From the NCBI GenBank assembly GCA_963816185.1, contig CAWFJJ010000024.1, positions 128,001 to 192,000 on the forward strand: a stretch of 64,000 nucleotides of DNA, in the 5' to 3' direction. The position numbers and the translations under genes were made by a program. The notes beneath the pieces were generated by a model. It searched no databases. It was not told the DNA's origin and was given only the letters and a program-made list of their open reading frames with translations. This stretch comes from Thermoanaerobaculia bacterium (GTDB lineage: Bacteria; Acidobacteriota; Thermoanaerobaculia; UBA5066). Shown piece after piece: positions 1 through 64,000 of the stretch (positions are counted from its first letter, which is position 1; every line of letters starts with the position of its first letter).

Positions 1-244
1 GGTGCGCGGCCTTCCCCGCGGGCCGCGCGAAGAGGAGATACGCCGCCACTCCGGCGAGAAGGAAGATCCCGTAGTTCAGGTGGTGGACGTGCGTCCCGCG
101 CAGGAAGAAGTACAGATTCGGGACGCGCTGCGACATGACGAGAAACACCATCGTCCGCGACGCGATGAAGGTCAGGGCGAAGGCGAGGAGCGAGCGGCGC
201 GCGAGCCGGTCGGTCTCGTTTTCCGAAGGTGGAGTGGCATCCAC
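1..244 (-). CDS. Hypothetical integral membrane protein (partial, runs off window start)
   Basis: Manual translation from GTG: MDATPPSENETDRLARRSLLAFALTFIASRTMVFLVMSQRVPNLYFFLRGTHVHHLNYGIFLLAGVAAYLLF; hydrophobic helices with a HVHHLNYG motif. Confidence 0.6.
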   Translation of the reverse strand, partial: MDATPPSENETDRLARRSLLAFALTFIASRTMVFLVMSQRVPNLYFFLRGTHVHHLNYGIFLLAGVAAYLLFARPAGKAAH

Positions 245-267
245 GCGAGAAAGGATAGCGGCCTTTG

Positions 268-1845
268 CTAGTCGTACACGCCGTCGGCGAACCACTCGCC
301 GCCGGCCTCGTCGTGGAAGATGCGGTAAAGGCCTCCGCCCGAAAGCTCCACGTCCCAGTACGCGCGGAAGGCGGGTGCCTCCTGCCACCAGCCCTCCTCG
401 AGGCGCCACGGGCCCGAAGCCACGCGCACGGTGCCGGCCACGTCCAGCGCCGGCCGCCCACCGCCGTCTGCGGAAGCGGGTTCGAGCGCGCGCAGCGAAG
501 AGGGCCGCTCGCCCTCGAGAAGCACCTCGAGCGGCACGGGTGGACGGAGCACGCGAACCGAGAGAAGCCCGCGGCCGGTCTTCGGCGTCTTTCGCGCCGC
601 GGGAGGAGGCGGCGGAGCGAACGGCACGAGGGCGAAGCGCTCGGGGCGATGGCCGTCCACGGCGCTCGGCGCGCCGACGCGCCCGGGCCCGAGCAGCGCG
701 AACAGCTTCGCGAGCGCCGTCGCGAGACGGTCGGGCGAGATCTCGGCCGGCCCGAACAGCGTGAGCTGGCTCTTGCGCGGGGCGTCGGGCTGCGCCGTGA
801 GGGAGAAGCCCGTGACGGCGGCGCCCGGCGGCCGGCCTTCGAGGCCGAGGCGCACGAGCGTGAGAAGCGTCTTCACGTCGCGCGTGGGCGCGGGCAGATC
901 CAGGCTGCGCGTGTCGCAGCCCTCGGGGTCGAGCGTCAGGGAGATGTCCAGCCGCGCGCACCCTACGGCCTCCGCCTCGAGACGCCGCGCGAGGCGTTCG
1001 AGCGCGCTCTCGGCGAGCGCGAGGAATGGCTCGAGCGTGACGAGCGGCCACTCCAGCTCCATGCCTTCCGTGAAGCCCGGCGGCGGCCGGCGCGGTACGA
1101 GGGGGCGCGGGTCGCGCCCGCGCGCGATCTCGTGCAGCGCGTGCCCGCGCGCGCCGAGCCGGCTCGCGACGTCGGCCGCGGGCAGCTTCGCGAGGTCGCC
1201 CACCGAGGAGAGGCCCCAGCGCGCGAGCGTCTCGACGATCTCGGCATCGGGATCCAGCTTCGCGAGCGGCAGCGGTGCGAGAAACGCGGCTTCGCCGCCT
1301 GCGGGGACGGCGACGGGAGAGTCCGGCAGCGTCGCGGCCACGCGCGCGGCGAGCTTGCTCGACGCGAGCCCGCAGCGCGCGGGCAGCGACTCGCGCTTCG
1401 CGGCGGCGATCAGGGTGCGGCCGAGATCGCGCTCGTCGGGAAAAAGGCGCTCGAGGCCGTCCGCGTCGAGGTACACGACGCCGTCACCAGCGTCCTCCAC
1501 GCGCGGCGACACGGTGCCGGCCACGTCGAGAAGCGCCTCCATGGCGGCGCGCTCGCTCTCGGCGTCGCGCGCGCGGGTGAGAAGGTCGGGCACGAGCGCC
1601 CGCGCCTGCGGCAGCGTGAAGCCCGGGCGGATGCCGGCCTTGCGCGCCTTGCGCGTGGCCGCGACCACGTGCGCGGCCGTCCCGTTCCCCTCGCACAGAA
1701 TGACCGCCTCGTCCCGCAGCGCGGGCTCGCTGCGCAGCCGCGCGGCGAGGGGAAACAGCGGCACCACGAGACACGCGAGGCGTGGGGCGGGAACGGGAGA
1801 AGGTTGTTTTTGCTGCTCCCCGAGCACGGACGACGTTCGCTCCAT
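268..1845 (-). CDS. imuB: ImuB-like Y-family DNA polymerase homolog (probably catalytically inactive)
   Basis: N-terminal LACLVVPLFPLAA, AGIRPGFTLPQARAL, SPRVE..GDGVVYLD, LARWGLSSVGDL, C-terminal GPWRLEEGWW..YWDVE..GLYRIF; next to imuA. Confidence 0.85.
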   Translation of the reverse strand: MERTSSVLGEQQKQPSPVPAPRLACLVVPLFPLAARLRSEPALRDEAVILCEGNGTAAHVVAATRKARKAGIRPGFTLPQARALVPDLLTRARDAESERAAMEALLDVAGTVSPRVEDAGDGVVYLDADGLERLFPDERDLGRTLIAAAKRESLPARCGLASSKLAARVAATLPDSPVAVPAGGEAAFLAPLPLAKLDPDAEIVETLARWGLSSVGDLAKLPAADVASRLGARGHALHEIARGRDPRPLVPRRPPPGFTEGMELEWPLVTLEPFLALAESALERLARRLEAEAVGCARLDISLTLDPEGCDTRSLDLPAPTRDVKTLLTLVRLGLEGRPPGAAVTGFSLTAQPDAPRKSQLTLFGPAEISPDRLATALAKLFALLGPGRVGAPSAVDGHRPERFALVPFAPPPPPAARKTPKTGRGLLSVRVLRPPVPLEVLLEGERPSSLRALEPASADGGGRPALDVAGTVRVASGPWRLEEGWWQEAPAFRAYWDVELSGGGLYRIFHDEAGGEWFADGVYD

Positions 1846-1973
1846 GCCTGCTGTGCCCCGCTTTTCATCAGGATGTTTTTCTTAGAAGGTGAATATCCCC
1901 GGCTCCAACACCCTCAGCGCGTGAATGCGGACAACCGGCCTGAAAACGCAACGGCGAAGATTTCTTTCTTCTG

Positions 1974-2118
1974 ATATGCGGCGGCTGCAGTTGCAGCCCT
2001 GGCCGGCCTGATTGGACGCGGGGGGTCCGGGGGCGCCCGAAGGCAAGCCCCCGGAGAGCGCGCGCAAGCGCGCCGCGCAGCGGTCTTCGATCCTTGACAT
2101 CGGTCATTCGGGAAATAC
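1974..2118. repeat. Composite hairpin repeat element, copy 1 (small palindrome, 40-bp GC hairpin, 31-nt spacer, right IR arm)
   Basis: atatgcggcggctgc is shared with 15345 and 24024; 2021-2060 is identical to 50399-50438; ccttgacatcggtcattcgggaaatac is identical to 24124-24150. Confidence 0.85.
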
Positions 2119-2131
2119 ACGTTCCCCACAC

Positions 2132-2968
2132 TCAGCGCCCGAATGCGGACAAATGACCGGAGAACAAAGTGGCATGCTCTCTTTCCTTTTCCTCTCTTTC
2201 TAAGAAAATTTTCTTTCTTTCTTCCTTGCCTGTCTGAATCGCATCCAGCAGGGAAAGATTCAGCAGGCTCGTCTTTTCTTTCATCTTCGCGTCCCGCGTC
2301 TTCTCGAGCACGAGGCGTGAGGACAGGCCGTCGAGGAGCGACACGCTCTGCGGCCAGCGGTCCAAGCACGCGCGGTCCCAGCCCGCCCGCGCCGCATCGG
2401 CCGCGAGCACGATGCGCGCCGCGGTGCCTGTGACGCGGTAGGGCGCGAGGACGAGGAGCGCCGCGTCGTGAAAGCGCGCGCGACGCGCGAGGCGCAGCCA
2501 GACGGCGTCGTCGAAACGCCGCCTGAAGATGCGTGAGAGCCCGAGGTCGAGGACGACGAGCGCGAAGCCCGTCGCGAGGACGGTCTCGGCCGCGGCGAGC
2601 GCGGGTTTCAACCCGCGGGGGCGCAGCCACAGCACCCGCGAGAGCTCGGCGCCGGCGGCGGCCGCGCCCTGCGGGTCGAAGTGGTCGCCGGGATCCACGA
2701 GCGCGGCGGCTTCGCCCGTCTGCGTCGTCGCGGCGAGCGCGGAGAGGGCCACCGAGAAGCGGCCCGAGGACATGCGCCCCGACATCTCCACGAGAGCGCC
2801 GCGGGGCAGCCCGCCTCCCAGCAGCCGGTCCAGTCCCTCGATTCGCGTGGGCAGAAACTCCGGCGCGAACCGTTCGCGCGAAAGTCCGGAGGCGGTGGTC
2901 AGCCGGGCGGCGATCTCTCGAGGTAAGTCAGGCAGGGGCAGCGGGGCGGGAAGAGACAGCGCCGACAC
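2132..2968 (-). CDS. imuA: ImuA/RecA-like protein
   Basis: LPTRIEGLDRLLGGGLPRGALVEMSGRMSSGRFS (degenerate Walker A), AALVDPGDHFDP, LVVLDL. Confidence 0.85.
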   Translation of the reverse strand: MSALSLPAPLPLPDLPREIAARLTTASGLSRERFAPEFLPTRIEGLDRLLGGGLPRGALVEMSGRMSSGRFSVALSALAATTQTGEAAALVDPGDHFDPQGAAAAGAELSRVLWLRPRGLKPALAAAETVLATGFALVVLDLGLSRIFRRRFDDAVWLRLARRARFHDAALLVLAPYRVTGTAARIVLAADAARAGWDRACLDRWPQSVSLLDGLSSRLVLEKTRDAKMKEKTSLLNLSLLDAIQTGKEERKKIFLEREEKEREHATLFSGHLSAFGR

Positions 2969-2974
2969 GCGGCA

Positions 2975-3011
2975 AACGTAGGTCCGCTCGAGACGTAAGT
3001 CAAGCGTAAGT
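2975..3011 (-). promoter_or_regulatory. Putative sigma70 promoter of imuA (TTGACT-N17-TACGTT) with ACTTACG direct repeats over the -35
   Basis: Minus strand reads acttacgcTTGACTtacgtctcgagcggaccTACGTTtgccgcGTG; the -10 lies 6 nt before the start codon. Confidence 0.55.
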
Positions 3012-3032
3012 TTTTATGGCTGGGAAGAGGCT

Positions 3033-3638
3033 TTATGGCCTTTCCGTGGGTGGCTTCTCACCCGGGCCCGGAAGCTCCGGCCACTCACCGCCGGAGTCCT
3101 CGGCGGCGAGCAGATGCTCCAGCGAGTGGTAGCGGTAGATCGTCGGGGCCTTGTTGACAAAAAGCCCGCCCGTATCGGCCGTCGGCCCGTACGTCGAATA
3201 GAGCGGGCGGCCGAGGAGGCGTAGATACACCGTGAGCTGGCCGCGGTGGTGCGACGAGTGCGTCAGCCGACGGAGGAACACCCACGAGCGCGTCTCCTCC
3301 ACGTCGAAGAATTTCGTCCCCTCGTTCCACCAGTCCGCGGTTCTCGCCGCGAGGATCTCGCGCCGTCTCCCGGACGCCTCGGCGTAGTGGTGCAGGAAAC
3401 CGAGCCGGTCCTCGCGCGCGGGCAGCGCGGGAAGCGCGATCTCGATGCCAAGCATGTTCTTCATCCAGGAGTCTTCCGACACGCACTGGTGGACCATGTG
3501 CTCGAGCGGCGTGCGGGCCCTCGGCGCGGGCCGGAAACCGAGATCCGCGTCGCCGAAGCACGACCACACGCTCAGCGTCTTGAGCCGCTCGGTTTCGTAG
3601 GCGGCGACGAAGAAGCCGCCGGGATTCACGTCCGTCAT
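3033..3638 (-). CDS. DinB/YfiT family protein
   Basis: FRPAPRARTPLEHMVHQC...RRLTHSSHHRGQLTVYLRLLG, typical DinB His motifs. Confidence 0.8.
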   Translation of the reverse strand: MTDVNPGGFFVAAYETERLKTLSVWSCFGDADLGFRPAPRARTPLEHMVHQCVSEDSWMKNMLGIEIALPALPAREDRLGFLHHYAEASGRRREILAARTADWWNEGTKFFDVEETRSWVFLRRLTHSSHHRGQLTVYLRLLGRPLYSTYGPTADTGGLFVNKAPTIYRYHSLEHLLAAEDSGGEWPELPGPGEKPPTERP

Positions 3639-3684
3639 GACGCCGCCATTCTGCGCCCTGCGGCGTCCGCCACGTCGAGGTTTG

Positions 3685-4149
3685 CTACGGCTTTGCTCCC
3701 GCGATTTCACGCGAGAACTTGACGCCCTGCTGCGCATAGCCCCGCTCGCGGTAGAAGCGATGCGCCGCATCGCGATGCGAGGCGCTCGTCACCTCGATGC
3801 GGCCGCAGCCGAGCTCGGCGAGGAACTCTTCGGCGTGGCGGAGAAGAGCCGAGCCGATTCCCTGCCCCGTGTGGGGCCGAGCCACGACGATCACGCTGAC
3901 GCGGCCGACCGGGAGGGCCCTGTGAAGAACCGGCGTCGAGAACGCGGACACGAGTCCGATGACTCCTCCGCTCTTGACGGCAACGAAGACGCCGTAGTTC
4001 GGGGCGAGGGCCTGCATCCGGGCGATCTGGGTACGGGCGAGAGCCGGCTCGAGGGGATGGCCGAGCTCCGTCAGAAGGTCCGAGATCGCGCCGGCATCGT
4101 CCTGACTAGCGGCCCGAATCTCCAATCCGGCCTGAGCGCTCGTGTGCAC
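3685..4149 (-). CDS. GNAT family N-acetyltransferase
   Basis: IRAASQDDAGAI...GQGIGSALL...AHRFYRERGY acetyl-CoA binding motif. Confidence 0.85.
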   Translation of the reverse strand: MHTSAQAGLEIRAASQDDAGAISDLLTELGHPLEPALARTQIARMQALAPNYGVFVAVKSGGVIGLVSAFSTPVLHRALPVGRVSVIVVARPHTGQGIGSALLRHAEEFLAELGCGRIEVTSASHRDAAHRFYRERGYAQQGVKFSREIAGAKP

Positions 4150-4193
4150 GGCCCGACGATACCAAGCGCTGCGCGAGACTCCGCGCCCGCGGG

Positions 4194-4742
4194 TCAGGAC
4201 GCGGCGAACGCGTGGTGCTCGAGGAAGACCGCAAGATCCTGGGGAGAGAAAAACACGAGTCGAACCTCTCGAATCGCGGGCAACTCCGCCAGCGCCGAGG
4301 CGATGGCCGAAGACGACACCCGCGCCGCTTCCGAACGCGGGTAGCCGTAGATGCCGGTCGAGATCGCGGGGAAGGCGATCGATTCGAGGCCGTGCTCGTG
4401 CGCGAGGAGGAGAGACTTCCGATAGCAGGAGGCGAGAAGGGCCGCCTCGTCGCCCGAATGCGATCCGTAGATCGGTCCGACCGTGTGAATGACGAATCTG
4501 GCCGGAAGCCGGCCACCGGGCGTGATGACCGCCTCTCCCGTGGGAAGGCCGGAAGGCCAGACCGTGCGCCTCAGCTCCTGGCATGCCGAGAGAATGGCCG
4601 GCCCTCCTGCGCGATGGATGGCCCCGTCCACGCCGCCACCTCCCAGGAGGGAGCTGTTCGCGGCGTTCACGATGGCGTGAACGTTCTGGCGCGTGATGTC
4701 CCCGGAAATGGCGAGGACGGTGTCTTCCAGAAAGCTGTGCAC
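4194..4742 (-). CDS. ymdB: Macro-domain O-acetyl-ADP-ribose deacetylase (YmdB-like)
   Basis: GDIT..AIVNAANSSLLGGGGVDGAIHRAGG, VIHTVGP, SIAFPAISTGIYGYP. Confidence 0.9.
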   Translation of the reverse strand: MHSFLEDTVLAISGDITRQNVHAIVNAANSSLLGGGGVDGAIHRAGGPAILSACQELRRTVWPSGLPTGEAVITPGGRLPARFVIHTVGPIYGSHSGDEAALLASCYRKSLLLAHEHGLESIAFPAISTGIYGYPRSEAARVSSSAIASALAELPAIREVRLVFFSPQDLAVFLEHHAFAAS

Positions 4743-4768
4743 GAAGTGCGGGGACCGCGCGTGACGTC

Positions 4769-5290
4769 TCAGCGCTGATACGTGCCGACGAGCTCGGCCC
4801 GCGCGAGCACGTGCGACTTGATGGCGGCTTCGAAGCGCTCCTTCGTCGGAGGCGGCGGGCTGAGAGACGCGACGTCAAGCGCGTAGAGGCGATGCGAGTA
4901 ACGATGAGTCCCCGATGGGGGGCAGGGGCCGCGATAGCCGACCGAGCCGAAATCGTTGGAGCCCTCGGCGGCGCCCGCGGGCAGCGTGCCGGGTTTGAGG
5001 CCTTCGGCGAGGGACGTCGTGGACGCCGGGATGTTGAAGAGGAGCCAGTGGGTGAAGCCGCTCGCGTCCGGGTCGTCTACAACCACCGCGAAAGAGCGCG
5101 TGCCGGCCGGAACACCGGTCCAGGTGAGCGGCGGAGAGACGTCGCCTCCGTCGCAGGAGTGGGGCTTCGGGATCGCGGCACCCGCGCGGAAGGCGGACGA
5201 CGAAAGCGTCATCCCGTGGCTCAAGTCTCGGCCGCACGACGTCGCGAGAAGGAGGAGAGCAGAGAAAAGGGCCTTGGCTTCAGGTCTCAT
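4769..5290 (-). CDS. YbhB/YbcL (PEBP, Raf-kinase-inhibitor-like) lipoprotein
   Basis: Lipobox LATSC; SPPLTW, DDPDA..FTHW, GYRGPCPP..HRY. Confidence 0.9.
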   Translation of the reverse strand: MRPEAKALFSALLLLATSCGRDLSHGMTLSSSAFRAGAAIPKPHSCDGGDVSPPLTWTGVPAGTRSFAVVVDDPDASGFTHWLLFNIPASTTSLAEGLKPGTLPAGAAEGSNDFGSVGYRGPCPPSGTHRYSHRLYALDVASLSPPPPTKERFEAAIKSHVLARAELVGTYQR

Positions 5291-6045
5291 GGAAGCTCCA
5301 GGTCGAGCGTGAGATGAAGAAGGGCCGTGAGGTCTCCTTCCGTCGAGACGACTCCCTTCTTGTAGCCTTCGGGGCTGCCCGGCGGCGCATAGAGTCCGGG
5401 GATCGTCCGCGGAGCCACGAGCGCGAGCGTCACGGGATGCGACCCGCGAAACGTCGCGTCCACCGGCACGATCGCGGTCGCGCGCGCGAGCTCCGTCGCG
5501 ATCACCTTCCCGATCTGAACGTGAAGAACCTCTCGTGCCGGAGCCGCGAGAAGCGGAATGCGGCCTACGAACTGCCCGATGACGGTGTTCAGGGCCGCGC
5601 CGAGGATCGGCCCCACGGCGTTCGTGCGCTCGACGAAGAGGCACGCGTGGAGGTTCACATGGCTCGACACTTTCACGGCGCCGCCGAAGAACGGATTCCC
5701 GTTCTGATCGGGCGGGAGATCCGCCGCGGCGATCGTCTGTCCTGAGGACGCCGCGAACGGAAGGTGCGCGGAGGCGAGCGCGGAGCTCTCGCCGGAAGCG
5801 GCCGGGTCGGGGTCCTCGAGCTGAAGGACGAGCGAGAGATCCGTCGCCTTCACGCCTTCGCCGGGCCAGCCGTTGTGCTTCACGTCGATCGAGACGAAGG
5901 AGACGGTGAGAGTTGGGGCGGCGGGAGACGAGGATCTTCTTGCTTTCGGAGCGAGCCGAGAGGGCGAGCCCTTAGCCGGGCGGCTGATCGCAGAGGGTTT
6001 CGGTGGTTTTCTCTTAGAAAGTGAATGGGACCCGGGGTTTCGCAT
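5287..6045 (-). CDS. Hypothetical protein
   Basis: Long ORF with host-like codon usage, stop overlaps the next start, RBS-like GGAGG upstream; no family recognised. Confidence 0.6.
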   Translation of the reverse strand: MRNPGSHSLSKRKPPKPSAISRPAKGSPSRLAPKARRSSSPAAPTLTVSFVSIDVKHNGWPGEGVKATDLSLVLQLEDPDPAASGESSALASAHLPFAASSGQTIAAADLPPDQNGNPFFGGAVKVSSHVNLHACLFVERTNAVGPILGAALNTVIGQFVGRIPLLAAPAREVLHVQIGKVIATELARATAIVPVDATFRGSHPVTLALVAPRTIPGLYAPPGSPEGYKKGVVSTEGDLTALLHLTLDLELP

Positions 6046-6298
6046 CGGGCCTCCTTCCGGCTTCGGCGGCGCCAGCGATTCTTTCACCTTCTAAGAAAAA
6101 TCAACCGTCCCGTTGCTTCGGTGTAGCAAGTCGCGCTGCGGCGGCACCGGCTGCGTCATTCACCCTTCTAAGAAGATCCACTTTGACGGGTTGCTTCGCG
6201 GTAGAACGTCACGAGTCGCCGGGATTCGCCGGAGAGGGAGCAGAAATCCCTTCTGCTCCTTCTGTCCCCGTAGAATCCACCCCTTGCAGGAGGATTCG

Positions 6299-6868
6299 AT
6301 GAAACGCCTCTCGTCTCTCTCTCTCGGGGCTTTCGCGCTGTTGGGTCTGCTTCTGGCCGCTCGCCCCGCTCTCGCTCGCGACATGGCGGGCGTCAGCCTG
6401 CCCGACACGCTTTCGGCGGGCGACAAGACGCTCAAGCTGAACGGCCTCGGCTTGCGGAAAAAGGCCATCTTCAAGGTCTACGTGGGCGGTCTCTATCTGG
6501 AGGCGCCGTCGAAGGACGCCGCGGCGATCGTCGCCGCCGACGCGCCAAAAGCGGTTCGCATGCACTTTCTTCGCGACCTGAAGAAGTCACAGCTCACGGA
6601 TGCCTTTTCGGAGGGCTTCGAAGCAAATGCGAAGGCGAAGGCAGCGGCCCAGAAGGCTGCTCTCGACAAGATGCTCGCCCTCGTGCCCGACGTGAAGGAA
6701 GGCGAGACGCTGTCGTTCGTCTACGTGCCCGGGAAGGGGACGACCTTCTTCGCCGGCGCCAAAGCGCTCGGGACGTTCGAAGGCAAGGATTTCGCCGACG
6801 TCATCTTTCTGCTCTGGCTCGGGCCGAAGCCTCCGTCCGAGGATCTGAAAAAGGGAATGCTGGGTTGA
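6299..6868 (+). CDS. Chalcone-isomerase-like periplasmic protein
   Basis: Signal peptide; LKLNGLGLRKK..FKVYVGGLYL...IFLLWLGPKPPSEDLKKGMLG; AGGAGG RBS. Confidence 0.85.
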   Translation: MKRLSSLSLGAFALLGLLLAARPALARDMAGVSLPDTLSAGDKTLKLNGLGLRKKAIFKVYVGGLYLEAPSKDAAAIVAADAPKAVRMHFLRDLKKSQLTDAFSEGFEANAKAKAAAQKAALDKMLALVPDVKEGETLSFVYVPGKGTTFFAGAKALGTFEGKDFADVIFLLWLGPKPPSEDLKKGMLG

Positions 6869-8955
6869 CGAACGGCGCCCCTCTTCAGAGCCTGCTCTCC
6901 GAAAAACGCTTCGATCTCGTCGAAACTGCCTTCCTGGACGCGCTCTCGGATCCCGTCGCGAAATCCGAAACGCTGCTCGCGGCGGTGCGCGGCCTCGCCC
7001 GGGCCGGCCAGAAGGCACGTCTTCAAGGGGTCGCCGGAATGGCCGAGGCCGAGCTGAAGGGGAAATCCTCCGACTCGGCCACGGCGCGCCTTCGCTGGAC
7101 GATCCTGAAGGAAGCGGTGCGCGCCGGGGCGACACCCTCTACGCCCGACGGCTTTCACAGGCTCTTCGAAGAAGTCCTGGCCGCCGCCTGGCCGTCCCAT
7201 CCGTCGCTCCCGGCCCTCCTCGGTCGCTTCAAGTTCCGCGAGGCGAAGGATCCCGCGGACGGGCTCGCGCGGGCCGAGAGGGCCGAGAAGTGGCTGCCGT
7301 TCGAGGTCGGCCGCGTCTTTTCGATGGCGGGCCGCGGGGCAGGCAAGGTCGTCGAGACGAACTTCGCTCTCGACTCCGTTCGCATGGACTTCGAGGCGGC
7401 GAAGGGAATCGCGATTCCGATCGGCGTGGCGTCGAAGGGCCTGGTGCCGCTTCACGAGGGGCATTTCCTGTTCGAGAAGCTCACGGCTCCCGGCGCCCTG
7501 AGGGAGCGAGTCGTCGCCGACCCCGGCCTCGCCCTGAAGCATCTCATCGAGTCCTTCGGCCGCTCGCTCACGATGGCCGAGGTGAAGGAGGCCGTGAAGG
7601 GCCTGATCACGGAGGACGCGTGGAGCTCGTGGTGGGCCGCGGCGCGCAAGAATCCGCAGGCCGTCGTACACGGGAGCGGAAAGACCGCGACGGTGGAATG
7701 GTCGCACTCGGCGGATGCGGCGGACGCCTCTCTTCTTGCGCGCTTCGAGAAAGCTTCGCTGAGGGACCAGATCGACCTCTTCCGGAAGAATCAGAAGCGC
7801 TCGGCGGAGCTCGCCATCGCCATGGCCAGGGCGCTCGCGAAGGAGGCCGAGGCGCTCGAGGACCGGGATCCCGCGCTCGCTTTCGAGATCGCGGTCCTCG
7901 TCGAGAAAATTCCGAGCGTCTCTCTCGCGGGCGCAATCGAGAAACACGTTCTCGGGCAGCCGTTGGCGCTCCTCCCGCGCCTCACGGACCGCGTGATGCG
8001 CGAGCGGGCCCTGGAGATCGTCGTCAAGGAGCGGCCTGCGGAGGCTCCCGGGATCCTCGCGGACTGGTTCTTCAAAGAGGAGGACGTGCGCACGCTCGAA
8101 GCGATCGACCGTCGCCTCGCCGAGATCGAGCCCGACACGCGCGAGCGCACGCTCGAGAAGCTCCTCAAGTCGCCCCGCGTGGGGCCGCGCGCGTTCGTCT
8201 GGTTTGCGCAGCGTTCCGCTCAGGACGAGTCCTTCCGGGCCCGCCTCAACCCGGCGGTTCTCTCGCGCCTTCTCGACGCGCTCACGTGGGACGAGCTGGG
8301 AGCCGCCCGCTCGAAGGTGAGGGAGATGTTCGACCGGACCGGTCTGGTGGCCGGCTGGCTCGTGAAGCAGGCCACCGTCGAGGACGCGCGCGTCTTTCTC
8401 GAAGCGCTCTCGCGCCACCACGAGCTCGAGCCGCACCGGCGCGACGGGCTCGTGGCCGCCGCCGAGATGCGCTTCCCCGATCTCAGGCGAACGGAGGACG
8501 ACACCTTCTTCGTCACGGCCCCGGCGATCGAGGCAAAGCGCAAGGAGCTGGAGAACATCCTGAAGGTCGAGATCCCCGAGAACACGAAGGGGATCGCGCT
8601 CGCGGCCGCAGAAGGTGATCTCACGGAGAACTTCGAGTACAAGGCGCGGCGCGAGAAACAGCAGCTCCTGTCGGCTCGCGCGGGCAAGATCCAGGAGGAG
8701 CTCGGGAAAGCGCGCGCCCTCGACTCCGCGACGGTGGACACGACCGAGGTGCGGCCGGGAGCCCGGGTGACCCTGAAGGGCGCGAAAGGCGCGAAGACCG
8801 CCACGCTCCTGGGGCCCTGGGATTCGAAACCCGAAGAGGGCGTCTATTCGTATCTCTCGGATCTGGGAAAAGCGCTGCTCGGAAAGACGGTCGGGGAGAA
8901 GGCGAACGTGCTCGGAGAAGAGATGACGATCGAGAAGATAGAGGTCTTCGTATAG
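6865..8955 (+). CDS. GreA/GreB family elongation factor with a ~540-aa N-terminal extension
   Basis: C-terminal IPENTKGIALAAAEGDLTENFEYKARRE...LLGPWDSKPEEGVYSYLSDLGKALLGK. Confidence 0.85.
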   Translation: MTNGAPLQSLLSEKRFDLVETAFLDALSDPVAKSETLLAAVRGLARAGQKARLQGVAGMAEAELKGKSSDSATARLRWTILKEAVRAGATPSTPDGFHRLFEEVLAAAWPSHPSLPALLGRFKFREAKDPADGLARAERAEKWLPFEVGRVFSMAGRGAGKVVETNFALDSVRMDFEAAKGIAIPIGVASKGLVPLHEGHFLFEKLTAPGALRERVVADPGLALKHLIESFGRSLTMAEVKEAVKGLITEDAWSSWWAAARKNPQAVVHGSGKTATVEWSHSADAADASLLARFEKASLRDQIDLFRKNQKRSAELAIAMARALAKEAEALEDRDPALAFEIAVLVEKIPSVSLAGAIEKHVLGQPLALLPRLTDRVMRERALEIVVKERPAEAPGILADWFFKEEDVRTLEAIDRRLAEIEPDTRERTLEKLLKSPRVGPRAFVWFAQRSAQDESFRARLNPAVLSRLLDALTWDELGAARSKVREMFDRTGLVAGWLVKQATVEDARVFLEALSRHHELEPHRRDGLVAAAEMRFPDLRRTEDDTFFVTAPAIEAKRKELENILKVEIPENTKGIALAAAEGDLTENFEYKARREKQQLLSARAGKIQEELGKARALDSATVDTTEVRPGARVTLKGAKGAKTATLLGPWDSKPEEGVYSYLSDLGKALLGKTVGEKANVLGEEMTIEKIEVFV

Positions 8956-9023
8956 AAAGATCGAAGACTTTGCTTCGGATGAGGATTCGGATCTCGGATT
9001 TTCTTAGAAAGGTGGAGGAAGCA

Positions 9024-11096
9024 ATGCGCGACAAGGACGGCACCGGCGGCAGGGCGGCGGCGGTCCCCGTTCACCTTCTAAGAAAAGCGCCATCGCGCGC
9101 TGCGAGAGGTCTGCTCGTGCGTGCCAGCGGAGCCCGAGGGGTCTTTCTCTTTCTAAGCAGAATCTCTCTCCTCTTCTTCGTCTTCTTCGGACCCATCCCG
9201 GCGCGCGCCGCAGAGAATGTCGTTCTTCCGAACGAGAACCTCGTCGCCGACGGGCTGCCTCCGATCCCGAAGGCGCTGGCGGAGCGCGTTGCGGCGTACA
9301 CGGAGTCGCGGGGTGCGACCTTCGAGGCGTGGCATCCCGTGCGCCGCGAGATGATCATCGGCACGCGCTTCGCCGACGTGCCGCAGATCCACCGGGTGAA
9401 GTTCCCGGGCGGGGCGCGCACGCAGCTCACGTTCTACCAGGAACGCACGGGCGGGGCGAGATTCCGCCCGCTCACCGGCGACGGCTTCGTCTTCAACAAG
9501 GACGTCGGCGGCGGCGAGTGGTACCAGCTCTTCTGGCACGACGAGAAATCCGGCAAGGTCACGATGTTCACGGACGGTAAGTCCCGTAACACGGGCGGAG
9601 ACTTCTCGCATTCCGGCAAGTGGCTCGCGTACCAATCCACGCGGCGGAACGGGAAGGACGACGACGTCTACGTCGTCGACCCCGCCGACCCGAAGACCGA
9701 GAGGAAGGTCCTCGAGGTCTCGGGCGGCGGCTGGGGCGTTTCCGACTGGTCGCCCGACGACAAGACGCTTCTCGTCGGGGAATACATCTCCGCGAACGAG
9801 AGCCGGTACTGGCTCGTGGACGCAACGACGGGCGCGAAGAGCCTCGCGACGCCCGAGTCGAAGGAGAAGGTCGCGTGGGGCCGCGCCGTCTTCGCGAAGG
9901 ACGGGAGGTCTCTCTATACGACGACGGACTCCGGTGCGGAGTTCCACCGCCTCGTCTCTCTCGATCTCGCATCGAAGAAGATCTCCGTGCTGACGCCCGG
10001 CATCGAATGGGACGTGTCCTCGCTCAGCCTCTCCGACGACGGCGGTAAGCTGGCATTCGTCGTGAACGAGGGCGGCGTCGAGACCTTGCACGTCCTCGAC
10101 ACGGCCACGAGAAAGGAGATCGCGCTCCCGAAGATCCCGCTCGGGACGATCGGCGCACTGCGCTTCCACGCGAACGGAAAGGACCTCGCCTTCACGCTGG
10201 CCTCGGCGCGCTCCACTTCCGACGTGTACTCGATCGACGTGACGGCCGGTCCGTCCGGGAAGGTCGAGCGCTGGACGGAGAGCGAGCTGGGCGGCCTCGA
10301 TCCCGCGACCCTCTCCGAGCCCGAGAAGATTTCGTGGAAGAGCTTCGACGGGCGCACGATCACGGGATTCCTCTATCGCCCGCCCGCTTCCTTCCAGGGC
10401 CCGCGCCCCGTGATCGTCAACATCCACGGCGGCCCCGAGGGGCAGTACCAGCCGGGCTTCCTCGGCCGGTACAACTTCTACCTGAACGAGCTCGGGATCG
10501 CGCTGATCTTCCCGAACGTGCGCGGTTCGTCGGGCTTCGGCAAGACCTTCCTCACGCTCGACAACGCGGAAAAGCGCGAGGATTCCGTCAAGGACATCGG
10601 CGCGCTCCTCGACTGGATCGCCGCGCAGCCGTCTCTCGACAAGGGCCGGGTCATGGTGATGGGCGGCTCGTACGGCGGGTACATGACGCTCGCGTCGATG
10701 ACCCATTTCAACGACCGCTTCCGGTGCGCCGTCGACGTCGTCGGAATCTCGAACTGGGTCACGTTCCTCGAGCACACGGAAGGCTACAGGCGCGACTTGC
10801 GACGCGCCGAGTACGGCGACGAGCGGGACCCGAAGATGCGCGAGCGACTGCTCGCGATGTCGCCCCTCACGAACGCCGGCAAGATCACGAAGCCGATGTT
10901 CATCGTCCAGGGCCGGAACGACCCCCGCGTGCCGTACACCGAGGCCGAGCAGATGGTCGCGGCGATCAAGAAGAACGGCGGGCCCGTGTGGTACCTCCTC
11001 GCGAAGGACGAGGGCCACGGCTTCAGCAAGAAGAAGAACCAGGACTTCCAGTTCCTCGCGACGCTGAAGTTCGTCGAGGACCACTTGCTCAAGTAG
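9024..11096 (+). CDS. S9 family prolyl oligopeptidase / acylaminoacyl peptidase (start uncertain)
   Basis: Beta-propeller plus IHGGPE, GGSYGG nucleophile, QGRNDPRVP, DEGHG. Confidence 0.9.
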   Translation: MRDKDGTGGRAAAVPVHLLRKAPSRAARGLLVRASGARGVFLFLSRISLLFFVFFGPIPARAAENVVLPNENLVADGLPPIPKALAERVAAYTESRGATFEAWHPVRREMIIGTRFADVPQIHRVKFPGGARTQLTFYQERTGGARFRPLTGDGFVFNKDVGGGEWYQLFWHDEKSGKVTMFTDGKSRNTGGDFSHSGKWLAYQSTRRNGKDDDVYVVDPADPKTERKVLEVSGGGWGVSDWSPDDKTLLVGEYISANESRYWLVDATTGAKSLATPESKEKVAWGRAVFAKDGRSLYTTTDSGAEFHRLVSLDLASKKISVLTPGIEWDVSSLSLSDDGGKLAFVVNEGGVETLHVLDTATRKEIALPKIPLGTIGALRFHANGKDLAFTLASARSTSDVYSIDVTAGPSGKVERWTESELGGLDPATLSEPEKISWKSFDGRTITGFLYRPPASFQGPRPVIVNIHGGPEGQYQPGFLGRYNFYLNELGIALIFPNVRGSSGFGKTFLTLDNAEKREDSVKDIGALLDWIAAQPSLDKGRVMVMGGSYGGYMTLASMTHFNDRFRCAVDVVGISNWVTFLEHTEGYRRDLRRAEYGDERDPKMRERLLAMSPLTNAGKITKPMFIVQGRNDPRVPYTEAEQMVAAIKKNGGPVWYLLAKDEGHGFSKKKNQDFQFLATLKFVEDHLLK

Positions 11097-11159
11097 ACGC
11101 AGTCACGGACTTTCCGTCGCGTTTCGGAACATCCAGGGACCCGATGAGGGCGATCGCGA

Positions 11160-12041
11160 TCATTTTTCGCCAGCCTGCCTCGTGATGCGCTCCGGATGAG
11201 TGTAGACATTGAAGCGCTCGCCGCGCAGGAAGCCGACGAGAGTCAGTCCCGTCTCTTCGGCGAGATCGACGGCGAGGCTCGTAGGCGCCGACACGGCGGC
11301 GACGATCGTGACGCCGGCGAGCGCTGCCTTCTGGGCGATCTCGAAGCCGAGCCGGCCCGAGGCGAGAAGGATCGGGGGACATGGTCGCCGGCTCCTCAGG
11401 ATCGCGCCGATGGCTTTGTCGGTCGCGTTGTGACGTCCGACGTCCTCTCGAGCGAGGAGGAAGGTCCCGTCTGCTTCGAAAAGGCCCGCCGCGTGGAGCC
11501 CGCCCGTGGAGGAGAACAACGACTGTCGGGCGCGGAGGGCGCCCGGAAGGGACGTGAGAAGGGACGCCGAGATCTCGAGGTCTCTCGACGCGGCGGTCCG
11601 CGTTGTCTTTCTTTCCCGGCGCGCAGCCGCCACGAGAGCGACGACGTCATCGACCGACGTGCGGCCGCAGACCCCGCAGGCCGAGCCCATCACCGTGGCC
11701 CGGCGGGCGCGTCGGCGGTCCGCGCGCGGGGCGAGCGTGACGACTCGAACGTTCTTCGCGAGCTCGGGCGCGACACGGGCGTCGGACGGCGGCTCGATGG
11801 CCACGATCTCGGCGATCTCCTCGATGACGCCCTCGCCGAAGAGAAGGCCGACGACGAGGTCGTCGTCGTCGCACGGCGTCCGCATCGTGACGACGAACCG
11901 CTCGGGCTCGGCGCCGCCTTCGCGCAACCGGATCTCGAGGGGCTCTTCGGCGACGAGGAGGTCCTTCTCCCAGCGTGTGCCTTTTTCGTCGCTTCGGAGG
12001 ACTAGCGTCGACACGGACGCGTCGCGGTGTGTGTCCGCCAT
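11160..12041 (-). CDS. fdhD: Formate dehydrogenase accessory sulfurtransferase FdhD
   Basis: EEPLEIR, TMRTP, SACGVCG, TGGLHAA, REDVGRHNA, SAPTSLA. Confidence 0.92.
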   Translation of the reverse strand: MADTHRDASVSTLVLRSDEKGTRWEKDLLVAEEPLEIRLREGGAEPERFVVTMRTPCDDDDLVVGLLFGEGVIEEIAEIVAIEPPSDARVAPELAKNVRVVTLAPRADRRRARRATVMGSACGVCGRTSVDDVVALVAAARRERKTTRTAASRDLEISASLLTSLPGALRARQSLFSSTGGLHAAGLFEADGTFLLAREDVGRHNATDKAIGAILRSRRPCPPILLASGRLGFEIAQKAALAGVTIVAAVSAPTSLAVDLAEETGLTLVGFLRGERFNVYTHPERITRQAGEK

Positions 12042-12105
12042 CCGGCTAGCCTACTTCACCCCGCGACGCCCGGACCCGGGCTCGCGTCGTTGCCTCCTTG
12101 GTTGG

Positions 12106-12648
12106 TCAGATCCCCCCGCCGTCCACCAGCGCCTCCTCGTACACCCTCTCCCAGAAGGGCTTCACCTCCGTGTCGAAAAGAGAGTACGTGCCCATCTGAA
12201 CGAGAGGCGGGGAATAGACGTGGAGCGTGACGAGGTCACCGCTGTCTTCCGCGAGGTTCGAAACCTGGTGGATGTCGTCGTCCTGCGTCGCGCAGATCGC
12301 GCCCGTCTTCAGCTCGTGCGATCGGACCGCATAGATCATCCGGTTGCGGGCGCGCTCGAAGACGGTCTCGAGCGCAGTGCCGTGGAGGACGCGAACGCCG
12401 CAGCTCGAGCCGCGGTGGTCGTGGATGGGGCTCCTCTGGCCGTTCCGCCAGCAGAGGACGAGCGCCTGGTAGGCCGGCCCGGATTGCAGGACGTTCCGGC
12501 GGTAGCCGCCGCCGTCGAACTTCACGTACGGCCGCACGTCCTCGAGTGTGATCCAGAGTTCCGCCAGGGCGCGCTTCAGCTCGGAAAGGGGGATGCGCTC
12601 ACGCCAAGCGTCGAGCTCCTCGAGAACCCTGCTGAGAGGGGACATCAT
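12106..12648 (-). CDS. Cysteine dioxygenase family protein
   Basis: YRRN, LCWRNGQRSPIHDH, IHQV, TLHVYSPP. Confidence 0.85.
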   Translation of the reverse strand: MMSPLSRVLEELDAWRERIPLSELKRALAELWITLEDVRPYVKFDGGGYRRNVLQSGPAYQALVLCWRNGQRSPIHDHRGSSCGVRVLHGTALETVFERARNRMIYAVRSHELKTGAICATQDDDIHQVSNLAEDSGDLVTLHVYSPPLVQMGTYSLFDTEVKPFWERVYEEALVDGGGI

Positions 12649-12700
12649 GAGCCGCTTTGGGAATCCTAGCATCGGCCGGGTGCTTCGCTAGACTCCGGAC

Positions 12701-15130
12701 GTGGATTTCCGGAACGCCTCACGCGCCCTGAAAGAGAAGGTGTTGCAGATCACGCGCAACGTCCGGGGACGCGTGTCTCCGGCCCTTCGCGGCCTCACCG
12801 ATCGCCTCCGCCGCGTTCCACATCCCGTGCTCTTCTTCGTCGGAGCCACGGGCGCTCTTTTTTTCGTCGCCGGGATCGTCGTCATCCTCTACTTTTCACA
12901 CGTCGTGTCGCGCACGATGGACGGGCGGCGGTGGTCGCTTCCCACTCGCCTTTATTCGGACGCGTGGGCGGTGCGGCCCGGCGACACGCTTTCGGCCGAC
13001 GACGTGGTCCGGCGCCTCACGCGCCTGCGCTACGTCGAGGTCCCAAAACCGCCGGTTGCCGCGGGGCAATACGCGCGGGTTCACGGACGACTCGCGGTCA
13101 CCCTGAACGCGCGGGAGACCGCCTGGGGCCGAACGCCGGGTATCCCGGCCGAGATGGAATTCTCGGGGCGGCGCGTTGCGGCGCTGAAGCGGGCCGACGA
13201 CGGGACGCCGCTTCCCTACGTCGTGTTCGAGCCGGAGGTCGTGGGCTCCGTCTACGACGAGAAGATGCAGGACCGCACGCTCGTCACGCTCGACCAGGTC
13301 CCTCAGGTGGTGCTCGACGCGATTCTCACGACCGAGGACCGCGACTTCTTCACGCACGGCGGCATCGCGTTCAAGCGACTCGTGGGCGCGGTCCTTCAGG
13401 GCGCGGCGCGCGGGGGCAACGTACGCGGAACCTCCACGCTCACGCAGCAGCTCGTGAAGAACATGTTCCTGACGCCCGAGCGCAAGCTGAAGCGCAAGGC
13501 CGTCGAGGCGCTGATGGCGGTCATCCTCGAGGCGAAATACAGCAAGAAGCAGATCCTCGAAGCGTACTTGAACGAGATCTACCTCGGTCAGCGCGGCTCG
13601 ATCTCGGTCACGGGCGTCGAGGAGGCCTCTCGCTTCTACTTCGGAAAGAGCGTGTCGCGCCTGGACCTCCCGGAGGCCGCGATGCTCGCGGGCCTCATCT
13701 CGTCGCCCGGCAAGTACTCGCCTTACCGAAACCCCGACAACGCCCGCCAACGCCGCGCCCTCGTCCTCAAGGGGATGCTCGAGCAGAAGAAGATCGACAA
13801 GGCGGCCTACGAGGCCGCGCTCCTCGCGCCGCTCACGCGGTCGAAGGGGCCTCCGGCGGGGATCATCGCGCCGCACTTCGTCGACTTCGTCCTCTCCCAG
13901 GCGAAGGAGACGCCCGGGTTCGTGAAGGAGGACGGTCTGTCCGTCTACACGACTCTCGATCCCGACATGCAGCAGGCCGCACAGGCGGCCGTCCTCAAGG
14001 GGCTCGAAGACCTCGAAAAGCGCTACAAGCGCCTTCGGCCGCACGGCGAGGAAGACATGCTCCAGGCCGCCGTCATCGCGCTCGATCCGGCGACGGGCTC
14101 CGTGCGCGCTTTGGTCGGGGGGCGGGACTACCAGGTCAGCCAGTTCAACCGCGTCGTGCAGGCTCGCCGCCAGCCGGGCTCGCTCTTCAAGCCGTTCGTG
14201 TACCTGACGGCGTTCGGGAAGCGCGATCTCCCGAAGCCGATCACGCCCGCCTCGATTTTCGTCGACTCGCCCATCGCGCTCGTGTGGGGCAAGGGTGAGG
14301 ACGAGACATGGTCCCCGAGGAATTATGACGGCGATTTCCGCGGACCGATGACGGCGCGCCAGGCGCTCGAGCAGTCCATCAACATCCCGACGGTGCGCAT
14401 TGCGGTCACGGAGACTTCGCCGGGGCGCACGCTCCTCCCGGACATCGTCGACACCGCTCGGCGCGCCGGGATCACGTCGCCCATGAAGCCTTACCCCTCG
14501 CTCGCCCTGGGCGCGTTCGAGACGAGTCCGATGGAGATCGCGGCCGCCTATTGCATGTTCGCGAACGGCGGTTTCCGCGTTCGGCCGAACGCGCTCCTCG
14601 GCATCGTGAGCTCGAATTCACGGCGTATCGAGAGGAAAGACGAGCCCGTCGTGCGCGGGGCCGATGCCGACGCGGTCTCGATCCTCGACTCGGTGCTGCA
14701 GGGGGTCGTGGACCGAGGCACCGGCGCGTCCGCCCGCCGCCTCGGGGCGCAGGGCATCCTCGCCGGCAAGACCGGCACGACGAACGACGGACGCGACGCC
14801 TGGTTCATCGGCTTCTCGCCGCGCCTTCTCGTGGCCGTCTGGGTCGGTTTCGACGACAACCGCGGCCTGAACCTGTCCGGCTCCTCGGCGGCCCTGCCGA
14901 TCTTCGCCGACTTCGTCCGGCGCCTTCCTTCGCAGTACTTCGAGGTGCCGTTTCCGACGACGCCGGGCATCGTCACGGCTTCCATCGATCCGACGACCGG
15001 CATGCTCGTGACCGAAGAGTGCCCGAAATCGCTCAACGAGGTCTTTCTCGCGGGCACCGCGCCGACGGAGCGTTGCACCGTTCACGGCGGCGTCGGGCCC
15101 GGCCCCGGCATCGCCGACGGAGCTCCATGA
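12701..15130 (+). CDS. Class A penicillin-binding protein (PBP1B-like)
   Basis: TM anchor, UB2H-like region, EDRDF, STLTQQLVKN, RQPGSLFKP, SIN, KTG motifs. Confidence 0.92.
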   Translation: MDFRNASRALKEKVLQITRNVRGRVSPALRGLTDRLRRVPHPVLFFVGATGALFFVAGIVVILYFSHVVSRTMDGRRWSLPTRLYSDAWAVRPGDTLSADDVVRRLTRLRYVEVPKPPVAAGQYARVHGRLAVTLNARETAWGRTPGIPAEMEFSGRRVAALKRADDGTPLPYVVFEPEVVGSVYDEKMQDRTLVTLDQVPQVVLDAILTTEDRDFFTHGGIAFKRLVGAVLQGAARGGNVRGTSTLTQQLVKNMFLTPERKLKRKAVEALMAVILEAKYSKKQILEAYLNEIYLGQRGSISVTGVEEASRFYFGKSVSRLDLPEAAMLAGLISSPGKYSPYRNPDNARQRRALVLKGMLEQKKIDKAAYEAALLAPLTRSKGPPAGIIAPHFVDFVLSQAKETPGFVKEDGLSVYTTLDPDMQQAAQAAVLKGLEDLEKRYKRLRPHGEEDMLQAAVIALDPATGSVRALVGGRDYQVSQFNRVVQARRQPGSLFKPFVYLTAFGKRDLPKPITPASIFVDSPIALVWGKGEDETWSPRNYDGDFRGPMTARQALEQSINIPTVRIAVTETSPGRTLLPDIVDTARRAGITSPMKPYPSLALGAFETSPMEIAAAYCMFANGGFRVRPNALLGIVSSNSRRIERKDEPVVRGADADAVSILDSVLQGVVDRGTGASARRLGAQGILAGKTGTTNDGRDAWFIGFSPRLLVAVWVGFDDNRGLNLSGSSAALPIFADFVRRLPSQYFEVPFPTTPGIVTASIDPTTGMLVTEECPKSLNEVFLAGTAPTERCTVHGGVGPGPGIADGAP

Positions 15131-16179
15131 TGCTCACGCTGCCGCCGATGGACCTCGGGCTCGTGGTGCGCAGCCACGGCTGGTACGACTTGCCTCCATT
15201 CGAATGGGACGCGAAAGAAAAGACCCTGGGATTGATTTTCTTAGAAGGAGAATGCCCCGTACGAGTCGAGGTGGCGGAGCAGCCGGGCGGACTGGTTGCT
15301 CAGGCTCGGGCCATCGCGCCTTCGGCGCGGGAGACCGATTTCTCATATGCGGCGGCTGCTGTGCAGCCGCCGATAGCAGCAAATCTGTCCTCGGATGGCG
15401 GGAGTCAAGGGCGCGCTGCGCGCGCCGCGAAGCGGTCGAAGACCCTTGACACCCGCCTTCCGAGGAAGATCTCTTTCTCTTTCAAAGCAAATCTCTCTTC
15501 GGACGTTCCATCCGAGGCCTCGGTTCGTCGTGCGCTGGAACGGGTCCTCGATCTGAAAGCGGATCTTTCTTCTTTCCACTCCCTCTGCGCCGGGGACCCG
15601 CGCTTCGCGTGGGTCGCCCGGCGCGGGGCGGGGCGGATCCTGCGCGCGCCGACTCTGTTCGAGGACGCCGTAAAGGTCCTCGCGACGACGAACTGCACCT
15701 GGGGTCTGACGAAGCTCATGGTGAACAATCTGATCGAACGCTTCGATCGGGGCGGGGCATTTCCGGATGCGCCCTTCGTCGCGGGCCTTTCCGCGCGCTC
15801 TCTCGCCGCTGCGAAATGGGGTTACCGTGCGCCTTATCTCACCGCGTTCGCGCGGCGCGTCGCCTCGGGAAAGCTGGATCTCGCGCGCTGGGAGGATCCG
15901 GACCTTCCCGACGAGGAGGTCGAGAAGGAGATCCGCGCGGAGAAAGGCTTCGGCCCTTATGCCGCCGACACGCTGGGGCGGCTTCTCGGGCGGCACCGCA
16001 AGCTGGGCCTCGACGCCTGGTCTCGCAAGAAGGTCGCGACCCTGAGGTTTCGGGGCCGCGCCGTGAAGGACGCGCGCGTCGCGCGCTTCTACGCGTCGTT
16101 CGGACCGCACGCGGGCCTCGCGTTCTGGCTCGACATGACGCACGACTGGCACGAGGAGAAGGAGACCGTGTGGCCCTGA
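15127..16179 (+). CDS. HhH-GPD DNA glycosylase (AlkA/Ogg-like) with an in-frame repeat insertion
   Basis: SHGW.DLPPF, GRILRAPTLFEDAVKVLATTNCTW, WGYRA, KGFGPYAA. Confidence 0.8.
   Translation: MMLTLPPMDLGLVVRSHGWYDLPPFEWDAKEKTLGLIFLEGECPVRVEVAEQPGGLVAQARAIAPSARETDFSYAAAAVQPPIAANLSSDGGSQGRAARAAKRSKTLDTRLPRKISFSFKANLSSDVPSEASVRRALERVLDLKADLSSFHSLCAGDPRFAWVARRGAGRILRAPTLFEDAVKVLATTNCTWGLTKLMVNNLIERFDRGGAFPDAPFVAGLSARSLAAAKWGYRAPYLTAFARRVASGKLDLARWEDPDLPDEEVEKEIRAEKGFGPYAADTLGRLLGRHRKLGLDAWSRKKVATLRFRGRAVKDARVARFYASFGPHAGLAFWLDMTHDWHEEKETVWP
15345..15466. repeat. Composite hairpin repeat element, copy 2 (in frame inside the glycosylase)
   Basis: 24-bp IR 15388-15411 / 15443-15466 (22 of 24 paired), 31-nt spacer, preceded by gcggcggctgctgtgcagccgccg. 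Confidence 0.85.
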
Positions 16180-16219
16180 GCGCCTCGTCTGCGAAGATTC
16201 GGTCAGAGAGCGACACGGC

Positions 16220-16963
16220 GTGAAGAGGGTGATCCTCGTCGGCGCGACCGACGGCCTCGGGAAGGCCCTCGCCGAGGTGTATGCCGCGCGCGGCTTCTGG
16301 GTGACCATCCTCGGGCGCTCGGAGAAGAAGCTCGACGCGCTCGTCGCGGATCTGAGGCGGCGCTTCCCGGTTGCGACGGTCAACGGGGTCGTCTGCGACG
16401 TCGCGGACGCGGCGCGGCTCGAGCCGGCGTTCCGCGAGGCCCTCGCCGTCACCGGGCACTGTGACCTCTTCCTCTACAACGCCGGCGTCCTGCACCACAG
16501 CGACGGCGTCACGAGCGTCCCTGCCCTCGACGCCGACACGATGGAGGTCAACGCGGTCGCGGCCGTGAGGCTGCTCGGCCTCGCGGCGAACTGGTTTCGG
16601 GTCGCCGGGCGCGGGCAGATCGCGGCCATCTCGTCCATCGCGGGCGACCGGGGGCGCAAGGGGAATCCCGCGTACAACGCTTCCAAGGCGGCTCTTTCGA
16701 CTTTTCTCGAAGGCCTTCGCAACCGGCTTGCGCCGTTCGGCGTGACCGTCTCCACCGTGAAGCCCGGCTACGTCGGGACGCGGATGACGGCGGGGAAGCC
16801 GGGAATGTTCTGGGTCGCGCCGGCCGACGAGGCCGCGCGGATCATCGCGGTCCGCCTCGAGAAGCGGCACGAGGTCTTCTACGTCTACAGGCGCTGGGCG
16901 CTGCTCGGCTTCGCGATGCGGCACGTGCCCCGCTTCGTGTTCAAGAGGTTCGGCCCGGCGTGA
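16220..16963 (+). CDS. SDR oxidoreductase (DprE2-like)
   Basis: GATDGLG, ISSIAGDRGR, YNASK, VKPGYVGT. Confidence 0.85.
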   Translation: MKRVILVGATDGLGKALAEVYAARGFWVTILGRSEKKLDALVADLRRRFPVATVNGVVCDVADAARLEPAFREALAVTGHCDLFLYNAGVLHHSDGVTSVPALDADTMEVNAVAAVRLLGLAANWFRVAGRGQIAAISSIAGDRGRKGNPAYNASKAALSTFLEGLRNRLAPFGVTVSTVKPGYVGTRMTAGKPGMFWVAPADEAARIIAVRLEKRHEVFYVYRRWALLGFAMRHVPRFVFKRFGPA

Positions 16964-18267
16964 GCGCGCTTCCTCCGCCCGAGCGCCTCGAGGGCTTCGG
17001 CCTCTACAACGTCTCCGTGTCGCCCGTCTTCCGGCCCGCGTCCCTCGACGCGCTTCGCGACGCGCTCGCCACCGGCGCGTCGAACGGGTCGAAGATAGTG
17101 TTCCGCGGTGCAGGGCGCTCGTATGGCGACGCTTCGACGAATCCCGCGGGTCCCGTCGTGGAGATGACGGGACTGAACGCGATCGCCGGCTTCGACGAGA
17201 CCTCGGGGGTCGTCCGGGCCGGGGCAGGACTCACGTTCGGGGACTTGTGGAAGTGGTCGATCCCCCACGGGTTCTGGCCGCCTGTCGTGACCGGAACGAT
17301 GCACGTCACGCTCGGCGGCGCCGTCGCGATGAACGTGCATGGGAAGAACGGTTGGAAGAAAGGGACGATCGGAGACCACGTCGAGAGCGTCTCGATCCTG
17401 CGCGACGGTGGCCGCGTCGAGGAGATCGCACGCGGCACGCGCGCCTTCGAGGACGTCGTCGGCAACTGGCGGCTTCCCGACCCGATCGTCGAGGTCTCGC
17501 TGAAGCTGAAAAGGGTCGCGACCGGCTACCTCGACGTGGAAGCCTTCGCGACCCCGAACCTGGCCGCGACGCTCGCGGGTCTCGACGGCGCAAAGGAAGA
17601 CTGGGATTACGTCGTCGGCTGGATGGACTGCTGGGCGAGGGGTACGAGCCTCGGCCGGAGCGTGCTCCACGTCGCGAACGAGCAACCTGCGAAAGAGGGA
17701 GAGCCGCGCGGGCTGAGCGTCGAGGAGCAGGTCGCGGACATCCGTATGGGGCCTCTGCCCGTCCCGGTTCTTCTCCTCGGGCTCAAACTAACGGCCGCGG
17801 GGCCCCAGATGCGGTTCGTGAACGCCGGTAAGTACGCCGCATCGCTTCTGCGCGGACGGGCGCACTACCGGCAGTCGCTCGTGGCGTACTCGTTTCTCCT
17901 CGACTACCTGCCCGGCTGGAACGAAGCGTATCGGCCCGGCGGGTTCATCCAGTATCAGCTCTTCGTGCCGAAAGACGCCGCCGAAGCGGCGTTCCGGACC
18001 GCGCTGCAGCTCCAGCACGAGATGGGCGTCGTCTCGTCCCTCGCCGTCGTGAAGCGCCACCGGGCGGATCGTTTTGCGCGCGGCTACGCGCTCGACGGCT
18101 TCTCCCTCGCGCTGGACTTCCCGGTCACGCGGAGAAACGCGAGCCGGCTCATCGCACTGGCCCGCGCGTTCGACGCCCTTCTTCTCGCGTGCGGCGGGCA
18201 CACCTACAAGGCGAAGGACTGCGTCGGGAGCGTCGAGCGCCTCGCTGCGGCGCGTGGAGAGGCATGA
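16960..18267 (+). CDS. FAD-binding oxidoreductase (DprE1-like)
   Basis: RGAGRSYGDA, VTLGGAVAMNVHGKN, GFIQYQ, LALDFP, YKAKD. Confidence 0.85.
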   Translation: MSALPPPERLEGFGLYNVSVSPVFRPASLDALRDALATGASNGSKIVFRGAGRSYGDASTNPAGPVVEMTGLNAIAGFDETSGVVRAGAGLTFGDLWKWSIPHGFWPPVVTGTMHVTLGGAVAMNVHGKNGWKKGTIGDHVESVSILRDGGRVEEIARGTRAFEDVVGNWRLPDPIVEVSLKLKRVATGYLDVEAFATPNLAATLAGLDGAKEDWDYVVGWMDCWARGTSLGRSVLHVANEQPAKEGEPRGLSVEEQVADIRMGPLPVPVLLLGLKLTAAGPQMRFVNAGKYAASLLRGRAHYRQSLVAYSFLLDYLPGWNEAYRPGGFIQYQLFVPKDAAEAAFRTALQLQHEMGVVSSLAVVKRHRADRFARGYALDGFSLALDFPVTRRNASRLIALARAFDALLLACGGHTYKAKDCVGSVERLAAARGEA

Positions 18268-18692
18268 GAAGGCCGGCGCGCGCTCTGCTTCTTGCGAGCG
18301 TTCTCGCGGTCGTTCTCGAGCTCGGAGGATGCCAGTCGAACGAGTCGCCGACGTCGCCGCGGTCCTGCATTCCGCTCACCGGCCAGTACGCGGGCGTCTT
18401 CACGGATACGTGCGGGCTTTCGAAGACCGAGGACGTCACGCTCTTTCAGACCGACTGTACCGTCGTCGCGGAGTTCCCGGGCGTCGGCAGCCTGCAGGGC
18501 ACCGTCTCGGGCGGGACGCTCGTCTTCGCGATCGGCTTCAGCGGATTCTCGCCCTGTGGCGGCTCGGCGAGCGGCTCGGCCGCGCTGACGCCTTCCGGCG
18601 ACCTCACGGGACACTACAGTGGAGAGACGACCGGCACCGGCACGACCTGCTGCGGAAACGTGACGGGCGCGTTCACCCTCACGCGGCGGTGA
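18264..18692 (+). CDS. Hypothetical Cys-containing lipoprotein
   Basis: Signal peptide with LGGC; Thr/Gly-rich beta-type sequence. Confidence 0.65.
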   Translation: MRRPARALLLASVLAVVLELGGCQSNESPTSPRSCIPLTGQYAGVFTDTCGLSKTEDVTLFQTDCTVVAEFPGVGSLQGTVSGGTLVFAIGFSGFSPCGGSASGSAALTPSGDLTGHYSGETTGTGTTCCGNVTGAFTLTRR

Positions 18693-18699
18693 TCAGATT

Positions 18700-19248
18700 T
18701 CAGGTTCTTTGTTCCGGGTCGGATCTCACGAACTCGTCCGTGTCCGACGACACGATGATCGCCATGCCGCCTTCCGCGCTGTAGGCGGCCGTCTCGGTCG
18801 TTCCGGCCTCGGATCGGCAATAGTCGCCGGCGCGAAGCATGACCCCGTTCAGGAGCACGGAGCCGGCGACGATGAAGACCTCCTCCGTGGCGCCGTGGCG
18901 GTGCGCGGGGTACGTCGAGCCGGGAGCGAAGCGGAGGAGGCGCGTCGTGTAGCCGCGCGCGTCGTCCCGGTGAAGGACCTTGTAGTCGAGGCCCGGCAAG
19001 GGGGCCGGAATCCAGCCGGTGTCGGCGACGAGCACGGCGGTGACCCCGGGCAGCACGGTGCGGCCGCCGGGCGGCAGGGAGGCCGGGCTCGCGGGCTTCT
19101 CCGACGCGATCCTGTCGAGGATGCGCTTCTTCAGGTGGTGCGGCGGGGGCGCCGAGAACGAATACGCGAGCGCGTCGACGACGTCGCCGAATTCACGTCT
19201 CAGCTCGAGCCAATCGCGGTCGTTCGTATCGTCGTTCACGTCGTCCAT
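18700..19248 (-). CDS. ChrR-like cupin anti-sigma factor
   Basis: PPPHHLKKRIL anti-sigma segment; LLRFAPGSTYPAHRH..EEVFIVAG; follows an ECF sigma gene. Confidence 0.8.
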   Translation of the reverse strand: MDDVNDDTNDRDWLELRREFGDVVDALAYSFSAPPPHHLKKRILDRIASEKPASPASLPPGGRTVLPGVTAVLVADTGWIPAPLPGLDYKVLHRDDARGYTTRLLRFAPGSTYPAHRHGATEEVFIVAGSVLLNGVMLRAGDYCRSEAGTTETAAYSAEGGMAIIVSSDTDEFVRSDPEQRT

Positions 19249-19822
19249 CCTTCGGCACGAGGCCCGAGCGTTTGGCGCAGGCGCTGGAGCGCGAGCCGGA
19301 TCCGTGATTTCGCGGTGCCGAGCGGCTGGGCGAGCCTCTCGGAGATCTCCGTGTGCGTGAGCCCCTGAAAATACGCGAGCTCGATGACCTCGCGTTGCTC
19401 GGCCGGCAGACATGCGAGCGCGGCGCGCACGGTGGAGGCGCGCTGGGCGAGAGCGGAGCCGGACTCCGGGTCGATGAGAGTCGACGCGAGATCGCGCACC
19501 TGATCGAGATCCTCCTCGTGCCGGCAGACCCCTCCCCGCGCACGAAGCCGATCGATGGCACGCGAGCGCGCGAGCATCAGAAGCCAGGCGATCGGCTCAC
19601 CCCGGCCGGCGTCGAATCGGGCCGCCTGCCGCCACGCCTGCGTGTAAACGTCAAGAGTCACCTCCTCGGCATCTGCCGGATCGCGCAGCACCTTGAGGCA
19701 GATTCCGTAGACGTACTTGCTCGAGAGGTCGTAGAGATCCGACAGCGCGGCCGTGTCCCCGCGGCGATCCGGCGCATGAGCTCCGCATGGTCCGGGCGCA
19801 CCTCGCCCTGCCTCGGCGCCAC
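19236..19822 (-). CDS. ECF RNA polymerase sigma factor (SigK-like), frameshifted near the 5' end
   Basis: DAEEVTLDVY..AW, WLLMLARSRAIDRLR, LAYFQGLTHTEI..LGTAKSRIR. Confidence 0.85.
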
Positions 19823-19954
19823 GCTCAAGAGCGGTCTCGCATATTGACAGGGATTATGCCGGGCCCGGCGCTCGCGAGGCATCGGCAAAGCATCGGCCAT
19901 ACGGACAATACGGTGGCCGGCCGAAACCGGATCACCGCGGGAGCGCGGTCGCGG

Positions 19955-20281
19955 CTAGTTCTTCCCCGGGTCCTTCAGATCCTCCCCCTTCACGGTCGCG
20001 GTCGCATCGTGCCCGAAGCCCCCTGAAACCTTGATCGTGAGATCGGTCTTCGCGGGAGGCGCGAAGTCGAACACTCCCTTCGCGTTCGTGCGCCCGGTGA
20101 GAAGGACCTTTCCCTTTGCGTCCGAAACCTGGACCGGCACGTCGCCCACCGGCTCGCCGTCGCTGAAGTACGCTTCGACGTGGACCCGGCCCTTCACGAC
20201 CTCCGCCCAGACGGCGACGTCGTGGGCGAGGGCGGTCCCGGTGGCCGCGAGGAGCAACGCGAGAACGAAAGCACGTTTCAT
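19955..20281 (-). CDS. Small periplasmic metal-uptake accessory protein (NikL/FpvJ-like)
   Basis: Signal peptide followed by His; YFSDG, G..GH motif; last gene of the ABC operon. Confidence 0.6.
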   Translation of the reverse strand: MKRAFVLALLLAATGTALAHDVAVWAEVVKGRVHVEAYFSDGEPVGDVPVQVSDAKGKVLLTGRTNAKGVFDFAPPAKTDLTIKVSGGFGHDATATVKGEDLKDPGKN

Positions 20282-21162
20282 GAGATGACCTCCCGGCGCC
20301 CGAAAAGGGGACGCCACGCGAGCGTGAGATAGAAGAGGGCGGTCGAGACGAGCGCGATCGCGCCGCCCGTCGGAACGGGGAGAAACCCGGAGAGAAACAG
20401 CCCTCCCGCGGCGGCGAGCGTGGAAAGGGCGACGCTCGCGAAGAAGAACTGGCGCAGGTTGGAGGCCACGTTCTGCGCCGCGGCGGCGGGCACGACGATC
20501 ATGACGAGGACGAGCAGCGCTCCCACGAGCTTCAGGCCGGCGACGACGACGGCCGTCGCGAGCGTCACGAAGACGTAGTCGAGAAGCGCGGGCCGTTTCC
20601 CGCGCGCGGCCGCCAGCGACGGGCTCAGGCTCGCGAGCACGAGGTCGTTGAACAGGAATCCTCCGGCGAGCGCGGCGAGGGCCGCCGTCGCGAGCAGGAT
20701 CGCGAGGTCCGCATCGCGCAGCGTGAGGAGGCTTCCGAAGAGCGTCCCCTCGATCTGGTGGATGTCGAAGCGTTTCGAGACGAGCGCCACCATGAGAACG
20801 CCGAGGCCCAGCGTCTGCGCGAGGAAGAGACCCGTGACGGTGTCGGACGGGACACGGCCGCGATGCTGGACGAACGTGACGAGGATCGCCGAGGCGAAGC
20901 AGAAGCCGTAGAGGCCGGCCCAGGTGGATCCGGGCGGCTCGCCGAGGAGAAGGCCGAGAGCGGTTCCCGTCATCGCGGCGTTCCCGATCGCCTGCGTGAA
21001 GAACGACATCCGCCTCGCCACGACGAGGGTGCCGAGCCCGCCGAAGAGCGGCCCGAGAAGGAGCGCGCCGAGGAGCCCGCGGATCATGAACGTGTGGACG
21101 AAGATCGCGGGCAGGAACCCCGCGCGCGCCCAGCCGGCCACGGCCTCGTAGGCGCCGCTCAC
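20278..21162 (-). CDS. Metal ABC transporter permease (FpvE-like)
   Basis: GWARAGFLP..GPLFGGLGTLVV..LFGSLLT..LVGALLV..PAAAA. Confidence 0.85.
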   Translation of the reverse strand: MSGAYEAVAGWARAGFLPAIFVHTFMIRGLLGALLLGPLFGGLGTLVVARRMSFFTQAIGNAAMTGTALGLLLGEPPGSTWAGLYGFCFASAILVTFVQHRGRVPSDTVTGLFLAQTLGLGVLMVALVSKRFDIHQIEGTLFGSLLTLRDADLAILLATAALAALAGGFLFNDLVLASLSPSLAAARGKRPALLDYVFVTLATAVVVAGLKLVGALLVLVMIVVPAAAAQNVASNLRQFFFASVALSTLAAAGGLFLSGFLPVPTGGAIALVSTALFYLTLAWRPLFGRREVIS

Positions 21163-21860
21163 CGCGCGTTCCCTTCTGCGACGAGATCCGATTCGGAAAG
21201 CCGTCCCGGATCGCCGGTCGACACGATTTTCCGGTTCAGGACGGTGACGCGCGCGCAGAGCCGCGCGAGGAGGCCCCGGTCGTGCTCGACGAGAAGAATG
21301 GCCGCTCCTTGCCGCGCAAGGCGCGTGAGAAGCGCTTCGATGAGGCGCGTCCCGTCCTCGTCCACATGGCTCGCCGGCTCGTCGAGGACCAGAAGCTTCG
21401 GCTGCGGAACGAGCGCCTGCGCGAGAAGGACGCGGCGCAGCTCGCCGCCGGAAAGCTCGGGAAGGCGCCGCGAGGCGAGGGCGTCGGTTCCCGTCTCGGC
21501 GAGCGCGGAGGCGATGCGCGCGCGCAGCGCCTGAGGGCGCCGCCCGAGGACGGGAGCGCGGCGGAGCGCGAGCGCGAGGAAGTCGGAGACGGAGACGGGC
21601 AGCGCGGGATCGAGGTCGAGGCTCTGCGGCACGTAGCCGATCGGCTCGCCGGGAGAGAGCGCGAGTCGGATCGTGCCCGTGAACGGCACGCGGCCGAGAA
21701 GGCATTGCAGCAGCGTCGTCTTTCCGGCGCCGTTCGGACCGGTGAGCCCGTGGACTTCGCCCGCGAAGACGTCGAGGTCGACGCCGTCGAGCGCGAGGTC
21801 GCGCCCGCGCGCCGCGCGGAGCCCGCGGATCGCCACGACCGGGGCCGCCGGGACGTTCAC
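21159..21860 (-). CDS. Metal ABC transporter ATP-binding protein
   Basis: GPNGAGKT, IGYVPQ, LSGGE, LDEP, VEHD. Confidence 0.92.
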   Translation of the reverse strand: MNVPAAPVVAIRGLRAARGRDLALDGVDLDVFAGEVHGLTGPNGAGKTTLLQCLLGRVPFTGTIRLALSPGEPIGYVPQSLDLDPALPVSVSDFLALALRRAPVLGRRPQALRARIASALAETGTDALASRRLPELSGGELRRVLLAQALVPQPKLLVLDEPASHVDEDGTRLIEALLTRLARQGAAILLVEHDRGLLARLCARVTVLNRKIVSTGDPGRLSESDLVAEGNAR

Positions 21861-22746
21861 GGGCGGCGCCCCGCGACGGCCCGGCGGCGTCGACGATCGC
21901 GTCGAGGTTCGCCTTCGTATCGCGCTCGAATCGGTCTTTCGAATCGTCGCCGCCCGTCATGTGCGTGAGCCGGAAGAGGCGGCACCCGGTCTCCTTCTCG
22001 ATCGTGTCGACGTACCGGCCGGCGAGACCCATTTCCATGAAGAGCACGTTCACGCGCGCGGCCTTGATGCGGGCGATCGTGTCGGCGAGCTGCTTCGCCG
22101 AGGGCTCCAGGCCGTGCCGGGGCTGGACGACCGCCTCGACGGTCAGGCCGAGATCCGAGAAGAGATACGCGTAGCCGTCGTGGACCGTGGCGATGTGGAC
22201 GGCGGAAAGATCGAGCCCGTCGAGGCGCGCGAGCGCCTCCGCGAGAAGGTGCCGCAGCCTTTTCGTGTACGCCCTCGCGTTCTCCTCGAAGAGGGACGCG
22301 TCCTCGGGGTCGAGTCGGGAGAGGTCTTTGGCGAGCGTCTGGATCTGCTGCGACGCCGCGAGAACGGAGAGGAAGGAATGGGGGTTCACGCCGCCCGAGG
22401 CGCTGCGAAGGAGCGGGACGCCGCGGTTCGGGTCGAGGCGCGTGAGGCCGTCTCTTCCCGCGGCCTTCAGCATCGGCTCGAGGAAGGCGTCGTGGCCGAG
22501 CCCGTTCACGACGACGGCGTCCAGCGACTCGATCGCCGCGAGGTCGTCGGGACGCGGCTGGTACGAGTGCGGGTCCGCGCCGGCGGGCACGACGGGCACG
22601 ACGGTGACGGCGTCTCCGCCCACGTTCGCGACCCACGAGTAATAGGGGTTGAGCGTGACCCCGATGCGCAGCGGATGCGCCGGCGAGCCGGCGGCGGGGA
22701 GCGCCGCGAGACAGGCGAACGCGAGCGGTGCGGCGAGGGCTTTCAA
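21857..22746 (-). CDS. Metal ABC transporter substrate-binding protein (FpvC-like); indel near the 3' end
   Basis: LRIGVTLNPYYSWV, DPHSYQP, NPHSF, HDGYAY, HGLEPS. Confidence 0.88.
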
Positions 22747-23339
22747 CGTTGTCCTCCGGCGCCGGCTTCGCCGTCGAGCGCGACGAGCTGATACCAGCCG
22801 TCCGTCGCGGGGAAGGCGCCGGGCACGCCGTGCCGCCCTTCAGGATCCAGACCTCGGCGGCGACGCGCGGCCGGGGGCGAGCGGCGCGCGTGGGGATGCC
22901 CTGGTCGAGGCCGGCCATGGCCCTCTCGGAGAGGCGAAGCAGGAAAGCCGTCCGCCGGCCCTTCGGGTCCAGCCCCGCGTAGTCCGCGGACGCGCCGTCC
23001 GCGCGGCGTTTCCAATCGAGGCCGCGCGCTCCGGCGGGGAGGAGCGCAGGCGCGAAGGGCGGGATCTCGTCCGCGGCGAGAGCCGGGATCTCCGGCCACG
23101 CTCCGCTCTTCCTCTCTGGTCCGTGATGGCGTCGACCGAGACGAGGAGCGCCTGGAAAATGGTCTGGTCCGTCCCCGCGAGGACCGAGGTCGCCGCGGGC
23201 GCGCCGGAGCGGTCGAGGGTCTTCACGCGCACAGCCCCGGCGACGAGAAGATCGCCAGCGCCGCGCCGACCCACGCGGCTTCCCGGGCGGCGCTCGGCGG
23301 GCGGACGACGCGTCCCGGCGCGTCCACGAGGTGCATCAT
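22743..23339 (-). CDS. FpvK/DUF6162-like membrane-anchored protein (frameshifted)
   Basis: Manual translation MMHLVDAPGRVVRPPSAAREAAWV.. then WPEIPALAADEIPPF..EVWI..GWYQL across frames; resemblance from memory. Confidence 0.55.
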
Positions 23340-24172
23340 CGCGCCCGCCCCGCGCCGAACCGGACCCGCAGTGTGGCGCTCGTGACCTCGGACGGCGGCT
23401 CCGCCGGGTCGGACGGGTATTCGGTCAGCCTCCTGCTGCGATCCGTGGCGGGCACGTCGGCGGCGAGGAGAGCCGCGCCGTTCCCCGCCGCCGCGACGAC
23501 TTCCTTCCAGCCCGCGCGGCCTTCGAAGTTCGTGTCGGAGAACGTCACCGCCGCGACGCCTTCCTTCGAGACGATCGCCTCGAGGTCCAGCGTCAGTCGC
23601 GCGGTGGGGAGGTCCGCGACTCCGGGCGCGAACTCGAGCGCGCTCCTGACGATGGTGAGCGCGACGCGCGCGCCTCCAACGGTGAGAACGAGGCCCGGAA
23701 GAAAGCGCGCGGCGAGGTCGTCCCGCATCTTCGCGAGCGCCTCCCCCCGCGGCGCGCTCGTCAGGCTCGAATCCGACAGCGCCTTCTGCGTCGGGATCTC
23801 CGCGAAATCGATCACGTGCGTCACGTCGATGCCCCCCGCGCGCGGCGACAGCCGCGTCCAGCGGTTCACGGAGAAATTGCCCATGGGATGGGAGAGAGAT
23901 TTTGCTGAAGAGAAGAGAAGAAAGAGGAAGACAAATACAGAGAAAGATTTTCTTAGAAGGGAAGAGGGGAACGGGGCTGTTCCTGATGCAGCCGCCGCGA
24001 GAAGAGAAACGCTTCCATTTCTTATATGCGGCGGCTGCTGATGCGGCCGCCGATAGATGGAAATCTGTTCCCGAATGACCGATGTCAAGGGTCGGCGACC
24101 GCTGCGCGGCGCGCGAAGCGCGCCCTTGACATCGGTCATTCGGGAAATACGGTCCCGCTCTCTCTTATTCAT
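23336..24172 (-). CDS. Periplasmic domain like that of Ni/Co-transporter-associated proteins (HPMGNFSVN); N-terminus built from repeat element
   Basis: HPMGNFSVN, DFAEIPT, DTNFEGRAGWKEVV, SRRLTEYP. Confidence 0.7.
   Translation of the reverse strand: MNKRERDRISRMTDVKGALRAPRSGRRPLTSVIREQISIYRRPHQQPPHIRNGSVSLLAAAASGTAPFPSSLLRKSFSVFVFLFLLFSSAKSLSHPMGNFSVNRWTRLSPRAGGIDVTHVIDFAEIPTQKALSDSSLTSAPRGEALAKMRDDLAARFLPGLVLTVGGARVALTIVRSALEFAPGVADLPTARLTLDLEAIVSKEGVAAVTFSDTNFEGRAGWKEVVAAAGNGAALLAADVPATDRSRRLTEYPSDPAEPPSEVTSATLRVRFGAGRAR
24024..24150. repeat. Composite hairpin repeat element, copy 3
   Basis: Perfect 24-bp IR TTCCCGAATGACCGATGTCAAGGG (24068-24091) / 24123-24146 with a 31-nt spacer. Confidence 0.9.
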
Positions 24173-25422
24173 TAGCAGAAATCTCTTTCTTCGTCTCTCC
24201 GTCTATCTCTTTCTCGATCTCCTCCTTCATCCTTCTCGCTTCGTCTGCGTAGAGCACGTGGAAGCGCGGATCGATCTCGAGCGCGCGCGTCAAATGGGCG
24301 AGCGCGGCCTGGCGATCGCCCGCGGCGCGTGCGATCGCGCCGGCGTGGAACTCGAAGAGGGGGTCGATCGTGCCCATCGCGAGGGCTTTCGCCATCGGCA
24401 GGGCGGCGTCCCGGGCGCGACCGGCCCGGTAGAGGCACCAGGCGTAGGCGTCGTATCCGCCGATGTCTTTGCGGGTCTCGAGCTCCTTCGACGTCATCTC
24501 GACGGCGCGTCTCGCGTCGCCGTGGTCCGCGAGATAGAGCGCGAGAAAGCGGTGGACCTTTCGCTCCTCGGCGGGCATGAGCGCCTCGAGCGTTTTCACC
24601 GTCGCCTTCGCGCGCTCTTCTCCGGCGGCGTCTCCCATGGCGTGCCGGTAGTCGACGAGGGCGGCTGCAACGGTGAACTCGGGGACGAACTCGAAGGAGC
24701 GTTCGGCGAGCCGCGTGGCCGGCTCCCAGAGTCCCTTGCGCGCCGCGATCTCCGCCGCGGCGGCGAGCGCAGGAGCGTGGTTCGGGACGCGGAGGAGGGC
24801 TTCGACGAGGCGCCCTTCCGCATCCTCGTACCGGTTCATCTTCAGGAGGATCCGCGCGGCGCGCGCGCGGCACCACGCGTAACCCTCGAGGTCGGTAGGC
24901 AGGGCGGCGTTCGCGGCAAGATCCATCGCGGCGAGCGCGCCGGCCAGGTCGCCCGCGACGTCCTTCGCGAGCGCGGCGCGGCTGTACGAGGCCGTGCAGG
25001 GCTTCGCGCTAACGAATCGGTCGTAAGCCGCGAAAGCATCCGGGTAGCGGCCCAGGTCGAAGAACGCGTCCCCGAGCGCGCCGTCCAGCTCCGGGTCGTC
25101 CGGCCGGTCCGCTTTCAGCGCCGCGGCCTCGCGCGCCAGCTCCTCGAAACGGTGGTGGGGAAGGAGGAGCCTCAGCCGGAACTTGAGGAGGCCGAAGTCG
25201 CCGGGCGAAGCGAGAAGGCCTTTCGCCACGGCCGCCTCGGAAGCGGCGAGATCGGCGCGATCCAGCGTCCGGCGGTAGCGCGCGTAGCGCTCTTCCGCGA
25301 GAGCGAGCGGGCCGGGCTCTCTCCGGGGGTTCGGAAGCCCGCGCCGCAAGGGCGATGAGAAGAGCGGCGGCCGCCGCTCTTGCGGGAAGAAGGAGCGAAA
25401 GCCGCCGCCGGAGAGCATTCAC
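24165..25422 (-). CDS. Secreted tetratricopeptide repeat protein (indel near the 5' end)
   Basis: Multiple TPRs (LGDAFFDLGRY..A, DAYAWCLYRAG, FHAGAI); downstream of DUF4331. Confidence 0.8.
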
Positions 25423-25430
25423 GAAACAGC

Positions 25431-27071
25431 TTACTTGACGCTCGCGGGCTGGATCTTCACGAGGTCGTCGTGATCGCGCGCGATGCGGACGCGCTCCGCG
25501 AACTCCTCGTCGGAGATGCCCTCGGGGAAACCCTTCACGTTGGGGTCGCGGATCGCCTTGACCTGAGCGTTGTGCCCGGGCTGCGCCGGACCGGCGTGGA
25601 AGGCCGCGAAGCCGCTCGTGGGCGACCACATGAAGGGGAAGAAGTACCGGCAGCCGCGCTCCGGGAAGTCCACGCCGTCGCCGAGGAGATTGTTCGGCGA
25701 GCCGTTGAACCCCCCGCCCTGAAGCACTCCCGCCACGACGCGCAGCTCGATGTCGACGACGTCGTCGCAGGGCCGGCGGCCGTTCGGGAAGCCCGCGAGG
25801 TCGCTGCCGAGATAACCGAGCCGGCTCGCGCTGGAGAAAGGCGTCGGCGTCACGGCCGTGTTCAGCCGCAGCTCGTCCGCGTATACCTCGCCCGGATGCG
25901 TATTGATCGGGACATGGAACGGGTTTCCGGGCCGGAACCCGCGGAAGAGTGCGAGCTCGATGTCCGTGCGGGGGTTAGGAGGAACGTTGATGTTGAAGAG
26001 CACGTTCATATAGGTCGCGAGAATCGGAAAGAGCTCGCCCGGGGTCGACGCGTCGCCCTTGAACTGCGCCTCCGCCGAGGGCGGCTGCGAGTTCCAGAAG
26101 TCCTTGCGGCCGACGCCGACGAGGACCTCGTTCACGAGCGGATTGCCGAGGCGCGAACCTGAACGTACGCGCCGCTGTTCGTGACCGAGCCGTCGGCGTT
26201 GATCGTGCGCGAGGCGGGAATGCTGACCGAAGCCCAGCCTCCGATCACGGCGACCGAGTTCGCAGGGTCGCCCACCTGGAAGCCGACGGACGTGAGCTGC
26301 GCGATGGGAACCTGGAGCGCCGTCGCGAGGACCGTGTATCCGAAGAGGGTGTCCCGGCCGTTACCCGTGGCGCCGACACCCACGCCGGGCCGCCCGAGAC
26401 CGGCGCCGGTCTCGAGGTTGATGCCGTCAAAGACCATACCGAGGTCCACGAAGAAGGGATCCTGGCGGGGTCCGGCGAAGACGGAGATCTTGCCGTCCGC
26501 GCTCTTCTGGATGCCGTTCGGAATGTTCACGTAATCCGGGAACGTCTTGGATCCGATGTTCGGTGGGAAGACGGGCTGATCCGTGAGGATGCGCGTGATC
26601 TGGCCCGGCGGAGGGGTTCGCCGCGGGCCCGGTGATCTTGTCCAGGCTGTAGGTCTGGACGACGAGGAGGTTCGGATCCGTGATCGACGCGACGGGGGGC
26701 ACCGCATACAGGAACGTCGAGGGCTGCTTGTACGTCGTCTTGAACGTGAACCGGAAGGTCACGTCCTCCACCCCGTCGCCATTGTTGTCGATCTTGATGT
26801 CGTACCAGGCGCCGTCCTGAAAGCCCGCGTAGTTCGGGCCGCCCTGCGGCTCGATGAGCCCGTAGCGGCACGCGATGAGGTTCACCATCGAGGGGTCGTT
26901 CGGGTCGCGGAACATGTAGAAGTCCGTGTCGTCGAGGCTGGGGTTCTTGGACGTGAAAGGGGCCTCGTTGTGGCTGGACGCAAGCGCTCCGGCGGGCGCG
27001 AGGAGCGCGGCGGCCGCGAGAATTGCGGCCGAGACCAGGCGGCGAAGGCGCAGTTCTCCCGTTTTGGACAT
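25431..27071 (-). CDS. DUF4331 domain protein (frameshifted)
   Basis: SSHNEAP..DDTDFYMF, FAGPRQDPFFVDLG, GFPNGRRPCDDVVDIEL. Confidence 0.85.
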
Positions 27072-27245
27072 GAAATCTCCTTATCGGCGAATCGAAGGTG
27101 GTTCGTTCCGTTCGGCGATCGATCTAAGAGCTTCTGACAGGCAGCACGGCTGACATCCGGAGCCTTGTACGAAGTGCCGGGCACGACTGGATGACCGAGA
27201 CCACGCGATCCCGCGTGCGAAAGGCGTGCCGGTAGAATCCGCCGC

Positions 27246-27344
27246 GGAAGCGCAAGGGGCCCGGCGGCCCTCCTGGTCTTCAAAACCAGCGTGCCCGTTC
27301 CGAGAGGGGCGGCGGGTGGGTTCGACCCCCACACGCTTCCGCCA
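27246..27344 (+). tRNA. selC: tRNA-Sec (anticodon TCA)
   Basis: GGAAGCG...CGCTTCC-G-CCA acceptor, CTGGT-CTTCAAA-ACCAG anticodon arm, long variable arm, GTGGG-TTCGACC-CCCAC T arm; TAGAAT -10 just upstream. Confidence 0.92.
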
Positions 27345-27502
27345 ACCTTTCCACAAAGCGCGGGCGGAAACGCGTCATCCGAAGTCCGCACCCTGGTGAC
27401 ACCCCTCACCTTTTGAAAGAACGGTCTGCGTGGCCCGGCCCGGTTGTTGCACCGGATGTAGGACCGGCACGAGGGATCGTGCCATGAGAGGAGGTTCGGC
27501 CA

Positions 27503-27926
27503 TGATCGCCCCCCTTCTTCTCGCCGCCGCAGCAGCGATATCCGTCCCGCACTCGCCGTTCGCGCCTCCCAACCCATCGTCGTGAGCCGCGAGGCGCCGC
27601 AGAGAGTGGAGGGAGGGAGCCTGAACCTCGTCGCATATTGCGACGCGAAAGGTCAGTCCTGGATCATGGCGACGAACGCCGGGCCGAGCGCCTTCGACGT
27701 GTTGTGGACCTTGACCGCCAACAAGCCGGGGTACCCGCCGGACCAGTGGTCGAGCGTCAGCCGCGTTGAACCCGGACAATTCGAAGCGTGGATGTCGCCC
27801 GCGCCGTCCTTGCATCTCGACATTCGTTACGACGACGATGGCCTCCCCGCCACGAAGAGCATCGACACATCGTGCTCGGGTACCGCCGCCCTGGTCGGCG
27901 GGCTCGGTGAAGGGCTCGGGGAGTAG
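27503..27926 (+). CDS. Hypothetical secreted protein (one indel)
   Basis: GAGGAGG RBS and MIAPLLLAAAAA signal, continuing into ORF 27582-27926. Confidence 0.5.
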
Positions 27927-27946
27927 AACGAAATCGGCGCGAAGAT

Positions 27947-28760
27947 CTAGAACAGCGTCGCGAGCTGGTACGTGCCGTCGTTCGACGTGTTGTCGACCTC
28001 GACCCCGTAGCCACGGCGTTGTCGGACGCCGTGATGTAGATCCCTCCGTTCGTCGGCGGAATTCGCCGCGTACTGCGCCGAGCCGAAAGGAGACAACGTG
28101 AAGCTGAAAGGGCTGCCGACCGCGAAGTTGTTCGCGTCAACGCCTCGAAGTGACGGTCTGGAAATTCGGCGAGTTGCTCGCGCACCCGACGTTCGTACGT
28201 TTCGTTGCGTTCACCGAGACGCCGATCACATAGCCCGGCAGGACGGTGTGATGTCCCCGAGATCGTCGGCGAACTGGACCGTGGTGGTGTAACGGCCGTT
28301 CAAGGTGTCCACGTAGACCTGGGAATTGACGATGAAGCCGAGCGATGGGTCCCCGCTGTCGAGATCGATGGCCGCTCCGCCCGTGTAGCCGAAGAGATCG
28401 TCGAGAATCCTGTTGAACGTTCGGGTCTGGCCGGGCCTCAACCTGATGAAGGTGTGGTCAATTTCCCCGCTGTTGACGCTCAACCCGACACGAATGCTCG
28501 TACTCGCGGTCACGGCGTTGAAGTGCTGGCCTTCGTCTTGAAGAAGGCGCCGAAAGCGCCGTGGACGTTGGCGGAGGTCGGGAGAAGGAGATGCGACACC
28601 GCGCCGCCGGCGGACGCCTGTCTGCCCTCTGCGGCTCGCGCTGTCGCGACTGTTCGCCGAGGGGTCGTCGCCCCAGGTGGATGCGCTCGTAAGCCGACAC
28701 GGGGCTCATCGACATCGCAGCGAGCAGAAGGACGGGGATCGTGACGACTTTCGTTCGAAA
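27947..28760 (-). CDS. Hypothetical secreted beta-rich protein (multiple indels; approximate ends)
   Basis: LLPTSANVHGAFGAFFKT, LRPGQTRTFNRILDDLFG, RTNVGC segments recalling a repeat-domain family common in Thermoanaerobaculia. Confidence 0.5.
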
Positions 28761-28999
28761 CTCCTTGTTGAAGGTCGTCGATAGCCTATCAGCGCGCGGG
28801 TGCCGACTGAAAAGCGGCCCGGCGGGGAACGGGCCACGGAAATCGAAAAAATGTGAAATACGCCGCTAGTGTTCCGAAGCATACAGTGATGGGGTGGATT
28901 CGTCTAGGCGATAAAAGTGTCTATATGCCTCAATCATTTTCTGAATACGCGTGCCTTTGTTTGCGGGAGATGACATGATTCCGGCCTCGGGAGGCCCGC

Positions 29000-29940
29000 A
29001 TGATTCACGACAGCATCTCGGCACCATCGGAAACACCCCGTAGTCCGCATCAACCGGCTCGCGCCCGAGGGCACGACGATTACGTCAAGTGCGAGGCCTT
29101 CAACCCGATGAGCTCGGTGAAGGACCGGCTGGCGATCGCGATGATCGAGGACGCCGAGCGGCGCGGCGTATTGAAACCGGGCCAGACCGTCGTCGAGCCG
29201 ACGTCGGGAAACACCGGTATCGCGCTCGCGATGGTCTGCGCGGTCAAGGGGTACCCGTTCGTCGCCATCATGGCCGAGTCGTTCTCGGTGGAGCGCCGGA
29301 AGCTGATGAAGGGGCTCGGAGCGAAGGTGATCCTCGATCCCGGCGCCGAGCGCGGCTCCGGAATGGTGGAGATGGCGAACGAGCTCGCCGCGAAGCACGG
29401 CTGGTTCCTGCCGCAGCAATTCGAGAACCCTTCGAACCCGGAGTACCACCGCAGACGACCGGCCCGGAGATCCTCCGCGACTTCGCGGGCCGCCGGCTCG
29501 ACTACTTCGTCTCGGGCATCGGAACGGGTGGGACGCTGACAGGCGCCGGCGAGATGCTCAAGCTGGCGCGGCCCAACATCCGGATCGTCTTCACCGAGCC
29601 GGCCGCCGCGCCGATGGTGACGCAGGGCGCATGGGCGCCGCACAAGATCCAGGGCTGGACGACGGACTTCATTCCGGCGGTCTTCAACCGGAAGATCTAC
29701 GACGAGGTCGTCCTCGTGACCGACGTCGAGGCGCGCGACGCCGCGCGCGAACTCGCACAGAAGGAGGGGATCTTCTGCGGGATCTCGTCCGGAGGGACGT
29801 TCGAGGCGGCGCGGAAAGTTGCCGAGAAGGCCCCGAAGGGCTCGGTCCTCCTCGCGATGCTGCCCGACACGGGCGAGCGCTACCTCTCGACGATCCTCTT
29901 CGAGGGGATCAGCGAAGGAAGTGACGAGATTCCGGCCTGA
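29000..29940 (+). CDS. cysK: Cysteine synthase A (frameshifted)
   Basis: [52 protein letters not shown]. Confidence 0.9.
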
Positions 29941-30610
29941 GCGCTCTCCCTCCGTCCCCAGGATCTCGTCGCGATCTTCCGCCGGCGGTTCGCGGAGGAT
30001 CCGCGTGCCGCGTTTCGCGACTGGTACGTGCTGCAGGAGCCCTGCGGGACGAGCGTGAGAGGCGGGAAGAGTTGGAGGAGACGGCCCGTGCGCTCGCGAG
30101 CGACCCGTGGAACAGGCGGGAACGCTGATTATTTGTTCGAAAGGGAAGAGGCGGGGTTCCTGCGCAACCTCGCGGTGCTCTTCGGCTCGCGCGGTCCTGC
30201 CGAAAGTCTCGGCCTCTCGCTCTCCTTCTGTTGGAAGAATCTCTCGACGCCGCTGGCCCCGGCAATGAGCTGCGAGGCGCTGGGCGAGAACCTGGCATAA
30301 CCGGGACAGCGCGCTCCAGAAGTCGCGCGCTCGGCGGACGATCTCGGGGAGGCTCTCGCCTCCTACGAGCGCGCCTGACGGTGCGCGACGCCTCGCGCCG
30401 CGTCGCGCGGGAGGTGACGCTTCACGCCAAGGAATTGTTCTTCGAAAGCTGGCCAGGCGGAGCCCCGCCGGCGGGCCGAACACCTCGGGCCGCCATTGCC
30501 TCCTTCGAAGAATCTCTCTCTTCGGTCTGAGAAGAACTTCACGCGCGGGATGGCGGCGACCGCCGCCGCTCTCGCCGAGGCGCGCCGGGCGCTTTCGTCG
30601 GGCTGCTAGG
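29921..30610 (+). CDS. Hypothetical helical/TPR-like protein (several indels; approximate ends)
   Basis: Coding-like fragments ([31 protein letters not shown]) between cysK and the response regulator. Confidence 0.35.
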
Positions 30611-30619
30611 ATCGCCGGG

Positions 30620-32060
30620 ATGGCGCGACGCATCCTCGTCTGCGACGACGAAGCCGACATCCGCGAATCGCTCCGGACGTGCTGGCGAGGAGGGATACGA
30701 CGTGACGGCGGTCGCCTCGGGGGCGAGCGAGGTTACCGAGGCGCCCGACCACGACGCCGTCCTGCTCGACATCAAGATGCCCGGCCAGGACGGTCTCGAG
30801 ACGCTCGCGGAGCTGCGCGCGCGCGGGATCGCGACGCCCGTGATCGTGGTCTCCGGCCACGGCGACGTGAGGACGGCGATGGACGCGGTGCGGGCCGGGG
30901 CCGAGGACTTCCTCGAGAAGCCCCTCTCGTCCGAGCACGTCCTGAACGCGCTCCGGCGGGTCCTCGACTCGACGCGCCTCGCGCGCGAGAACCTCGAGCT
31001 GAAGTCGCGCCTCGGCCTCACGCGCCTCGTCGGGAACGGAGGGCGATGCGCCGGCTGCTGGCCGACGTCGCGAAAGCCGCGCCGACGCCCGCGACCGTCC
31101 TCATCGTCGGGCCGAGCGGTACGGGCAAGGAGCTGGTCGCGCGCGCGATCCACGAGGGCTCGCTGGTGAAGGCCGGCCCGTTCGTCCAGGTGAACTGCGC
31201 GGCCATCCCGGACAGCCTCATCGAGTCCGAGCTCTTCGGCCACAAGCGCGGCTCGTTCACGGGCGCCGACCGAAAGCAGACGGGGAAGTTCGTCGAGGCC
31301 GACGCGGGACGATCTTCCTCGACGAGTGGGGGACATGTCCGCCTCGGCGCAGGCGAAGGTGCTGCGCGTCCTCCAGGAGGGCGAGGTCGAGCCGGTCGGG
31401 TAGCCCGCGGGTCGTGAAGGTGAAGGTGCGGTCGTGGCCGCACGAACCGCGACCTCACGGTCCTGATCGCGCAGGGGAAGTTCCGCGAGGACCTCTTTAC
31501 CGGCTCAACGTCCTCGCCGCTCAGGACGCCACGCTCGCCGACCGCCCCGAGGACATCCCCGACCTCGTCCTCTACTTCGCCGAGCTGTTCGCGCGGACGA
31601 ACAACTACAGGCCGAAACGGTTCACCGACGCCGCGCTCGAGGCGCTCGCGGCGCGGCCCTGGCCTGGGAACGTCGCGAGCTGAAGAACCACGTCGAGCGG
31701 CTGATGATCATGACCGAGGGGACGTGGTCGACGCCGCGGACGTCGACCCCGGCGCGGCCCCGCGGCGAGGCCGGCGCCGCCCCCGCCCGCGGTCGTCGTG
31801 CGCGGGGGCCGCGTGGTCGCCGCGGGCCGCGTGCCGCCGCCGGCGCCGGAGCGGGGAAAGGATCCTCGCGGTCCCGACGCTCCAGGCCTTCCAGGACGAG
31901 GCGGAAAAGCTCTTCCTCGTCGCGGGCTCGACAAGAATGGCGGGAACGTGACGCGCACGGCGGAGGCCATCGACACGCCGCGCTCGAACCTCTACAAGAA
32001 GATCGACCGGTACGGCCTGCGCCGGGACAACGAAACCCCGGAGGGCAGGAGTCGCCATGA
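30620..32060 (+). CDS. Sigma-54-dependent response regulator (NtrC/NtrX family), frameshifted
   Basis: [48 protein letters not shown], Fis [19 protein letters not shown]. Confidence 0.88.
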
Positions 32061-32650
32061 ACCGAGGACGACGTCCGCCGCCATTTCGAGGATTCGGGAG
32101 CGCTCCTCTCGGGGGCATTTCAAGCTCTCCTCGGGCCTCCACTCGGAGGCTATCTCCAGTGCGCGAAGGTGCTCCAGTGGCCCGAACGCGCGGGGCGCTC
32201 GGCGCCGCCCTGGCCGCTCTGCTCGCCCCTTTTCGCCCGACCGCCGTCGTCTCGCCCGCGATGGGGGGCCTCCTCATCGGCCACGAGGACGGGCCGCAGC
32301 CTCTCCGGTCCGGGCGATTTTCGCCGAGCGCGTCGACGGGACCATTCACGCTTCCGGCGGGGGTTCGCCCTCGAACCGGGCGAGCGCGTCGCCGTCGTCG
32401 AGGACGTCGTGACGACGGGGAAGTCTACGCGCGAGGACCTCGCTGTCCGCGCCGCCTTCGCGGTCCCGGTCGCGTGCGGAGCATCGTCGACGGGCTCGGC
32501 GGCCGAGAAGGCGCCCGCCCTCGACGCGCTCCCGTATCGTGCCTCCTCGCGCTCGACGTCCCCGCCTGGGACCCGCCGCTTGCCCCCTCTGCGCCTCGCG
32601 GGGAGCCCGTCGCCGCCCCCGGCTCGCGCCACCTGGCGGCGAAGACGTGA
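32057..32650 (+). CDS. pyrE: Orotate phosphoribosyltransferase (frameshifted)
   Basis: GHFKLSSGLHS, SPAMGG, RRGF.LEPGERVAVVEDVVTTGKS, PGSR. Confidence 0.85.
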   Translation: MNRGRRPPPFRGFGSAPLGGISSSPRASTRRLSPVREGAPVARTRGALGAALAALLAPFRPTAVVSPAMGGLLIGHEDGPQPLRSGRFSPSASTGPFTLPAGVRPRTGRARRRRRGRRDDGEVYARGPRCPRRLRGPGRVRSIVDGLGGREGARPRRAPVSCLLALDVPAWDPPLAPSAPRGEPVAAPGSRHLAAKT

Positions 32651-34086
32651 ACCGTCCGATCGGCGGCGCCGCCCACGGCGGTTTTCGCGGTCGTCGCCGC
32701 GGCTCTTGCGCTCAAACTCGTCGTGCTTGCCGGCGTCGTCCGGACGAGGCCGCAGGCGGTCGTGTACATCGATACCGGCACGTACCTGCGTCCGGCCCTT
32801 GCCCTGCTGCGCCACGGGTCGTTCTCGCCGGGCCCGGAGGCCGTCCCGGAGCCCGAGATCAACCGGACGCCGGGATATCCGCTCCTCGTCGCGGCCGCAT
32901 GGCGCCTTCTCGGCGAGCGGCCGTGGTGTGGGGCCCGTCTTCGGAGCACTGCTGTCGGCCGGAACCGCGCTTGTGGCGGCGCGCCTCGCGACGAGGCTCT
33001 TCGGCGGGCGGGCCGGCGTCGCCGCCGCGGTCCTCGTGTCGTGCGAGCCGGGGACCTTCCTGCGGTCGCTCGACGCCCTGTCGGACACGCCCTTCACCTT
33101 CGCCCTCATGCTCTCCACCTCCGCCCTCGCGGGGTACGCCGGCGGCGACGGGAGGAGCCCGGCTCGCGCCGGGTTCTGGCTCGCGCTCGCGACGCTCGTA
33201 CGCCCCCTCTCGTACTACCTCCTCCCGCTCGACGCCCTCTTCGTTCTCGTCGTCGCGCGCCGCCGGGGGCGCTCGGTTCGTGCGGCATGCGGGGCCGCGG
33301 CCGTCTTTCTCTTGCCGGCCATTATCTTGGTCGGGGGGTGGGAGGCGCGGAACCTCGCACGCGCCAACGCGTTCACGCTCTCCCCGATCGGGGGCAGTGG
33401 AGCTTCTCTTCTACCGGGCCGCGCCGGTTCTCGCGCGGGCGGAGGGAGCGTCCGTCTCCGAGATGCAGGAAAGGCTCGGGAACCGGGAGCGGTGGTACCG
33501 CTCGGGCGGCGGGACGGAGCGCGAGATCTTCGTGATGCGCGTTACGGGGATCTCTTCCCTCGTCACGAGTCGCCTCTCACTGGTCGAGTTGAATGCGCGC
33601 TGGCGCCGGCAGGCGATCGCGATCTTCGCCTCGCATCCCGTCCTCACCGCGGCGATGGCGGCGAAAGGGGCGGCCCTCCTCCTGCTCACACCGCCGAGCC
33701 TCATTCTCTCGCAGCAATACGGGCTCTTCGTCCCCGACGCCCACGCTCGTCGCCCTCTACGAAGATCGGCGCGTCGGGCCCTTCGCCCTTCTGCTCGTCC
33801 ATGCGGGCCCCCGTTTTTTGCGATTTCCGCGGGGCTCGTGGTGCTCCTCGCGGCGCTCTGGGGCGCGGCCTGCGGGGGGCTGTGGTCGCTGCGCCGCGAG
33901 GTGCCCGCGCTCGTCCACGTCGCGCTCCTCGGGACGTTTCTCTACGTCCTCGTGGTCAGCGCGGGCTTCGAGGCCTCGGACGACCGCTACCGGCTCCCGC
34001 TCGTGCCGATTGCGTGCGTCTATGCGGCGCGCCGGCTCGCCGGACGGTCCGCCGCCGGGACGGACGGGATAATCGGTGCCGCGTGA
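32647..34086 (+). CDS. Membrane glycosyltransferase (GT-C/ArnT/PMT-like), frameshifted
   Basis: DTGTY, RTPGYP, LSDTPF, LATLVRP, RYRLP; many TM segments. Confidence 0.7.
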   Translation: MNRPIGGAAHGGFRGRRRGSCAQTRRACRRRPDEAAGGRVHRYRHVPASGPCPAAPRVVLAGPGGRPGARDQPDAGISAPRRGRMAPSRRAAVVWGPSSEHCCRPEPRLWRRASRRGSSAGGPASPPRSSCRASRGPSCGRSTPCRTRPSPSPSCSPPPPSRGTPAATGGARLAPGSGSRSRRSYAPSRTTSSRSTPSSFSSSRAAGGARFVRHAGPRPSFSCRPLSWSGGGRRGTSHAPTRSRSPRSGAVELLFYRAAPVLARAEGASVSEMQERLGNRERWYRSGGGTEREIFVMRVTGISSLVTSRLSLVELNARWRRQAIAIFASHPVLTAAMAAKGAALLLLTPPSLILSQQYGLFVPDAHARRPLRRSARRALRPSARPCGPPFFAISAGLVVLLAALWGAACGGLWSLRREVPALVHVALLGTFLYVLVVSAGFEASDDRYRLPLVPIACVYAARRLAGRSAAGTDGIIGAA

Positions 34087-35221
34087 AGCTGATTCGCGGT
34101 CTCGTCGCGAACCTGGTCCTGCCCTCTCGCCATCGCCGGGAGCGCTGTTTCTGCTCCTCGAAGGCGGTTGCCGCGCGGCGCTTCGCTCTGAAGACGGGGG
34201 GAGTGGCCCGAGACGCAGGTCTCCGGCCTACACGAGGTTCGTCGAGAAGATCGGAAAGGCGTACCGGCCGCACCCGCTGCTCATCGTGGCGGGCCGGCCG
34301 AACGCCGTCCTCGAGGCGGCGGGCCACGTCGTGCACTTCAACGCACGCGGCCAGCGCGTCACGAACGTGCGCGACGTGGGTCCCGAAGCCCGAAGGCACG
34401 TACCGCATCGTGTGCGAGGGCGGCTCGACGACGTTCGATCTGCTCGCGCCGGACGACGCGCGACCTGGCCCGCGCGGCTCGGAACGTCCTCGGTCCCCGC
34501 GCCGACGTCGTGAACGCGGGCTTTCCCGGCTGGACGAGCCTTGAGAGCCTCGTGTCGCTGGAGAACGCGCGATCTCGACCTGACACCCGACCTCGTCGTC
34601 GTGTTCTCGGGCGTCAACGACTTCAACCCGCAGGACACGTGCCGTTCGCGCCCGATTACAGCGTGGGCACGCGGAGATCCTCCCTCGCGTGACGGGCGTC
34701 GTGCCCGTGAAGTGCGCTCTCGTCTCCCGCCTCGTCTTCGTGGAATGGCTCCGCGGGCGGCTGAAGCCGCTGGATCGGGAGGAGACCCGGAGGGATACAC
34801 GCCCTCGTACGAATGGAAGGGTGGGCCGAAGCGCGACGACATCCCGGCCGAGGCCGTCGCGGTCTACGAGCGCAACCTGCGCTCCACGATCGCGGTCGCG
34901 TCCTCTCACGGGGCCCGCACGCTCTCGTGGCCCAGGCCGCCCGCGTGCGCGCGGGGCACGAGAAGGCGGATCTCGAATGGCTGGAAGGGTGGACCCCCGG
35001 GCTCACGGCGAAGGGTTATCTCGCGGGGCTCGCGCGCTACAACGCGGTCGCGAGGAAACTCGGGGACGAAGGGCTCGCCCTCTTTCGATCCGTTCGGCGC
35101 AGGGAACTTCACCGACGCGCATTTCTATGATCCGTGTATTTTCGCCCGCAGGCTCCGAGCTCTTCGCGAAGACGCTGGCGGCATACGTGGATGCGCCCGG
35201 GGTCCCCGCGGCAGGCGGTGA
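34083..35221 (+). CDS. SGNH/GDSL hydrolase family protein (frameshifted; approximate end)
   Basis: YRIVCEGGSTTF, VNAGFPGWTS, PDLVVVFSGVND, FYD. Confidence 0.7.
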
Positions 35222-35265
35222 GGCGCCCCACCATCCCGTAGAATCGAGCGCCTGGAGAAACCCGC

Positions 35266-37124
35266 ATGAGCCCGCCCGTCCCACGCCCCTCCTGACAAGG
35301 TGAACCGGCCGCGCGACTTGCGCCTGCTGGCACCCGACCAGCTTCCGCAGCTCGCGGACGAGCTCCGGACTTCGTCATCGACACGGTCGCGAAGACCGGC
35401 GGACACTTCGCTTCGGGCCTCGGCGCGGTCGAGCTGACGGTGGCCCTGCACTACGTGTTCGACACCCCGCGCGACCTCCTCGTCTGGGACGTGGGCCACC
35501 AGGCGTACCCGCACAAGGTGCTGACGGGCCGGCGCCACCGCTCTGCGACGATCCGCCAGAACGGCGGGCTCTCCGGCTTCACGAACCGCGCGGAATCCGA
35601 GTACGACGTCTTCGGCGCCGCCCACGCGTCGACCTCGATCTCGGCGGCGCTCGGCATGGCGACCGCCGCGACCCAGGGGACGATACCAGGTGGTCGCGAT
35701 CATCGGCGACGGCGGCCTGACGGGCGGCGTCGCGATGGAGGGGCTGAACCAGGCCGGCTACCTCAAGACCGGAGCTCATCGTCATCCTGAACGACAACGA
35801 GATGTCGATCTCGCCCAACGTCGGGGCCATCTCCGGGTACCTCCTGCGGATCGCCCGCGGCCAGATCTACAACCGCGTGCGCGGCGACGTCGGCCACATC
35901 CTGAAGAAGCTCCCGGCGGGCCAGCAAGCTCGCGGCTGGCCCAGCACGCTCGAGGACGGCCTCAAGAAGGCGCTCGTGCCCGGGAACGCTCTTCGAGGAG
36001 CTGGGGTTCAACTACGTCGGCCCGATCGACGGCCACGACTCCCCGGCCTCGCGGCACGCTCAGCAAGGCGAAGGACATGCGAAGGGCCGGTCCTGCTGCA
36101 CGTCCTGCACCACGAAGGGCAAGGGCTACAGCTCGCCGAGCACGACCCCGTCTTCTGGCACGGGCCATCGCCGTTCAAGGTCAGACGGGCGAGGTCTCGA
36201 AGAAGGCCGCGCCGCCGACCTACACGGCCATCTTCGCCGAACGCTGGTCGAGCTGGCCGAGAACGACCCGCGGATCGTCGGCGATCACGGCCGCGATGCC
36301 CGATGGCACGGGCCGACCGGTTCGCGAAGACAATTCCCGGACCGGACCTTCGACGTCGGGGATCTCCGAGGAGCACGCCGTCCTCTTCGCCGCGGGCCTG
36401 GCGACGCGGGCTCAGGCCGGTCTGCGCGATCTACTCGACGTTCCTGCAGCGCGCCTACGATCAGATCGTCCACGACGTCTGCCTGCAGGACCTGCCGGTC
36501 GTCTTCGCCCTCGACCGGGCGGGGCTGGTCGGCGAGGACGGCCCCACGCACCACGGGGTCTTCGACCTCTCCTACCTGCGCGTCTTCCCGAACATCTGGT
36601 CGCCGCGCCGAAGGACGAGAACGAGCTGCGCCACCTCCTCGCGACCGCGCTCGCCACCGGTCACCCCACGGCCATCCGATATCCGCGCGGGGCGGGCAGC
36701 GGAGTGCCGCGCTCGACCCGAGCTCGAAACTGCTCCCGGTCGGAAAGGGCGAGGTGCTTCGCGTCGGGCAGGGACGGCGTGGTTTTCGCCGTCGGCGACC
36801 CGTCTTCCCCGCCTGAAGGCCGCGGAGGGCTCGCCGCCGAGGGGGCGGCGTCGCTCACCGTCGTCAACGCCCGATGGGTGAAGCCGCTCGACCGTGAGCT
36901 CCTCGCGAGTTCGTCAAGTCGGGAACGAGGGTCGTCACGGTCGAGGAGAACGAGTCGCGGGCGGCTTCGGCTCCGCCGTGTCCGAGGCGCTCGACGAGAT
37001 GGGCATCGGCGCGGATGTCCAGCAGGTCGGGATCCCCGACCGGTTCGTCCCGCACGCCACACAGGCGGAGCAGCGGCAGGAGCTCGGCCTCGACGAGGAC
37101 GGTCTCCTCGGCTCGTTCCGCTGA
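35266..37124 (+). CDS. dxs: 1-deoxy-D-xylulose-5-phosphate synthase (many indels)
   Basis: [60 protein letters not shown]. Confidence 0.92.
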
Positions 37125-37184
37125 GGCGACGCCGGCCGTCGTCGGCCGATCCGTCGGGCCGCGGCTCGCGGCAGCCCGCCCCCG

Positions 37185-38298
37185 ATGCGCGCCCTCGTCT
37201 CCGAGGGGGCCGGAGCGCTCGCGCTCCGCGAAGTCGCGACCCCTCGGCCGGGGCCGGGTGAGGTCCTCGTGCGCGTCGGCGTCGCGCTCACGTGCGCGAC
37301 CGACTTCAAGTCGCCGCGCGGCCATCCGAAATTTCCGTTTCCGCTCGCGCTCGGGCACGAGTTCGCGGGGGTCGTCGAGGCGGCGGGCTCCGGAGCGCCC
37401 TTTTCGCCCCCGGGGAGCATGTGACCTCGGCGGTATCCGGCCCCTGCGGGCGTTGCGACGACTGCCATCGGGGGCGGGAGAACCTCTGCGCCACCGCGTT
37501 CGAGAGGCCGCTCTTCGGCGCCTTCGCGGACTTTCTCCTCGTCCCGGAGCGCATCGTGAGGAACGGCCTCAGAAGAATCCCGCAGGGCCTCTCCGATGAG
37601 GCGGCCGCGCTCCTGGATCCGCTCGCGAGCGTGGTGCACGCACTGAATCGGGTGAAGGCGCAGGACGGCGAGGACGTTCTCATCGTGGGCACCGGCCCGA
37701 TCGCCGCCATGATGTTTCTTCTCTTGCGGGGGAAGGAGCGAGAAAGAAGAGAGAGGGAGCCGGAAGCGGAGAAGCACGTCGGATCGTCGTGGCGGGAAGG
37801 AGAGAGGAGAGGCTCGTTTTCTTCGAAAGGATGAACGCTGAGGTTGCGCACATCGCGGGCTCGCCGCGTGACCCGCAGGCCGAAGCTCGGCTACCCCTAC
37901 TCACCTTCGAAGAAATCCACCCTTACCCGAGCGCATCGAACGCAAGCGCGGAGAGGGAGAAAAATTCTCTCTGATCATCGACACGACGGGAGACTCCGGT
38001 GTGATCTCGGAGCTGCCGGCGCTCGCCGCGAATGGGGGCACGGTGCTGCTCTTCGCGGGGATGCACGAGGGCGCGCGCGTGAGCGTGGACGCCTACGCGC
38101 TGCACTATCGCGAGGTGTCGATGGCGGGCTCGTTCCACTACACGCCGGGCGACGTGGATGCGGCCTTCGCGCTTCTCGCCGGCGGCGCGATCCCCGTCGA
38201 GCTCTCTCGTCGAGGAGAGGCGGAGGCTCGCCCAATGGCGCGAAGCGTTCGACCTCGTCGAGAGAGGAGCCGCGATGAAGGTGGCTCTCGTCCCGTGA
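37185..38298 (+). CDS. Zn-dependent alcohol dehydrogenase (frameshifted, with low-complexity insertion)
   Basis: CATD, GHEFAG, CGRCDDC..ENLC, GTGPI, GSFHYTP. Confidence 0.8.
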
Positions 38299-39311
38299 AG
38301 GCCGTCCTCGTCCGCTCGCTCGACGACGTGGCCGTGGTGGAGATGGAGAGGCCGGTCCCAGGCCCCGGCGAAATCGTCGTCGCGATGAAGGCCGTGGGGA
38401 TCTGTGGCAGCGATACGACGCCGTGGTACGTTGCCTCGAAGGCGCCGGTCGTTCTCGGTCACGAGCCGGCGGGAGTCGTCGCCGAGGCCGGAGCTCTCGT
38501 CACTGCGCTCCGGACGGGCGACCGCGTCGTCGTGCACCACCACGCGGCCTGCGGCACCTGCCGCTTCTGCCGCGCCGGGGAGGACGTGATGTGTCCCGAG
38601 TGGAAGAAGGCGCGCCTCCATCCCGGCGGGCTCGCCGAGTACGTCCGCGTCGAGGCGGCCGCCGTCGCCACGGACACCCTGCGGCTTCCGGACTCCCTTT
38701 CCTTCGAAGACGGCGCGCTCGTCGAGCCGCTCGCGTGCGCCGTGAAGGCCGTCCGCCGGGCGCGGGTTAGGGCCGGGGATTCCGTCGCGGTGATCGGACT
38801 GGGGGCCAACGGCATCCTACTTGGCCTCGTCGCGAGGAACGCGGGCGCCGCGACGCTCGTCGGCTGCGATCCCGATCCCGCGCGGAGAGCGCACGCGCGT
38901 CGACTGGGCTTCGATGAGGCGGGAGAGCCCGGAAGAGATTTCTCTGAGAAGGTGAAGAGAGCCTCGGCGATCGGGGCCGACGTGGTCTTCGTACTGCCGA
39001 CCGCCGAAGCGGCCGTGCTTTCTTCTCTCGATGCGGCGGGCTCCGCCGGCCGCGTCGTCTTCTATTCGCCGGTCGAGCCCTCGAAGACGTGGCGGCTCTC
39101 CCCTCATTCGTTGTATCTCCGGGATCTCGCTCTTCTCTTCAGCTACTCCTCCGGCGCGCGGGACCTCCGGGAGGCGGTGGCGCTGCTCGAGTGCGGCGCG
39201 GTCCGTGCCCAGGACCTCGTGACGAACCGCGTCCCGCTCGTGCGGGCCGCCGAGGCCTTCGCGATGGCGCGGCAGGGGGGCGACGTCCTCAAGGTCGTCG
39301 TGACCTTCTGA
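38295..39311 (+). CDS. Zn-dependent alcohol dehydrogenase
   Basis: GICGSD, GHEPAG, CGTCRFC..C, EPLAC, GLGANG. Confidence 0.88.
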   Translation: MKAVLVRSLDDVAVVEMERPVPGPGEIVVAMKAVGICGSDTTPWYVASKAPVVLGHEPAGVVAEAGALVTALRTGDRVVVHHHAACGTCRFCRAGEDVMCPEWKKARLHPGGLAEYVRVEAAAVATDTLRLPDSLSFEDGALVEPLACAVKAVRRARVRAGDSVAVIGLGANGILLGLVARNAGAATLVGCDPDPARRAHARRLGFDEAGEPGRDFSEKVKRASAIGADVVFVLPTAEAAVLSSLDAAGSAGRVVFYSPVEPSKTWRLSPHSLYLRDLALLFSYSSGARDLREAVALLECGAVRAQDLVTNRVPLVRAAEAFAMARQGGDVLKVVVTF

Positions 39312-40057
39312 AGAAGCGTCTCGACGTCGTCCTCGTGGAGCGCGCTCTCGCGGAATCGCGGACGCGGGCCGGGGCGCTCATCCTCGCGGGCCGGGTTTCG
39401 GTCGCCGGCCACGAGCGGGTGAAGCCGGGCACGCTCGTGGCGGAGGATGCCGAGATCGCGGTCGGAGAGCCGGAGCATCCCTGGGTCTCGCGCGGGGGCG
39501 TGAAGCTGGATTACGGCCTGACCCACTTCGGGATCGAGCCGAAGGGGCGGATCTGTCTCGACCTCGGTGCGTCGACGGGAGGCTTCACGGACGTGCTCCT
39601 CGCGCGCGGCGCCGCGCGCGTCTACGCCCTGGACGTGGGTTACGGGCAGCTCCATGGCCGCCTCCGTAGCGACCCGCGTGTCGTCTTGCGCGAGAAAGTG
39701 AACGCGCGGTTCCTGACGCGGGCCGACGTGCCCGAGGCTCCCTCGCTTCTCGTGGCGGACCTGTCGTTCATCTCGCTCACCCTCGTCCTGCCGGCGGCCG
39801 TGCCGCTTCTCGCGGAAGAGGCCGACGTGCTCGTCCTCGTCAAGCCGCAGTTCGAGGCGGCGCGTCGGGAGGTCGGTCGCGGCGGCATCGTGCGCGACGA
39901 GGGCGTGCGCGCGCGGGCTCTCGCGCGCGTGACGGCGGCCGGCGAGCGGCTCTCTCTCACGAGCCGCGGGGCGATCCCTTCGCCGATCACGGGAGCGGAG
40001 GGAAACGTCGAGCTCCTCGCGGCGTTCCGCCGGAATCCCGCTACACTTCCGGGGTGA
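39308..40057 (+). CDS. tlyA: TlyA family rRNA methyltransferase
   Basis: KKRLD, VSRGGVKL, DLGASTGGFTD, DLSFISL, KPQFE, GNVE. Confidence 0.92.
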   Translation: MKKRLDVVLVERALAESRTRAGALILAGRVSVAGHERVKPGTLVAEDAEIAVGEPEHPWVSRGGVKLDYGLTHFGIEPKGRICLDLGASTGGFTDVLLARGAARVYALDVGYGQLHGRLRSDPRVVLREKVNARFLTRADVPEAPSLLVADLSFISLTLVLPAAVPLLAEEADVLVLVKPQFEAARREVGRGGIVRDEGVRARALARVTAAGERLSLTSRGAIPSPITGAEGNVELLAAFRRNPATLPG

Positions 40058-40953
40058 AATCCGGGGTGCGGCCGGGCCGTCGCGTGCGGCGAGTGGGTCT
40101 CGTGACGCGCTACAGCAGCGCGGCGGCGATCGCCCTTTCGCGCAAGCTCGAGCGCCAGCTCCGGCGCCGCGGGATCACGGTGATCCACGATGTCGAGTCG
40201 TCGCGGGCCCGCGGCGTCTCGGGCGGGGCGCCCCGCGCGCAGATCGCGCGTCTCGTGGATCTCGTCGTAACGCTCGGGGGAGACGGAACGCTCCTCTCGG
40301 TGGCGCGCCATCCGGCGCCCGGCGTCGCCGTCCTGGGGATCGACATTGGCACGCTCGGCTTCCTGACGACCTGCAGGCCGGACGAGTCGGCGGAGGTGCT
40401 CGAGAGGGCGCTCGCGGGAACGGCGCACATCGAGAGGCGGCGCCTGCTCTCGGTGCGTGTGACGGAGCGCAGTCGCGCGCCGCGGCGCTACCGCGTCGTG
40501 AACGACGCCGTTCTCGCGAAGTCGGCGCTCGCGCGCATCGCGACGATCCGCGTCGACGTCGATGGCCGCATGGTGTCGCGATATCGCGGAGACGGGCTCA
40601 TCGTGTCGACGCCGACTGGCTCCACCGCGTACAACCTCTCGGCGGGCGGGCCCATTCTCGAGCCGACCCTGCCGGCGCTGGTTCTCACGCCGGTGTGCCC
40701 GCACACGTTGACGCTGCGTCCGCTCGTTCTCCCGGACTCCGTCCGCCTCGACCTGTCGGTGGAGAACGACCCCACGGACGTATTCCTGACGCTCGACGGC
40801 CAGGAAGGATTCCCGGTTGGCTCCTTGACGCGCATCGCGATCGCCCGGTCCTCCGAGACGATCTCTCTCGTGCGGGCCTCGGAGGCGTCCTTCTTCGAGG
40901 TCCTCGCCCGGAAGCTCTCGTTCGGCGGCGAGCGGGAGAACGCGGCTCGGTAA
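40054..40953 (+). CDS. nadK: NAD kinase
   Basis: GGDGT, GTLGFL, VND, GDGLIVSTPTGSTAYNLSAGGP. Confidence 0.93.
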   Translation: MKSGVRPGRRVRRVGLVTRYSSAAAIALSRKLERQLRRRGITVIHDVESSRARGVSGGAPRAQIARLVDLVVTLGGDGTLLSVARHPAPGVAVLGIDIGTLGFLTTCRPDESAEVLERALAGTAHIERRRLLSVRVTERSRAPRRYRVVNDAVLAKSALARIATIRVDVDGRMVSRYRGDGLIVSTPTGSTAYNLSAGGPILEPTLPALVLTPVCPHTLTLRPLVLPDSVRLDLSVENDPTDVFLTLDGQEGFPVGSLTRIAIARSSETISLVRASEASFFEVLARKLSFGGERENAAR

Positions 40954-40960
40954 CGAGGAG

Positions 40961-43900
40961 ATGCGCCGCCTCCCGCACCTCTCCCTCACGCAGGTCCGGC
41001 TCGTCCGTCTCTTCACGCTTCTTCTCGTCTTCACCGTCCTCGTCCTGTATGCGGTTTTCCGCTCCTCGCGTTTCCAGGAACTTCTCCGCCGCCGGACCGA
41101 AAGGCTGGTGACGGCGAAGATCGGACGGACCGTCACCATCGGGAGCTTCGACCTCGCGCTCGTCCCGTTCGCGTTTCTCGTGCGCGATGTCGCCGTGGCG
41201 AACGACCGGCGGGGTCTCTCCGGTCCGGCGTTCTCGGCTTCCGAAATCGAGCTGCGCGGCTTGCCGACCATCACGAGCCGCCACATCGACATCCCGAAGC
41301 TCCGCGTGGTTTCGCCGCGCGTGGTCGTCGAGGTATTCCCGGACGGGACGACGAATCTGAAGCCGGTTCTCGATGCCCTCGTGGGAGGAGGCGGCGGAGG
41401 CCTCGACGTCCGCCTTCAGGAGGCGGTCATCCAGCGCGCGACCCTTCGCTTCCGGGAATGGGACGCCGAGATCGACGCGATCCTCCAGGACGCGGCGGTC
41501 ACGGCCAGAGCCGGCCGCAGCCGGACGGTGACTCACCTTGCGCTCGCGTGTCGCAAGGGGCGCTTCAAGCTCGAGGACAACGAGACACTCGACTTCGCGA
41601 TTGGCGCGGAGGTGACGCTCGCGCCGGGGCGCGTGCACCTGACAGGCCTGAGGCTGCGCGGCGACCGGCTGAAGCTCGAGGCTTCGGGCGGCGTCGACGA
41701 TCTCAAGAAACCGATCCTCGCTCTCGTCGCCCGCGCCGAGACGACCGGCGAGACCCTTTCGAAAGTATTCGGGCTCGGCCTTCCGCTCACGGGCGCCGTG
41801 AGGATGCGCGGCACGCTGCGCTTCGGCGAGCCGGGCGGCTTCCGCATCTTCGGAGCTTTCGATCTCGACGCCGCCGCGTTCGGCCCGTTCCCGATGACGG
41901 GCGAGGGCGTGATTCGCGTGGACCCGAACGGCCTTCTCGTGAACGTGACGCGCGCGAGCTACGCGGGCGGAGCGCTGGAGGCCGTCGTCCGCCTCGAGAG
42001 GATCAAGAACCCGCCGCTTCCGGTTCGCATCGCGCTGCGCGGGCGCGGCCTCGACTTCGAGCAGTTCTTCTCAGACCTCGGGCTCAAGGGAACGGGGCTC
42101 ATGGGACGCGCCGACCTCGACTCGACCCTCACGTTCGGGCGCGGCGGAATCGAGCATGCCGACGGGATCGGACGGATCCACCTGACGGCCGACGGGGGAC
42201 GGCCCTCGGCGGTCAAGGGACGGTTCGCGCTGCCCGTTTCCGGAGGCGGTCCCCTCGAGGTCCGCGACGGCCAGCTCCTCTTCCGGGCGTCACGTTCGCG
42301 ACGGCCGGAGGTGCCCGGATCCGCGTCGACGGTGGGCTGCGCCTCGGAACCTGGCAGCCCGACCTTCAGCTGGAGATCGCCTCCGACGACCTCGCGGAGG
42401 TTGAGCGGATCGCGGACAACTTCTATCCCGCCATCCAGAACGGAGCCCTTGACGCCGCCCCTCGGACCTCGGAGGAGCGGGGCGGATCGTCGCGCACCTC
42501 TCTCGCAGCTTCTCCGATCCGCGGGTCGAGGGGCGGCTGTCCGCTTCGGGTTTCGTGCTTCGAGGCGTGCCGTTCGGGACGGCCTCGGCCGGGTTCTCGT
42601 GGACCGGAACGTGGCGGCGTTCTCGCCTTTCACAGCGACGGACGGAGGCGGCTCTGTCACCGTCACCGGGAAGATCGGCTGGGGCGGGGCCCTCAAGGAC
42701 GAGTATCGCCTGGATGGCCTCGTGGCGGAGTTTTCCGCATGGCCCATCGAGCGCGTGCTGAAGTTCCTCGATCTCGACCTGCCGATCACCGGCGCGGGCA
42801 CCGGACGGCTTCCGCTCGATGGCGTGACCCCGGCTCTGTCGGGCCGGATTCCGCTCGTCCTGACCGACGCGACCCTGTGGGGGCAGAAGCTCGACCGGCT
42901 GGAAGGCATGCTGGCCTTCGAGAAGGACCGGATCGTGGTCGAGAACGCGACGGCGCGTCTCGCGGACGGCGCCGCGACCGGGGGTGGCTTCTATCGATAT
43001 GCCGACCGCGCTTATGGACTCGATCTCGACGTCCAGGCCATTCCCGTCGCCCGCCTGGATGCGGCCGGCGGACTGTCGCTCACGGGGATCCTTTCGGGGC
43101 AGGTGACGGGGTCCGGGACGGTGGACAAGCCGAATCTCGACATCTCGGCGACGCGTCGCCGATGCGACGTGGAGCGGGAGTCCGCTCGAGCGCCAGGGCA
43201 CGGAGCTCGAGCTCCGGGTGACGGCCGACCGAGGCGCGTTCACTCTCTTCGCGCGCGCTCCCGAAGCGGCCGAGATCAGACTCGCGCCAGACGGACCGAG
43301 GGGCGATGGCGCGGCCGTGTCGAGGTGACGTCCCTGGCGCCGTTCGCGTCGCTGCTGGGCCTGCCCGAGGACGCCCGTCTCGATGGGCGGCTCTCCGCCG
43401 AGGCGTCGCTCTCCCCGGGAAGGATATGAACGCCCTGCGAGGGGAGGGCAAGGTTTCGGCGGCGCGCGTCACGGCCTACGGGCGGACGCTCGAGCTCCGC
43501 TCGCCGGCGCCGCTCAAGGTGGAGAACGGAAAGGTCTTTCTCGAACGGCTGACGCTCGCGGAGATGCCGCGCGAGGATTTGCCTCCGGCGCCGCCGACGA
43601 CTCTCACGATCTCGGGCAGCGCCGGGCTGAGCGCGCCGCACGCGCTCGACCTTTTCGCCGTCGGCTCGTTCGACGCCGCGCTTCTCAAGCCGGCGCTCGA
43701 GGGAATGAACGCGGCCGGGCGCGCGACCGTGGACCTCAGGGTGGGCGGAACTGCTGCCAAGCCGGCGCTCCTCGGCCGGGTCGCGCTCGACGGCATAGAC
43801 CTCTCCTCGCCGGGCGGCGCCGCGTTCGAGTCGATCACGGGAACGCTCCTGTTCTCGGAGGATCGCATCACCGTCGGAGAGCCTCTCGGTCCGGTACAAC

Positions 43901-44944
43901 GGCGGGACGGTGGATCTCGGGGGCTTCATCGCACTGACCGGCCTCAAGCCCACGTCCTTCCGGCTGAGCGCGCACGTCGGGCACGTCCGCGCGTCTCCGT
44001 TCGACGGATTCCGGGCAACGTTCTCCGGCGATCTCGTGCTTCTGGGCGACACGCTCCTCCGCACGGCGCGCGGGGACCTCTCCTTCGACCGGGCGGTCTA
44101 CAGCCGCGACTTCTCGCTGGACATCGCATCGCTCCTGGCGCGAAAGCGCGCCGCCGTCACGAGCGGGAACCCGACGGCGTTCGACGCCGTCGAGCTCGAC
44201 GTCCGCCTCGTCGCGCCGGCGTCCTCCATCGAGGTACGCAACAACGTGGCTCGCCTGAAGCTCTCGGGCGAGCTTTTCATGCGCGGAACATGGGGCCATC
44301 CGCTCCTGTTCGGCGAGATCACGGCCGAAGAGGGTGGCCGCCTCACGCTGCAGGGCCAGCGTTACGAGATCCTGTCGGCCAAGGTCCTCTTCTCGAACCC
44401 GCTGCGCATCGAGCCCTTCTTCGAGCTCGAGGCGCGGGGAACCGTGAGCCGGTACCAGATCTCGTTCGGCCTCACGGGCACGCCTTCGCGCCTCGTGCCG
44501 ACGTTCTCCTCGGACCCGCAGCTCTCCGAGGCGCAGATCGTCTCGCTGATGACCTCGGGCGACATTCCGCAGAGCGCCGTCGCGGGAGCGCCCGTCGGGG
44601 CGGTGCCGATCTCGTCCGACGAATCCGTGTCGAAGGCGGCGCGCGAGCTCCTCGCGAGCCTCGCGACCTCGGCGGTCACGAGCCGGACGAAGGAGTTCTT
44701 CCGGCTGGACCGGCTCCAGATCGACCCCACGATCACGGGTACGTCGTTCGACGCGCCGCGCGTCACGGTCGGCAAGAGCCTCGGCAAGAACTTCAACGGG
44801 ACGGTCTCTTTCGTGCTGTCGAGCAACCAGCAGCAGATCATCACCCTCGACTATCAGCTCACCCCCGCGGCCCTCGTTCAGGCCCGGCTCGACGAAAACG
44901 GGATCTACTCGCTCGAGCTGCGCATCCGGCAGCGGCTGCGATGA
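40961..44944 (+). CDS. tamB: Translocation/assembly module TamB (AsmA-like), frameshifted
   Basis: N-terminal TM, beta-taco repeats, C-terminal FSSDPQLSEAQIVSL..RVTVGK. Confidence 0.8.
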
Positions 44945-47738
44945 GATCCTCCCGCGCCGTCCTTCTCGCCCTGGGAGCGCTCCTCGTCGCGGCGCGCGGG
45001 TCCGCCGAGACGTTCTACGGAACGGGGATCGCCTCCCTGTCCTTTCGCGGCGACGCGCCGGTCGACGAACACCGGCTCGCGGCTCTGACCGAGCTCACGC
45101 CCGGCCGCACCCTGACGGGCGAGGCCGTGCGAACGAGCCTTCGCAACCTCTTCGCGACGCGTCTCTTCTCCGACCTCGCCGTCGAGGCATCGCCGTCGCC
45201 CGCCGGCTCCATCGTGGTCGTCGTCTTCTCGGCGGCGCCGCGGATCGAGCGTCTCGCGCTCTCCCCCGGAGTCCCCGCCGCGGGCCGCATTCTCGACGCC
45301 ATCGGCCTCGGACCCGGCAATCCGTGGCAAAGCGATCTCAGGCCGAAGTACGAGGCGGAGATCCGCCGCGTCCTGCGCGAGGAGGGCTATTTCGGTCCGA
45401 AGATCGCCACGGCGGTCGAGGCTGGCGCCGACGAAACTTCCGTGGACGTCCGGTTCGACGTGGAGAAGGGGCCGCGCGCCATCGCGGGAGCTCCCCGCTT
45501 CTCGGCCCCGCTCGGCCCCCTCGACGAAGCGACTCTGCTCGCGAAAGCGAAATCGAAGAGGGGCAAACCCTATCGCGGCACCGCGGCCCGGGAGGACGCC
45601 GAGCGCTTCGCGGCCGCTTACCGGCGCGCCGGATACTCGCGGGCGGAGGTGCGCCTCGACGACGAGCCGTACGACGCGGCCTCGGCGACCGTCACGCCTC
45701 ACTACGCGCTCTTCGTCGGGCCGCGAGTCGTCCTGAAGGTCACGGGCGAGAGCGAGAAGGTGGTGCGCGCGCACCCGGACTCGCCCTGGACGCGGGGCGA
45801 GCCTTCGGACGAAGACTCGCTTCAGCTCCTGAAGGACGGGCTCCGCCGCACGTATCAGGAAAAGGGTTACGCGCGCGCGAAGGTGGACGTCACGTTCGAA
45901 ACGACGGCGGACGAGGAGCTCGTGGCGTTCACGATCGAGAAAGGGGAGCGATGGACGATCTCCTCCGTGAAGGTGACCGGCGCCGCCAGCCTGCCCCGAA
46001 GGACGTCTTCGGCGCGCTCCAGATGCGCCCGCGCGGCCTCCTCGACGCCGGACGATACGTGGATGGAGACGCGGCGGCGGACCGTGACGCCCTCGAGGCG
46101 CTCTATCGCGCGAACGGGTTCCGGTACGCGAGGGTCTTGCCTCCGGTCGCGACGGAGGGCGCCTCACGGGACACCCTCGACGTGACGTTCAAGGTCGAGG
46201 AAGGGCTCCGCACGATCGTCGCGACGCGGACCGTGGCGGGCATCAAGACGGTGCCCGAGGACGTGCTCCTTCCGCGGCTCGCCGTCAAGGCCGGCCTCCC
46301 GTATTCGGAGTCCACGGTCAGCGACGACGCGGCTCTCCTGCAGTCCCTCTACGTGGATCGGGGCTACGTGGACGCGAAGGTGGAATCGTCCGTGCGCTTT
46401 CTGGAGCCGGTGCCGCCGGAGGGAGAGCGCGCGGAGGTGACGTACACCGTGACCGAGGGTCAACCCGTGACCTTCGGCAAGACGATTCTGCGTGGCAACC
46501 GGCGCACGCAGCCCTTCATCGTGGAGGACCGCCTCGCGAACAAGGAAGGCTCGCCTTTCTCGCTCACGAAGCTCCTCGAGACGCAGCAGAACCTCGCGCG
46601 CCTCGGCATCTTCCAGAAGATCGAGGTCTCGACGTTCCCGACCGACCCGGAGACCATGTCGCGGGCGGTGGTCGTCACCGTCTCCGAAGCGCGTCCGTGG
46701 AGCATCACGTACGGGATCGGCGCGGAATACCAGCCGCAGTCGCCCGGCACCGACCTCTCGGCGCGCCTTTCGCTCGGCGTGTCGTACAACAATCTCTTCG
46801 GCCGCGCCCTCGAGGTGAGCGGGGAAGGGCGCATCTCGAACCGCGACCCGCGGATCATCCTGTCCGCGCGCGACCGGTCGCTGTTCGGCGGCCTCGTTCC
46901 GGTCTCCGTGGCCGCGTACCGGACGAACGACTTCTTCTCGGACATCCTCGTGAAGCGAACGGGAGCCTTCCTTCAGGTGGAGTATCGCCCCTCGACCTCG
47001 CTGCGCACGGGCCTGCGCTACCAGTACGAGCTCGTCGATCCGAGCTCCGACCCCGGACTCGGCGCGGACCAGCGCGCGAACCAGCCGAGCCGCATCAGCT
47101 CGATCGCGGGCGGCGTGACCTGGGACCGGCGCGACGACCCACTGAACCCGCGCTCGGGCACGTTCCTCGCCGCGGACGTCAAGTACGCCTTTCCCTTCCT
47201 CGCGGCGGACGCGGACTTCGTCAAGACCCTGCTCCAGGCCGCGCTCTATCGCCCGTACGGGACGACACGGCTCGTCTTCTCGGTTCGCGGCGGCATCATC
47301 TGGAACCACCAGGCGTGCCCTCCGGAGCTGCAGGCGGCCGGGACGTGCTCTCCGAATCTGATCGTGCCCGTCCCGGAGCGGCTGTTCGCGGGCGGTTCGT
47401 CCACCCATCGCGCCTTTTCGCGCGACAATCTCGGCATCCCGGGGGAGACCCTGAACGCCGACGGCGTGGGCGAGGGCGGCACGGCGGAGCTCGTCGCGAA
47501 TGCCGAGTGGCGCATCCCGGTCGCGAGCGGATTCGAGGCGGCTCTCTTCTTCGACATCGGCAAGGTCTGGGCCGATCCGAGCAACGTGACCTTGAGTCAG
47601 CTCCGGTCCGGAGCCGGGCTCGGCCTCCACTATCAGACGCCGGTCGGTCCGATCCGACTCGAGTACGGCCTGAAGCTCGACCGCAAGCCGGGCGAGGACG
47701 CCGGGGCCTTCGCGTTCTCGGTCGGCTATCCCTTCTGA
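44941..47738 (+). CDS. Omp85 family outer-membrane protein with POTRA domains (TamA/BamA-like), one indel
   Basis: POTRA repeats; DRRDDPLNPRSG, FAGGSSTHRAF, YQTPVGPIRLEYG, terminal Phe. Confidence 0.88.
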
Positions 47739-47759
47739 GGCCCGGGCTTAGAATGGTTC

Positions 47760-49239
47760 ATGCCCCGCTTCACGGTTCTCGAGACTTCGGCCCTCTTCTC
47801 GAACCGGGTCAAGTACGACTACCTGTTCGAGATGGAGATGTGGCTGAAAGGCCTCGAGCGGTTCTTCCAGATCGACTGCCTGCCGCTCTCGGCCTTCGAG
47901 CGTTCGCACGCGTCGCTCAAGAACTACGTGGAGGAGGTGGGCGCCGTGCGCGCCGGCGTGGCCTACATGGCGATGCTCACGACGCAGCTCCTCGGGGAGG
48001 GCAAGGAAGACCTCGCGTCGTTCCTCGTGTACCTGGACAGCCAGGTCGCGCGGACGGGCAGCGGCGAGATGCCTGCGCGCCGCCGCGGAGAACGCCGAGA
48101 CGGAGCTCGCGCTCGTCGTCGAGAAGCTCGAGGATTTCGCGAAGATCCTCGACGAGCTCTCGCGCGCGCCGTTCGTCGCGCTCCAGACGTATCTGTCGCT
48201 CGGCCGGATCGTGGTCGGCACGCTCCGGCAGGACCCGAATCTCGGCGTCCTCTTCCGCGAGAACCTGCGGCCGGTCCTCGACAAGGAGTCGAAGCAGTCG
48301 CTCGGCCGGGTGCTCGAGAGCCTGCCCGACCCTTCGCACCGGGGGGCGCTCGCGGCGCTCTTCGTCGCGCTCTTCAAGGGGTTGCGCTACGCGGACCGGG
48401 CTCGCACCGCCGCCGAGTCGCCCGCCACGCGCACCCGCGCGCTTCTCGTCTTCAGCCTCCTCAAGGGAGAGAGCGAGTCCATCGCCTCGTTCATCTCGAA
48501 GCGCCTCGCGCCGCGCTTCCCGGAGGGGTCGCCCCAGGCCGCCGGGCTGCGGCGCATCGTGACCGCGTTCGAGGCGGAGGTGAAGAAGGTCATGGACGTC
48601 GAGCTCGTCGACGTCGTGCTCATGAAGGATCCGGCTCTCGTCCTCACGCGCCTCGAGGATGCGGCCGCCCTCGTGCGCGACCTTTACCAGCAGAGCGTCA
48701 TCTCGCTCGCCGAGACCTTCTCGTCCGGGCTCGACGAGCGCACGCTCTTCCCCGAGTACCGGACGCGGCTCGACCAGAGCCTCGTTCTGAGGGACGAGCT
48801 CTCTCAGCTCGTGAAGGCGACCCATGATTTCGTGAAGACGCCCGACAAGAAATCGCTGCGGACTCTCGTGGCCGAGCTCGAGTCCTTCCGCCGGAGCGGG
48901 ATGCGCCACCTCATGTTCAAGGACTGGTCCTTGTTCGAGCGTTTCCTCGCCGGCTTCTCTCGCGAGCGGCCTCCGAGGTCCTTCCTGCCGGCCGCGCACC
49001 AGTTCGAGGGCTTTCTGAAGACTCTCGTCAAGGAGATCGGCAAAAGGTCCGTCCTCGCGAATCATCCCTTCAAGGGATTCCGCCTCGAGCGGCGGCTCGC
49101 CGGCTGGCGGGCCGGGCGCCTCCCGGTACAATTGACGGCTGGCGGCCGCCGCGCCGTCCCGATTCCGAAAGGAAGAAGAACGTGGGATTCGTTTCCGTCA
49201 CGCAGGCAGCGGCTGCCTACAAGCAGGGCCGCTTCGTGA
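47760..49239 (+). CDS. Hypothetical helical protein (indels; 3' end uncertain)
   Basis: [19 protein letters not shown].. joins ORF 48211-49239 ([30 protein letters not shown]). Confidence 0.6.
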
Positions 49240-50385
49240 TCATCGTCGACGACGAGGATCGCGAGAACGAGGGCGACCTCTGCCTCGCGGCCGAGTACGT
49301 CACGCCGGCCGCGATCAACTTCATGGCCCGCGAGGGCCGCGGGCTCGTCTGCGTCTCGCTTGACGGAGGAGCGCTGCGACGAGCTGGATCTGCACCCGAT
49401 GGTCGAGCAGAACACGTCCAATTACGGGACGGCCTTCACCGTGTCCGTCGAGGCGCGCGGCAAGACCACGACCGGCATCTCGGCGGCCGACCGCGCGGTG
49501 ACGGTGAAGACGCTCATCGACCCGAAGACGAAGCCGCAAGACCTGCTGCGGCCCGGCCACACGTTCCCGCTGAGGGCGAGGAAGGGCGGCGTCCTCAAGC
49601 GGGCGGGCCAGACGGAGGCGTCCGTCGACCTCGCGCGCATCGCCGGCCTCATGCCCGCCGCCGTCATCTGCGAGATCATGAACGAGGACGGGACGATGGC
49701 CCGCGTGCCGGATCTCCTCGTCTTCTCGGAGAAGCACGGCGTCCCGATCGTCTCGGTGGCCGACATCATCCGCCACAGGATGCGCACGGAGCGCCTCGTG
49801 CAGCGCATCGCGTCCCCCACGCTGCCGACGCGCCACGGCTCGTTCCGCGTCGTCGCCTATCGGTCCGACGTCACGCACGAGGAGCACGTGGCGCTCGTGG
49901 CGGGAGAGTGGAGCGAGGACGAGCCCGTCCTCGTCCGCGTGCACTCCTCCTGCCTCACCGGCGACGTCTTCGGCTCGGAGCGCTGCGACTGCGGGGCGCA
50001 GCTCGAGCGCGCGATGGAGCTGATCGCGCGGGAGGGAAAGGGCGTGCTCCTCTATCTCCTTCAGGAGGGCCGCGGCATCGGCCTCGTGAACAAGCTGCGC
50101 GCCTACGAGCTGCAGGAGCAGGGCCTCGACACCGTCGCCGCGAACGAGAAGCTCGGCTTCGCGCCCGACGTCCGTGACTACGGCATCGGCTGCCAGATCC
50201 TGCGGGACCTCGGCGTGCGGAAGATCCGCCTCCTCACGAACAACCCGTCCAAGTACGTCGCGATCGACGGCTACGGCCTCGAGATCGTCGAGCGCGTCCC
50301 GCTCGAGATCCCTCCCACGGACGGCACGCGCGACTACCTGACCACGAAAAAAGCGAAGATGGGTCATATATTGAAATTGGTATGA
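49182..50385 (+). CDS. ribBA: Bifunctional DHBP synthase / GTP cyclohydrolase II (one indel)
   Basis: [44 protein letters not shown]. Confidence 0.95.
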
Positions 50386-50398
50386 GCAGCTTCGGCCC

Positions 50399-50438
50399 GG
50401 GGGTCCGGGGGCGCCCGAAGGCAAGCCCCCGGAGAGCG
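50399..50438. repeat. 40-bp REP-like GC hairpin, identical to 2021-2060
   Basis: GGGGGTCCGGGGGCGCCCGAAGGCAAGCCCCCGGAGAGCG; TCCGGGGGC/GCCCCCGGA stem. Confidence 0.88.
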
Positions 50439-50521
50439 ATGGGGCACATCCTGAAGCTGGTCTAGAGGCGCAGGGGGAGGGGTCCGGGGATCTTAGAAGG
50501 AAGGGCCTGTGCGAGCGGCCG

Positions 50522-51261
50522 TCAGCGGCGATATCGCTCCGCAAGCTGCTCGGGCGATTCGCCCCGCCTCGCCTTCCAGAGGATCTTCCAGTTCCCGAGC
50601 ACGGTCTCGTGCGACGCCGCGCTCGAGGTAACGGCGTGGGGAGGTTTCCACCGCGTCCCGGAGAATCTCGATGCGCCCTTCTTTCTTGAGCCTCCTCGCG
50701 AAATCCCAGTCGTCGAGGAGCGGCCAGGGCGGATGGCCGCCGAGCTTCTCGTAGACGTCGCGCCTGACGAACGGAGCCTGGTCGCCGTACGGAACGCGCG
50801 TGAACGCCGTGCGGGCATTCGCCCAGAAGGCGACCCAGCGCATGCGCGCGCCGCCGCCGGAGAAAGACAGCCGGAACGCGCCGCCGACGGCCCGCGAGGC
50901 GATCGCGCGGCGGATCGCCTGCTCCCAGCCGGCGGGCAGCAGCGTGTCGGCGTGAAGAAAGAGGAAGATGTCTGCTGAAGAGGAAGAAGAAGAGGAAGAA
51001 GACGATTCTTTGAAGGTGAAGAGGGCCGCCTCGCGCAGGCGCTGTCCGCGCGCCGCGTGCGACAGGTGGATACGAGCCCCTGCACGCGCGAAGGCCTCAC
51101 ACACATTCGAAGAAATCTCCGAATCTGCCGCGACGACGAGCGAAACGGGTCCCGCCGCCTGCCAGAACCCTCTCGAAGAAAATCCCCGGTGGGGGACCTT
51201 CGCCGGCCGCCACGGGGACGATGACCGCGATGCGATCCGAAGCCGGCGACGGCGGTACCAT
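50522..51261 (-). CDS. GT2 glycosyltransferase (TIGR04283-like), one indel, poly-Ser insertion
   Basis: IAVIVP, ARGQRL, FLHADT, GAFRL, YGDQ, TSPRRY. Confidence 0.8.
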
Positions 51262-51270
51262 CCCGCCACG

Positions 51271-51904
51271 ATGCCATACGGGTTCGTCCTCGTGGGCGGT
51301 CGCTCGGAGCGGATGGGCCGCGACAAGACGCGCCTGCCCTACCGGGGAGTCCCGATGGCGCTCCATCAGGCCGAGAAGCTCGCGGTCGTGTGCGGGCGCG
51401 TCGCCCTCGTCGGGAAGGACCCCAAGGCGTTCGGCGACTCCCGCTTTCCCTACGTGACCGACGGTGCGCCCGAGGCGGCCGCGGCGTTCGGCGTCGCCGC
51501 GGCTCTCGCGTTCTCGCCGGAGGAGACGAATCTCGTCCTCGCGGCGGACGTGCCGCGCTGCCCCGAGTCGTTTCTCGCGGCTCTCCTGGACGTCGCCGAA
51601 GCGATTCACGCGCCCGCCGTGGTGCCGGTCTCGGGCGGGCGGGCGCAGCCGCTCTGCGCCGTGTGGCGGCGGTCCGCGCTCGGGCCGCTCCGCTCGCGGC
51701 TCGAGGCCGGCGATTACTCTCTCATCGCGGCGCTCCATGCTTTTCACGCCGTGCTCATCCCCGAGGAGGTCACGGCCGCGATGGCCGGAGGCGCTCCGGC
51801 GAATTTCTTCAACGTCAACACCCCGGAGGAATATGAAGAGCTCGAAAGGGAAGCCCCGGCGGAAGGCCGCGACCGGCGCGGCCGCTCAGCCACCTCGACG
51901 CTGA
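51271..51904 (+). CDS. mobA: Molybdenum cofactor guanylyltransferase
   Basis: LVGGRSERMGRDK, ADVP, QPLCAVW, FFNVNTPEE. Confidence 0.85.
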
Positions 51905-52361
51905 GGGCCGGGCCCGCATGGTCGACGTGTCGCTCAAGCGGCCGACCCTCCGCACGGCCCGCGCCCGCGCTCTCGTGTCGCTCGGCGGGGCCGCCTTTCT
52001 CGCGCTCGACGCCGCCGTGAACCGCAAGGGCGACGCCCTCGCCGTCGCGCGTCTCGCGGGGATCCAGGCGGCCAAGCGCACGGCCGAGTGGATCCCGCTC
52101 TGTCATCCGCTCGCGTTCGACTCCGTCGACGTGAGTCTCGAGCCGCGCCATCAGGAGTCCGTGGTCGAGATCACGACCGAGGTCAAGGGGACCGGCAAGA
52201 CCGGATACGAGATGGAGGCGCTCGTCGCCGCATCCGCGGCCGCGCTCGCTCTTTACGACATGTGCAAGGCGGCCGACAAGGGCATCGAGATCCGCGAGAT
52301 CGCCCTCCTCGAGAAGACGGGCGGCAAGAGCGGGCGGTGGCGCCGCGGGCCGGCAGGCTGA
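51833..52361 (+). CDS. moaC: Cyclic pyranopterin monophosphate synthase MoaC (one indel near the start)
   Basis: LSHLDAEGRARMVDVS, KGDAL, IPLCHP, TGYEMEA, YDMCKA, KTGGKSG. Confidence 0.92.
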
Positions 52362-52389
52362 GTTAGACTCGTTCTCAGGAGGCGGCGAC

Positions 52390-53403
52390 ATGGATCAGGC
52401 GCTCATCGACGGGCACGGACGCCGCATCACCTACGTGCGGATCTCCGTCACGGACCGCTGCAACCTCCGCTGCATCTACTGCATGCCGGAGGACCAGAAG
52501 TTCCGGCCGCTGCCGCACCTCCTCTCGCGCCAGGAGATCCGCCGCGCGGCGCGCCTCCTCGCGGATTTCGGGGTCGAGAAGGTCCGCATCACGGGCGGCG
52601 AGCCGACGACGCGCCCCGATCTCGTGGACATCGTGGGCGACCTCGCCGCGATCGGCTTCCCGGGCGGGATCGCCCTTTCGACGAACGGCGTCCTCTTCCC
52701 GCGGATGGCGCACGACCTCCTCGCGGCGGGCCTCACGAAAGTGAACGTCTCGCTGGACGCCGCCGAGGCCGAGCACTTCCGCAAGCTGACGCGGCGGGAC
52801 CATTTCAAGCCGGTCGTCGAGTCGATCGCCCTCGCCCTCTCGCTGCCCTTCGAATCCGTGAAGATCAACGCGGTGGTCATCCGCGGCCTCAACGACGACC
52901 AGATCCTCCCGCTCGCCGCGATGACGAAGGACAAGAAGCTCGGCGTGCGCTTCATCGAATTCATGCCGTTCGGCGACAACGACTGGAAGGAATCGGACTG
53001 GGTGGGGTGGGAAGAGGTGTGGGACCGCCTCGCCTCCGCCGGCTACGTCCTTTCGCCGATCGTCAAGACGCTCGTGGCCGGGCCCGCCGACGAGTATTCC
53101 GTCACCTCGCCCGCGGGCGTCCACACGGGCTCGATCGGCTTCATCACGCCCGTCTCGGATCGCTTCTGCGACACCTGCAATCGCATGCGGCTCACGCAGG
53201 ACGGGTTCCTGAAGGGGTGTCTCTTCGGGCACGCGGACGTGGACCTTCTGAAGCCGATGCGCGCGGGCGCGAGCGACGAGGAGCTTCGCGCCCTCGTGAC
53301 GAGGGCGGCCGCGATCAAGGAAGAGCGCCACCCCATGTTCGTCGGCATGAGCAAGTCGGCGCTGCCCCTGCACGCCCGGAACATGAGCGAGATCGGCGGC
53401 TGA
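52390..53403 (+). CDS. moaA: GTP 3',8-cyclase MoaA
   Basis: CNLRCIYC, ITGGEP, FIEFMP, FCDTCNR..C, C-terminal IGG. Confidence 0.95.
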   Translation: MDQALIDGHGRRITYVRISVTDRCNLRCIYCMPEDQKFRPLPHLLSRQEIRRAARLLADFGVEKVRITGGEPTTRPDLVDIVGDLAAIGFPGGIALSTNGVLFPRMAHDLLAAGLTKVNVSLDAAEAEHFRKLTRRDHFKPVVESIALALSLPFESVKINAVVIRGLNDDQILPLAAMTKDKKLGVRFIEFMPFGDNDWKESDWVGWEEVWDRLASAGYVLSPIVKTLVAGPADEYSVTSPAGVHTGSIGFITPVSDRFCDTCNRMRLTQDGFLKGCLFGHADVDLLKPMRAGASDEELRALVTRAAAIKEERHPMFVGMSKSALPLHARNMSEIGG

Positions 53404-53410
53404 TGGCGCC

Positions 53411-53917
53411 GTGCGCGTCGCGATCCTGACGATCTCGGACCGGTCGTACGACGGCGAGCGCGCCGACAAGAGCGGGCCCGCCGTGGCCGAAGGGGTGCAG
53501 CGCCTGCTCACGGGCGCCGTCATCGTGGAGCAGACGATCCTGCCCGACGAGCGCGAGGACATCGCCTGGAATCTCAAGCGCCTCGCGGACACGGGCGCCG
53601 CCGATCTCGTGCTCACGACGGGCGGCACGGGCCTCTCGGCGCGGGACGTCACACCGCAAGCGACGCGCGACATCTTCGATTACGAGGTGCCCGGCCTCGC
53701 GGAAGTCATGCGGGAGGCGACCCGCACGGCCGTACCCACAGCGATCCTGTCGCGGCAGGTCGCGGCCGTGTGCGGGCGGACGCTCATCGTGAACCTTCCG
53801 GGCTCGCCCCGCGGCGCGGTCGAGTGCCTGGAAGCCGTGGCCTCCGTGCTTCCCCACGCCGTGGCGACGCTTCGCGGCGAGGCGGGCGACGCGCATCCCG
53901 GGTCTGCGCGAAGCTGA
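53411..53917 (+). CDS. mog: Molybdopterin adenylyltransferase (MogA/MoaB family)
   Basis: TISDR, DKSGP, TTGGTG..RDVTP, NLPGSP. Confidence 0.88.
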   Translation: MRVAILTISDRSYDGERADKSGPAVAEGVQRLLTGAVIVEQTILPDEREDIAWNLKRLADTGAADLVLTTGGTGLSARDVTPQATRDIFDYEVPGLAEVMREATRTAVPTAILSRQVAAVCGRTLIVNLPGSPRGAVECLEAVASVLPHAVATLRGEAGDAHPGSARS

Positions 53918-53950
53918 CCTCGGCAGGCCGGCCGCTACAATTCATTCCAC

Positions 53951-54850
53951 GTGACCCGGAGGTCCCTGCTCGCTTCGCTTCTTGCGCTTGTCGCGCCGTT
54001 TCGGGCCCTGGCTTCGGCCGCGCGCACGCGGAAGATCCTTCGCCTGAAGACCCATGTGGTCGAAGAAGTCGACCTCGAGGCTTACGTCGCGGCCGTAGTG
54101 CCTCCGGAGATCGGCCGCGCGCCCGCGGCCGCGCTCGAAGCGCAGGCCGTCGCAGCGCGCTCGTACGCCCTCGCGCGGGGAGAGCGCCATCTCGAGGACG
54201 GCGCGGATTTGTGCGACGGAACGCACTGCCAGGTGTTCCACGGGCTCGCCGCCGCTACGGAGGACTCGCGGCGGGCCGCGGCCGCGACCGCAAGGTCTCG
54301 TCCTGACGCAGAAGGGGCGCGTCATCGCGGCTCCTTTTCACGCCGTGTGCGGGGGCCGGACCGCGCGCCCAAGAGATGTCTGGGACGACGAGGACGTCCC
54401 CGAACTCGAGTCCGTCGAGGACGACGCCTGCCTCGGGGCTCCGGGCGCGACCTGGTCGTTCACGATTCGGAGGGCCGCGCTTTCCACGCTCTCTCGGTTT
54501 CGCTCGGGTTCGGGGACGCCCGCTTTCTCGAGGTGTACGGCCAGGACCCGAGCGGACGCGTCTCGATGGTGCGCTTCGCCGCCCGGGGCGGAGCTTCGCG
54601 CGTGGTGCGCGGCTTCGAGTTCCGGAGGGCGGCGTCGGAGCTGTGGGGCTGGGACTCGGTGCGCTCGACGGCGTTCACGCTCGGGGAGACCCGGCCCGCG
54701 TACGTCCTCTCGGGGCGCGGCACGGGGCACGGCGCCGGGATGTGCCAGGCCGGTGCGATCGCGCGAGCGAAGCGAGGCGAAAGTCGGGACGCGATCCTCG
54801 CCCTCTACTACCGGGGAGCCGAGCTGGTCCGGCTAGACTCCGTCGGGTGA
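53951..54850 (+). CDS. SpoIID/LytB domain lytic transglycosylase (indels)
   Basis: LEAYVAAVVPPE, ALEAQAVAARSY, HCQVF, G.GHGAGMCQ, ILALYY. Confidence 0.85.
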   Translation: MTRRSLLASLLALVAPFRALASAARTRKILRLKTHVVEEVDLEAYVAAVVPPEIGRAPAAALEAQAVAARSYALARGERHLEDGADLCDGTHCQVFHGLAAATEDSRRAAAATARSRPDAEGARHRGSFSRRVRGPDRAPKRCLGRRGRPRTRVRRGRRLPRGSGRDLVVHDSEGRAFHALSVSLGFGDARFLEVYGQDPSGRVSMVRFAARGGASRVVRGFEFRRAASELWGWDSVRSTAFTLGETRPAYVLSGRGTGHGAGMCQAGAIARAKRGESRDAILALYYRGAELVRLDSVG

Positions 54851-56056
54851 CGGCGGCCACTCCCTCGACCGGCCTCGACGTCCTGCTGGCGGAAGGCGGG
54901 AGGGCGGCCGAGATTCTTCGAGGGAAGAGGATCGGACTTCTCGCGAATGCCGCCTCCGTGACGGCCGGCTTCGTCCCCGCGCCCCGCGCGCTCCTCGGTG
55001 CGGACTACGACGTGCGCGTCCTCTTCGGGCCCGAGCACGGCTTCTGGGGCGCGGCGCAGGACATGGAAGCGGTCGGGCCGGGAGAACCTTCCCGTCTGCC
55101 CGTTATTTCCCTTTACGGTGAGACGTTCGACGACCTGTCGCCGAAGGGCGAGCAACTCGAAAGCATCGACGCCGTCGTGTGCGATCTGCCCGACGTCGGG
55201 AGCCGCTACTACACGTTCGTGTGGACGACGGCGCTGATGATGAAGTCCTGCGCTGCGCGTGGAATTCCAGTCGTCGTCCTCGACCGGCCGAATCCGCTCG
55301 GCGGAGAGGCCGTCGAGGGCAACCTGCCCGAGAACAAGCTGCTCTCCTTCGTCGGTTTGTATCCGGTGCCGGTGCGCCATGGAATGACTCCGGGGGAGAT
55401 CGCGCGCTTCGTGAACGCCGAGCACGGCCTTCGCTGCGACCTCACGGTCGTGCCGATGAAGAGCGGCAAGAGGGTCGCGTCGCGCACGGAGATCGGGGAG
55501 ACGCGGCCCTGGGTGCTGCCGTCCCCGAACATGCCGGCACCCGAAACCGCATGGGTCTATCCCGGCGCCTGCCTCGTCGAGGGCACGAATCTCTCGGAAG
55601 GGCGGGGCACGACGCGCCCCTTCGAGCTCGTCGGGGCGCCGTGGCTTTCCGCCGACGACGCGGCGGATGCGGCGAACGCGCTCGGCCTGTCGGGCGTCGT
55701 CTTCCGGCCTCACGTCTTCAGGCCCACGTTCCAGAAGCACGCCGGAAAGACTTGCGGCGGCGTACAGGCGCACGTGACGGACCGCAGCGCGTTCCGGCCC
55801 TTCGAGGCGTATCTGCGCCTTCTGAAAGCCCTTTACGATCTCGATCCGGACCGCTTTCGCTGGCGGACGGAGACGTACGAATACCGCGACGACGTCCCGG
55901 CGATCGATCTCCTGACGGGCACCGCGACGTTCCGGCGCCTCGTGAGCGAAGGGGCGAGCCTGGACCCCTGGATCGGAAGCTTTCAGGCCGACGATCGCGC
56001 GATTCGCTCGGCAATGCGCGACCGCAGCCTGCTCTATCCCTTCGAAGAAATTCCCC
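54847..56056 (+). CDS. DUF1343 exo-beta-N-acetylmuramidase NamZ-like (possibly fused to MobB)
   Basis: LFGPEHG, SLYG, DVGSRYYTF, DRPNP, RHGMT.GE, SPNMP, SEGRGTTRPFE. Confidence 0.88.
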
Positions 56057-56613
56057 GGTCGTCCTCCTCGTCACCGGCGCCCACGAATCCGGCAAGACGA
56101 CGGTCGCCGTGAAGCTCATCGAGGCGTTCGTGAAGGCCGGGCTCGAGTGTGGGCTCCCTCAAGCACACGGACCACGAGTACGAGACGGACGCCCCCGGCA
56201 AGGACTCGCAGCGCCACAAGGCGGCGGGCGCCGAACCCGCGGTCCTCGTCGCCGGGCGGAGAAGCGCGGTGCATCGCGGGCCATCGGAGACTTCTGCTTC
56301 GGACCCGGGTGCGGGCGCCGGCGAGGCTCGCGAGAGACCAGCTCTGTCCGTTTTCTTAGAAGGGGAATATGGGCTTGGCTCGTGTGACATCGTCGTCGTC
56401 GAGGGGTTCCGAAGCGAGGCGTATCCGAAGATCGAAGTCTGCCGCGCGGCCACTGGCCGCGCGGCACTCTGCGAGAACGATCCAAACGTCGTCGCCGTCG
56501 TGACCGACCGGCCGACGAATCACCCTTCTTCCATTCCCCGATTCACTTTCGAAGAAATCCCCGGTTCCCTTCTTCCCTTTCTAAGAAGATCTTCAATTCT
56601 CTTTTCTCTCTAA
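56057..56613 (+). CDS. mobB: Molybdopterin-guanine dinucleotide biosynthesis MobB domain (no start codon of its own; indels)
   Basis: GAHESGKTT, KHTDH, GKDS.RH, DIVVVEGF..PKIEV. Confidence 0.8.
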
Positions 56614-56656
56614 GAAATCCCCGGTCTTCTCCTCTTTCTAGGACAATCCCGGTTGT

Positions 56657-57610
56657 ATGAAAGCCATCCTCGTCCCCAAGCCCGGCGGACCCGAGGCGCT
56701 CGTCTGGGGTGAGACGCCCGATCCGGTGCCCGGCCCCGGCGAGGTCGTCGTGCGCGTGCGCGCGACAGCCGTAAACCGCGCGGACCTCCTGCAATCACAG
56801 GGCAAGTACCCACCGCCGCCGGGCGCGCCGGAGATCCTCGGGCTCGAGGCGGCCGGTGAGGTGGAGGGGACCGGAGAGCGCGTCTTCTTCCTGCTCGCCG
56901 GAGGCGGCTACGCCGAGAAAGTGGCGGTGCCGCGCGGCATGCTCATGCCGATTCCGCGCTCGCTCTCGTTCGCGGACGCAGCCGCGATTCCCGAGGCCTG
57001 GTTCACCGCGTACCTGAATCTGTTTCAGGAAGGCGGCCTCAGGGCGGGAGAGCGCGTTCTCGTCCACGCGGCCGGTTCGGGCGTCGGGACGGCCGCGATC
57101 CAGCTCGCGAGGCGCGCGGGCGCCTCCGTCGTCGCGACGGCGCGCAGCGCGAAGAAGTGTGTCGCGCTCGTGGCCCTCGGGGCGGACCTCGCCGTCGACA
57201 CGTCTCGCGAGGAGTTCCTGAGCCGCATCGAGCAGACCTTCGGCAAGGAGTCGGTGGACCTCATCCTCGATCCCGTGGGCGGCCCTCTCTTCGCGCCGAA
57301 CCTCAAGGCGCTCCGCCGCGGAGGACGGATCGTTCTCATCGCGAGCATGGCCGGGCCCTCGGCGCAGATCGACCTGCGGATCGTGCTCGTCAAGCGCTTG
57401 CGCATCATCGGATCGACCCTCCGAAGCCGGCCGGTCGCCGAGAAGATCGAGCTCACCGCCGGGTTCGTGAGAGACGTCCTGCCCGGCTTCGCGGACGGCT
57501 CGCTCCTCCCGGTCGTGGACCGGAGCTTCCCGCTGTCCGCGGCCGCCGAGGCCCACCGCCGCATGGCCGCGAACGAGAACGTGGGCAAGATCGTGCTCCT
57601 CGCGGACTGA
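56657..57610 (+). CDS. NAD(P)H-quinone oxidoreductase (PIG3 family)
   Basis: VNRADLLQ..YPPP, GLEAAG, HAAGSGVGTAAIQ, GSTLRSR. Confidence 0.9.
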   Translation: MKAILVPKPGGPEALVWGETPDPVPGPGEVVVRVRATAVNRADLLQSQGKYPPPPGAPEILGLEAAGEVEGTGERVFFLLAGGGYAEKVAVPRGMLMPIPRSLSFADAAAIPEAWFTAYLNLFQEGGLRAGERVLVHAAGSGVGTAAIQLARRAGASVVATARSAKKCVALVALGADLAVDTSREEFLSRIEQTFGKESVDLILDPVGGPLFAPNLKALRRGGRIVLIASMAGPSAQIDLRIVLVKRLRIIGSTLRSRPVAEKIELTAGFVRDVLPGFADGSLLPVVDRSFPLSAAAEAHRRMAANENVGKIVLLAD

Positions 57611-57613
57611 GAC

Positions 57614-58273
57614 GTGGCGCCGCTTCCGTCCCATCCGCGCGCGGTCATCTTCGACCTCGACGGCACGCTCGTCGACGCCTACGCGGCGATCCACGAGTCG
57701 CTCGGCGTCGTCCTCGACGCGTTCGGCCGCCCGCCCATTTCGCGCGACGAGACGCGCCGGATGGTCGGCCACGGCCTCGAGGTGCTCGTCGCGAAGGCGG
57801 TGGGGAAGGAGAACGTCGCCGAAGGCGTGCGGCTCTTCCGCGAGCGCTACGAGAGGGTCGGGCTCGAGTCCACGAGGCTTCTGCCGGGTGCCGACCTCGT
57901 CACGCGGCGGCTGTTCGAGGGCGGCGTCCACCTCGCGATCGCCTCCAACAAGCCGGGCCGCTTCACGCGGCCGCTTCTCGAGTGGCTCGGGCTCGCGAGC
58001 CGCTTCGGGTTCGTCGCGGGGCCCGACGACGGTTTTCCGCCGAAACCCGCGCCGCACATGGTCCTCATGGCGCTGGCCCATCTCGCCATCCCGGGGCGCG
58101 ACGCGGTGTTCGTGGGGGACATGCCGATCGACGTCGCGACCGCACGGGCGGCCGAACTTCCCATCATCGCACTTCCGAGCGGCAGCGCGACCCGAAAAGA
58201 GCTCGAAGCCTGCTCTCCGGACGCGATCGTCGAAAACCTCGAGGATCTTCTGCCTCTCCTTCTGGCCTCGTAG
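57614..58273 (+). CDS. HAD hydrolase (phosphoglycolate phosphatase-like)
   Basis: FDLDGTLVD, SNK, KPAP, VGD..D. Confidence 0.88.
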   Translation: MAPLPSHPRAVIFDLDGTLVDAYAAIHESLGVVLDAFGRPPISRDETRRMVGHGLEVLVAKAVGKENVAEGVRLFRERYERVGLESTRLLPGADLVTRRLFEGGVHLAIASNKPGRFTRPLLEWLGLASRFGFVAGPDDGFPPKPAPHMVLMALAHLAIPGRDAVFVGDMPIDVATARAAELPIIALPSGSATRKELEACSPDAIVENLEDLLPLLLAS

Positions 58274-58283
58274 AATCCCGAAC

Positions 58284-59411
58284 ATGACAAACTTCGATTC
58301 GACCGCCGGCTCTCCCGGCCAGGTGCGCTTCTTCAACCCCGGCCCCGTCTGGGTGAGGCCGCAGGTGATGCACGCGCTGACCGGCCCCATGCTCTCCCAC
58401 CGCTCACAGGCCTTCATGGACCTTTACGGACGCATCCTCGAGAAGCTTCCGAAGGTCTTCCGAACGGCGCGCACGGCCCACACCCTCGCGACCTCGGCGA
58501 CCGGCGTCTGGGAATCGGCGCTCGTCTCCTGCGTCGAGGGCCCCGTTCTCGCGCTTTCCAACGGAGCCTTCTCCGGAAAATGGGGCGAAATGGCTACGCG
58601 CCTCGGCCTCGAGGCCGACGTTCTGAAGTTCGAGTGGGGCGAGTCCGTCAAGCCCGACGCCGTGAAGAAGAAGCTCGCGGAGAAGAAATACGCCGCGGTA
58701 ACCGTCGTTCACAGCGAGACCTCCACGGGCGTGATCTCGGACCTCGCCGCGATCGCGAAGGTCGTCCACGAGAACTCCGACGCTCTCCTCTTCGCCGACG
58801 CCGTGACGTCCGTCGCCGGAACGCGCGTCGAGACCGATGAGTGGGGTCTCGACGTCGTCCTCACGGGCTCGCAGAAAGCCTTCGCGCTTCCGCCCGGGCT
58901 CGCGCTCTTCGCCGTTTCCGAGCGTGCGATGGCGGCGGCGAAGAAGAAGAAATTCCGCGGGCTGTATCTCGACCTCGTGGACATCGAGGCGTACGCGGCC
59001 AAGAAACAGACACCGACGACGCCATGCCTGCCGCTCCTCTACGCCCTCGACGTTCAGCTCGACCACATCCTCACCGAGGGGATCGAGAACCGGTGGGCGC
59101 GGCACGGCGCGATGCGAAAAGCCGTCGAGGATTGGGCGGCGAAGAACGGTTTCCGCGTCTTCGCGGAGGCGGGCGCGCATTCGCCCACCGTCACGTCGCT
59201 CATCCCGCCGGAGGGTGTCAATCCGGAAGAGCTGAACAAGACGCTCCGGGGCATGAAGTGGACCACGGGCTCCGGCTACGGAAAACTGAAGCCGACGAAC
59301 GTGCGCATCGGCCACATGGGCGACGTGGACGTCGCCTCCGTGGAGGCCTACCTGAAGGCTCACGAGGAGGCCATGGCCTCCATGCGGTCGAAGGCGGGCA
59401 GCGCTGCGTGA
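58284..59411 (+). CDS. Class V PLP aminotransferase (serine-pyruvate/phosphoserine aminotransferase-like)
   Basis: PGP, HSETSTG, DAVTS, GSQKAFALPPG, RIGHMG; adjacent to serA. Confidence 0.88.
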   Translation: MTNFDSTAGSPGQVRFFNPGPVWVRPQVMHALTGPMLSHRSQAFMDLYGRILEKLPKVFRTARTAHTLATSATGVWESALVSCVEGPVLALSNGAFSGKWGEMATRLGLEADVLKFEWGESVKPDAVKKKLAEKKYAAVTVVHSETSTGVISDLAAIAKVVHENSDALLFADAVTSVAGTRVETDEWGLDVVLTGSQKAFALPPGLALFAVSERAMAAAKKKKFRGLYLDLVDIEAYAAKKQTPTTPCLPLLYALDVQLDHILTEGIENRWARHGAMRKAVEDWAAKNGFRVFAEAGAHSPTVTSLIPPEGVNPEELNKTLRGMKWTTGSGYGKLKPTNVRIGHMGDVDVASVEAYLKAHEEAMASMRSKAGSAA

Positions 59412-60985
59412 CGGGTCAGCGCGTTCTCATCGCCGAGCCGCTTTCGAAGACGGGTCTTGCCGTCCTTGCGAAGGAAGGACTTGCCGCGGACGTCCGCACC
59501 GATCTCTCCCGTGACGCTCTTCTCGCCGCGATCGGCGACTACGACGCCCTCGTCGTGCGCTCGGCCACGCAGGTGGACCGCGAGCTCCTGACCGCCGGAA
59601 AGAAGCTCCGCGTCGTCGGCCGGGCGGGAGTCGGCCTCGACAACGTCGACGTCAAGGCCGCCACCGAGCTCGGCGTCCTCGTCGTCAACGCTCCGTCCGG
59701 GAACGTCGTCTCCGCGGCGGAGCATGCGATCGCCCTCCTTCTCGCGTTCCTGCGCAAGATTCCGGAGGCACAGACTTCGCTGAAAGGCGGGGAATGGAAG
59801 CGCACGAAGTTCGTCGGAACGGAGCTGCAGGGCAAAACGGTCGGCCTCGTGGGCCTCGGACAGGTGGGGGCCCGCGTGGCCGCGCGTCTGCGCCCCTGGC
59901 ACGTCACGCTCCTCGCGTTCGACCCGTACGTGACGCCGGAGCGCACCGCCGAGCTCGGCGTGACGCGCGTCTCGCTGGACGAGCTGCTCGCGAGGTCCGA
60001 CGTCGTTTCGCTTCACGCCCCGGGCGGCTCGGAGACGAAGCACCTCATCGGAGAGAGGCAGCTCGCGGCGATGAAGCCGGGCGCGATCCTCGTGAACTGC
60101 GCGCGCGGCCCTCTCGTGGACGAGGCGGCGCTCGTCAGCGCGCTCGACTCCGGGCACCTCGCGGGCGCGGCTCTCGACGTCTTCTCCGTGGAGCCGCCGA
60201 AGGATTTCTCTCTCATGAAGCACCCGAGAGTGCTTTGCACGCCGCATCTCGGCGCGTCCACCGTCGAAGCGCAGGACCGGGTTGCGGTCGAGACGGTCGA
60301 GATGCTCGCCGAGGCCTTGAAAGGCTCGCCGTTCGTCGCAGCGGTGAACCTGCCGTTTCCCGCCGGGGGCGACCCGCACGCGGCGCTTCCCTGGATGCGT
60401 CTCGCCGAGACGGTCGGCGCTTTCGTGGGGCAGTCGATGCCCGAGGCGCCGAAGCACCTCACCGTCACGCTCGCGGGGATTCCCGAGGCGATCCGAAAAG
60501 CGTGCGTCGTCGCCGCCGTGAAGGGCGTCGTCTCGACGTTCGCCGAAGGCGTCAATATCGTGAACGCGGTCTCGCTCGCGAAGCTGAACGGAATCTCGGT
60601 CTCGGACTCGGTGCGCGAGGATGCGGGAGGCTACGCGAGTCTCGTCAGCGTCGCCGCGGGCGACCGGAGCGCGTCGGGAACGCTCTTCGGCGACGGGCCC
60701 GGGCGGATCGTGGCCGTCAACGGCCTCGCTCTCGAGTTCTCGCCCGAGGGGACGCTCCTCGTGATCGCGAACCGGGACGTGCCGGGGGTCGTCGGGCGCA
60801 TCGGAACGCTGCTCGGGTCGCGCGGGGTCAACATCTCGGATCTCGCTCTCGCCCGGGGGCGGGATGGCCGGGCGGCCGCCGTCGTCCGCATCGACTCGCC
60901 GGACGGCGCGATCGGACAGGATCTCGTCCGGGCGGTCTCGACGCTCGACGGCATCGATTCGGCGCGGCTCGTGACGCTCGGGTGA
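59408..60985 (+). CDS. serA: D-3-phosphoglycerate dehydrogenase
   Basis: RAGVGLDNVD, GLGQVG, NCARG, TPHLGAST.EAQ, C-terminal ACT domain. Confidence 0.93.
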   Translation: MTGQRVLIAEPLSKTGLAVLAKEGLAADVRTDLSRDALLAAIGDYDALVVRSATQVDRELLTAGKKLRVVGRAGVGLDNVDVKAATELGVLVVNAPSGNVVSAAEHAIALLLAFLRKIPEAQTSLKGGEWKRTKFVGTELQGKTVGLVGLGQVGARVAARLRPWHVTLLAFDPYVTPERTAELGVTRVSLDELLARSDVVSLHAPGGSETKHLIGERQLAAMKPGAILVNCARGPLVDEAALVSALDSGHLAGAALDVFSVEPPKDFSLMKHPRVLCTPHLGASTVEAQDRVAVETVEMLAEALKGSPFVAAVNLPFPAGGDPHAALPWMRLAETVGAFVGQSMPEAPKHLTVTLAGIPEAIRKACVVAAVKGVVSTFAEGVNIVNAVSLAKLNGISVSDSVREDAGGYASLVSVAAGDRSASGTLFGDGPGRIVAVNGLALEFSPEGTLLVIANRDVPGVVGRIGTLLGSRGVNISDLALARGRDGRAAAVVRIDSPDGAIGQDLVRAVSTLDGIDSARLVTLG

Positions 60986-60989
60986 GCGC

Positions 60990-62111
60990 ATGAGCTCGGC
61001 GCCCCGCGTCCGCGTGCGCCGGCGAGTCGGCGTCGTCTTCGGCGGCCCGTCTCGCGAGCACGGCGTGTCGTTCGTTTCGGCGGCATGCCTTCTCGAGAAC
61101 CTTCCCAAGAAGACGTACGAGGCGATTCCGCTCTTCGTCGGGAAGGATGCGGTCTGGCACGGGCCGTCCGCCTCGAAGGCCGAGCTCGAACGACAGCTCT
61201 CACGTCCCTCGAAGGAGCTGCTCCTCGACGGCATCAAGCCGGGCCACCGGGCGGCTCGCACGCCGGAGATCGTGGATTCGTTCTTCAGCGCCTGGCACGC
61301 GGCGGGGGCGGAGGTTCTCTTTCCGATCGTGCACGGGACGTTCGGCGAGGACGGAGTCCTGCAGGGCCTGCTTGAGTCGCTCGGGATCCCATACGTGGGC
61401 TTCGGCGTCGCGGCCTCGGCCGTGGGCATGGACAAGATTTTCATGAAGGCCGCCTATGCCGCGGCCGGGCTGCCTCAAGTGCAGTACGTCGCCTTCTCTC
61501 GCGCCGAGTGGACGTCGGACCATAGCCAGGCGTCGATCGTCGATCGCGCAAGCCACCTGGGATTCCCGCTCTTCGTCAAGCCGGCGTGCGCGGGCTCGTC
61601 GGTGGGCGTCTCGAAAGTCAAATCCGAAGCCGGGTTCGAATCCGCTGTCGAGGACGCGCTCCTCGTGGACGGGCGCGTTCTGGCGGAGAGGGGAGTGGAT
61701 GCCCGCGAGATCGAATGCTCTGTCCTCGAAGGCGAGCCGGGCCGGCCGACGGAAGCCTCCCTTCCGGGGGAGATCGTGCCGGGCCGCGAGTTCTACGATT
61801 ACGAAGACAAGTACATCGGCACGCTCTCGCGCTCGATCATCCCGGCCGACCTGCCCGTGTCCTTCCGGGAAGAGGTCCGAGGCCTCGCGGTCCGCGCGTT
61901 CGACGTCCTCGGCGGCGCCGGCTTCGCGCGCGTGGACTTCTTCCTCGAGCGCGGCACGCACCGGCTCCTCGTGAACGAGATCAACTCCCTGCCGGGCTTC
62001 ACGCCCATCTCGATGTTTCCGAAAATGTGGGAAGCCACGGGGCTGCCGCTGCCCAAGCTCCTCGACCGTCTCGTCAAGAGCGCGTTCCAACGGCCGGTAC
62101 GCGGGCGCTGA
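60990..62111 (+). CDS. ddl: D-alanine--D-alanine ligase
   Basis: GGPSREH, HGTFGEDG, FVKP..GSSVG, FYDYEDKY, NEINSLPGFT. Confidence 0.94.
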   Translation: MSSAPRVRVRRRVGVVFGGPSREHGVSFVSAACLLENLPKKTYEAIPLFVGKDAVWHGPSASKAELERQLSRPSKELLLDGIKPGHRAARTPEIVDSFFSAWHAAGAEVLFPIVHGTFGEDGVLQGLLESLGIPYVGFGVAASAVGMDKIFMKAAYAAAGLPQVQYVAFSRAEWTSDHSQASIVDRASHLGFPLFVKPACAGSSVGVSKVKSEAGFESAVEDALLVDGRVLAERGVDAREIECSVLEGEPGRPTEASLPGEIVPGREFYDYEDKYIGTLSRSIIPADLPVSFREEVRGLAVRAFDVLGGAGFARVDFFLERGTHRLLVNEINSLPGFTPISMFPKMWEATGLPLPKLLDRLVKSAFQRPVRGR

Positions 62112-62139
62112 CGACCACCAGGCGGGTCGGGCCCTGACC

Positions 62140-62871
62140 TTACCGATAGATGACGATGACTCCCGCGAGGCCCATCTCGCCGAGGGACTCACGAGCAGCT
62201 TCGGCCTCTTCGCGCGTCTTGTAAGGGCCGAACTTCACCCGCTTGAGCCCGCGATATTCCTCGATGTACGGGTTCGGGTAGCGCGCGGCGAGGCGGTTGC
62301 GAAGGCGGACCGCGTTCGCCTCGTCGCCGAACGCGCCGGCCTGGACGGCGAACGCGCCGACCTGCGCGTCGAACGCCCCTGACTCTGGACGGATTGCCGT
62401 ATTCGCGGCGGTCACGGGCGGCGGTTCGTCGGAGCCAGCCCGGACGCGGAAGTTGTCGCCGAGAGTCACGACGCGCAGCGTGATGGGTACGACGCCGTCT
62501 CCGACGGAGGCGATCTCCCGGGCGGCCGCCTTCGAGAGATCCAGGATGCGCCCCGCGACGAACGGCCCGCGGTCGTTGATCCTCACGCGGACGGTCTTCC
62601 CGTTCTTCTCGTTCGTCACGTCCACGACCGTGCCCAAAGGCAGCGTCCGGTGGGCGGCGGAGATCTTCTCGGGCCGGAACGTCTCGCCCGAGGCCGTCGG
62701 CAGCCCGTCGAACTCCTTCCCGTACCACGACGCGTAGCCGCGCTCGGAAGCGGGGAAGGTGACGGAAACGGGTGGCGCAGTTGCCTTCGGAGCGGACGAG
62801 CACGCAAGGATGGAGAGTCCGAAGAGGACGAGAGAGATTTCTTTGAAAGGAAATGGGGCGGGATGCTTCAG
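62140..62871 (-). CDS. rlpA: Septal ring lytic transglycosylase RlpA (lipoprotein, SPOR domain)
   Basis: ILAC lipobox, GYASWYG, TASGE, AAHRTLP, RINDRGPF, VQAGAF. Confidence 0.9.
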   Translation of the reverse strand: MKHPAPFPFKEISLVLFGLSILACSSAPKATAPPVSVTFPASERGYASWYGKEFDGLPTASGETFRPEKISAAHRTLPLGTVVDVTNEKNGKTVRVRINDRGPFVAGRILDLSKAAAREIASVGDGVVPITLRVVTLGDNFRVRAGSDEPPPVTAANTAIRPESGAFDAQVGAFAVQAGAFGDEANAVRLRNRLAARYPNPYIEEYRGLKRVKFGPYKTREEAEAARESLGEMGLAGVIVIYR

Positions 62872-64000
62872 ACCCGAACCTCTTCGCGCGTCTCGCCGGA
62901 GGCGGCCTCGGGATCGGTCGCGAGGATGGGATCGATCTCGATCTCGAGGAACTCGTCTACCTGCTCGGGCGCGCGCCCGATGAACCGCGCAGGCTCGGAG
63001 GCGGCGATGACCTCGGCGGGCGTGAGGCCGAAAGCCGGGTCGCTTGCGATGCGGAACAGCAGGTCGTTCTCGCCGCCTTCGGCCTTCATGCGGTCGCCCG
63101 CGGCCTGCGTGAGAACGCGCAGCCTCTCGTGGAGAGCCTGTCGGTCGCCGCCCTTCTTGGAGGCGGCCATGAGGATGTTCTCCGTGGCCAGGAACGGCAG
63201 CTCCGCGTCGAGGCGGCGCCTCACGACGGCCGGATGCACGACGAGCCCGTCCGTCACGGCATCCCAGAGGAGAAGGATCGAGTCGGCGGTGAGGAACGAT
63301 TCGCCGAGCGCGAGGCGCCGGTTCGCGGAGTCGTCGAGCGTCCTCTCGAACCACTGCGTCGCGTGCGTCCAGTTCCCGTTGTCCGAGATCGAGAGGAGCC
63401 AGCGTGCGAGAGCGTTCATCCTTTCGCACTTCATCGGGTTGCGCTTGTAAGGCATCGCCGACGAGCCGACCTGCTTGGCGCCGAACGGCTCCTCGACTTC
63501 CTTGAGGTGCTGGAGCAGCCGGACGTCGTTGCCGAACTTCGAGGCCGAGGCCGCGAGGCCGGCGAGGGCCGACAGGACGAGAGCGTCCTGCTTTCGCGTA
63601 TAGGTCTGACCGGAAATCAGGAGGCGGTCGGTGAAACCCGCCTTCATGGCCACGATGCGGTCGAGGCGCTCGGCTTTGTCGGCGTCGCCGTCGAAAAGCG
63701 CGACGAACGACGCCTGTGTGCCCGTGGCTCCCTTACAGCCCAGAAAACGCAGCTCGTCCGCGCGGCGGACGAGCTCGCGGTGGTCGAGGGCGAGATCCTG
63801 GAGCCAGAGGCACGCCCGCTTGCCGACTGTCGTGGGCTGCGCGGCCTGGAAGTGCGTGAAGCCGAGGCAGGGGAGGTCGCGGTAGGCGCGCGCGAACCGC
63901 GCCAGGCGGCCGATGACGCGCACCGTTCGCGTCGCGAGGAGGCGCAAGGCCGCGCGAAGGAGGAGGAGGTCGGCGTTGTCGCCCACGAAGGCCGAGGTCG
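62868..64000 (-). CDS. purB: Adenylosuccinate lyase (partial, runs off window end)
   Basis: GFTHFQAAQ, GATGT, GSSAMPYKRNP, ERTLDDSA. Confidence 0.93.
   Translation of the reverse strand, partial: TSAFVGDNADLLLLRAALRLLATRTVRVIGRLARFARAYRDLPCLGFTHFQAAQPTTVGKRACLWLQDLALDHRELVRRADELRFLGCKGATGTQASFVALFDGDADKAERLDRIVAMKAGFTDRLLISGQTYTRKQDALVLSALAGLAASASKFGNDVRLLQHLKEVEEPFGAKQVGSSAMPYKRNPMKCERMNALARWLLSISDNGNWTHATQWFERTLDDSANRRLALGESFLTADSILLLWDAVTDGLVVHPAVVRRRLDAELPFLATENILMAASKKGGDRQALHERLRVLTQAAGDRMKAEGGENDLLFRIASDPAFGLTPAEVIAASEPARFIGRAPEQVDEFLEIEIDPILATDPEAASGETREEVRV

Follow-up and report, generated by a model that had tools for sequence, protein, structure and literature searches.

The window examined here, by which we mean the whole 64,000-nt stretch of DNA analysed, raises the question of whether a short word that an earlier note saw recurring across it in oriented clusters is real and, if so, what reads it. 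The word is approximately CCCYATTCACCTTC[T/G]AAGAAATC followed by a pyrimidine tail of 20-30 nt, and each copy forms an asymmetric site of ~26 bp with the pyrimidine-rich tail 3′. The palindromic core described in the earlier note holds for TTCT-N-AGAA, the only palindrome within the motif, but not for the rest, the site as a whole being asymmetric. A 20-nt weight matrix built from this genome was applied to the 5.09 Mb assembly (30 contigs, 94.9% complete) at thresholds of 14 and 16 bits. Sites of at least 16 bits numbered 907, compared with 49 in a Markov-3 simulation of the genome; lowering the threshold to 14 bits raised the numbers to 1032 and 103, respectively. The word TTCTAAGAA occurred 337 times, when simple arithmetic from base composition predicts ~4, and the 20-mer with at most 3 mismatches was found 4 times in the window and 0 times in 100 shuffles. 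Enrichment over shuffled controls was a check that had been named beforehand, and shuffled and simulated controls both bear it out. Exact 12-mers were divided evenly between strands (76 forward, 73 reverse), and motif density was 1 per 5.6 kb. The recurrence of the motif as such is confirmed.

Among the 31 copies listed previously for the window, 28 reached at least 14 bits at the places and on the strands given, and the remaining three (23890-, 30225+, and 50487-) were visibly degenerate copies. Because the coordinates given then refer to where a longer word begins, they deviate by 3-16 nt. Two extra weak matches, at 7165+ and 54922-, look like coding chance. The features of the window are as follows.

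1874..1893, minus strand: left arm of cluster 1, 28.0 bits, between imuA/RecA-like and imuB-like genes; orthologous copy in congeners G003 and G011
1965..2110 (ends approximate), no strand assigned: copy of a MITE-like 130-nt repeat between the arms of cluster 1
2192..2211, plus strand: right arm of cluster 1, 31.5 bits
6006..6025, minus strand: left arm of cluster 2, 23.2 bits
6083..6102, plus strand: cluster 2 copy, 31.0 bits
6160..6179, plus strand: cluster 2 tandem copy, 25.0 bits, 77 nt past the preceding copy
8996..9015, minus strand: left arm of cluster 3, 26.5 bits; read on the plus strand, a purine-rich stretch 6 nt ahead of the conserved ATG (9024) of an S9 peptidase
9070..9089, plus strand: cluster 3 copy in the part encoding the peptidase N-terminus, 24.7 bits, read HLLRKA, within a 75-nt in-frame segment found in only some species
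9145..9164, plus strand: cluster 3 copy in the part encoding the signal peptide, 23.0 bits, read FLFLSRISLL; its AAGCAG variant is kept in most of 12 orthologous loci
15233..15252, minus strand: left arm of cluster 4 in a glycosylase-like gene, 29.5 bits, read LIFLEGE
15339..15467, plus strand: MITE-like 130-nt repeat, in frame between the arms of cluster 4 and absent here in most congeners
15475..15494, plus strand: right arm of cluster 4 in the same glycosylase-like gene, 25.8 bits, read ISFSFKANL
23945..23964, minus strand: left arm of cluster 5, 30.1 bits, with a further degenerate copy at ~23890-23915
24017..24120, plus strand: MITE-like repeat flanked by the arms of cluster 5; G011 lacks the inner ~260 nt of the cluster
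24166..24185, plus strand: right arm of cluster 5, 18.6 bits; read on the other strand, it ends the neighbouring gene
30128..30147, minus strand: motif copy, 19.4 bits; its partner at ~30225 is degenerate here and scores ~22 bits in G003 and G011
30433..30452, minus strand: motif copy, 16.7 bits
30498..30517, plus strand: motif copy, 19.9 bits
37814..37833, minus strand: motif copy, 19.0 bits
37900..37919, plus strand: motif copy, 25.7 bits
38937..38956, minus strand: lone intragenic copy, 21.6 bits, conserved in G003 and G011
51001..51020, minus strand: motif copy, 21.4 bits
51100..51119, plus strand: motif copy, 25.8 bits
51166..51185, plus strand: motif copy, 20.6 bits
56035..56054, plus strand: lone copy at the end of the gene preceding MobB, 28.2 bits, read YPFEEIP
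56348..56367, minus strand: copy inside MobB, 24.1 bits, read VFLEGEYG
56542..56649, plus strand: four tandem copies (30.4, 29.4, 26.4, and 17.6 bits; periods of 31, 29, and 28 nt) that form the C-terminal tail of MobB, up to the ATG of the next gene
62834..62853, minus strand: lone copy, 29.6 bits; its plus-strand partner is present in G003 and G011 and was lost here via a ~110-nt deletion

The order claimed for the window, with reverse copies to the left of forward ones, was found in all 10 of its clusters and proved to be a genome-wide rule. When neighbours lay within 150 nt of each other, the order (-,+) occurred 229 times and (+,-) only 6 times, with 44 cases each of (+,+) and (-,-); when neighbours were more than 2 kb apart, (+,-) was found 217 times and (-,+) 16 times. 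Altogether there were 610 clusters, of which 314 held 2-5 copies, and ~71% of the copies of at least 14 bits were in clusters (736/1032). Paired copies had their inner ends facing at a minimum spacing of ~57 nt, and tandem arrays had periods of ~28-31 nt. The spacing of 3-12 kb between clusters did not prove to be regular: the mean was 9.1 kb, the median 4.5 kb, and the coefficient of variation (CV) 1.5, with 0-14 clusters per 40 kb. In 137 pairs the two arms varied independently (|z| at most 2 everywhere except at position -4, where agreement was below expectation, z -2.6), which suggests that each site is read on its own. Moreover, 263 of 295 spacers between arms were without a similar partner; the pair is thus not a copied unit, and the earlier statement that the pairs are not MITE ends stands. 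A classical MITE was also rejected for lack of a shared interior. The MITE family seen in the window (130 nt, 41 loci) is a separate element located beside or between motif pairs.

Gene context was assessed with gene positions from our own crude codon-score gene caller. The DNA downstream of a copy was coding on the same strand in 327 cases, coding on the opposite strand in 336, and non-coding in 240 (n = 903). Sense and antisense copies scored alike, both in 44 tandem intergenic pairs (23.7 vs 24.9 bits, p 0.23) and in 85 intragenic pairs (23.8 vs 24.3 bits, p 0.60). Sites were concentrated in non-coding DNA, with 41% of them in the 14% of the genome called non-coding, and the proximal copy was mostly 0-75 nt past a stop codon. 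By the same calls, 156 of 280 multi-copy clusters lay within confidently called genes, 96 of them well inside. Clusters occurred in contexts of all kinds, convergent and intragenic included, and the genes flanking them had unrelated functions (imuB-like, chalcone-isomerase-like, GreA fusion, S9 peptidase, MobB, and alcohol dehydrogenase). The earlier note had argued against a normal regulon, and a transcription-factor box confined to promoters is inconsistent with this orientation independent of gene direction and with these intragenic and convergent clusters.

Copies inside genes were translated. Against a codon-preserving control in confident coding sequences, F-L-E written as TTC-TTA-GAA was observed 39 times (0.20 expected); the same control gave 34 (1.18 expected) for S-K-K as TCT-AAG-AAA and 6 (0.01 expected) for LRN written by the motif. 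The in-gene motif draws on codons that hardly occur elsewhere (TTA, 0.27% of Leu; CTA, 0.64%), and its position 3 changes from T to G in frames where T would give a stop. The resulting peptides are stereotyped (e.g., ISSKGEE ... PSSPSKKSSSS) and fall in loops, linkers, termini, and signal peptides; in the glycosylase-like protein, one arm substitutes ordinary residues with the length unchanged. These combined data uphold the view that the signal is at the DNA level and blind to gene function, strand, and even reading frame.

Orthologous site positions were kept in five congeners (G003, G011, G014, G001, and G008). Over 38 ortholog pairs, identity was 91% in the core, 74% at positions -11..-1 and 9..14, and 47-57% in the flanks, and flanking genes between species with orthologous sites were only 74-90% identical. 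A core so much better kept than its flanks at orthologous sites calls for selection or conversion bias, not neutral decay. Exact 12-mers were present in 28/28 genomes of the genus (21-210 each), in 7/8 of the sister genus (1-16 each), and in 0/27 from the remaining genera of the family; when 151 genomes were sampled across the class, covering 67 genera, counts were high only in this genus. The motif is thus confined to one genus plus low copy numbers in its sister genus, where nine-mers numbered 6-45 per genome compared with 337 here. Copy number varied about tenfold among congeners and about fiftyfold relative to the sister genus. Copies were also gained or lost as blocks of 75-260 nt, namely the 75-nt in-frame peptidase segment, variable inserts in the glycosylase-like gene, and differences of 110 and 260 nt, so the motif may be the footprint of an insertion process. 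As to target-site duplications at clean insertion borders, the one presence/absence case that was aligned shows G011 retaining both tails, which is deletion-like, and the outgroups differ. Thin short-read contig coverage coincided with the motif in the one stretch covered, which does not amount to evidence of assembly breaks.

The best explanation of these findings is that the motif is a lineage-specific recognition signal in double-stranded DNA and not a gene-expression element; its behaviour suggests something new that is akin to uptake sequences or REP repeats, not a gene switch. More specifically, we tentatively favour a signal that is kept by a transmission bias resembling that of uptake sequences and is read in pairs. 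A surface or periplasmic receptor would prefer word-bearing DNA, and copies would spread and persist through transformation and recombination, not transposition. Wherever the DNA can accommodate them, they would be maintained despite mutation, whether between genes, at the ends of genes, or, when translated, in protein loops, linkers, and signal peptides. The proposed receptor would be two-fold symmetric, reading two back-to-back sites with inner ends facing and at least ~57 nt apart, which would account for both pairing and clustering. Three steps of this are inferred: reading of the site by a protein, reading of the sites in pairs, and uptake bias as the driving force. The earlier note had likewise suggested a protein-read signal; among the forms it proposed, likeness to uptake sequences is the best reading, whereas an organiser of the parS/matS type is at odds with the CV of 1.5 and looping with the unconvincing phasing described below.

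The USS of Pasteurellaceae and the DUS of Neisseriaceae, according to PMC1939737 and PMC2817400, are short asymmetric words with an extended flank in hundreds to thousands of copies. Both are common to a whole genus or family, lie above background and equally on both strands, ignore gene direction, and are in excess in non-coding DNA yet frequent at tolerant places in reading frames. The motif shares their over-representation, lineage-wide occurrence, strand equality, and tolerant in-frame copies, and the genome encodes uptake machinery, which is weak evidence. ComEC, DprA, two secretins, and HHH_3 (ComEA-like) scored over curated cut-offs; in control genomes ComEC, DprA, and HHH_3 were found in 10-11/14 and the secretin family in 6/14. 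The competence genes found are present in most bacteria and prove nothing here.

Differences from these systems were also evident. PMC1939737 places 35-65% of known uptake sequences inside reading frames, with an excess in non-coding DNA and no orientation bias, and gives inverted repeats as only ~10%, the sites being bound singly. Here, unlike the mostly single copies of USS and DUS, 314 of 610 clusters hold 2-5 copies under the 229-to-6 rule; most copies belong either to back-to-back pairs, whose members are ~57 nt or more apart, or to tandem arrays, and the density is lower and the distribution clumped. We know of no uptake system that needs an orientation rule of this kind, and, to our knowledge, no uptake sequence is known in Acidobacteriota. 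A search for literature on transformation in this group found none; the genus apparently has no cultured member. Counting against uptake as well are the clumped spacing (CV 1.5), the gain and loss of 75-260 nt blocks, and the ~30-nt tandem arrays, which resemble a repeat element.

Those same features would be expected of a selfish, non-autonomous repeat, a possible but rather unlikely alternative. A unit of ~30-45 nt (motif plus tail), similar to REP/BIME or Rickettsia palindromic elements, would be copied by a putative enzyme or by slippage and recombination, and tolerated in frame within genes. The large copy-number differences among species, clumped distribution, tandem arrays repeating every 28-31 nt, block indels through which copies are gained or lost (75-nt peptidase segment, glycosylase-like inserts, 110 nt, 260 nt), and in-frame copies with stereotyped peptides all favour it. 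In Rickettsia, in-frame insertion of palindromic elements in genes has reportedly been described, and the repeat-derived sequence is likewise translated in loops and termini of conserved proteins. Those are, however, whole elements of 100-150 nt with conserved interiors, whereas here nothing beyond the two ~26-nt words is shared, and they enclose DNA that is unique and sometimes conserved coding sequence, such as the MobB core. REP, BIME, and REPIN sequences are also interspersed short repeats specific to a species or genus, comparable to the ~600 clusters here in alternating orientation and in positions kept among relatives; REP/BIME sites are moreover a preferred landing place of other mobile DNA (PMC1525189). 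The present unit differs in having no stem-loop, unpaired arms, long and unique spacers, and a large intragenic share, 156 of 280 multi-copy clusters by our own gene calls being in genes and not extragenic. A REP/RAYT system was rejected when no Y1 transposase was found: PF01797 gave 0 matches in the 94.9% complete genome, and the control was positive in 6/14 known genomes. The 263 unique spacers, the lack of covariation between arms, the orthologous sites whose cores far exceed their flanks, and at least one copy that arose without length change (in the glycosylase-like protein) also argue against a selfish repeat.

Conserved positions would suit a genus-specific nucleoid protein with an architectural or insulating role, a reading that was the chief idea of the earlier note and that we also regard as possible though doubtful. 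Such a protein would bind each asymmetric site, and back-to-back pairs would mark the boundaries of chromosome segments (supercoiling, bridging, loops). The dyad (229 vs 6 at short range, 217 vs 16 beyond 2 kb) suits either a complex with two-fold symmetry or a pair of polar sites in opposition, the ~57-nt minimum resembles steric exclusion, and sites hold their positions and are conserved above their flanks. Enrichment at gene borders (41% of sites in 14% non-coding DNA, the proximal copy mostly 0-75 nt after stops) is in keeping with this, as is the preference of the MITE for the space at or between sites, comparable to that of insertion sequences for REP sites (PMC1525189). The spacing, on the other hand, is over-dispersed, with 40-kb stretches holding 0-14 clusters; 156 of 280 multi-copy clusters are in genes (96 well inside) and add junk-like peptides; and a tenfold copy-number range within the genus, with 6-45 nine-mers in the sister genus as opposed to 337 here, is unexpected of a housekeeping organiser. 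Known parS, matS, and NBS sites are palindromes in few to tens of copies and in defined chromosome regions. The motif would resemble them as a protein-read DNA word blind to gene function, but it is asymmetric, paired, clumped, and intragenic, in ~900 copies, and on the 30 contigs its placement appears neither regular nor regional (CV 1.5; 0-14 clusters per 40 kb). Looping fared no better: helical phasing of pair spacing was unconvincing (of 11 periods tried, 9 nt gave the lowest p, 0.025 without correction, and 10.5 nt gave p 0.12).

By analogy with the CTCF-site grammar of animal chromosomes, copies might be polar barriers, although we consider this quite improbable. They would converge across multi-kilobase segments (217 vs 16) and diverge at boundaries (229 vs 6); a bound genus-specific protein would halt a DNA-translocating motor (an SMC-type loop extruder or helicase-nuclease) that arrives from one side but not from the other, and the chromosome would be cut into non-overlapping loops. 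The clumped spacing and many intragenic copies make this less likely.

A role in RNA, with pairs masking ribosome binding sites, acting as processing sites, or forming terminator hairpins, is very improbable. Read in reverse complement, the word is Shine-Dalgarno-like (AGAAGGTGA), and in forward orientation it resembles the 16S rRNA 3′ end, where TCACC, TTCTAAG, and ATCTC are shared with the motif in identical order (16S 3′ end plus spacer start, GGATCACCTCCTTTCTAAGGGATCTC). The reverse copy of the S9 peptidase stands directly ahead of its conserved ATG, and for 102 of 903 copies a start codon that opens a long coding frame lies 3-40 nt further on. Nevertheless, start-codon distances are scattered, sense and antisense copies are equally good, arms do not covary (the central position is mismatched in 46 of 137 pairs), and spacers show no more folding than random DNA does (z -0.30 vs -0.04, n = 50 each). 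No Rfam family matched at motif clusters, and an RNA hairpin or intrinsic terminator was rejected on the same grounds; an RNA-level element is largely refuted here. Least probable is that the motif is an operator or promoter element controlling a large regulon, or that inverted repeats enclose promoter segments able to invert ("invertons"): many clusters are intergenic upstream of genes, short segments are flanked by inverted repeats, and 119 same-oriented copies lie within 150 nt of called starts, but so do 85 opposite-oriented ones, 116 opposite- versus 64 same-oriented copies follow stop codons, clusters occur in every gene context beside functionally unrelated genes, no sigma-70-like sites were found in 5000-16000, and mismatched arms argue against site-specific inversion, so that orientation and context already contradict it. 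Promoter, regulon, and terminator were all rejected on the independence of orientation from gene direction.

If the uptake-like signal that we prefer is real, it would be the first uptake-type self-recognition word beyond Proteobacteria and also the first that is read pairwise; occurring in an uncultured soil lineage, it would point to frequent natural transformation in Acidobacteriota. If the sites are architectural, they would give a bacterial chromosome a system of boundaries defined by sequence. Whichever of the two holds, some 100 proteins owe rare codons and stereotyped peptides (FLEGE, ISSKGEE, PSSPSKKSSSS) to the motif, which also displaces start-codon calls and attracts a MITE. No motif copies were found on the small low-GC contigs. 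The motif is a clean binning marker for contigs of the genus, and the motif-free contigs of this assembly deserve a check.

The window is C24:128001-192000 of a source assembly that comprises 5.09 Mb in 30 contigs (67% GC), and the nearest public loci to the S9 peptidase gene of the window (ATG at 9024) were found in metagenome-assembled genomes at about 90% protein identity. When all copies of the motif were aligned, the site proved to be asymmetric: its information content, relative to the core, starts at position -11 and ends at position +14 (approximately CCCYATTCACCTTC[T/G]AAGAAATC), with no further conservation upstream of -11. The 3′ tail was weaker, G-poor and C/T-rich, reaching about +30; CTCTTC was present in 254 of 825 tails, compared with 40 expected. 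The core TTCTAAGAA occurred 337 times in the genome, compared with about 4 predicted by our own arithmetic from base composition, and the 20-nt word of the earlier note, searched with at most 3 mismatches, was found at 4 places in the window versus 0 in 100 shuffles. A 20-nt weight matrix returned 907 sites of at least 16 bits, compared with 49 in a Markov-3 simulated genome; this simulation served as the control in place of the reversed genome, which was unusable given the quasi-symmetry of the motif under reversal. Of the 31 copies that the earlier note had listed in the window, 28 were recovered at 14 bits or more, and the remaining 3 were degenerate copies.

False positives were also identified. 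A family of Ser/Thr kinase-like paralogs (C24:603553-620975 of the source genome, G000, and other loci) yielded apparent (-,+) pairs, that is, a reverse copy followed by a forward copy, at exactly 85 or 105-111 nt, because the conserved residues F-F-E and F-E-E happen to spell the core (TTCGAAGAA = F-E-E). These sites are false or co-opted, and the 85-nt pairs were excluded from the analyses of arm covariation, in-frame peptides, spacer similarity, helical phasing, folding, and sense and antisense copies. Some TTCGAAGG-type matches belonged to conserved enzymes, a PurM-like protein among them. Part of C24 appears to be repeated on contig C14, through assembly redundancy or recent duplication, and this inflates some counts slightly; C14:40952-42001 is a second, 100% identical copy of the gene at 15127-16179 with its cluster.

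The order proposed previously, with reverse copies on the left and forward copies on the right of a cluster, was found to hold genome-wide. Neighbours at most 150 nt apart were arranged as (-,+) in 229 cases and as (+,-) in 6, with 44 each of (+,+) and (-,-); among neighbours more than 2 kb apart, there were 217 (+,-) versus 16 (-,+). Grouping of copies within 200 nt gave 610 clusters, of which 296 held one copy, 224 two, 75 three, 12 four, and 3 five, with patterns that included '-+' (199), '-++' (36), and '--+' (32). Core-to-core distances in (-,+) pairs peaked at 66-70 nt with a tail to 200 nt, distances below about 57 nt being rare (17 of about 300 pairs), and tandem copies favoured distances of about 30 and about 75-78 nt. 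Helical phasing of the pair spacing was not convincing (best uncorrected p 0.025, for a 9-nt period; p 0.12 for 10.5 nt). In the sister genus, all 7 visible close pairs were (-,+). The spacing of 3-12 kb that had been noted for the clusters proved not to be even; the CV of cluster spacing was 1.5, and stretches of 40 kb held between 0 and 14 clusters. Contigs C1, C24, and C28 contained 1.0-1.5 clusters per 10 kb, and several small low-GC contigs contained zero. On contigs C2, C12, C18, C26, C6, and C29, several of which are lower in GC, the density was 0 to 0.3 per 10 kb; these contigs may be islands, mobile DNA, or mis-binned.

Genome-wide gene positions came from a codon-score caller of our own, which called 4,093 genes on 85.9% of the genome; it misses genes and misplaces starts, so that all gene-based counts are approximate. 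By these calls, 537 of the 907 sites were genic and 370 were intergenic, with 86% of the genome called coding. The midpoint fell in a confident gene for 156 of 280 multi-copy (-..+) clusters; the remaining 124 were intergenic and occurred in all gene arrangements (58 ++, 40 --, 19 divergent, and 7 convergent). Ninety-six clusters located at least 150 nt from both gene ends were translated in frame as stereotyped peptides, namely FLEGE, ISSK(G/V)EE, or LLRK from reverse copies, and PSSPSKKS, HLLRN, or FEEI from forward copies, the tail giving runs of Ser/Leu/Pro; some of these 96 are chance coding matches (kinase paralogs at 85 nt, the PurM-like protein). The choice of T or G at position 3 tracked the frame, because T creates a stop in one frame per orientation. 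The proposed enrichment also withstood a codon-preserving control: F-L-E was written as TTC-TTA-GAA 39 times versus 0.20 expected (TTA makes up 0.27% of Leu codons), S-K-K as TCT-AAG-AAA 34 times versus 1.18, and F-E-E as TTC-GAA-GAA 66 times versus 12.6. The motif excess in genes is real at the DNA level. In the glycosylase-like protein encoded at 15127-16179 (residues 138-307 weakly match 8-oxoguanine glycosylases, and there was no Pfam match), the reverse copy substitutes ordinary residues with length unchanged relative to genomes of other families (one outgroup row of the alignment, L098, comes from the unpublished genome G019), and the forward copy lies in a loop of variable length among congeners. 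A ComEA-like gene (G000 C1:554689-555318) carries a motif pair as an ISSKGEE...PSSPSKKSSSS insert between two HHH_3 domains.

Of the 12 loci closest to that of the S9 peptidase (72-91% protein identity), 10 carried the cluster before the gene with its copies in the same order; loci L001 and L002 had no (-) copy there, and the cluster was not found at more distant loci. Synteny was compared over 64 kb with the congeners G011 and G003 (about 82-94% nucleotide identity) and over 20 kb with the congeners G014, G001, and G008 (74-84% identity), and most window sites (21 of the 30 that reach at least 14 bits) were matched by a congener copy at the same place and on the same strand. The members of 38 ungapped ortholog pairs were 91% identical over the core and 74% identical over the 11 and 6 positions next to it, with 47-57% identity beyond; between G011 and G003, the motif was near-identical and the spacers were barely alignable. 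The sites are thus held against mutation, by selection or some bias. Turnover was observed as well. The peptidase leader contained 0, 1, or 2 forward copies depending on species; the difference is an in-frame block of 75 nt, which is what unequal exchange between tandem copies would be expected to produce. The partner of the copy at 62847 was lost from the window along with about 110 nt. In cluster 5 (about 23890-24185), the inner 260 nt were absent from G011, with the purine and pyrimidine tails both present, and other motif states were seen at the same gene end in more distant species. All 28 genomes of the genus contained the exact 12-mer, at 21-210 copies each, and 7 of 8 genomes of the sister genus had 1-16 copies. 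Elsewhere in the family, 27 genomes from eight genera had none, and neither did 12 genomes from two further families in the order (one being the unpublished G019); a class-wide sample (151 genomes, 67 genera) gave 0-2 per other genome.

Among 903 copies, the DNA downstream was non-coding for 240; where it was coding, it was so on the strand of the copy for 327 and on the other strand for 336. No orientation preference relative to genes was found for single copies. In tandem-gene contexts, transcript-sense and antisense copies were alike in score and had equal tails, as was also the case inside genes; at the DNA level, therefore, the feature is symmetric, and it is no sense-strand RNA signal. 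Among 137 pairs, arm agreement at no variable position exceeded that of shuffled partners, the central position was mismatched in 46 pairs, and the DNA between cores folded no better than random genomic DNA of equal length.

An independent, asymmetric, strand-symmetric, positively maintained, and lineage-private word that enters reading frames at tolerant places has the profile of a DNA uptake sequence, and the motif may be a signal of this type, which we regard as the most likely of the readings considered. According to PMC1939737, known uptake sequences have 35-65% of their copies inside reading frames, are in excess in non-coding DNA, show no orientation bias, and form inverted repeats in only about 10% of cases. 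The genome encodes ComEC, DprA, two secretins, and ComEA-like genes, which leave an uptake role open but do not lend it much support. The 229-to-6 pairing rule exists in no known uptake system, and for that reason we propose uptake only tentatively; such a role would further assume a receptor with two-fold symmetry that recognises a pair of sites placed back to back. Two rivals are somewhat less likely. A site for an architectural or insulating protein would account for the dyad and the location at gene borders but agrees poorly with clumped sites, a copy number that varies tenfold, and the load of copies inside genes. About as likely is a REP/RPE-like selfish repeat, which would fit the turnover, arrays, and in-frame copies but agrees poorly with spacers that are unique, arms that vary independently, the lack of a transposase, and conservation above that of the flanks.

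RNA-level and regulon readings were largely excluded. A model with ribosome binding and a start codon in the spacer holds for the S9 peptidase, but only 102 of 903 copies qualified and their distances were scattered. A promoter or 5′-leader element was rejected by copy orientation and the lack of sigma-70-like sites (5000-16000), a hairpin or bidirectional terminator by the independent arms and the spacers without excess folding, and a REP/RAYT system by the failure to find a Y1 transposase in the genome. Nor are the pairs MITE ends, as the earlier note had correctly argued, given that 263 of 295 spacers had no similar spacer elsewhere and some, the MobB core for one, were ordinary coding DNA; spacer families or a mosaic element were rejected since only 32 of the 295 had a partner, mostly MITE, kinase paralogs, or duplicated contigs. 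An Rfam search returned no family at the motif clusters, its sole match in the window being a tRNA-Sec at 27246-27340 (+) (RF01852, 60.5 bits), by which the organism probably makes selenoproteins. Literature searches with motif 9-mers gave only eukaryotic STAT-type and unrelated matches among the matches listed; a search on DNA uptake sequences in Acidobacteria gave nothing relevant (one unrelated paper), and one on intergenic repeats in Thermoanaerobaculia gave none. In viral contigs, the motif 14-mer had only single chance matches among the 80 stretches listed, and no RNA run containing the sequence was among the sequencing runs listed. Four soil DNA runs (contigs only) aligned to 5200-11200 contained no joints; their contig coverage was thin at both clusters there and has no evidential value.

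Separate from the motif is a MITE-like element of 130 nt with two GC-rich hairpins, found at 41 loci of at least 90 nt genome-wide, two of which are duplicates arising from the C14 repeat of part of C24.

Copies of the MITE-like repeat in the window
15339-15467, MITE-like repeat
24017-24120, MITE-like repeat
about 1965-2110, MITE-like repeat

A motif copy lay within 250 nt of 28 of the 41 loci; left-side copies were (-) in 15 of 17, and right-side copies were all (+). Since clusters occupy, by our estimate, less than 2% of the genome, the element strongly prefers motif clusters. In the glycosylase-like gene it was inserted in frame and was absent from most congeners; in L001 and L002, it was also present upstream of the peptidase.

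Further observations were made in the course of the analysis. The 16S 3′ end and spacer start (GGATCACCTCCTTTCTAAGGGATCTC; L242 3040-3070, on G000 C1) have TCACC, TTCTAAG, and ATCTC in common with the motif, in the same order, and the motif reverse complement is accordingly Shine-Dalgarno-like; given the low complexity of both sequences, this likeness may be taken as a lead, not as evidence. At about 56060-56160, MobB is divided between two reading frames: the P-loop part (GAHESGKTT), for which no canonical start codon was visible, is not in the frame of the remainder, from SLKHTDHEYETD onward. This is an assembly frameshift or a broken gene. The gene at 6865-8955 (+) encodes a 696-residue protein whose GreA/GreB domains are confined to the C-terminal end (residues 550-687); no Pfam match was obtained for its long N-terminal part. 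At 268-2968 (-), an imuB-like gene (IMS family) and a RecA-fold imuA-like gene are adjacent, with cluster 1 (about 1874-2211) and a MITE copy between them; these genes may form an SOS mutagenesis cassette.

What the first reader, a model, noticed from the sequence alone, without database searches (positions are those of the whole stretch)
1913..2190. imuA C-terminus also duplicated across the repeat element
Seen on the minus strand: imuA ends TTC TCC GGT CAT TTG TCC GCA TTC GGG CGC TGA G (FSGHLSAFGR*). On the far side of the composite element lies TTT TCA GGC CGG TTG TCC GCA TTC ACG CGC TGA G (FSGRLSAFTR*, ending at 1914). The F, S and G codons differ synonymously. The same 40-bp hairpin as at ribBA lies between the copies, so this is a second, independent case of gene end, hairpin, diverged gene end. 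The whole unit is bracketed by a reverse/forward motif pair and separates imuA from imuB.
Basis: seen in the sequence. Interest (0 to 1): 0.72.

Follow-up and report, generated by a model that had tools for sequence, protein, structure and literature searches.

The report
imuA end duplicated around repeat insertion
A small palindromic repeat landed between two DNA-repair genes of a soil acidobacterium and left a copy of the last ~50 bases of the first gene on each of its sides, as a related 40-base hairpin element does at many gene ends in this group of bacteria.

Summary
The last 39-60 nt of imuA (minus strand, stop at 2132-2134) recur at 1909-1968, 218 nt away, at 71-79% identity. This sequence occurs nowhere else in the 5.09-Mb genome, so it is not part of the repeat. 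Between the copies lies a 154-nt mosaic repeat (1965-2118) that carries the same 40-nt hairpin as at ribBA.

Same-genus relatives without the insert have a single imuA end followed by the conserved imuB leader. The far copy sits in that ancestral position. One relative (G007) shares the insertion.

The reverse/forward motif pair is not part of the insert. It is ancestral and belongs to a genome-wide class of inverted motif pairs that bracket gene 3' ends.

The hairpin is a genus-restricted mobile element. Young copies are flanked by perfect 16-29-nt target duplications that usually include a stop codon. Older pairs differ almost only synonymously.

At imuA both copies have diverged equally (3 synonymous, 4 non-synonymous codons of 13), as expected for an old insertion relic.

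[quoted passage not shown] The mobilising enzyme and the cause of the synonymous recoding at other sites are unknown.

The parts
268..1845 (-). imuB (Y-family polymerase-like, 525 aa)
   Evidence: ORF. Pfam IMS, E 1.3e-20. Orthologues at 78-95% identity next to imuA in 17 relatives.
1846..1900 (-). Conserved imuB leader, including the downstream copy of motif A (1879-1892 on the + strand; TCACCTTCTAAGAA on the gene strand)
   Evidence: The same GGGGATATTCACCTTCTAAGAAA...GGCACAGCAGGCATG leader follows the single imuA stop in L002, L005, L007, L008 and L012.
1901..1964 (-). Far copy: displaced duplicate of the imuA 3' end. About 13 nt lie after the stop, the stop is at 1914-1916, and the rest reads AVAFSGRLSAFTR.
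   Evidence: It is contiguous with the ancestral leader. It is nearly identical to the far copy in G007 (L003), which has a 1-nt insertion. A Logan contig of run X1 covers 1730-1968 with 0 differences.
1965..2118 (+). Inserted composite repeat ('BC' family variant). It consists of the B half-palindrome (1965-1998), a linker (1999-2020), hairpin H (2021-2060) and the inner hairpin plus one arm of palindrome C (2061-2118).
   Evidence: Module hits across the genome. Alignment with three standard BC copies. 90% identity to C25:499782-499928 over 1969-2117. H is identical to 50399-50438. No Rfam match. No promoter or terminator consensus.
2119..2185 (-). Near copy: the functional imuA 3' end. About 13 nt lie after the stop, the stop is at 2132-2134, and the rest reads ...HATLFSGHLSAFGR.
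   Evidence: The motif FSGHLSAFGR and close variants end imuA in 9 of 17 relatives.
2132..2968 (-). imuA (RecA-fold SOS mutagenesis protein, 278 aa)
   Evidence: ORF. Pfam RecA, E 2.3e-10. Orthologues.
2193..2206 (-). Upstream copy of motif A, read in frame as IFLERE within the Lys/Glu-rich imuA tail
   Evidence: The tail is conserved as KIFLE, KICLE or KDLLR in relatives.

Best explanation
A non-autonomous palindromic repeat inserted into the imuA-imuB junction in a common ancestor of G000 and G007. The insert is a 154-nt 'BC' family element carrying the 40-nt hairpin H.

The insertion duplicated about 50-60 nt of target: the last ~16 codons of imuA, its stop, and ~13 nt beyond. One copy (near, 2119-2185) stayed joined to imuA and keeps its reading frame and stop. 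The other (far, 1901-1964) stayed joined to the imuB leader as a non-coding relic. Both have since diverged to about 71% identity.

Shown:
- The duplication is real and unique to this locus.
- Relatives have an empty site with a single copy.
- The far copy is orthologous in G007.
- Hairpin H makes long target duplications at other gene ends.

Inferred:
- The imuA duplication arose at insertion rather than later.
- The long duplication is why the insertion was tolerated, because it spares both the imuA end and the imuB upstream region.

Unknown:
- The enzyme or repair pathway that moves the element.
For: 1. The duplication is significant and locus-specific.
2. Relatives L002, L005, L007, L008 and L012 have one imuA end, a 70-96-nt gap and then imuB. 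Their leader is the one that follows the far copy in G000.
3. G007 (L003) has the same right junction (B end | TTCGCCGTTGCG...), a near-identical far copy, and about 15 nt that align with the start of the near copy before a deletion. This indicates near-insert-far in the common ancestor.
4. The duplicates abut both ends of the composite: the far copy at 1964/1965, and the near copy plus its post-stop part at 2118/2119.
5. H makes such duplications elsewhere. Perfect copies of 21 (L140), 24 (L141), 29 (L150) and 16 nt (L151) occur. So do 44 nt with 2 mismatches (L142) and at least 33 nt of a tRNA gene (L152). 15 of 18 metagenome sites show a duplicate abutting H, and 9 of 25 genome sites beat all 200 shuffles.
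6. Near and far copies are equally distant from the single copy of relatives, at 13 and 12 mismatches to G003. This fits two copies evolving apart from one origin.
7. Insertions with long, variable target duplications and no mobility gene are on record. One paper reports restriction-modification units with repeats of about 45-49 bp, some overlapping gene 3' ends (PMC2853133, passages). Another reports IS1549 and IS1634 with direct repeats of 8-514 bp (PMC2266710, passages).
Against: - Only 1 of 13 complete BC copies in G000 has a flanking duplication, and that is the imuA one. In the other 12, between 6 and 190 of 200 shuffles reach the observed score. Long duplications are therefore not the rule for this family.
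- At solo sites the duplicate abuts H itself, not a composite.
- In G007 the insert has no H. It consists of a full C palindrome and two B units. The locus also holds a second, nested duplication of two diverged versions of the imuA-end/imuB-leader segment. That points to recombination between lineages at this spot.
- No candidate mobilising enzyme was found. There is no Y1/RAYT transposase. The single DDE transposase has unrelated ends. The single reverse transcriptase is a retron-type fusion with no similarity to H nearby. No longer element bounded by H arms was found.
- No independent contig covers 2078-2211, so the near-copy junction rests on this assembly alone.
Confidence: 0.62

Rival explanations
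1. Recombination import. One of the two imuA ends, together with the repeat, came from another lineage by illegitimate or one-sided homologous recombination, with the palindromic repeat at the junction. On this reading the two copies are alleles of different ancestry, not a target duplication.
For: - G007 carries two diverged versions (v1 G000-like, v2 G011/G003-like) of the imuA-end/leader/imuB-start segment in tandem.
- At L054 (G003) the far copy differs from the near copy at 7 nt, all synonymous (0 of 5000 random placements do as well).
- At L054 the similarity ranking of relatives changes across H. Upstream it is G011 91%, G043 89%, G021 84%. Downstream it is G021 87%, G043 84%, G011 79%.
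- At ribBA the near copy is 13/39 different from G003. The upstream 347 nt differ at 11 positions and the far copy at 1/27. The near copy also shares derived codons with the near copy of another genome (L076).
Against: - Young H insertions have perfect duplicates, which a target duplication explains directly.
- At imuA, near and far copies are equally distant from all eight relatives compared, so neither looks foreign.
- Lineage-specific variants are shared by the near and far copies of one genome: HL in both copies at L154, and AGA in both at L141.
Confidence: 0.22
2. Site-specific integration scar. An integrative element with its own copy of the imuA 3' end (attP-like) integrated into imuA, and all but about 150 nt of it was later lost. 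This would leave attL and attR as the two gene ends.
For: The architecture (gene with a replacement end, insert, displaced original end) is that of elements integrating into gene 3' ends. This rests on established knowledge of tyrosine-recombinase elements and is recalled. One duplicated target is part of a tRNA gene (L152).
Against: - No integrase lies in or next to the 154-nt insert.
- The insert consists entirely of repeat modules with dozens of genomic copies.
- Duplication lengths vary from 16 to about 60 nt, and the targets are unrelated in sequence. A single att core is therefore excluded.
Confidence: 0.05
3. Functional alternative C-terminus. The far copy is a maintained second ending that can be swapped in, for example by deletion between the repeats, read-through or bypassing.
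For: Across 14 sites, near/far differences are mostly synonymous (55 synonymous against 16 non-synonymous codons of 113).
Against: - At imuA there are 4 non-synonymous codons against 3 synonymous, with no third-position excess.
- G007's far copy has a frameshifting insertion, and G007 has lost most of the near copy.
- The far copy is in frame with the near stop at only 2 of 12 solo sites, counted from the spacers.
- No invertible or site-specific recombination signals were seen.
Confidence: 0.04
4. Chance similarity or a metagenome-assembly artefact at a repeat.
For: - The genome is a 30-contig assembly with 3.4% contamination.
- Contig C14 holds a second, 95% identical copy of the ribBA region.
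- Short public contigs break at the repeat modules.
Against: - 0 of 200 shuffles reach the alignment score.
- The same far-copy junction is in G007, an independent assembly, and in a public contig spanning 1730-1968.
- The same architecture recurs in at least 20 independent assemblies.
Confidence: 0.03

Closest known systems
[quoted passage not shown]
   Same: - The inserted unit has no mobility gene.
- It is flanked by direct repeats longer than 30 bp that are single-copy in the empty site.
- The repeats can overlap the 3' end of the neighbouring gene.
- The mechanism is unknown.
   Different: - Those inserts are kilobase gene units seen as single events.
- Here the insert is a 40-154-nt palindromic repeat present in many copies and recurring at gene ends.
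IS1549 / IS1634 (IS1634 family), which make long variable-length direct repeats (PMC2266710, passages read)
   Same: The target duplications are long and variable in length (8-514 bp reported; here 16 to about 60).
   Different: - Those are 1.5-2-kb insertion sequences with a DDE transposase and terminal inverted repeats.
- No such transposase with matching ends was found in G000.
REP / BIME / REPIN elements mobilised by RAYT transposases (PMC3116915 and PMC3733652 seen as search listings and abstracts only; the defining features are recalled)
   Same: - Short GC-rich imperfect palindromes.
- Mosaic arrangements of modules.
- Extragenic location just after genes.
- Dozens of copies per genome.
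   Different: - REPs make no target duplication and go with a Y1 (RAYT) transposase. G000 has no Pfam Y1_Tnp match.
- H carries no obvious GTAG or CGTC tag. This was judged by inspection and not scored.
MITEs
   Same: Small non-autonomous elements with inverted-repeat structure and flanking target duplications.
   Different: - MITE duplications are short and of fixed length.
- Here the length varies about threefold, and one junction carries 0-25 nt of extra sequence.
Integrative elements that restore the 3' end of their target gene (attL/attR duplication)
   Same: The order is the same: gene with an intact end, insert, displaced gene end.
   Different: There is no integrase, no common core, variable length, and many unrelated targets.
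Target-primed reverse transcription of non-LTR retroelements (resemblance in footprint only; recalled)
   Same: - Variable-length target duplications.
- One precise junction (H 3' end, with the far copy starting 0-2 nt after it).
- One ragged junction with extra bases.
- Orientation bias relative to transcription.
   Different: - No reverse transcriptase is linked to H. The only RT in G000 is retron-type and unrelated.
- H has no poly-A or other 3' tail.

Membership tests
Insertion with long target duplication (descriptive class of PMC2853133) | The direct repeats flanking the insert are present once at the empty site of a related genome | tested here: met
   Five relatives (L002, L005, L007, L008, L012) have a single imuA end followed by the same leader.
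Insertion with long target duplication (descriptive class of PMC2853133) | Repeat longer than 30 bp and unique in the genome | tested here: met
   39-60 nt. No other genomic copy.
Insertion with long target duplication (descriptive class of PMC2853133) | No mobility gene in the insert | tested here: met
   The insert is 154 nt of repeat modules.
REP/REPIN (RAYT-mobilised) | RAYT (Y1 transposase) gene in the genome | tested here: not met
   Pfam PF01797: 0 matches in G000, which is 94.9% complete. The control rings in 6 of 14 genomes.
REP/REPIN (RAYT-mobilised) | No target-site duplication | tested here: not met
   Perfect 16-29-nt duplicates flank young H copies.
REP/REPIN (RAYT-mobilised) | Short GC-rich imperfect palindrome, extragenic, multicopy | tested here: met
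MITE of a DDE transposon | Fixed-length short target duplication | tested here: not met
   Lengths of 16, 21, 24, 29, at least 33 and 44 nt at young sites, and about 60 nt at imuA.
MITE of a DDE transposon | Autonomous partner with the same termini | tested here: not met
   No pair of H arms 30-6000 nt apart other than the hairpins themselves. The only DDE_Tnp_1 element has other ends. G000 only; relatives were not searched.
IS1634/IS1549-type transposition | IS1634-family transposase present | tested here: inconclusive
   There is one PF01609 match in G000. Its family was not determined, and its ends are unrelated to H/BC.
Diversity-generating retroelement (TR/VR pair) | Reverse transcriptase nearby and differences confined to adenines of one copy | tested here: not met
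   No RT in the window region, and the only RT is on contig C30. The imuA and ribBA differences include C/T, G/A, C/A and G/T in both directions.
Integrase-mediated att duplication | Integrase gene beside the repeat and a common identical core | tested here: not met
   No ORF in the insert. The targets are unrelated in sequence.
Known RNA family | Match to an Rfam model | tested here: not met
   0 matches at E<=1 in 1700-2400. Standard BC copies give only sub-threshold chance hits.

The most novel reading that the evidence does not exclude
Hairpin H, and the composites that carry it, may be a new kind of gene-end-seeking mobile element. It would insert just after stop codons in the direction of the gene, with a long staggered target duplication that rebuilds the gene end.

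The gene-attached copy is then rapidly recoded at synonymous sites, even a few codons upstream of the duplication, while the displaced copy stays ancestral. Two explanations would fit:
- The intact target keeps being attacked, and only synonymous escape mutations are allowed.
- The recoded end plus hairpin travels between genomes as a homology-guided cassette.

The imuA locus would then be an old, composite example of this process.
Probability: 0.17. Interest if true: 0.8.

Novelty: new variant of a known kind. Interest (0 to 1): 0.55.

Why it matters
For imuA itself the consequences are modest:
- The mutagenesis operon imuA-imuB is split by 286 nt instead of about 70.
- Both the ImuA reading frame and the imuB leader survive.
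- The second C-terminus is a relic, not a second product.

The wider pattern matters more. A 40-nt hairpin restricted to one genus of Thermoanaerobaculia repeatedly sits right after stop codons between duplicated gene ends.
- It offers a natural system for studying how insertions with long, variable target duplications arise, a footprint known for decades without a mechanism.
- It shows how such insertions can enter densely packed operons without breaking genes.
- The near-exclusive synonymous divergence of the copies is unexplained. At ribBA the gene-attached copy differs at 33% of positions, against 3% background and 4% for the displaced copy.
- That divergence could reveal either targeted conflict between element and host or a homology-guided way for tiny elements to spread between genomes.

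Tried and rejected
- **Fixed part of the repeat:** rejected. There is no other genomic copy, and 12 other complete BC copies lack it.
- **DGR-like TR/VR pair:** rejected. There is no nearby RT, and the differences are not adenine-specific.
- **Retron msDNA as the source of H:** the only RT (C30, a retron-type RT fused to a protease-like domain) has no H-like sequence upstream and no Rfam hit.
- **Autonomous element bounded by H arms:** none within 6 kb.
- **RAYT transposase:** none.
- **The DDE element on C30:** its ends are unrelated.
- **Known RNA family:** none.
- **Promoter or intrinsic terminator in the insert:** none by consensus scan.
- **RNA fold of the insert:** no better than shuffles (z -0.81).
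- **Conversion of the ribBA near copy from the paralogue on C30:** its end differs.
- **Read-through frame:** the far copy is in frame with the near stop at only 2 of 12 solo sites.
- **Public reads:** Logan contigs are short and break at the modules. Nothing covers 2078-2211, so the near-copy junction could be neither confirmed nor contradicted. RNA runs held too little of the stretch to say anything on expression.
- **Literature:** searches returned no description of a hairpin element with duplicated gene ends. One search failed on syntax. These few word searches do not show that the element is unpublished.
- **My first two automatic frame assignments** mis-set the frame or over-trimmed some sites. 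One search is the table used.

Full report
**What is at the coordinates**

The window is G000:C24:128001-192000. It comes from a 5.09-Mb, 67% GC assembly. Record titles of its relatives name them Acidobacteriota, class Thermoanaerobaculia.

On the minus strand, imuA (2132..2968, 278 aa, Pfam RecA fold) precedes imuB (268..1845, 525 aa, Pfam IMS). The two are 286 nt apart.

A second string reading FSGRLSAFTR* ends at 1914-1916.

- The repeat finder reports 1909-1947 against 2127-2165: 39 nt, 79% identity, spacing 218.
- A gapped local alignment of the flanks extends this to 1909-1968 against 2127-2185, with a score that 0 of 200 shuffles reach.
- An end-free alignment of 1901-1964 against 2119-2182 has 44 matches and 18 mismatches, and includes about 13 nt beyond the stop.
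- The core 12-mer occurs only twice in the window, against an expectation of 0.19.
- blastn-short against the whole genome finds no other copy of either flank segment.

**What lies between the copies**

Positions 1965-2118 are a mosaic of modules that recur across the genome:
- a half of palindrome B (core ATATGCGGCGGCTGC; 30 core matches in G000);
- a linker;
- the 40-nt hairpin H at 2021-2060, which is 100% identical to 50399-50438 beside ribBA;
- the inner hairpin and one arm of the long palindrome C.

Aligned with three standard copies, the imuA insert is a 'BC' element whose middle is replaced by linker plus H. The same variant occurs at C25:499782-499928 (90% identity over 1969-2117) and in relatives (L047, L048, L051, L055).

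The insert has no Rfam match and no consensus promoter or terminator. Its predicted fold is no better than shuffles.

**The ancestral state**

imuA homologues were located in relatives, and junctions were read in the 18 loci that hold both genes.

- In 9 of 17 relatives imuA ends with the same motif or a close variant, for example AFSGHLSAFGR*, SFSGHLSALGR* or GFSDRLSAFAR*.
- In L002, L005, L007, L008 and L012 a single such end is followed, after 70-96 nt, by imuB.
- That spacer holds GGGGATATTCACCTTCTAAGAAA...GGCACAGCAGGCATG. This is the sequence that follows the far copy in G000.

The far copy therefore sits in the ancestral position next to the imuB leader, and the near copy stays with imuA.

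G007 (L003) shares the insertion. It has the same junction of the B end to TTCGCCGTTGCG... and a near-identical far copy that includes the R and T codons and carries a 1-nt insertion. On the other side it has about 15 nt that align with the start of the near copy before the sequence jumps into the C palindrome. As a result, G007's imuA ends in element-encoded residues.

The simplest reading is near copy, insert and far copy in the common ancestor, followed by a deletion in G007. Near and far copies are equally distant from the single copy of all eight relatives compared, for example 13 and 12 mismatches to G003.

**The motif pair is not part of the unit**

The upstream copy is translated there as IFLE, ICLE or similar in the imuA tail.

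- The motif TTCTTAGAAGGTGA has 13 matches (up to 2 mismatches) in the window, against 0.1 expected.
- It has 168 matches (up to 1 mismatch) in the genome.
- It forms 61 convergent pairs against 2 divergent ones, mostly 60-100 nt apart, with unique interiors.

Where I read the context, these pairs bracket gene 3' ends. The BC/H insertion landed inside one such pre-existing pair.

**The hairpin as a mobile element**

H (up to 3 mismatches) occurs in 9 of 29 genomes of the genus. An exact degenerate pattern finds 15 stretches in one-per-species genomes. All are from Thermoanaerobaculia or Acidobacteriota MAGs except two contigs of a MAG labelled Acidithiobacillales. The same pattern finds 18 stretches in metagenome contigs.

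Of 25 distinct genome sites:
- 6 are composites.
- 3 are one conserved site upstream of a gene.
- 9 have a flank duplicate that beats all 200 shuffles and starts 0-2 nt after the 3' end of H.
- 3 more duplicates are visible by eye.

Of the 18 metagenome sites, 15 have a duplicate abutting H. Several are perfect or nearly so:
- 21 nt touching H on both sides (L140);
- 24 nt (L141, pstB);
- 29 nt (L150);
- 16 nt (L151);
- 44 nt with 2 mismatches, in an array with two H copies and three gene ends (L142);
- at least 33 nt of the 5' half of a tRNA gene (L152).

The origin of the duplicates as a target duplication made at insertion is thus well supported. Its length varies about threefold.

The far copy abuts H precisely, while 0-25 nt lie between the near copy and H. 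In some cases these extra bases are diverged post-stop target (L154). In one subfamily they are a conserved 5' extension of the element.

By my reading, which was not scored formally, the duplicated segment includes a stop codon at nearly all solo sites. The gene is co-oriented with H at 13 or more of 17 distinct sites. imuA is one of the exceptions.

**Divergence of the copies**

Segments were taken by coordinates from stored loci for 14 sites, covering 113 codons.

| Measure | Count |
|---|---|
| Identical codons | 42 |
| Synonymous differences | 55 |
| Non-synonymous differences | 16 (3 caused by a 1-nt deletion in one far copy) |
| Nucleotide differences at codon positions 1 / 2 / 3 | 22 / 11 / 63 |

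- At seven sites no non-synonymous codon is seen among 3-7 differing codons.
- At ribBA of G000 (near copy 50359-50385, far copy 50439-50465), 7 of 8 codons differ and all differences are synonymous.
- Compared with G003, the 347 nt upstream differ at 11 positions, the far copy at 1 of 27, and the 39 nt ending in the near stop at 13 (Fisher p 1.7e-8).
- The far copy equals the native end of relatives (25 loci read; only G000 has H there).
- The recoding is AT-ward and extends 12 nt upstream of the duplicated part.
- At L054 the asymmetry is reversed, and the similarity ranking of relatives changes across H.

A neutral, non-coding far copy should contribute most differences, and at random codon positions. 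Simple in-situ drift therefore does not explain these sites. Import of alleles by recombination, conversion between the copies, and selection on the gene-attached target all remain open.

At imuA this puzzle does not arise. Of 13 codons, 6 are identical, 3 synonymous and 4 non-synonymous, with differences spread 3/4/4 over codon positions.

**What argues against a plain target duplication at imuA**

- Only 1 of the 13 complete BC copies in G000 has a flanking duplicate, and it is the imuA one.
- G007's insert lacks H.
- G007 also holds a nested tandem of two diverged versions of the imuA-end/leader/imuB-start segment, which looks like a join between lineages.
- No mobilising enzyme was found in G000.
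- Public contigs confirm the far copy with its two neighbours (1730-1968, 0 differences), but nothing covers the near-copy junction.

**Comparison with known systems**

[quoted passage not shown] - It also resembles the long variable direct repeats of IS1549 and IS1634, for which no mechanistic model had been proposed (PMC2266710, passages).
- The insert looks like REP/BIME mosaics, but it makes duplications, and G000 has no RAYT transposase.
- It is not a standard MITE, because the duplication length is variable and no partner element was found.
- It is not a DGR pair, an att scar or a known RNA.

I found no description of a hairpin element with duplicated gene ends in three word searches. 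These searches cannot show absence from the literature.

**Verdict**

The duplication is real and non-random. It is best read as the relic of an old repeat insertion that duplicated about 50-60 nt of target, sparing both the imuA end and the imuB leader (confidence about 0.6). A recombination join between lineages is the main rival (about 0.2).

The imuA case alone is of moderate interest. The family behaviour of hairpin H and the synonymous recoding at sites such as ribBA are the parts worth following up.

Noticed in passing
window 1879-1892, 2193-2206, 6011-6097, 9071-9084, 15238-15251, 56353-56587 and elsewhere: Motif TTCTTAGAAGGTGA is strongly over-represented: 13 matches in the window against 0.1 expected, and 168 in the genome. 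It forms 61 convergent inverted pairs against 2 divergent ones, mostly 60-100 nt apart, with unique interiors. Where I read the context, the pairs enclose the last codons and the stop of a gene, and the upstream arm is translated. Its function is unknown.
   Followed up: partly
window 50347-50465 (ribBA end): The gene-attached copy of the ribBA end is recoded at every changeable codon, all synonymously and toward A/T. This includes 12 nt upstream of the duplicated part. The displaced copy equals the native end of relatives.
   Followed up: yes
L160 (G000:C25:146600-147000), around contig position 146770-146850, minus strand: An MsrB-like gene end (MKFVPAK*) is duplicated 28 nt downstream (LKFVPAK*) with 4 synonymous differences. 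The short insert between the copies is not hairpin H. Gene-end duplication is therefore not confined to H.
   Followed up: partly
L142 (metagenome contig): Two H copies lie in tandem, separated by a 44-nt gene-end-plus-spacer unit, giving three copies of one gene end. This suggests repeated insertion into the same target or tandem amplification.
   Followed up: no
L152 (metagenome contig): H lies beside a tRNA gene on the opposite strand, with at least 33 nt of the tRNA 5' half duplicated on the far side.
   Followed up: no
L003 (G007), imuA-imuB spacer: Two diverged versions of the segment imuA end, leader and imuB start lie in tandem. In the first version the imuB ATG is changed to GAG. The imuA of G007 ends in repeat-encoded residues.
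   Followed up: partly
G000:C14:4400-6560: A 45-kb contig carries a second ribBA region, 95% identical to the window's and without the hairpin. It may be a second strain in the bin (contamination 3.4%) or a recent duplication.
   Followed up: no
L155 (G000:C30:282278-285898): The only reverse transcriptase of the genome is a 571-aa retron-like RT with a C-terminal region that looks like a trypsin-type protease by eye. That region was not scanned.
   Followed up: partly
hairpin H variants in L046-L076 and L137-L154: The two main apical-loop variants (GCGCCCGAAGGC and GCGCGCGAAGCC) differ at two positions that would keep a C:G or G:C pair. This hints at selection on structure. It was seen by eye and was not counted.
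   Followed up: no
L011 (G008) and L004 (G017), imuA ends: In G008 the imuA tail is frameshifted, so the conserved end is read out of frame. In G017 a deletion fuses the imuA end to imuB around codon 9. The junction is unstable across the genus.
   Followed up: no

Follow-up and report, generated by a model that had tools for sequence, protein, structure and literature searches.

Bacterial MITEs, the Correia elements among them, are small, non-autonomous, intergenic elements that have multiplied in bursts. BIMEs are bound by gyrase, IHF and Pol I, and stabilisation of mRNA ends has been proposed for REPs. The terminal repeats of parvoviruses (AAV) occur in flip and flop forms, generated when Rep nicks the base of the stem and the hairpin is transferred. 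RAYT-linked REPs have been defined by a GTAG/CGTC tetranucleotide at one end of the palindrome (PMC3733652), and REPINs have been described as having conserved arms, the REPs, and spacers of which no two are alike (PMC3337134). Template switching has been reported to cause multi-base compensatory changes and loop inversions (PMC8794818), to homogenise the arms and invert the spacers of inverted repeats (PMC8604942), and to correct imperfect inverted repeats in bacteria (PMC5941160).

We analyzed a 64,000-nt stretch of DNA from a Thermoanaerobaculia bacterium (GCA_963816185.1, CAWFJJ010000024.1:128001-192000; "the window"). An earlier reading of this stretch, made from sequence alone (the sequence-only reading), had singled out two hairpins with compensated arm changes and oppositely oriented spacers, and had suggested a REP/REPIN- or MITE-like unit or a recombination site with an invertible core. 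Both hairpins are copies of one family of non-coding interspersed repeats of about 135 nt, situated between ordinary genes. The tip of the repeat has inverted repeatedly without leaving its place, most likely through a known error of DNA copying rather than through a genetic switch.

Anatomy of the Repeat Unit

The unit is polar and has a fixed order, with a first hairpin (HP1) followed by an A-rich linker and a second hairpin (HP2), an 81-nt foldback. HP1 is small and conserved in sequence, with the consensus TTCTnATAT-G-CGGCGGCTGC-TGAT-GCAGCCGCCG-ATAG. In HP2, the 17-bp outer stem varies yet pairs, and a 7-8-bp box, GTCAAGG/CCTTGAC, and the 33-nt tip are conserved. The constancy of the inner box, pointed out in the sequence-only reading for the window copies, extends across the family. 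HP1 has ATAT(G) and ATAG at its borders, HP2 has AAATCTn and TAY. Both hairpins fold on both strands, with z-scores from -7.3 to -10.2. Of 42 strict HP1 matches, 40 adjoin a core, as do 98 of 108 nhmmer HP1 strand-hits, and full solo HP1s number only 3.

The tip consists of three mini-hairpins with the loops TNC (loop 1, 121 of 149 copies), GNA (loop 2, 125 of 149 copies) and mostly GNN. In a search allowing 8 substitutions anywhere, which recovered 46 copies, tip positions 7-9, 19-21 and 28-30 were the most variable, mainly at the middle base of each loop and in the whole of loop 3, and all tip stem positions were kept in at least 44 of the 46 copies. Tip and box are much better conserved than the arms. 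Sub-families and distant homologues show paired changes in the tip stems (1-33 G-C to A-T, 26-32 T-A to C-G, 4-12 C-G to T-A), in the box (GTCAAGG/CCTTGAC to GTCCAGG/CCTGGAC) and in mini-hairpin 1 (CGCGC/GCGCG to CGAGC/GCTCG).

Coordinates, 24-nt arms, 31-nt spacers and letters previously given for the two window hairpins, here copies A and B, were all reproduced on the window sequence (Table 1). The arms of copy A are TCCTCGGATGGCGGGAGTCAAGGG and CCCTTGACACCCGCCTTCCGAGGA; those of copy B pair perfectly. Comparison of the letters showed that the left arms are unlike at 7 of 24 positions, as had been claimed; 6 of the differences have their counterpart in the right arm, and the remaining one leaves copy A with an A.A mismatch. 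The reverse complement of the copy B spacer is unlike the copy A spacer at 4 of 31 positions, all confined to the three 3-nt loops. The left flank common to both copies is also genuine, and proved to be a hairpin in its own right, HP1. The half copy described at 2060-2114 does have the orientation of copy A (47 nt, 94% complementary to 24068-24114); it belongs to a chimera that recurs at C25:499836 and C30:540025, and its right arm is identical to that of copy B. The pattern GTCAAGGG-N25-37-CCCTTGAC matches twice in the window and in none of 100 shuffles, and the unit is found 46 times in the genome, which excludes chance. Contig loose ends from other copies mark the repeat borders at 24018/24019, 15337 and 15467.

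Table 1. Positions of repeat features in the window.
Feature	Position	Strand	Remarks
Copy A, HP1	15340..15376	+	TTCTCATAT-G, 10-bp stem CGGCGGCTGC / GCAGCCGCCG, loop TGT, then ATAG; window repeat family D16
Copy A, A-rich linker	15377..15387	+	CAGCAAATCTG
Copy A, HP2 foldback	15388..15466	+	Outer arms variable
Copy A, box	15404-15410 / 15444-15450	+	GTCAAGG / CCTTGAC
Copy A, tip (33 nt)	15411-15443	+	Majority "A-first" orientation relative to HP1
Copy B, HP1	24019..24056	+	TTCTTATAT-G-CGGCGGCTGC-TGAT-GCGGCCGCCG-ATAG; window repeat family D16
Copy B, linker	24057..24067	+	ATGGAAATCTG
Copy B, HP2 foldback	24068..24146	+	Arms perfect
Copy B, box	24084-24090 / 24124-24130	+	
Copy B, tip	24091-24123	+	Flipped orientation; opposite at the orthologous locus of genome L046
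Copy B, distal TAYSS tail	24148..24153	+	TACGGT; such a tail follows many copies
Chimeric copy, HP1	1969..1998	+	Part of the 3' half missing; window repeat family D16
Chimeric copy, unrelated 40-nt GC-hairpin repeat	2021..2060	+	In place of linker, left arm and left box; window repeat family D19
Chimeric copy, half HP2	2060..2115	+	32-nt tip (A-first), box CCTTGAC (2092-2098) and right arm

Arm Covariation and Tip Inversion

Arm covariation, first noticed between the two window copies, holds in further copies. Among 104 aligned copies we counted 318 double-changed cells, versus 120±17 after shuffling, and 0 of 500 shuffles reached the observed number. Paired cells made up 90% of 2472 arm cells, versus 31-53% with the partner slid, and 14 of the 24 arm pairs carry changes on both sides. 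At orthologous loci (312 cells), one-sided arm changes (37) outnumbered paired changes (8 kept, 7 broken), so that the bulk of the covariation across the family must go back to the splitting of sub-families. Selection for pairing could explain this family-wide covariation equally well.

Inversion of the core, proposed from the opposite spacers of copies A and B, is real, even at orthologous loci. Cross-genome comparisons at 9 loci of the own genome found HP1 on the same genomic side in 13 of 14 cases. Among these 13, the tip was inverted in 7 (6 loci, including window copy B). Together with the 90% of arm cells that are paired, this agrees with spacer inversion by template switching. The mismatch adjacent to the box mostly moves with the tip (in the tip frame, A.A in 38 and T.T in 14 copies; Fisher p = 0.0017, for copies that are non-independent); at locus C25:315341 it keeps its place while the tip inverts. 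The end-points of inversion look variable. The majority HP1 loop is TGAT; its reverse complement, ATCA, was seen by eye in none of 97 aligned HP1 loops.

Relative to HP1, 89 of 149 copies are A-first and 46 flipped; 9 have HP1 on both sides and 5 have no HP1. Fast neutral flipping would be expected to give about 50:50, and the observed 89:46 counts against it (binomial p = 0.0003, again for non-independent copies). By-eye reading shows tip orientation to track the arm sub-family, and both orientations multiply.

Distribution and Genomic Setting

The own genome (5.09 Mb) holds 45-46 copies. Across the genus, counts per genome run 45 (own), 49, 41, 29, 22, 19, 12, 11, 9, 4 and 4, with 2 in six genomes, 1 in two, and zero in 10 of the 29 genomes. 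In a sample of the class, 8 of 151 genomes were positive, all from one family. A structure model matched 33 of 57 other genomes of this family, and 1 of 56 and 0 of 7 genomes in two sister families. The carriers are one group of uncultured soil Acidobacteria, a single family of Thermoanaerobaculia (Acidobacteriota).

At orthologous loci compared with genomes G009, G088, G162 and G019, two copies are common to G163 only and one is private. In 17 further comparisons a copy stands in the other genome and none was recognised here by fuzzy search, one of these being the chimeric half copy of the window. Going by copy number and presence/absence, the repeat has spread and vanished unevenly among close relatives and so behaves like selfish or mobile DNA; it is not a gene-specific signal. 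Homologous foldbacks in other genera, where each genome gives 1-6 model matches when both strands are counted, lie inside a conserved region of about 1.7 kb, in which no recognisable genes were found in the sister genera holding the foldback pair; these low-copy homologues hint at a function beyond selfish spread.

The repeat has no orientation bias towards neighbouring genes. Of 41 copies, 25 face the 3' end and 16 the 5' end of the proximal gene; for the distal gene, 22 face the 5' end and 19 the 3' end. Confident ORF calls exclude 39 of 46 copies; by predicted ORF limits, the other 7 lie within the 5' portion of a longest-ORF call (5 copies), near a 3' end (1) and mid-ORF (1). The suggested tie to the AT-motif is borne out in that copies favor gaps with the motif over the average gap, with the motif within 150 nt of 21 of 46 copies and anywhere in 202 of 1442 gaps of at least 120 nt, although these windows are not like for like.

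Relation to Described Repeat Classes

The proposed REP/REPIN likeness stands in so far as the repeat is dispersed, intergenic, structure-conserved, hairpin-forming and variable in copy number, but it lacks a RAYT and the tag, and its pattern of conservation is reversed. The RAYT/Y1 HUH transposase domain (PF01797) had 0 matches in the own genome (94.9% complete). It was found in 4 of 29 congeners (G165, G159, G151 and G048, with 4, 0, 0 and 2 copies of the repeat), and the genomes with 9-49 copies are without it. Neither GTAG nor CGTC is present at the HP1 and HP2 borders. Membership in the REP/REPIN and RAYT system is thus not supported: no Y1 tracks the repeat, the GTAG/CGTC tag is absent, and the arms vary while the tip is conserved.

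Nor is there support for a classical MITE, as had also been suggested, since the ends of the repeat are unlike each other (TTCTnATAT and HP1 on the left, the HP2 arm and then TAYSS on the right) and it has no terminal inverted repeats. Eight comparisons with loci at which one genome is without the element revealed no target duplication, though the gaps are mosaics of rearranged sequence that lack clean borders, and the element often stands there in place of other sequence. Inspection of the copies of a six-copy IS110-family element turned up no parent IS whose ends match; the ends and targets of this element are unrelated. At gathering score, no Rfam 15 family matches the element, the sole window match being tRNA-Sec, elsewhere; at the element itself, matches were sub-threshold and to generic hairpins (miRNA).

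Origin of Paired Changes and Flips

The reading that we favor, with some reserve, is a REP/BIME-like selfish intergenic repeat mobilised in trans, in which template switching or recombination between arms makes both the paired changes and the flips. Going by the documented mechanism, DNA polymerase working on an established copy would occasionally switch template between the HP2 arms, or the arms would recombine. Such a switch would copy one arm onto the other, so that the arms stay complementary and "compensatory" changes arise, and would invert the segment between the switch points, so that the tip flips. Because template switching inverts whatever lies between the switch points, the flips may be accidents that are tolerated, both forms going on multiplying. 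Copying to new sites would be carried out by a trans-acting enzyme, other than a RAYT, that recognises the conserved tip and HP1. We found no mobilising enzyme and saw no insertion with clean borders or a target duplication. The strong conservation of box and tip goes beyond template switching and needs a function or a recognition role.

One such role, compatible with template switching though unlikely, is that of a co-opted DNA-structural or protein-docking site, or of cruciform extrusion, for which orientation would be irrelevant. We know of no protein that binds the tip. The far better conservation of tip and box than of arms would fit a docking site, as would the fact that both tip orientations work and multiply, and low-copy homologous foldbacks are present in other genera. 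The TNC and GNA loops with their free middle base amount to GNA triloops closed by C-G on either strand, described as a very stable DNA mini-hairpin motif (PMC3201870, PMC13037366). However, 10 of 29 congeners are without a copy and 7-8 more have only one or two, so that no general host function can depend on the repeat.

The copies could also act as structured small RNAs or as RNA elements in cis, such as stabilisers of mRNA ends, with selection for RNA pairing producing the covariation. Strong covariation and stable folds agree with this, as do an excess of G.T-type (88) over A.C-type (52) top-strand mismatches in the HP1 frame, counted over non-independent copies, and the start of some copies, judged by eye, about 7-25 nt from a stop codon. 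We nevertheless consider an RNA role quite improbable: units point both ways with respect to the genes beside them, the tip is swapped for its complement in a third of copies, and with TNC in loop 1 and GNA in loop 2 no one strand has the favored loop at both. The range of 0-49 copies among congeners and the lack of an Rfam match or a promoter call also speak against it.

It is very doubtful that flipping is the work of an enzyme acting on the foldback in its single-stranded or hairpin form, for instance by a nick at the stem base and hairpin transfer, and that this enzyme also copies the element. The long stem capped by small internal palindromes in two orientations recalls the parvovirus case, the ends are asymmetric, no target duplication was seen, and the conserved tip is a possible recognition site. 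On the other hand, none of the four congeners with Y1 HUH has more than 4 copies, Y2 (IS91-type) was found in 1 of 29 genus genomes, the six-copy IS110 element is unrelated in ends and targets, and the genes between close copy pairs are housekeeping genes, judged from N-terminal sequence. Transfer of the whole hairpin also predicts mirrored mismatches, and at orthologous loci with a box-adjacent mismatch none was, by eye, exactly mirrored.

Highly speculative is the idea that box and three-mini-hairpin tip form the recognition structure of an undescribed, non-RAYT enzyme acting on folded single-stranded DNA, which would both copy and invert the element, with the low-copy foldback pair of the 1.7-kb region as its source or autonomous form.

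The recombinase site envisaged earlier, and with it a programmed switch in which a site-specific recombinase acting at the boxes turns the tip and alters expression of neighbours, is very improbable: inverted boxes do bracket an invertible segment, both tip states occur at the same locus in different species and the box contains TTGAC(A), but the 33 bp between the boxes fall far short of what known invertases need for synapsis, the end-points look variable, no -10 element or promoter was called, TTGACA, as part of a palindromic box, faces outward in 86 and inward in 94 of 135 copies, about equally both ways, and the housekeeping-like genes between examined close copy pairs include no recombinase gene.

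Comparison With Known Systems

Like the REP, REPIN and BIME repeats of Proteobacteria, which RAYT Y1 transposases mobilise, the present family consists of short GC-rich hairpin repeats that are dispersed in intergenic DNA, form modular mosaics, differ widely in copy number even among close relatives and keep their complementarity. In REPINs the arms are conserved and the spacers unlike, whereas the present unit conserves its tip, varies in its outer arms (on both sides in 14/24 pairs) and carries a second, polar hairpin, HP1. With MITEs it has in common that it is small, non-autonomous, intergenic and multiplied in bursts, but it has no terminal inverted repeats. IS200/IS605 derivatives resemble it in their unlike ends, their hairpins and the absence of a visible target duplication; they differ in that no TnpA (Y1) is available here in trans.

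The apparent likeness to parvovirus (AAV) terminal repeats lies in a palindrome-capped long stem in two orientations. The AAV repeats are the ends of a linear virus genome and are inverted whole by Rep nicking, whereas the present copies are internal to the chromosome, we found no Rep-like enzyme, and mismatches in the arms are not consistently mirrored. If the undescribed-enzyme reading were true, the repeat would be the equivalent, in a bacterial chromosome, of the terminal flip/flop hairpins of parvoviruses.

Template switching after the Ripley model is a process and not an element family, and leaves the conservation of tip and box and the spread of copies unexplained. At 33 nt the present spacer is long, it has a structure of its own, and its flips, seen in 7/13 orthologous comparisons, are unusually frequent. 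The two signatures picked out in the sequence-only reading, changes paired across the arms and a spacer in reverse complement, are the two products of this process, and inversion has occurred in situ at orthologous loci, its end-points varying.

Structure of the repeat unit

The two hairpins of the window that had been described from sequence alone, here copies A and B, belong to an interspersed repeat family. Both have the 24-nt arms and 31-nt spacer ascribed to them, with two mismatches between the arms of copy A and perfect arms in copy B. The left arms are unlike at 7 positions, 6 of which are mirrored in the right arm, and the spacer of copy A differs from the reverse complement of the copy B spacer at 4/31 positions. 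A repeat search of the window confirmed the shared left flank, with occurrences at 1969, 15340 and 24019. It also returned the two hairpins as mutual reverse complements (71 nt, 80%) and matched the half copy to copy B over 47 nt (94%). The pattern GTCAAGGG-N25-37-CCCTTGAC has 2 occurrences in the window and 0 in 100 shuffles.

Across the genome (5.09 Mb on 30 contigs, G+C 67%), a core search tolerating 8 substitutions found 46 copies; a strict search for the box gave 44 matches, 42 of them with the conserved core. The polar unit spans about 135 nt. It starts with TTCTnATAT-G, followed by a small hairpin (HP1) with a 10-bp stem (CGGCGGCTGC / GCAGCCGCCG) and the loop TGAT, then by ATAG and a linker that terminates in GAAAATCT. 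Next comes HP2, an 81-nt foldback made of a variable 17-bp outer stem, the box GTCAAGG/CCTTGAC and a 33-nt tip. The distal end is often TAYSS (e.g., TATCC, TACGG). HP1 and HP2 are predicted to fold strongly on both strands, as DNA or RNA (z -7.3 to -10.2).

HP1 is part of the repeat unit. Strict HP1 matches adjoin a core in 40/42 cases, and 98 of the 108 strand-hits of an nhmmer HP1 profile do so, the remainder including 3 complete solo HP1s, 2 partial ones and 1 doubtful one. Its sequence is conserved; among the 97 aligned copies a C-G pair is lost on both sides in 19, and a second coordinated variant (T-A to C-G) occurs in 7.

The tip follows the pattern GCGCGC-nnn-GCGCGC CGC-nnn-GCG GTC-nnn-GAC, that is, three mini-hairpins. 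Their stems were fixed in the search pattern used to gather the large alignment. In the set from this genome, which is free of that bias, each stem position is kept in at least 44/46 copies, and variability peaks in the three 3-nt loops, chiefly in the middle bases and in the whole of loop 3. Loop 1 is TNC in 121/149 copies and loop 2 is GNA in 125/149. Pairing between loops 1 and 3 was rejected (22 fully complementary pairs versus 24.4±3.5 in shuffles).

Positions of the repeat copies and of other features (C, contig of this genome; L, locus in another genome)
Feature	Position	Description or neighbours
Copy A	window 15388-15466	class A penicillin-binding protein gene (12701-15130) on one side, short-chain dehydrogenase operon on the other
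Copy B	window 24068-24146	immediately beyond the stop codon of a gene for a TPR protein (24165-25418, minus strand)
Half (chimeric) copy	window 2068-2114	RecA-like (imuA-like) and Y-family polymerase (imuB-like) genes on either side
imuA-like (RecA fold) and imuB-like (Y-family polymerase) pair	window 268-2968, minus strand	287-nt gap holds the chimeric copy
Metal transport ORF	window 20278-22746, minus strand	one 822-aa ORF with ZnuA-type periplasmic metal-binding domain and ABC-3 permease domain
Selenocysteine tRNA gene	window 27246-27340	60.5 bits (gathering score 47)
AT-rich motif, examples	window 23955-23975, 24170-24190	
40-nt GC-hairpin repeat	window 50399-50438 (within 50352-50465), also 2021-2060; C29:69272	
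About 1.7-kb region	L161-L169 (sister genera), e.g., L163:630-2390	HP1-like hairpin and tandem HP2-like foldback pair
IS110-family copies	C2:6234, C24:337853, C24:734084, C25:393243, C25:608617, C25:610599	

Part of the window (C24:142600-152300, window 14600-24300) recurs at 98% identity, in reverse orientation, on a 45-kb contig of the same genome (C14). Both hairpin copies are included, with tip orientations unchanged. The second version reflects either a recent duplication or a mixture of strains within the bin.

Covariation of the arms and inversion of the tip

The compensatory changes that the sequence-only reading saw between two copies extend to the family. Across 104 copies (103 distinct), pairing holds in 90% of cells at the 24 arm pairs, compared with 31-53% if partners are shifted by 1-3 columns, and 14 of the 24 have changes on both sides. 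Double-changed cells number 318 versus 120±17 in shuffles, none of 500 shuffles being as high. The position adjacent to the box is unpaired in 57/103 copies. Thirteen comparisons of orthologous loci yield 312 cells, of which 260 are unchanged and 37 have one-sided changes; two-sided changes kept the pairing in 8 and broke it in 7. Paired change does occur in place, but older sub-family splits contribute most of the signal seen across the family.

The tip is found in both orientations relative to HP1. Of 149 copies, 89 have the orientation of copy A (A-first) and 46 are flipped, while HP1-like hairpins stand on both sides in 9 and on neither in 5. The decisive evidence for a flip comes from orthologous loci. 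We made 14 cross-genome comparisons at 9 loci of this genome; HP1 was on the same genomic side in 13, and the tip was inverted in 7 of these (6 loci). Copy B and its counterpart in another genome (L046) share their flanks and the side of HP1 and have opposite tips, in support of the invertible core that had been proposed. The other genomes show both tip states at three loci. In the fourteenth comparison, it is HP1 and the tail that have swapped sides, around a foldback whose absolute orientation is unchanged.

The box-adjacent mismatch mostly travels with the tip (A.A in 38 versus T.T in 14, in the tip's frame; p = 0.0017 for the association with orientation, although copies are not independent), and at locus C25:315341 it is T..T in both tip states. 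The position within the arms at which the inversion ends is therefore variable. On inspection by eye, the majority HP1 loop appears as its reverse complement in 0/97 aligned loops.

Twenty listed sequencing runs (10 studies) contain some of the sampled words, at most 0.24 of them, all as assembled contigs and none as RNA. Contigs of four runs contain 'opposite strands' joints at 24057-24146, the short side spanning the repeated HP1 alone. The simplest reading of these joints is that they stem from contigs of other copies in the opposite orientation or from fold-backs made during assembly.

Spread, gain and loss of copies

Scanning one genome per species, we found at least 103 loci among the matches listed, nearly all in MAGs whose titles name Thermoanaerobaculia or Acidobacteriota; for one matching MAG, the record title gives Acidithiobacillales. 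In an even sample across the class, 8/151 genomes had matches, all within one family. A covariance model (R1, built from 104 copies) detected the foldback in 33/57 other genomes of the family, and in 1/56 and 0/7 genomes of two sister families. Copy numbers in the genus are 45 (this genome), 49, 41, 29, 22, 19, 12, 11, 9, 4 and 4, followed by 2 in six genomes, 1 in two and 0 in 10/29. The same model revealed a second burst in another genus, with at least 38 copies in one genome (G224).

Locus comparisons document turnover. On one 19-kb stretch with three loci, two copies are common only to this genome and its closest relative (G163), and the third occurs in this genome alone; none of the three is present in G009, G088, G162 or G019. 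Seventeen further comparisons showed a copy in the other genome and none recognised here by fuzzy search, one of them being the chimeric half copy of the window. At one locus where only HP1 is present in this genome, another genome has HP1 and ATAG followed directly by linker, HP2 and tail. Gain or loss of HP2 with its linker can therefore take place next to HP1.

The unit sits in mosaic gaps, where it takes the place of other hairpins or of AT-motif segments. Few borders in the locus comparisons are clean, and no target duplication was seen. The lack of terminal inverted repeats speaks against the proposed MITE-like nature.

Low-copy relatives and a second small repeat

In four other genera, the covariance model matches a low-copy locus of the same plan: a 10-bp hairpin, ATAG, a short linker and a long foldback that has the box and three mini-hairpins, with a second foldback about 98 nt beyond the first. 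The box is GTCAAGG/CCTTGAC in 4 of the loci and GTCCAGG/CCTGGAC in 4. Mini-hairpin 1 has CGAGC/GCTCG in place of CGCGC/GCGCG in 8/8, and mini-hairpin 3 has CC/GG in place of TC/GA. These paired changes support the proposed pairs. Sub-families within the genus have changes at 1-33 (G-C to A-T), 26-32 (T-A to C-G) and 4-12 (C-G to T-A).

The low-copy locus belongs to a region of about 1.7 kb. Most of the eight genomes compared (four genera) are 85-95% identical across it, and one shares no more than a 130-nt stretch. The region has no Pfam match in 9 ORFs, no Rfam match and no clear coding signal. Its similarity to the present genus is limited to short repeats that resemble its two ends, one of them adjoining a Y1-transposase-like gene in genome G048.

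Another small repeat of this genome is a GC hairpin of 40 nt, with 6 genome-wide matches and a diverged seventh copy at C30:540025. The window copy within 50352-50465 lies just past a gene's stop codon and is followed by a re-coded second copy of the last 8 codons and stop. Both gene ends read MGHILKLV*, with AT-rich codons before the repeat and GC-rich codons after it. A near-duplicate of the same kind flanks the copy on C29. Judging from these sequences, the hairpin looks like an insertion carrying or duplicating the 3' end of its target gene.

Genomic surroundings

Genome-wide, copies of the hairpin unit show no preferred orientation towards neighbouring genes. Based on rough GC3-based gene calls for 41 copies, the gene on the HP1 side faces the copy with its 3' end in 25 cases and its 5' end in 16; for the gene on the other side, the counts are 22 (5' end) and 19 (3' end). 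Confident ORF calls exclude 39/46 copies; by predicted limits, 5 of the other 7 lie in the 5' part of a longest-ORF call, 1 near the 3' end and 1 mid-ORF. ORF callers can be misled by the units, several long calls running through them, and the units also break short-read assemblies.

A promoter reading of the TTGACA of the right arms was rejected. Promoter prediction called no site near copy A or copy B, and by our tally TTGACA faces both ways about equally. The hairpins had also been tied to an AT-rich palindromic motif (TTCTTnGAA / TTCnAAGAA), which has 713 sites genome-wide versus about 22 expected from base composition. Half are intergenic, and the motif may be a promoter or leader element. 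The tie holds in part: the motif lies within 150 nt of 21/46 copies and is present in 202/1442 gaps of at least 120 nt, a rough contrast given that the windows differ.

Mechanism

Three reports (PMC8794818, PMC5941160, PMC8604942) describe template switching between inverted-repeat arms as a source of multi-base 'compensatory' changes or arm homogenisation and also of loop or spacer inversion. A polymerase that switches template between the HP2 arms would produce paired arm changes and a flipped tip, and would thereby account for both features first noted in the window. Template switching also fits the variable end-points and the absence of a linked recombinase among the genes read between close copy pairs. 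It leaves the conservation of box and tip and the spread of copies unexplained; a trans-acting enzyme or host protein might recognise the tip and HP1.

Several candidates for such a mobiliser were considered. Y1 transposase genes number 0 in this genome and are present in 4/29 congeners, each with at most 4 copies; Y2_Tnp was rejected, being present in 1/29 genomes only. The IS110 family has matches in 13/29 genomes and 11 in this genome, including six 1.47-kb copies about 99% identical. It was rejected as the ends and flanks of the element are unrelated to the repeat; its absence from several high-copy genomes is weak evidence, these assemblies being fragmented. The same short motif, AGCGyAGCGAG, follows 5/6 of the IS110-family copies, which suggests a specific target. 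Genes between copy pairs 0.9-3.4 kb apart (thrS, scpA/scpB, adenine-deaminase-like, Rrf2-type regulator, queC-like and uvrA-like, by N-terminal reading) are housekeeping genes by this sequence and include no transposase, and were likewise rejected.

Relation to known repeats

Rfam gave no match at gathering score, only sub-threshold generic hairpins. Supplements aside, we found no description in the literature on Thermoanaerobaculia or Acidobacteriota repeats or on centres present in both orientations. What is new is the repeat family itself, with its reversed conservation, the three mini-hairpins of its tip and how frequently the tip has flipped in place. Few interspersed repeats are known from Acidobacteriota, and this family is a well-defined addition to them. 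The results also carry a warning: 'compensatory covariation' in palindromic DNA repeats need not imply RNA structure.

In lifestyle, the family is closest to REP/BIME/REPIN repeats, and to this extent the suggested REP/REPIN-like nature stands. It lacks traits that define these repeats, among them the GTAG/CGTC tag, and it has three oddities. Unlike REP/REPIN repeats with their RAYT, it is accompanied by none; its conservation is the reverse of that described for REPINs (PMC3337134), the tip being fixed and the arms free; and its tip is inverted in place at many orthologous loci. Together, these oddities make the family a natural data set on how often template switching flips and repairs bacterial palindromes.

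Follow-up and report, generated by a model that had tools for sequence, protein, structure and literature searches.

A recoded ribBA 3' end and an orphaned native tail around a genus-specific hairpin repeat: a putative small form of gene-tail replacement

Large, integrase-bearing prophages are known to replace a gene's tail and to leave the native end behind as an orphan. Judged by analogy, the nearest known system to the locus described here would be e14 or phage 21 in icd of E. coli. According to PMC13626634, the mobile DNA supplies a working 3' end there, the native end is orphaned downstream, and the copies differ by several silent and a few conservative changes (for icd and icdC, several synonymous changes plus D>E). 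The same feature, a silently or conservatively differing replacement 3' end together with an orphaned native 3' end, was present at ribBA. The e14 insert, however, is about 15 kb long, as against 53 nt at ribBA, near which no integrase was found, and the two ribBA junctions have no identical crossover core (attL/attR). Unlike e14, the hairpin found here occurred at many genes, each with its own tail copy, and with duplications of 9-44 nt, some of which were perfect local copies.

REP and BIME elements are short GC-rich extragenic hairpin repeats that go with RAYT transposases (Y1 HUH). The present hairpin resembles them in being GC-rich, in lying just behind stop codons, in its taxon-specific sequence, and in its compensatory stem changes, but its copy number was very low (1-9 matches per positive genome) and no Y1_Tnp/RAYT gene was detected in G000, the assembly that contains the window (PF01797, 0 matches at 94.9% completeness, with 6 of 14 control genomes positive); long target duplications are, to our knowledge, no described property of REPs. 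MITEs duplicate a short target stretch of constant length and end in inverted repeats that match a parent IS, whereas the duplications here were long and variable (about 9 to 44 nt) and no parent IS came to notice. Correia elements and Rickettsia palindromic elements are similar in being small, non-autonomous repeats that are tolerated at gene ends and reshape them. Homology-facilitated illegitimate recombination at DNA uptake combines a long homologous anchor with a short or microhomologous joint, and an anchor in the gene body may thus place a translated tail copy (T1), a linker, and the hairpin before the resident tail; in contrast to that process, the right-hand joint here was always the hairpin end, which suggests some specificity. 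No published description of this layout was found in a search of the open-access literature.

The window analyzed was the whole stretch of 64,000 nucleotides. The features of the site are listed below in window coordinates.

49360..50385, + strand: ribBA (ORF list; Pfam PF00926, 5.7e-60, and PF00925, 9.5e-76)
50347..50385, + strand: recoded tract T1', the last 12 sense codons and the stop, with silent changes relative to relatives
50359-50385, + strand: translated duplicate T1 within T1', 27 nt, MGHILKLV*
50386..50399, + strand: linker from stop codon to hairpin core, 13-14 nt, of a sequence found at this locus alone
50400..50438, + strand: hairpin core, a genus-specific repeat; the 39-mer is identical to 2022-2060
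50439..50465, + strand: orphan T2, the native ribBA tail, 8 codons and a stop outside the ribBA translation
50466..50521, + strand: native intergenic DNA 3' of ribBA; the motif and ...CGGCCGTCAGC recur downstream of ribBA in the relatives
50522..51277, - strand: convergent gene beyond ribBA (ORF list), whose stop bounds the intergenic DNA
2022..2060, + strand: second hairpin core in the window, adjoining half of another small repeat; a gene-tail duplication is absent

The ribBA product is a bifunctional DHBP synthase / GTP cyclohydrolase II, and its open frame starts at 49243. The gene ends with the AT-rich T1 (atg ggt cat ata ttg aaa ttg gta tga, 50359-50385), which is separated by 53 nt, hairpin included (50386-50438), from the GC-rich orphan T2 (atg ggg cac atc ctg aag ctg gtc tag, 50439-50465). 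An earlier, sequence-only reading of this DNA had reported one peptide spelled twice with every non-Met codon and the stop changed, the translated copy being AT-rich and the orphan GC-rich. Both statements were borne out: all 7 of 7 non-Met codons and the stop differed, by one base per sense codon and always silently, and the 8 codons of the translated copy had a GC content of 0.29, as against 0.58 for those of the orphan. The layout it gave was also correct, and its positions were off by a few bases at most (the match at the second core is 39 nt long, 2022-2060). All seven changes in the duplicated block were GC>AT when read from the orphan to the translated copy, and the only sequence common to the starts of both copies was ATGGG.

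The recoding was not confined to the duplicated block. Silent changes began 12 nt 5' of it (aaa aaa gcg, where relatives have aag aag gcc), and the last 60-nt window of ribBA contained 10-16 differences from relatives, compared to 0-7 per window in the gene body (six closest comparisons). GC3 was 0.94 (347/368) in the body of ribBA versus 5/12 in the last 12 codons (P = 1e-6), and AAA, GGT, CAT, ATA, and GTA, all used in the recoded tail, were used nowhere else in the gene. The duplicated and recoded ribBA tail was confirmed as real and beyond chance. Selection on mRNA structure was considered as a cause of the recoding and gained no support; when compared for unpairedness with 300 random silent recodings, the ribBA tail ranked only at the 20th percentile, the predicted pairing of the last codons was 0.40 for the actual tail and 0.51 for a native-like tail, and 31% of GC-matched silent recodings were as unpaired as the actual tail or more so.

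The hairpin core at ribBA has an outer stem formed by 50404-50412 with 50425-50433, carries its loop on a short inner stem, and folds at about -31 kcal/mol. Matches as long as the 39-mer shared by 50400-50438 and 2022-2060 were expected 0 times in shuffled sequence. The hairpin is followed by GGAGAGCG and then by the orphan, and a T-run is absent; the hairpin therefore lacks the directly following U-run that marks an intrinsic (Rho-independent) terminator. Rfam searches gave no match at E up to 10 over 49000-51000, which includes the ribBA hairpin, and no match at gathering scores over 1-9000. Loci equivalent to 2022-2060 were located on contigs C25 and C30 of G000 and in G011, G012, and G041. 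Pfam analysis of the 7 ORFs between 47.8 and 53.4 kb identified ribBA, a MobA-like protein, MoaC, and MoaA, together with 3 ORFs without a Pfam match; none of the seven had a recombinase domain, in agreement with the sequence-only reading, in which no integrase was visible, and none had a reverse-transcriptase domain.

The DNA after the orphan (from 50466) is weakly similar to the linker and hairpin, and GGGGTCCGGGG recurs in it at 50481; the motif native to the DNA downstream of ribBA had just 9 loose matches across G000, too few for an abundant repeat. The linker is complementary to part of the orphan over a run of 7 nt (P ~0.01). An origin of the linker as an inverted tail copy was rejected, since among 10 loci such complementarity was significant only at ribBA, where it is attributed to chance or to a local feature; at the C17 gene it was marginal (P = 0.04 for the longest run and P = 0.15 for duplex energy).

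Near-exact copies of the hairpin numbered 6 in G000, and the repeat was present in 7 of 41 related genomes, all of one genus, and in 0 of 16 genomes searched from other genera. Eight hairpin stretches were found in a collection of species genomes and 6 in metagenome contigs. In an alignment of 18 copies, a conserved block closes with GGAGAG(C/T), a single C-G/G-C pair is compensatory, and there are G-U wobbles, for which pairing is possible on the gene-sense strand but not on the other; this strand specificity makes a role of the hairpin as an mRNA 3' stem-loop probable. A covariance model (R1) gave 45 matches in 14 of the 29 genomes of the genus, with 1-9 per positive genome and 8 in G000, and the hairpin is thus a low-copy, genus-restricted repeat. 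The matches were sorted by visual inspection of their flanks. Eighteen of the 45 (12 groups) lay 3' of a stop codon, with the last codons of that gene repeated behind them, 3 (1 group) adjoined a duplicated start of a minus-strand gene, 8 lay beside half of another small repeat without duplication, and 4 represented one orthologous intergenic locus; this sorted set excludes 12 of the 45 matches whose flanks gave no class. The same hairpin stood at more than 12 genes, where nothing else separated the tail copies, and the layout also occurred in at least 10 other assemblies, including the 2-contig genome G011, and in metagenome contigs of other projects. Recoded flanking duplications were present at other copies of the repeat, so that the condition which the sequence-only reading had named as refuting it, their absence from every other copy, did not apply.

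The window's assembly (G000) comprises 5.09 Mb in 30 contigs at 67% GC, with an estimated completeness of 94.9% and 3.4% contamination. It contains a second copy of the ribBA region on contig C14 (84-98% identical), and across the 3' end of ribBA the identity between C24 and this co-binned C14 jumps from 90.4% to 98.5%. The gene was present in 28 of 29 genomes of the genus, and a set of 23 natural tails was compiled from the 22 relatives with a readable 3' end and the C14 copy. When these 3' regions were aligned, as the sequence-only reading had proposed, both the empty site and the ancestral GC-rich tail were recovered: all 23 have one GC-rich ribBA tail, lack the core, and continue directly into the DNA that here follows the orphan. 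Contigs of other metagenomes also exhibited the empty site, with 50357 joined to 50438 or with ribBA running into its native tail. Only 1-2 nt separated the orphan from the closest relatives' tails, and T1' differed from each of the 23 natural tails at 5 or more of 27 nt, with a mean of 8.6. The native ribBA tail of this genome is thus the GC-rich orphan, still in place, and the insertion consists of the recoded AT-rich tail, the linker, and the hairpin.

A source for the AT-rich tail was sought in several collections. The nearest natural tail to T1' was that of G016, which belongs to another lineage (5/27 differences; CAT, TTG, GTA, and TGA in common). Nine of the 13 T1' codons were seen at the same position in some natural tail and 4 never were, namely AAA, GGT, ATA, and the second TTG (0/23 natural tails at those positions). 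Neither the exact T1 27-mer nor a degenerate pattern had a match in 185,579 species genomes. Positions 50370-50381 of the tract were absent from contigs of 4 metagenome runs that covered ribBA and, separately, the hairpin, and no indexed run contained more than 0.22 of the words searched. The sole similar stretch in G000, the tail of a low-GC ribBA paralogue on C30 with 6 mismatches, was rejected as a source. The recoded ribBA allele is known from the assembled contig alone, in 1 of 29 genomes of the genus.

Differences between the translated and orphaned copies were tallied over all loci. With one row per independent haplotype (orthologous repeats of a counted haplotype were dropped), and with junction codons counted in 9 groups to the last matching codon, which slightly favors the silent class, and within fixed bounds in the rest, the tally covered 14 independent haplotypes and 113 duplicated codons, of which 58 differed, 55 silently and 3 not (P ~1e-28, against an expectation of ~26% silent if changes were random). 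Three rows were dropped: L053, with a duplication of only ~2 codons; pstB (L049), with a 1-nt deletion in the orphan that breaks the frame; and KSISEKL* of G006, with copies one codon unequal in length. All 3 non-silent differences belonged to the ALDH case. The silent differences included switches between the serine codon families (TCG/AGC, AGT/TCA) as well as arginine and leucine family switches. This excess of silent over non-silent differences (55 versus 3) argues that both copies have a coding history. From the orphan to the translated copy, 29 changes in the 9 groups were GC>AT, 10 were AT>GC, and 18 were other; folE contributed 6 of the 10 AT>GC changes, and the C17 gene was mixed in direction. 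The duplicated stretches ranged in length from about 9 to 44 nt.

We favor, at a probability of about 0.5, a reading in which the hairpin inserts with a long target duplication and the resulting allele then spreads with its own tail copy, as a miniature of e14 in icd without an integrase. The first stage was observed at loci other than ribBA. At L054, a perfect duplication of 22 nt spans the stop codon, and at C1:861611 of G011, a perfect duplication of 33 nt was found, whose orthologue in G003 differs at 2 silent sites; these perfect 22- and 33-nt duplications establish that the insertion itself duplicates the target. Few differences were present at L056 (two) and at L052 (five, all in the last codons). 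The targets had a purine-rich GAAG-type motif at the start of the duplicated stretch, and at 6 of the clear gene-end loci the alignment of T1 and T2 extended into the last bases of the hairpin. A GC-rich hairpin of ~39 nt, sometimes with a short left arm, would thus insert beside a GAAG-type motif and duplicate 9-44 nt. Insertions would survive when the duplicate spans a gene end, usually including the stop codon, so that the upstream copy would complete the gene and the downstream copy would become an orphan or the start region of the next gene. Template switching via junction microhomology with the last bases of the hairpin is a compatible mechanism.

For the second stage, the insertion allele would persist and move between related lineages by recombination, with T1, linker, and hairpin as a heterologous travelling block and the DNA to its right, including T2, as the recipient's own tail. 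Polarity was determined with outgroups in 6 cases (ribBA, the C17 gene with 25 relatives, ALDH with 13 relatives, the DUF gene on C29, a petB-like gene with 25 tails, and msrB; folE and the thiolase at L056 were left out since their relatives are too variable or too distant), and in 6 of 6 the orphan was native-like and the translated copy was the odd one. One T1 haplotype of the petB-like gene (agt, cct, ctt/ctg/ctc) was common to 5 species, of which 3 had the full hairpin, G008 half of it, and G017 none. The genus has two native tail types, between which the orphans of these five species are divided; the T2 of G005 was that of its own clade (G004, G023). At msrB, T1 and a spacer of ~20 nt were nearly identical in 6 species in a core-less form, which is linked to the core family by the petB-like alleles of G017 (no core) and G008 (half core). 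The msrB T2 and downstream DNA of G018 matched the native tail of G023, including a one-codon length difference, and those of G007 matched G008. The msrB tail of G008 itself resembles a T1/T2 recombinant, comparable to the chimeric gene that recombination between the copies restores in e14/icd. At the C29 locus, the odd T1 states are common to G000 and G012, which are only 2 nt apart in T1 and linker; the stasis of this shared insertion argues against continuing hypermutation beside the hairpin.

According to this two-stage reading, T1 and T2 would each once have been a working gene end, in different lineages, and with separate histories of this kind they would be expected to differ as orthologues do, silently or conservatively. 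The second stage is evident at two other loci and is extended to ribBA by inference, in line with a nearest natural tail from another lineage (G016) and with the jump in identity between C24 and C14; its AT-rich tail would come from an incoming or long-isolated haplotype, with the GC-rich orphan as the native end. Several observations speak against this reading, among them the missing donor of T1' and its 4 codons unseen in natural tails. The ribBA insertion looks young (1/29 genomes, with a core identical to other G000 copies) but is more heavily recoded than any other; that at C29, present in two species, is older and has just 3 changes. Counter to the recombination reading, a simple model predicts a donor-derived T2 beside the hairpin and a T1 and T2 that are equally replaceable, and plain recombination alone does not account for a T1 that is kept and a T2 that is replaced. 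Both stops of the WLHNRWRVD* gene of G011 and G003 covary within each genome (TGA/TGA versus TAA/TAA), a pattern better accounted for by local duplication or gene conversion than by a travelling T1. T1 also shifts consistently towards AT, which this reading leaves unexplained.

Recoding in place, whereby a perfect duplication is followed by rapid silent change of the translated copy, whether through mutagenesis close to the hairpin or under selection (for instance to prevent T1/T2 deletion or to keep the mRNA 3' end accessible), with an orphan too young to have changed, would account for several features. Perfect duplications exist as its starting state; the ribBA sense codons each changed by one base, all seven GC>AT in the block, and four of the tract's codons are unseen in natural tails; at three loci (ribBA, the C17 gene, and C29) the recoding goes 9-12 nt further than the duplication; and T1/T2 deletion seems to occur, as suggested by the recombinant-like msrB tail of G008. 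Selection for lower homology, however, should strike the unconstrained orphan at least as often as the gene, and the orphan was native-like in 6 of 6 cases; neither the hairpin nor the orphan beside the tract has changed, the extent of recoding is out of step with apparent age, and the insertion shared by C29 and G012 exhibits no continuing acceleration. Under constraint, single point changes would hardly lead to switches between serine families or to a GCG>AGC triple change, T1 haplotypes are common to species with different T2, and the 20th-percentile rank of the ribBA tail for unpairedness gives accessibility little room. Recoding in place is unlikely on these grounds, although it keeps some weight because the missing ribBA donor, the age mismatch, the AT-ward shift, and the T1/T2 asymmetry remain. 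Local directed AT-mutagenesis, which the sequence-only reading had offered, gained no support, given the variable direction of change (6 AT>GC in folE, mixed in C17), the static shared insertion, and the serine switches; its proposal of selection to remove homology stays conceivable, fits best as selection on the element lineage, and taken alone leaves the unchanged orphan unaccounted for.

Selection of that kind is the core of a rather doubtful alternative, slightly below recoding in place in our estimate, in which the hairpin and its carried tail form a selfish 'tail-swap cassette' that uses the native host tail as a right-hand homology arm, re-sampled at each transfer, and in which the silent recoding is an adaptation of the element. 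Only T1 would be inherited with the element, and lineages would escape deletion or mis-pairing only if T1 were spelled maximally unlike natural tails with the peptide unchanged, a natural counterpart of the recoded-rescue trick of engineered gene drives. If true, this would explain why T1 and T2 are asymmetric, why the ribBA tail is recoded almost to saturation, and why serine families are switched. A milder variant regards T1 as a recombination-cold block that drifts AT-ward beyond the reach of biased gene conversion; if true, it would be a natural read-out of biased gene conversion in a 67% GC genome. The scar of an integrase element of the e14 or phage 21 type, a larger element with a replacement ribBA tail that has lost all but its ends, was among the sequence-only proposals and is very unlikely. 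The replacement tail and orphan with silent or conservative differences match the icd/icdC pattern as given in PMC13626634, and to that extent the analogy stands; the scar itself is contradicted by the 53 nt between the copies, the 7 scanned ORFs without a recombinase, an identical 39-nt core at more than 12 genes with nothing else between copies, duplication lengths of 9 to 44 nt, perfect duplications of local sequence, and a recoded tract that starts 12 nt 5' of the start of the orphan and thus allows no single shared crossover point. An assembly artefact, a chimeric join of two strains in the metagenome-assembled genome, is highly improbable. The bin has 30 contigs, 3.4% contamination, and a second, 84-98% identical region on C14, and no metagenome run with the ribBA allele was found, but the recoded tail matches no other strain, so that there is nothing to be chimeric with, and the layout recurs in the other assemblies (at least 10, G011 with its 2 contigs among them) and in metagenome contigs of other projects. 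Least credible of all is mutagenic copying in the style of a diversity-generating retroelement, with the orphan as invariant template and the gene-end copy rewritten. The geometry is like that of a variable repeat, hairpin, and template repeat, and the downstream copy is invariant; such an element was nevertheless rejected, with 0 of 7 changes in the ribBA block at template (orphan) adenines, silent changes that are the opposite of diversification, repeats of just 9-44 nt, and no reverse-transcriptase domain in the 7 ORFs near ribBA. Taken as a whole, the interpretation in the sequence-only reading was partly supported.

Here, an insert of ~50 nt without an enzyme of its own gives the outcome known from prophages at more than 12 genes, and the tail copy travels between species. 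We infer from the sister loci, where the mechanism is partly shown, that the ribBA site represents a small form of gene-tail replacement tied to a genus-specific hairpin. If true, this would explain how small repeats sit harmlessly inside the last codons of essential genes, and it would provide a marker of allele transfer between related lineages, with T1 following the element and T2 the host. It would also offer a natural test bed for repeat divergence against the deletion of insertions and for the upkeep of GC-rich synonymous sites. For annotation, the orphans explain short coding-like frames behind genes and sudden breaks in codon usage in the last 10-15 codons.

Within the source assembly bin (G000), a 45-kb contig, C14, was found to carry a syntenic second copy of positions 139095-183165 of C24, the contig of the window (about 11095-55165 in window numbering), with an identity of 84-98%. 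The ribBA gene on C14 has an empty site, that is, a single native tail and no hairpin insert, and an empty counterpart of the hairpin-bearing gene on C17 is present on C30. Co-binning of two relatives, and not true duplication, probably accounts for the C14/C24 and C17/C30 pairs. The assembly has a size of 5.09 Mb and a contamination value of 3.4%.

Contig C30 also carries a third ribBA-like gene:

G000 C30:112933-113355, minus strand: third ribBA-like gene, protein identity 72%

This gene lies in low-GC surroundings and its product has the C-terminus ...MGHMLKLVES*. The spelling of its tail differs from the recoded (AT-rich, silently re-spelled) ribBA tail at 6 of 27 positions, and is nearer to the recoded tail than to the tails typical of the genus.

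A motif around TTCTTAGAAGG(T)NA..GGGC recurs in intergenic positions behind convergent gene ends and was seen 3' of many genes of the genus, for example at window positions 50485-50504 and in relatives; it loosely recalls part of the hairpin core, the 39-nt genus-specific repeat, namely its loop region. A 20-nt probe for this motif returned only 9 loose matches in G000. Two other repetitive features were recorded, the first in a genome-wide scan for repeated C-terminal peptides and the second at the start region between a convergent gene and a MobA-like gene:

G000 C24:628449-628700, outside the window: tandem array with a 66-nt unit
Window 50955-51010: purine-rich GAA/GAG run with a poly-Glu stretch in one of its frames and poly-Ser on the opposite strand

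Three places hold a further small repeat, whose inverted ends are of the form ...CCTTGACATCGGYCATTCGGGAA:

Window 1925-2165: small repeat
G000 C25, about 499770-499960: small repeat
Locus L061 (relative G007), 3' of folE: small repeat

The direct repeat ...GAATGCGGACAA stands on both flanks of the unit, which is about 215 nt long, and the hairpin core at 2022-2060 in the window occupies the expected place of one half of the repeat.

Among the relatives, a diverged hairpin copy lies between apparent succinyl-CoA synthetase beta and alpha genes (G009 C109:10310 and G012 C199:1862), apparently with the ribosome-binding/start region repeated on either side of it. Hairpin copies with added material, either a second small hairpin within the loop (G012) or an insertion of about 25 nt in the left arm, were observed at G012 C260, about 15283-15349 (loci L133/L247), G008 C1:24453, G012 C253, and G003 C6:406278. 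The hairpin element is evidently itself a target of further insertions.
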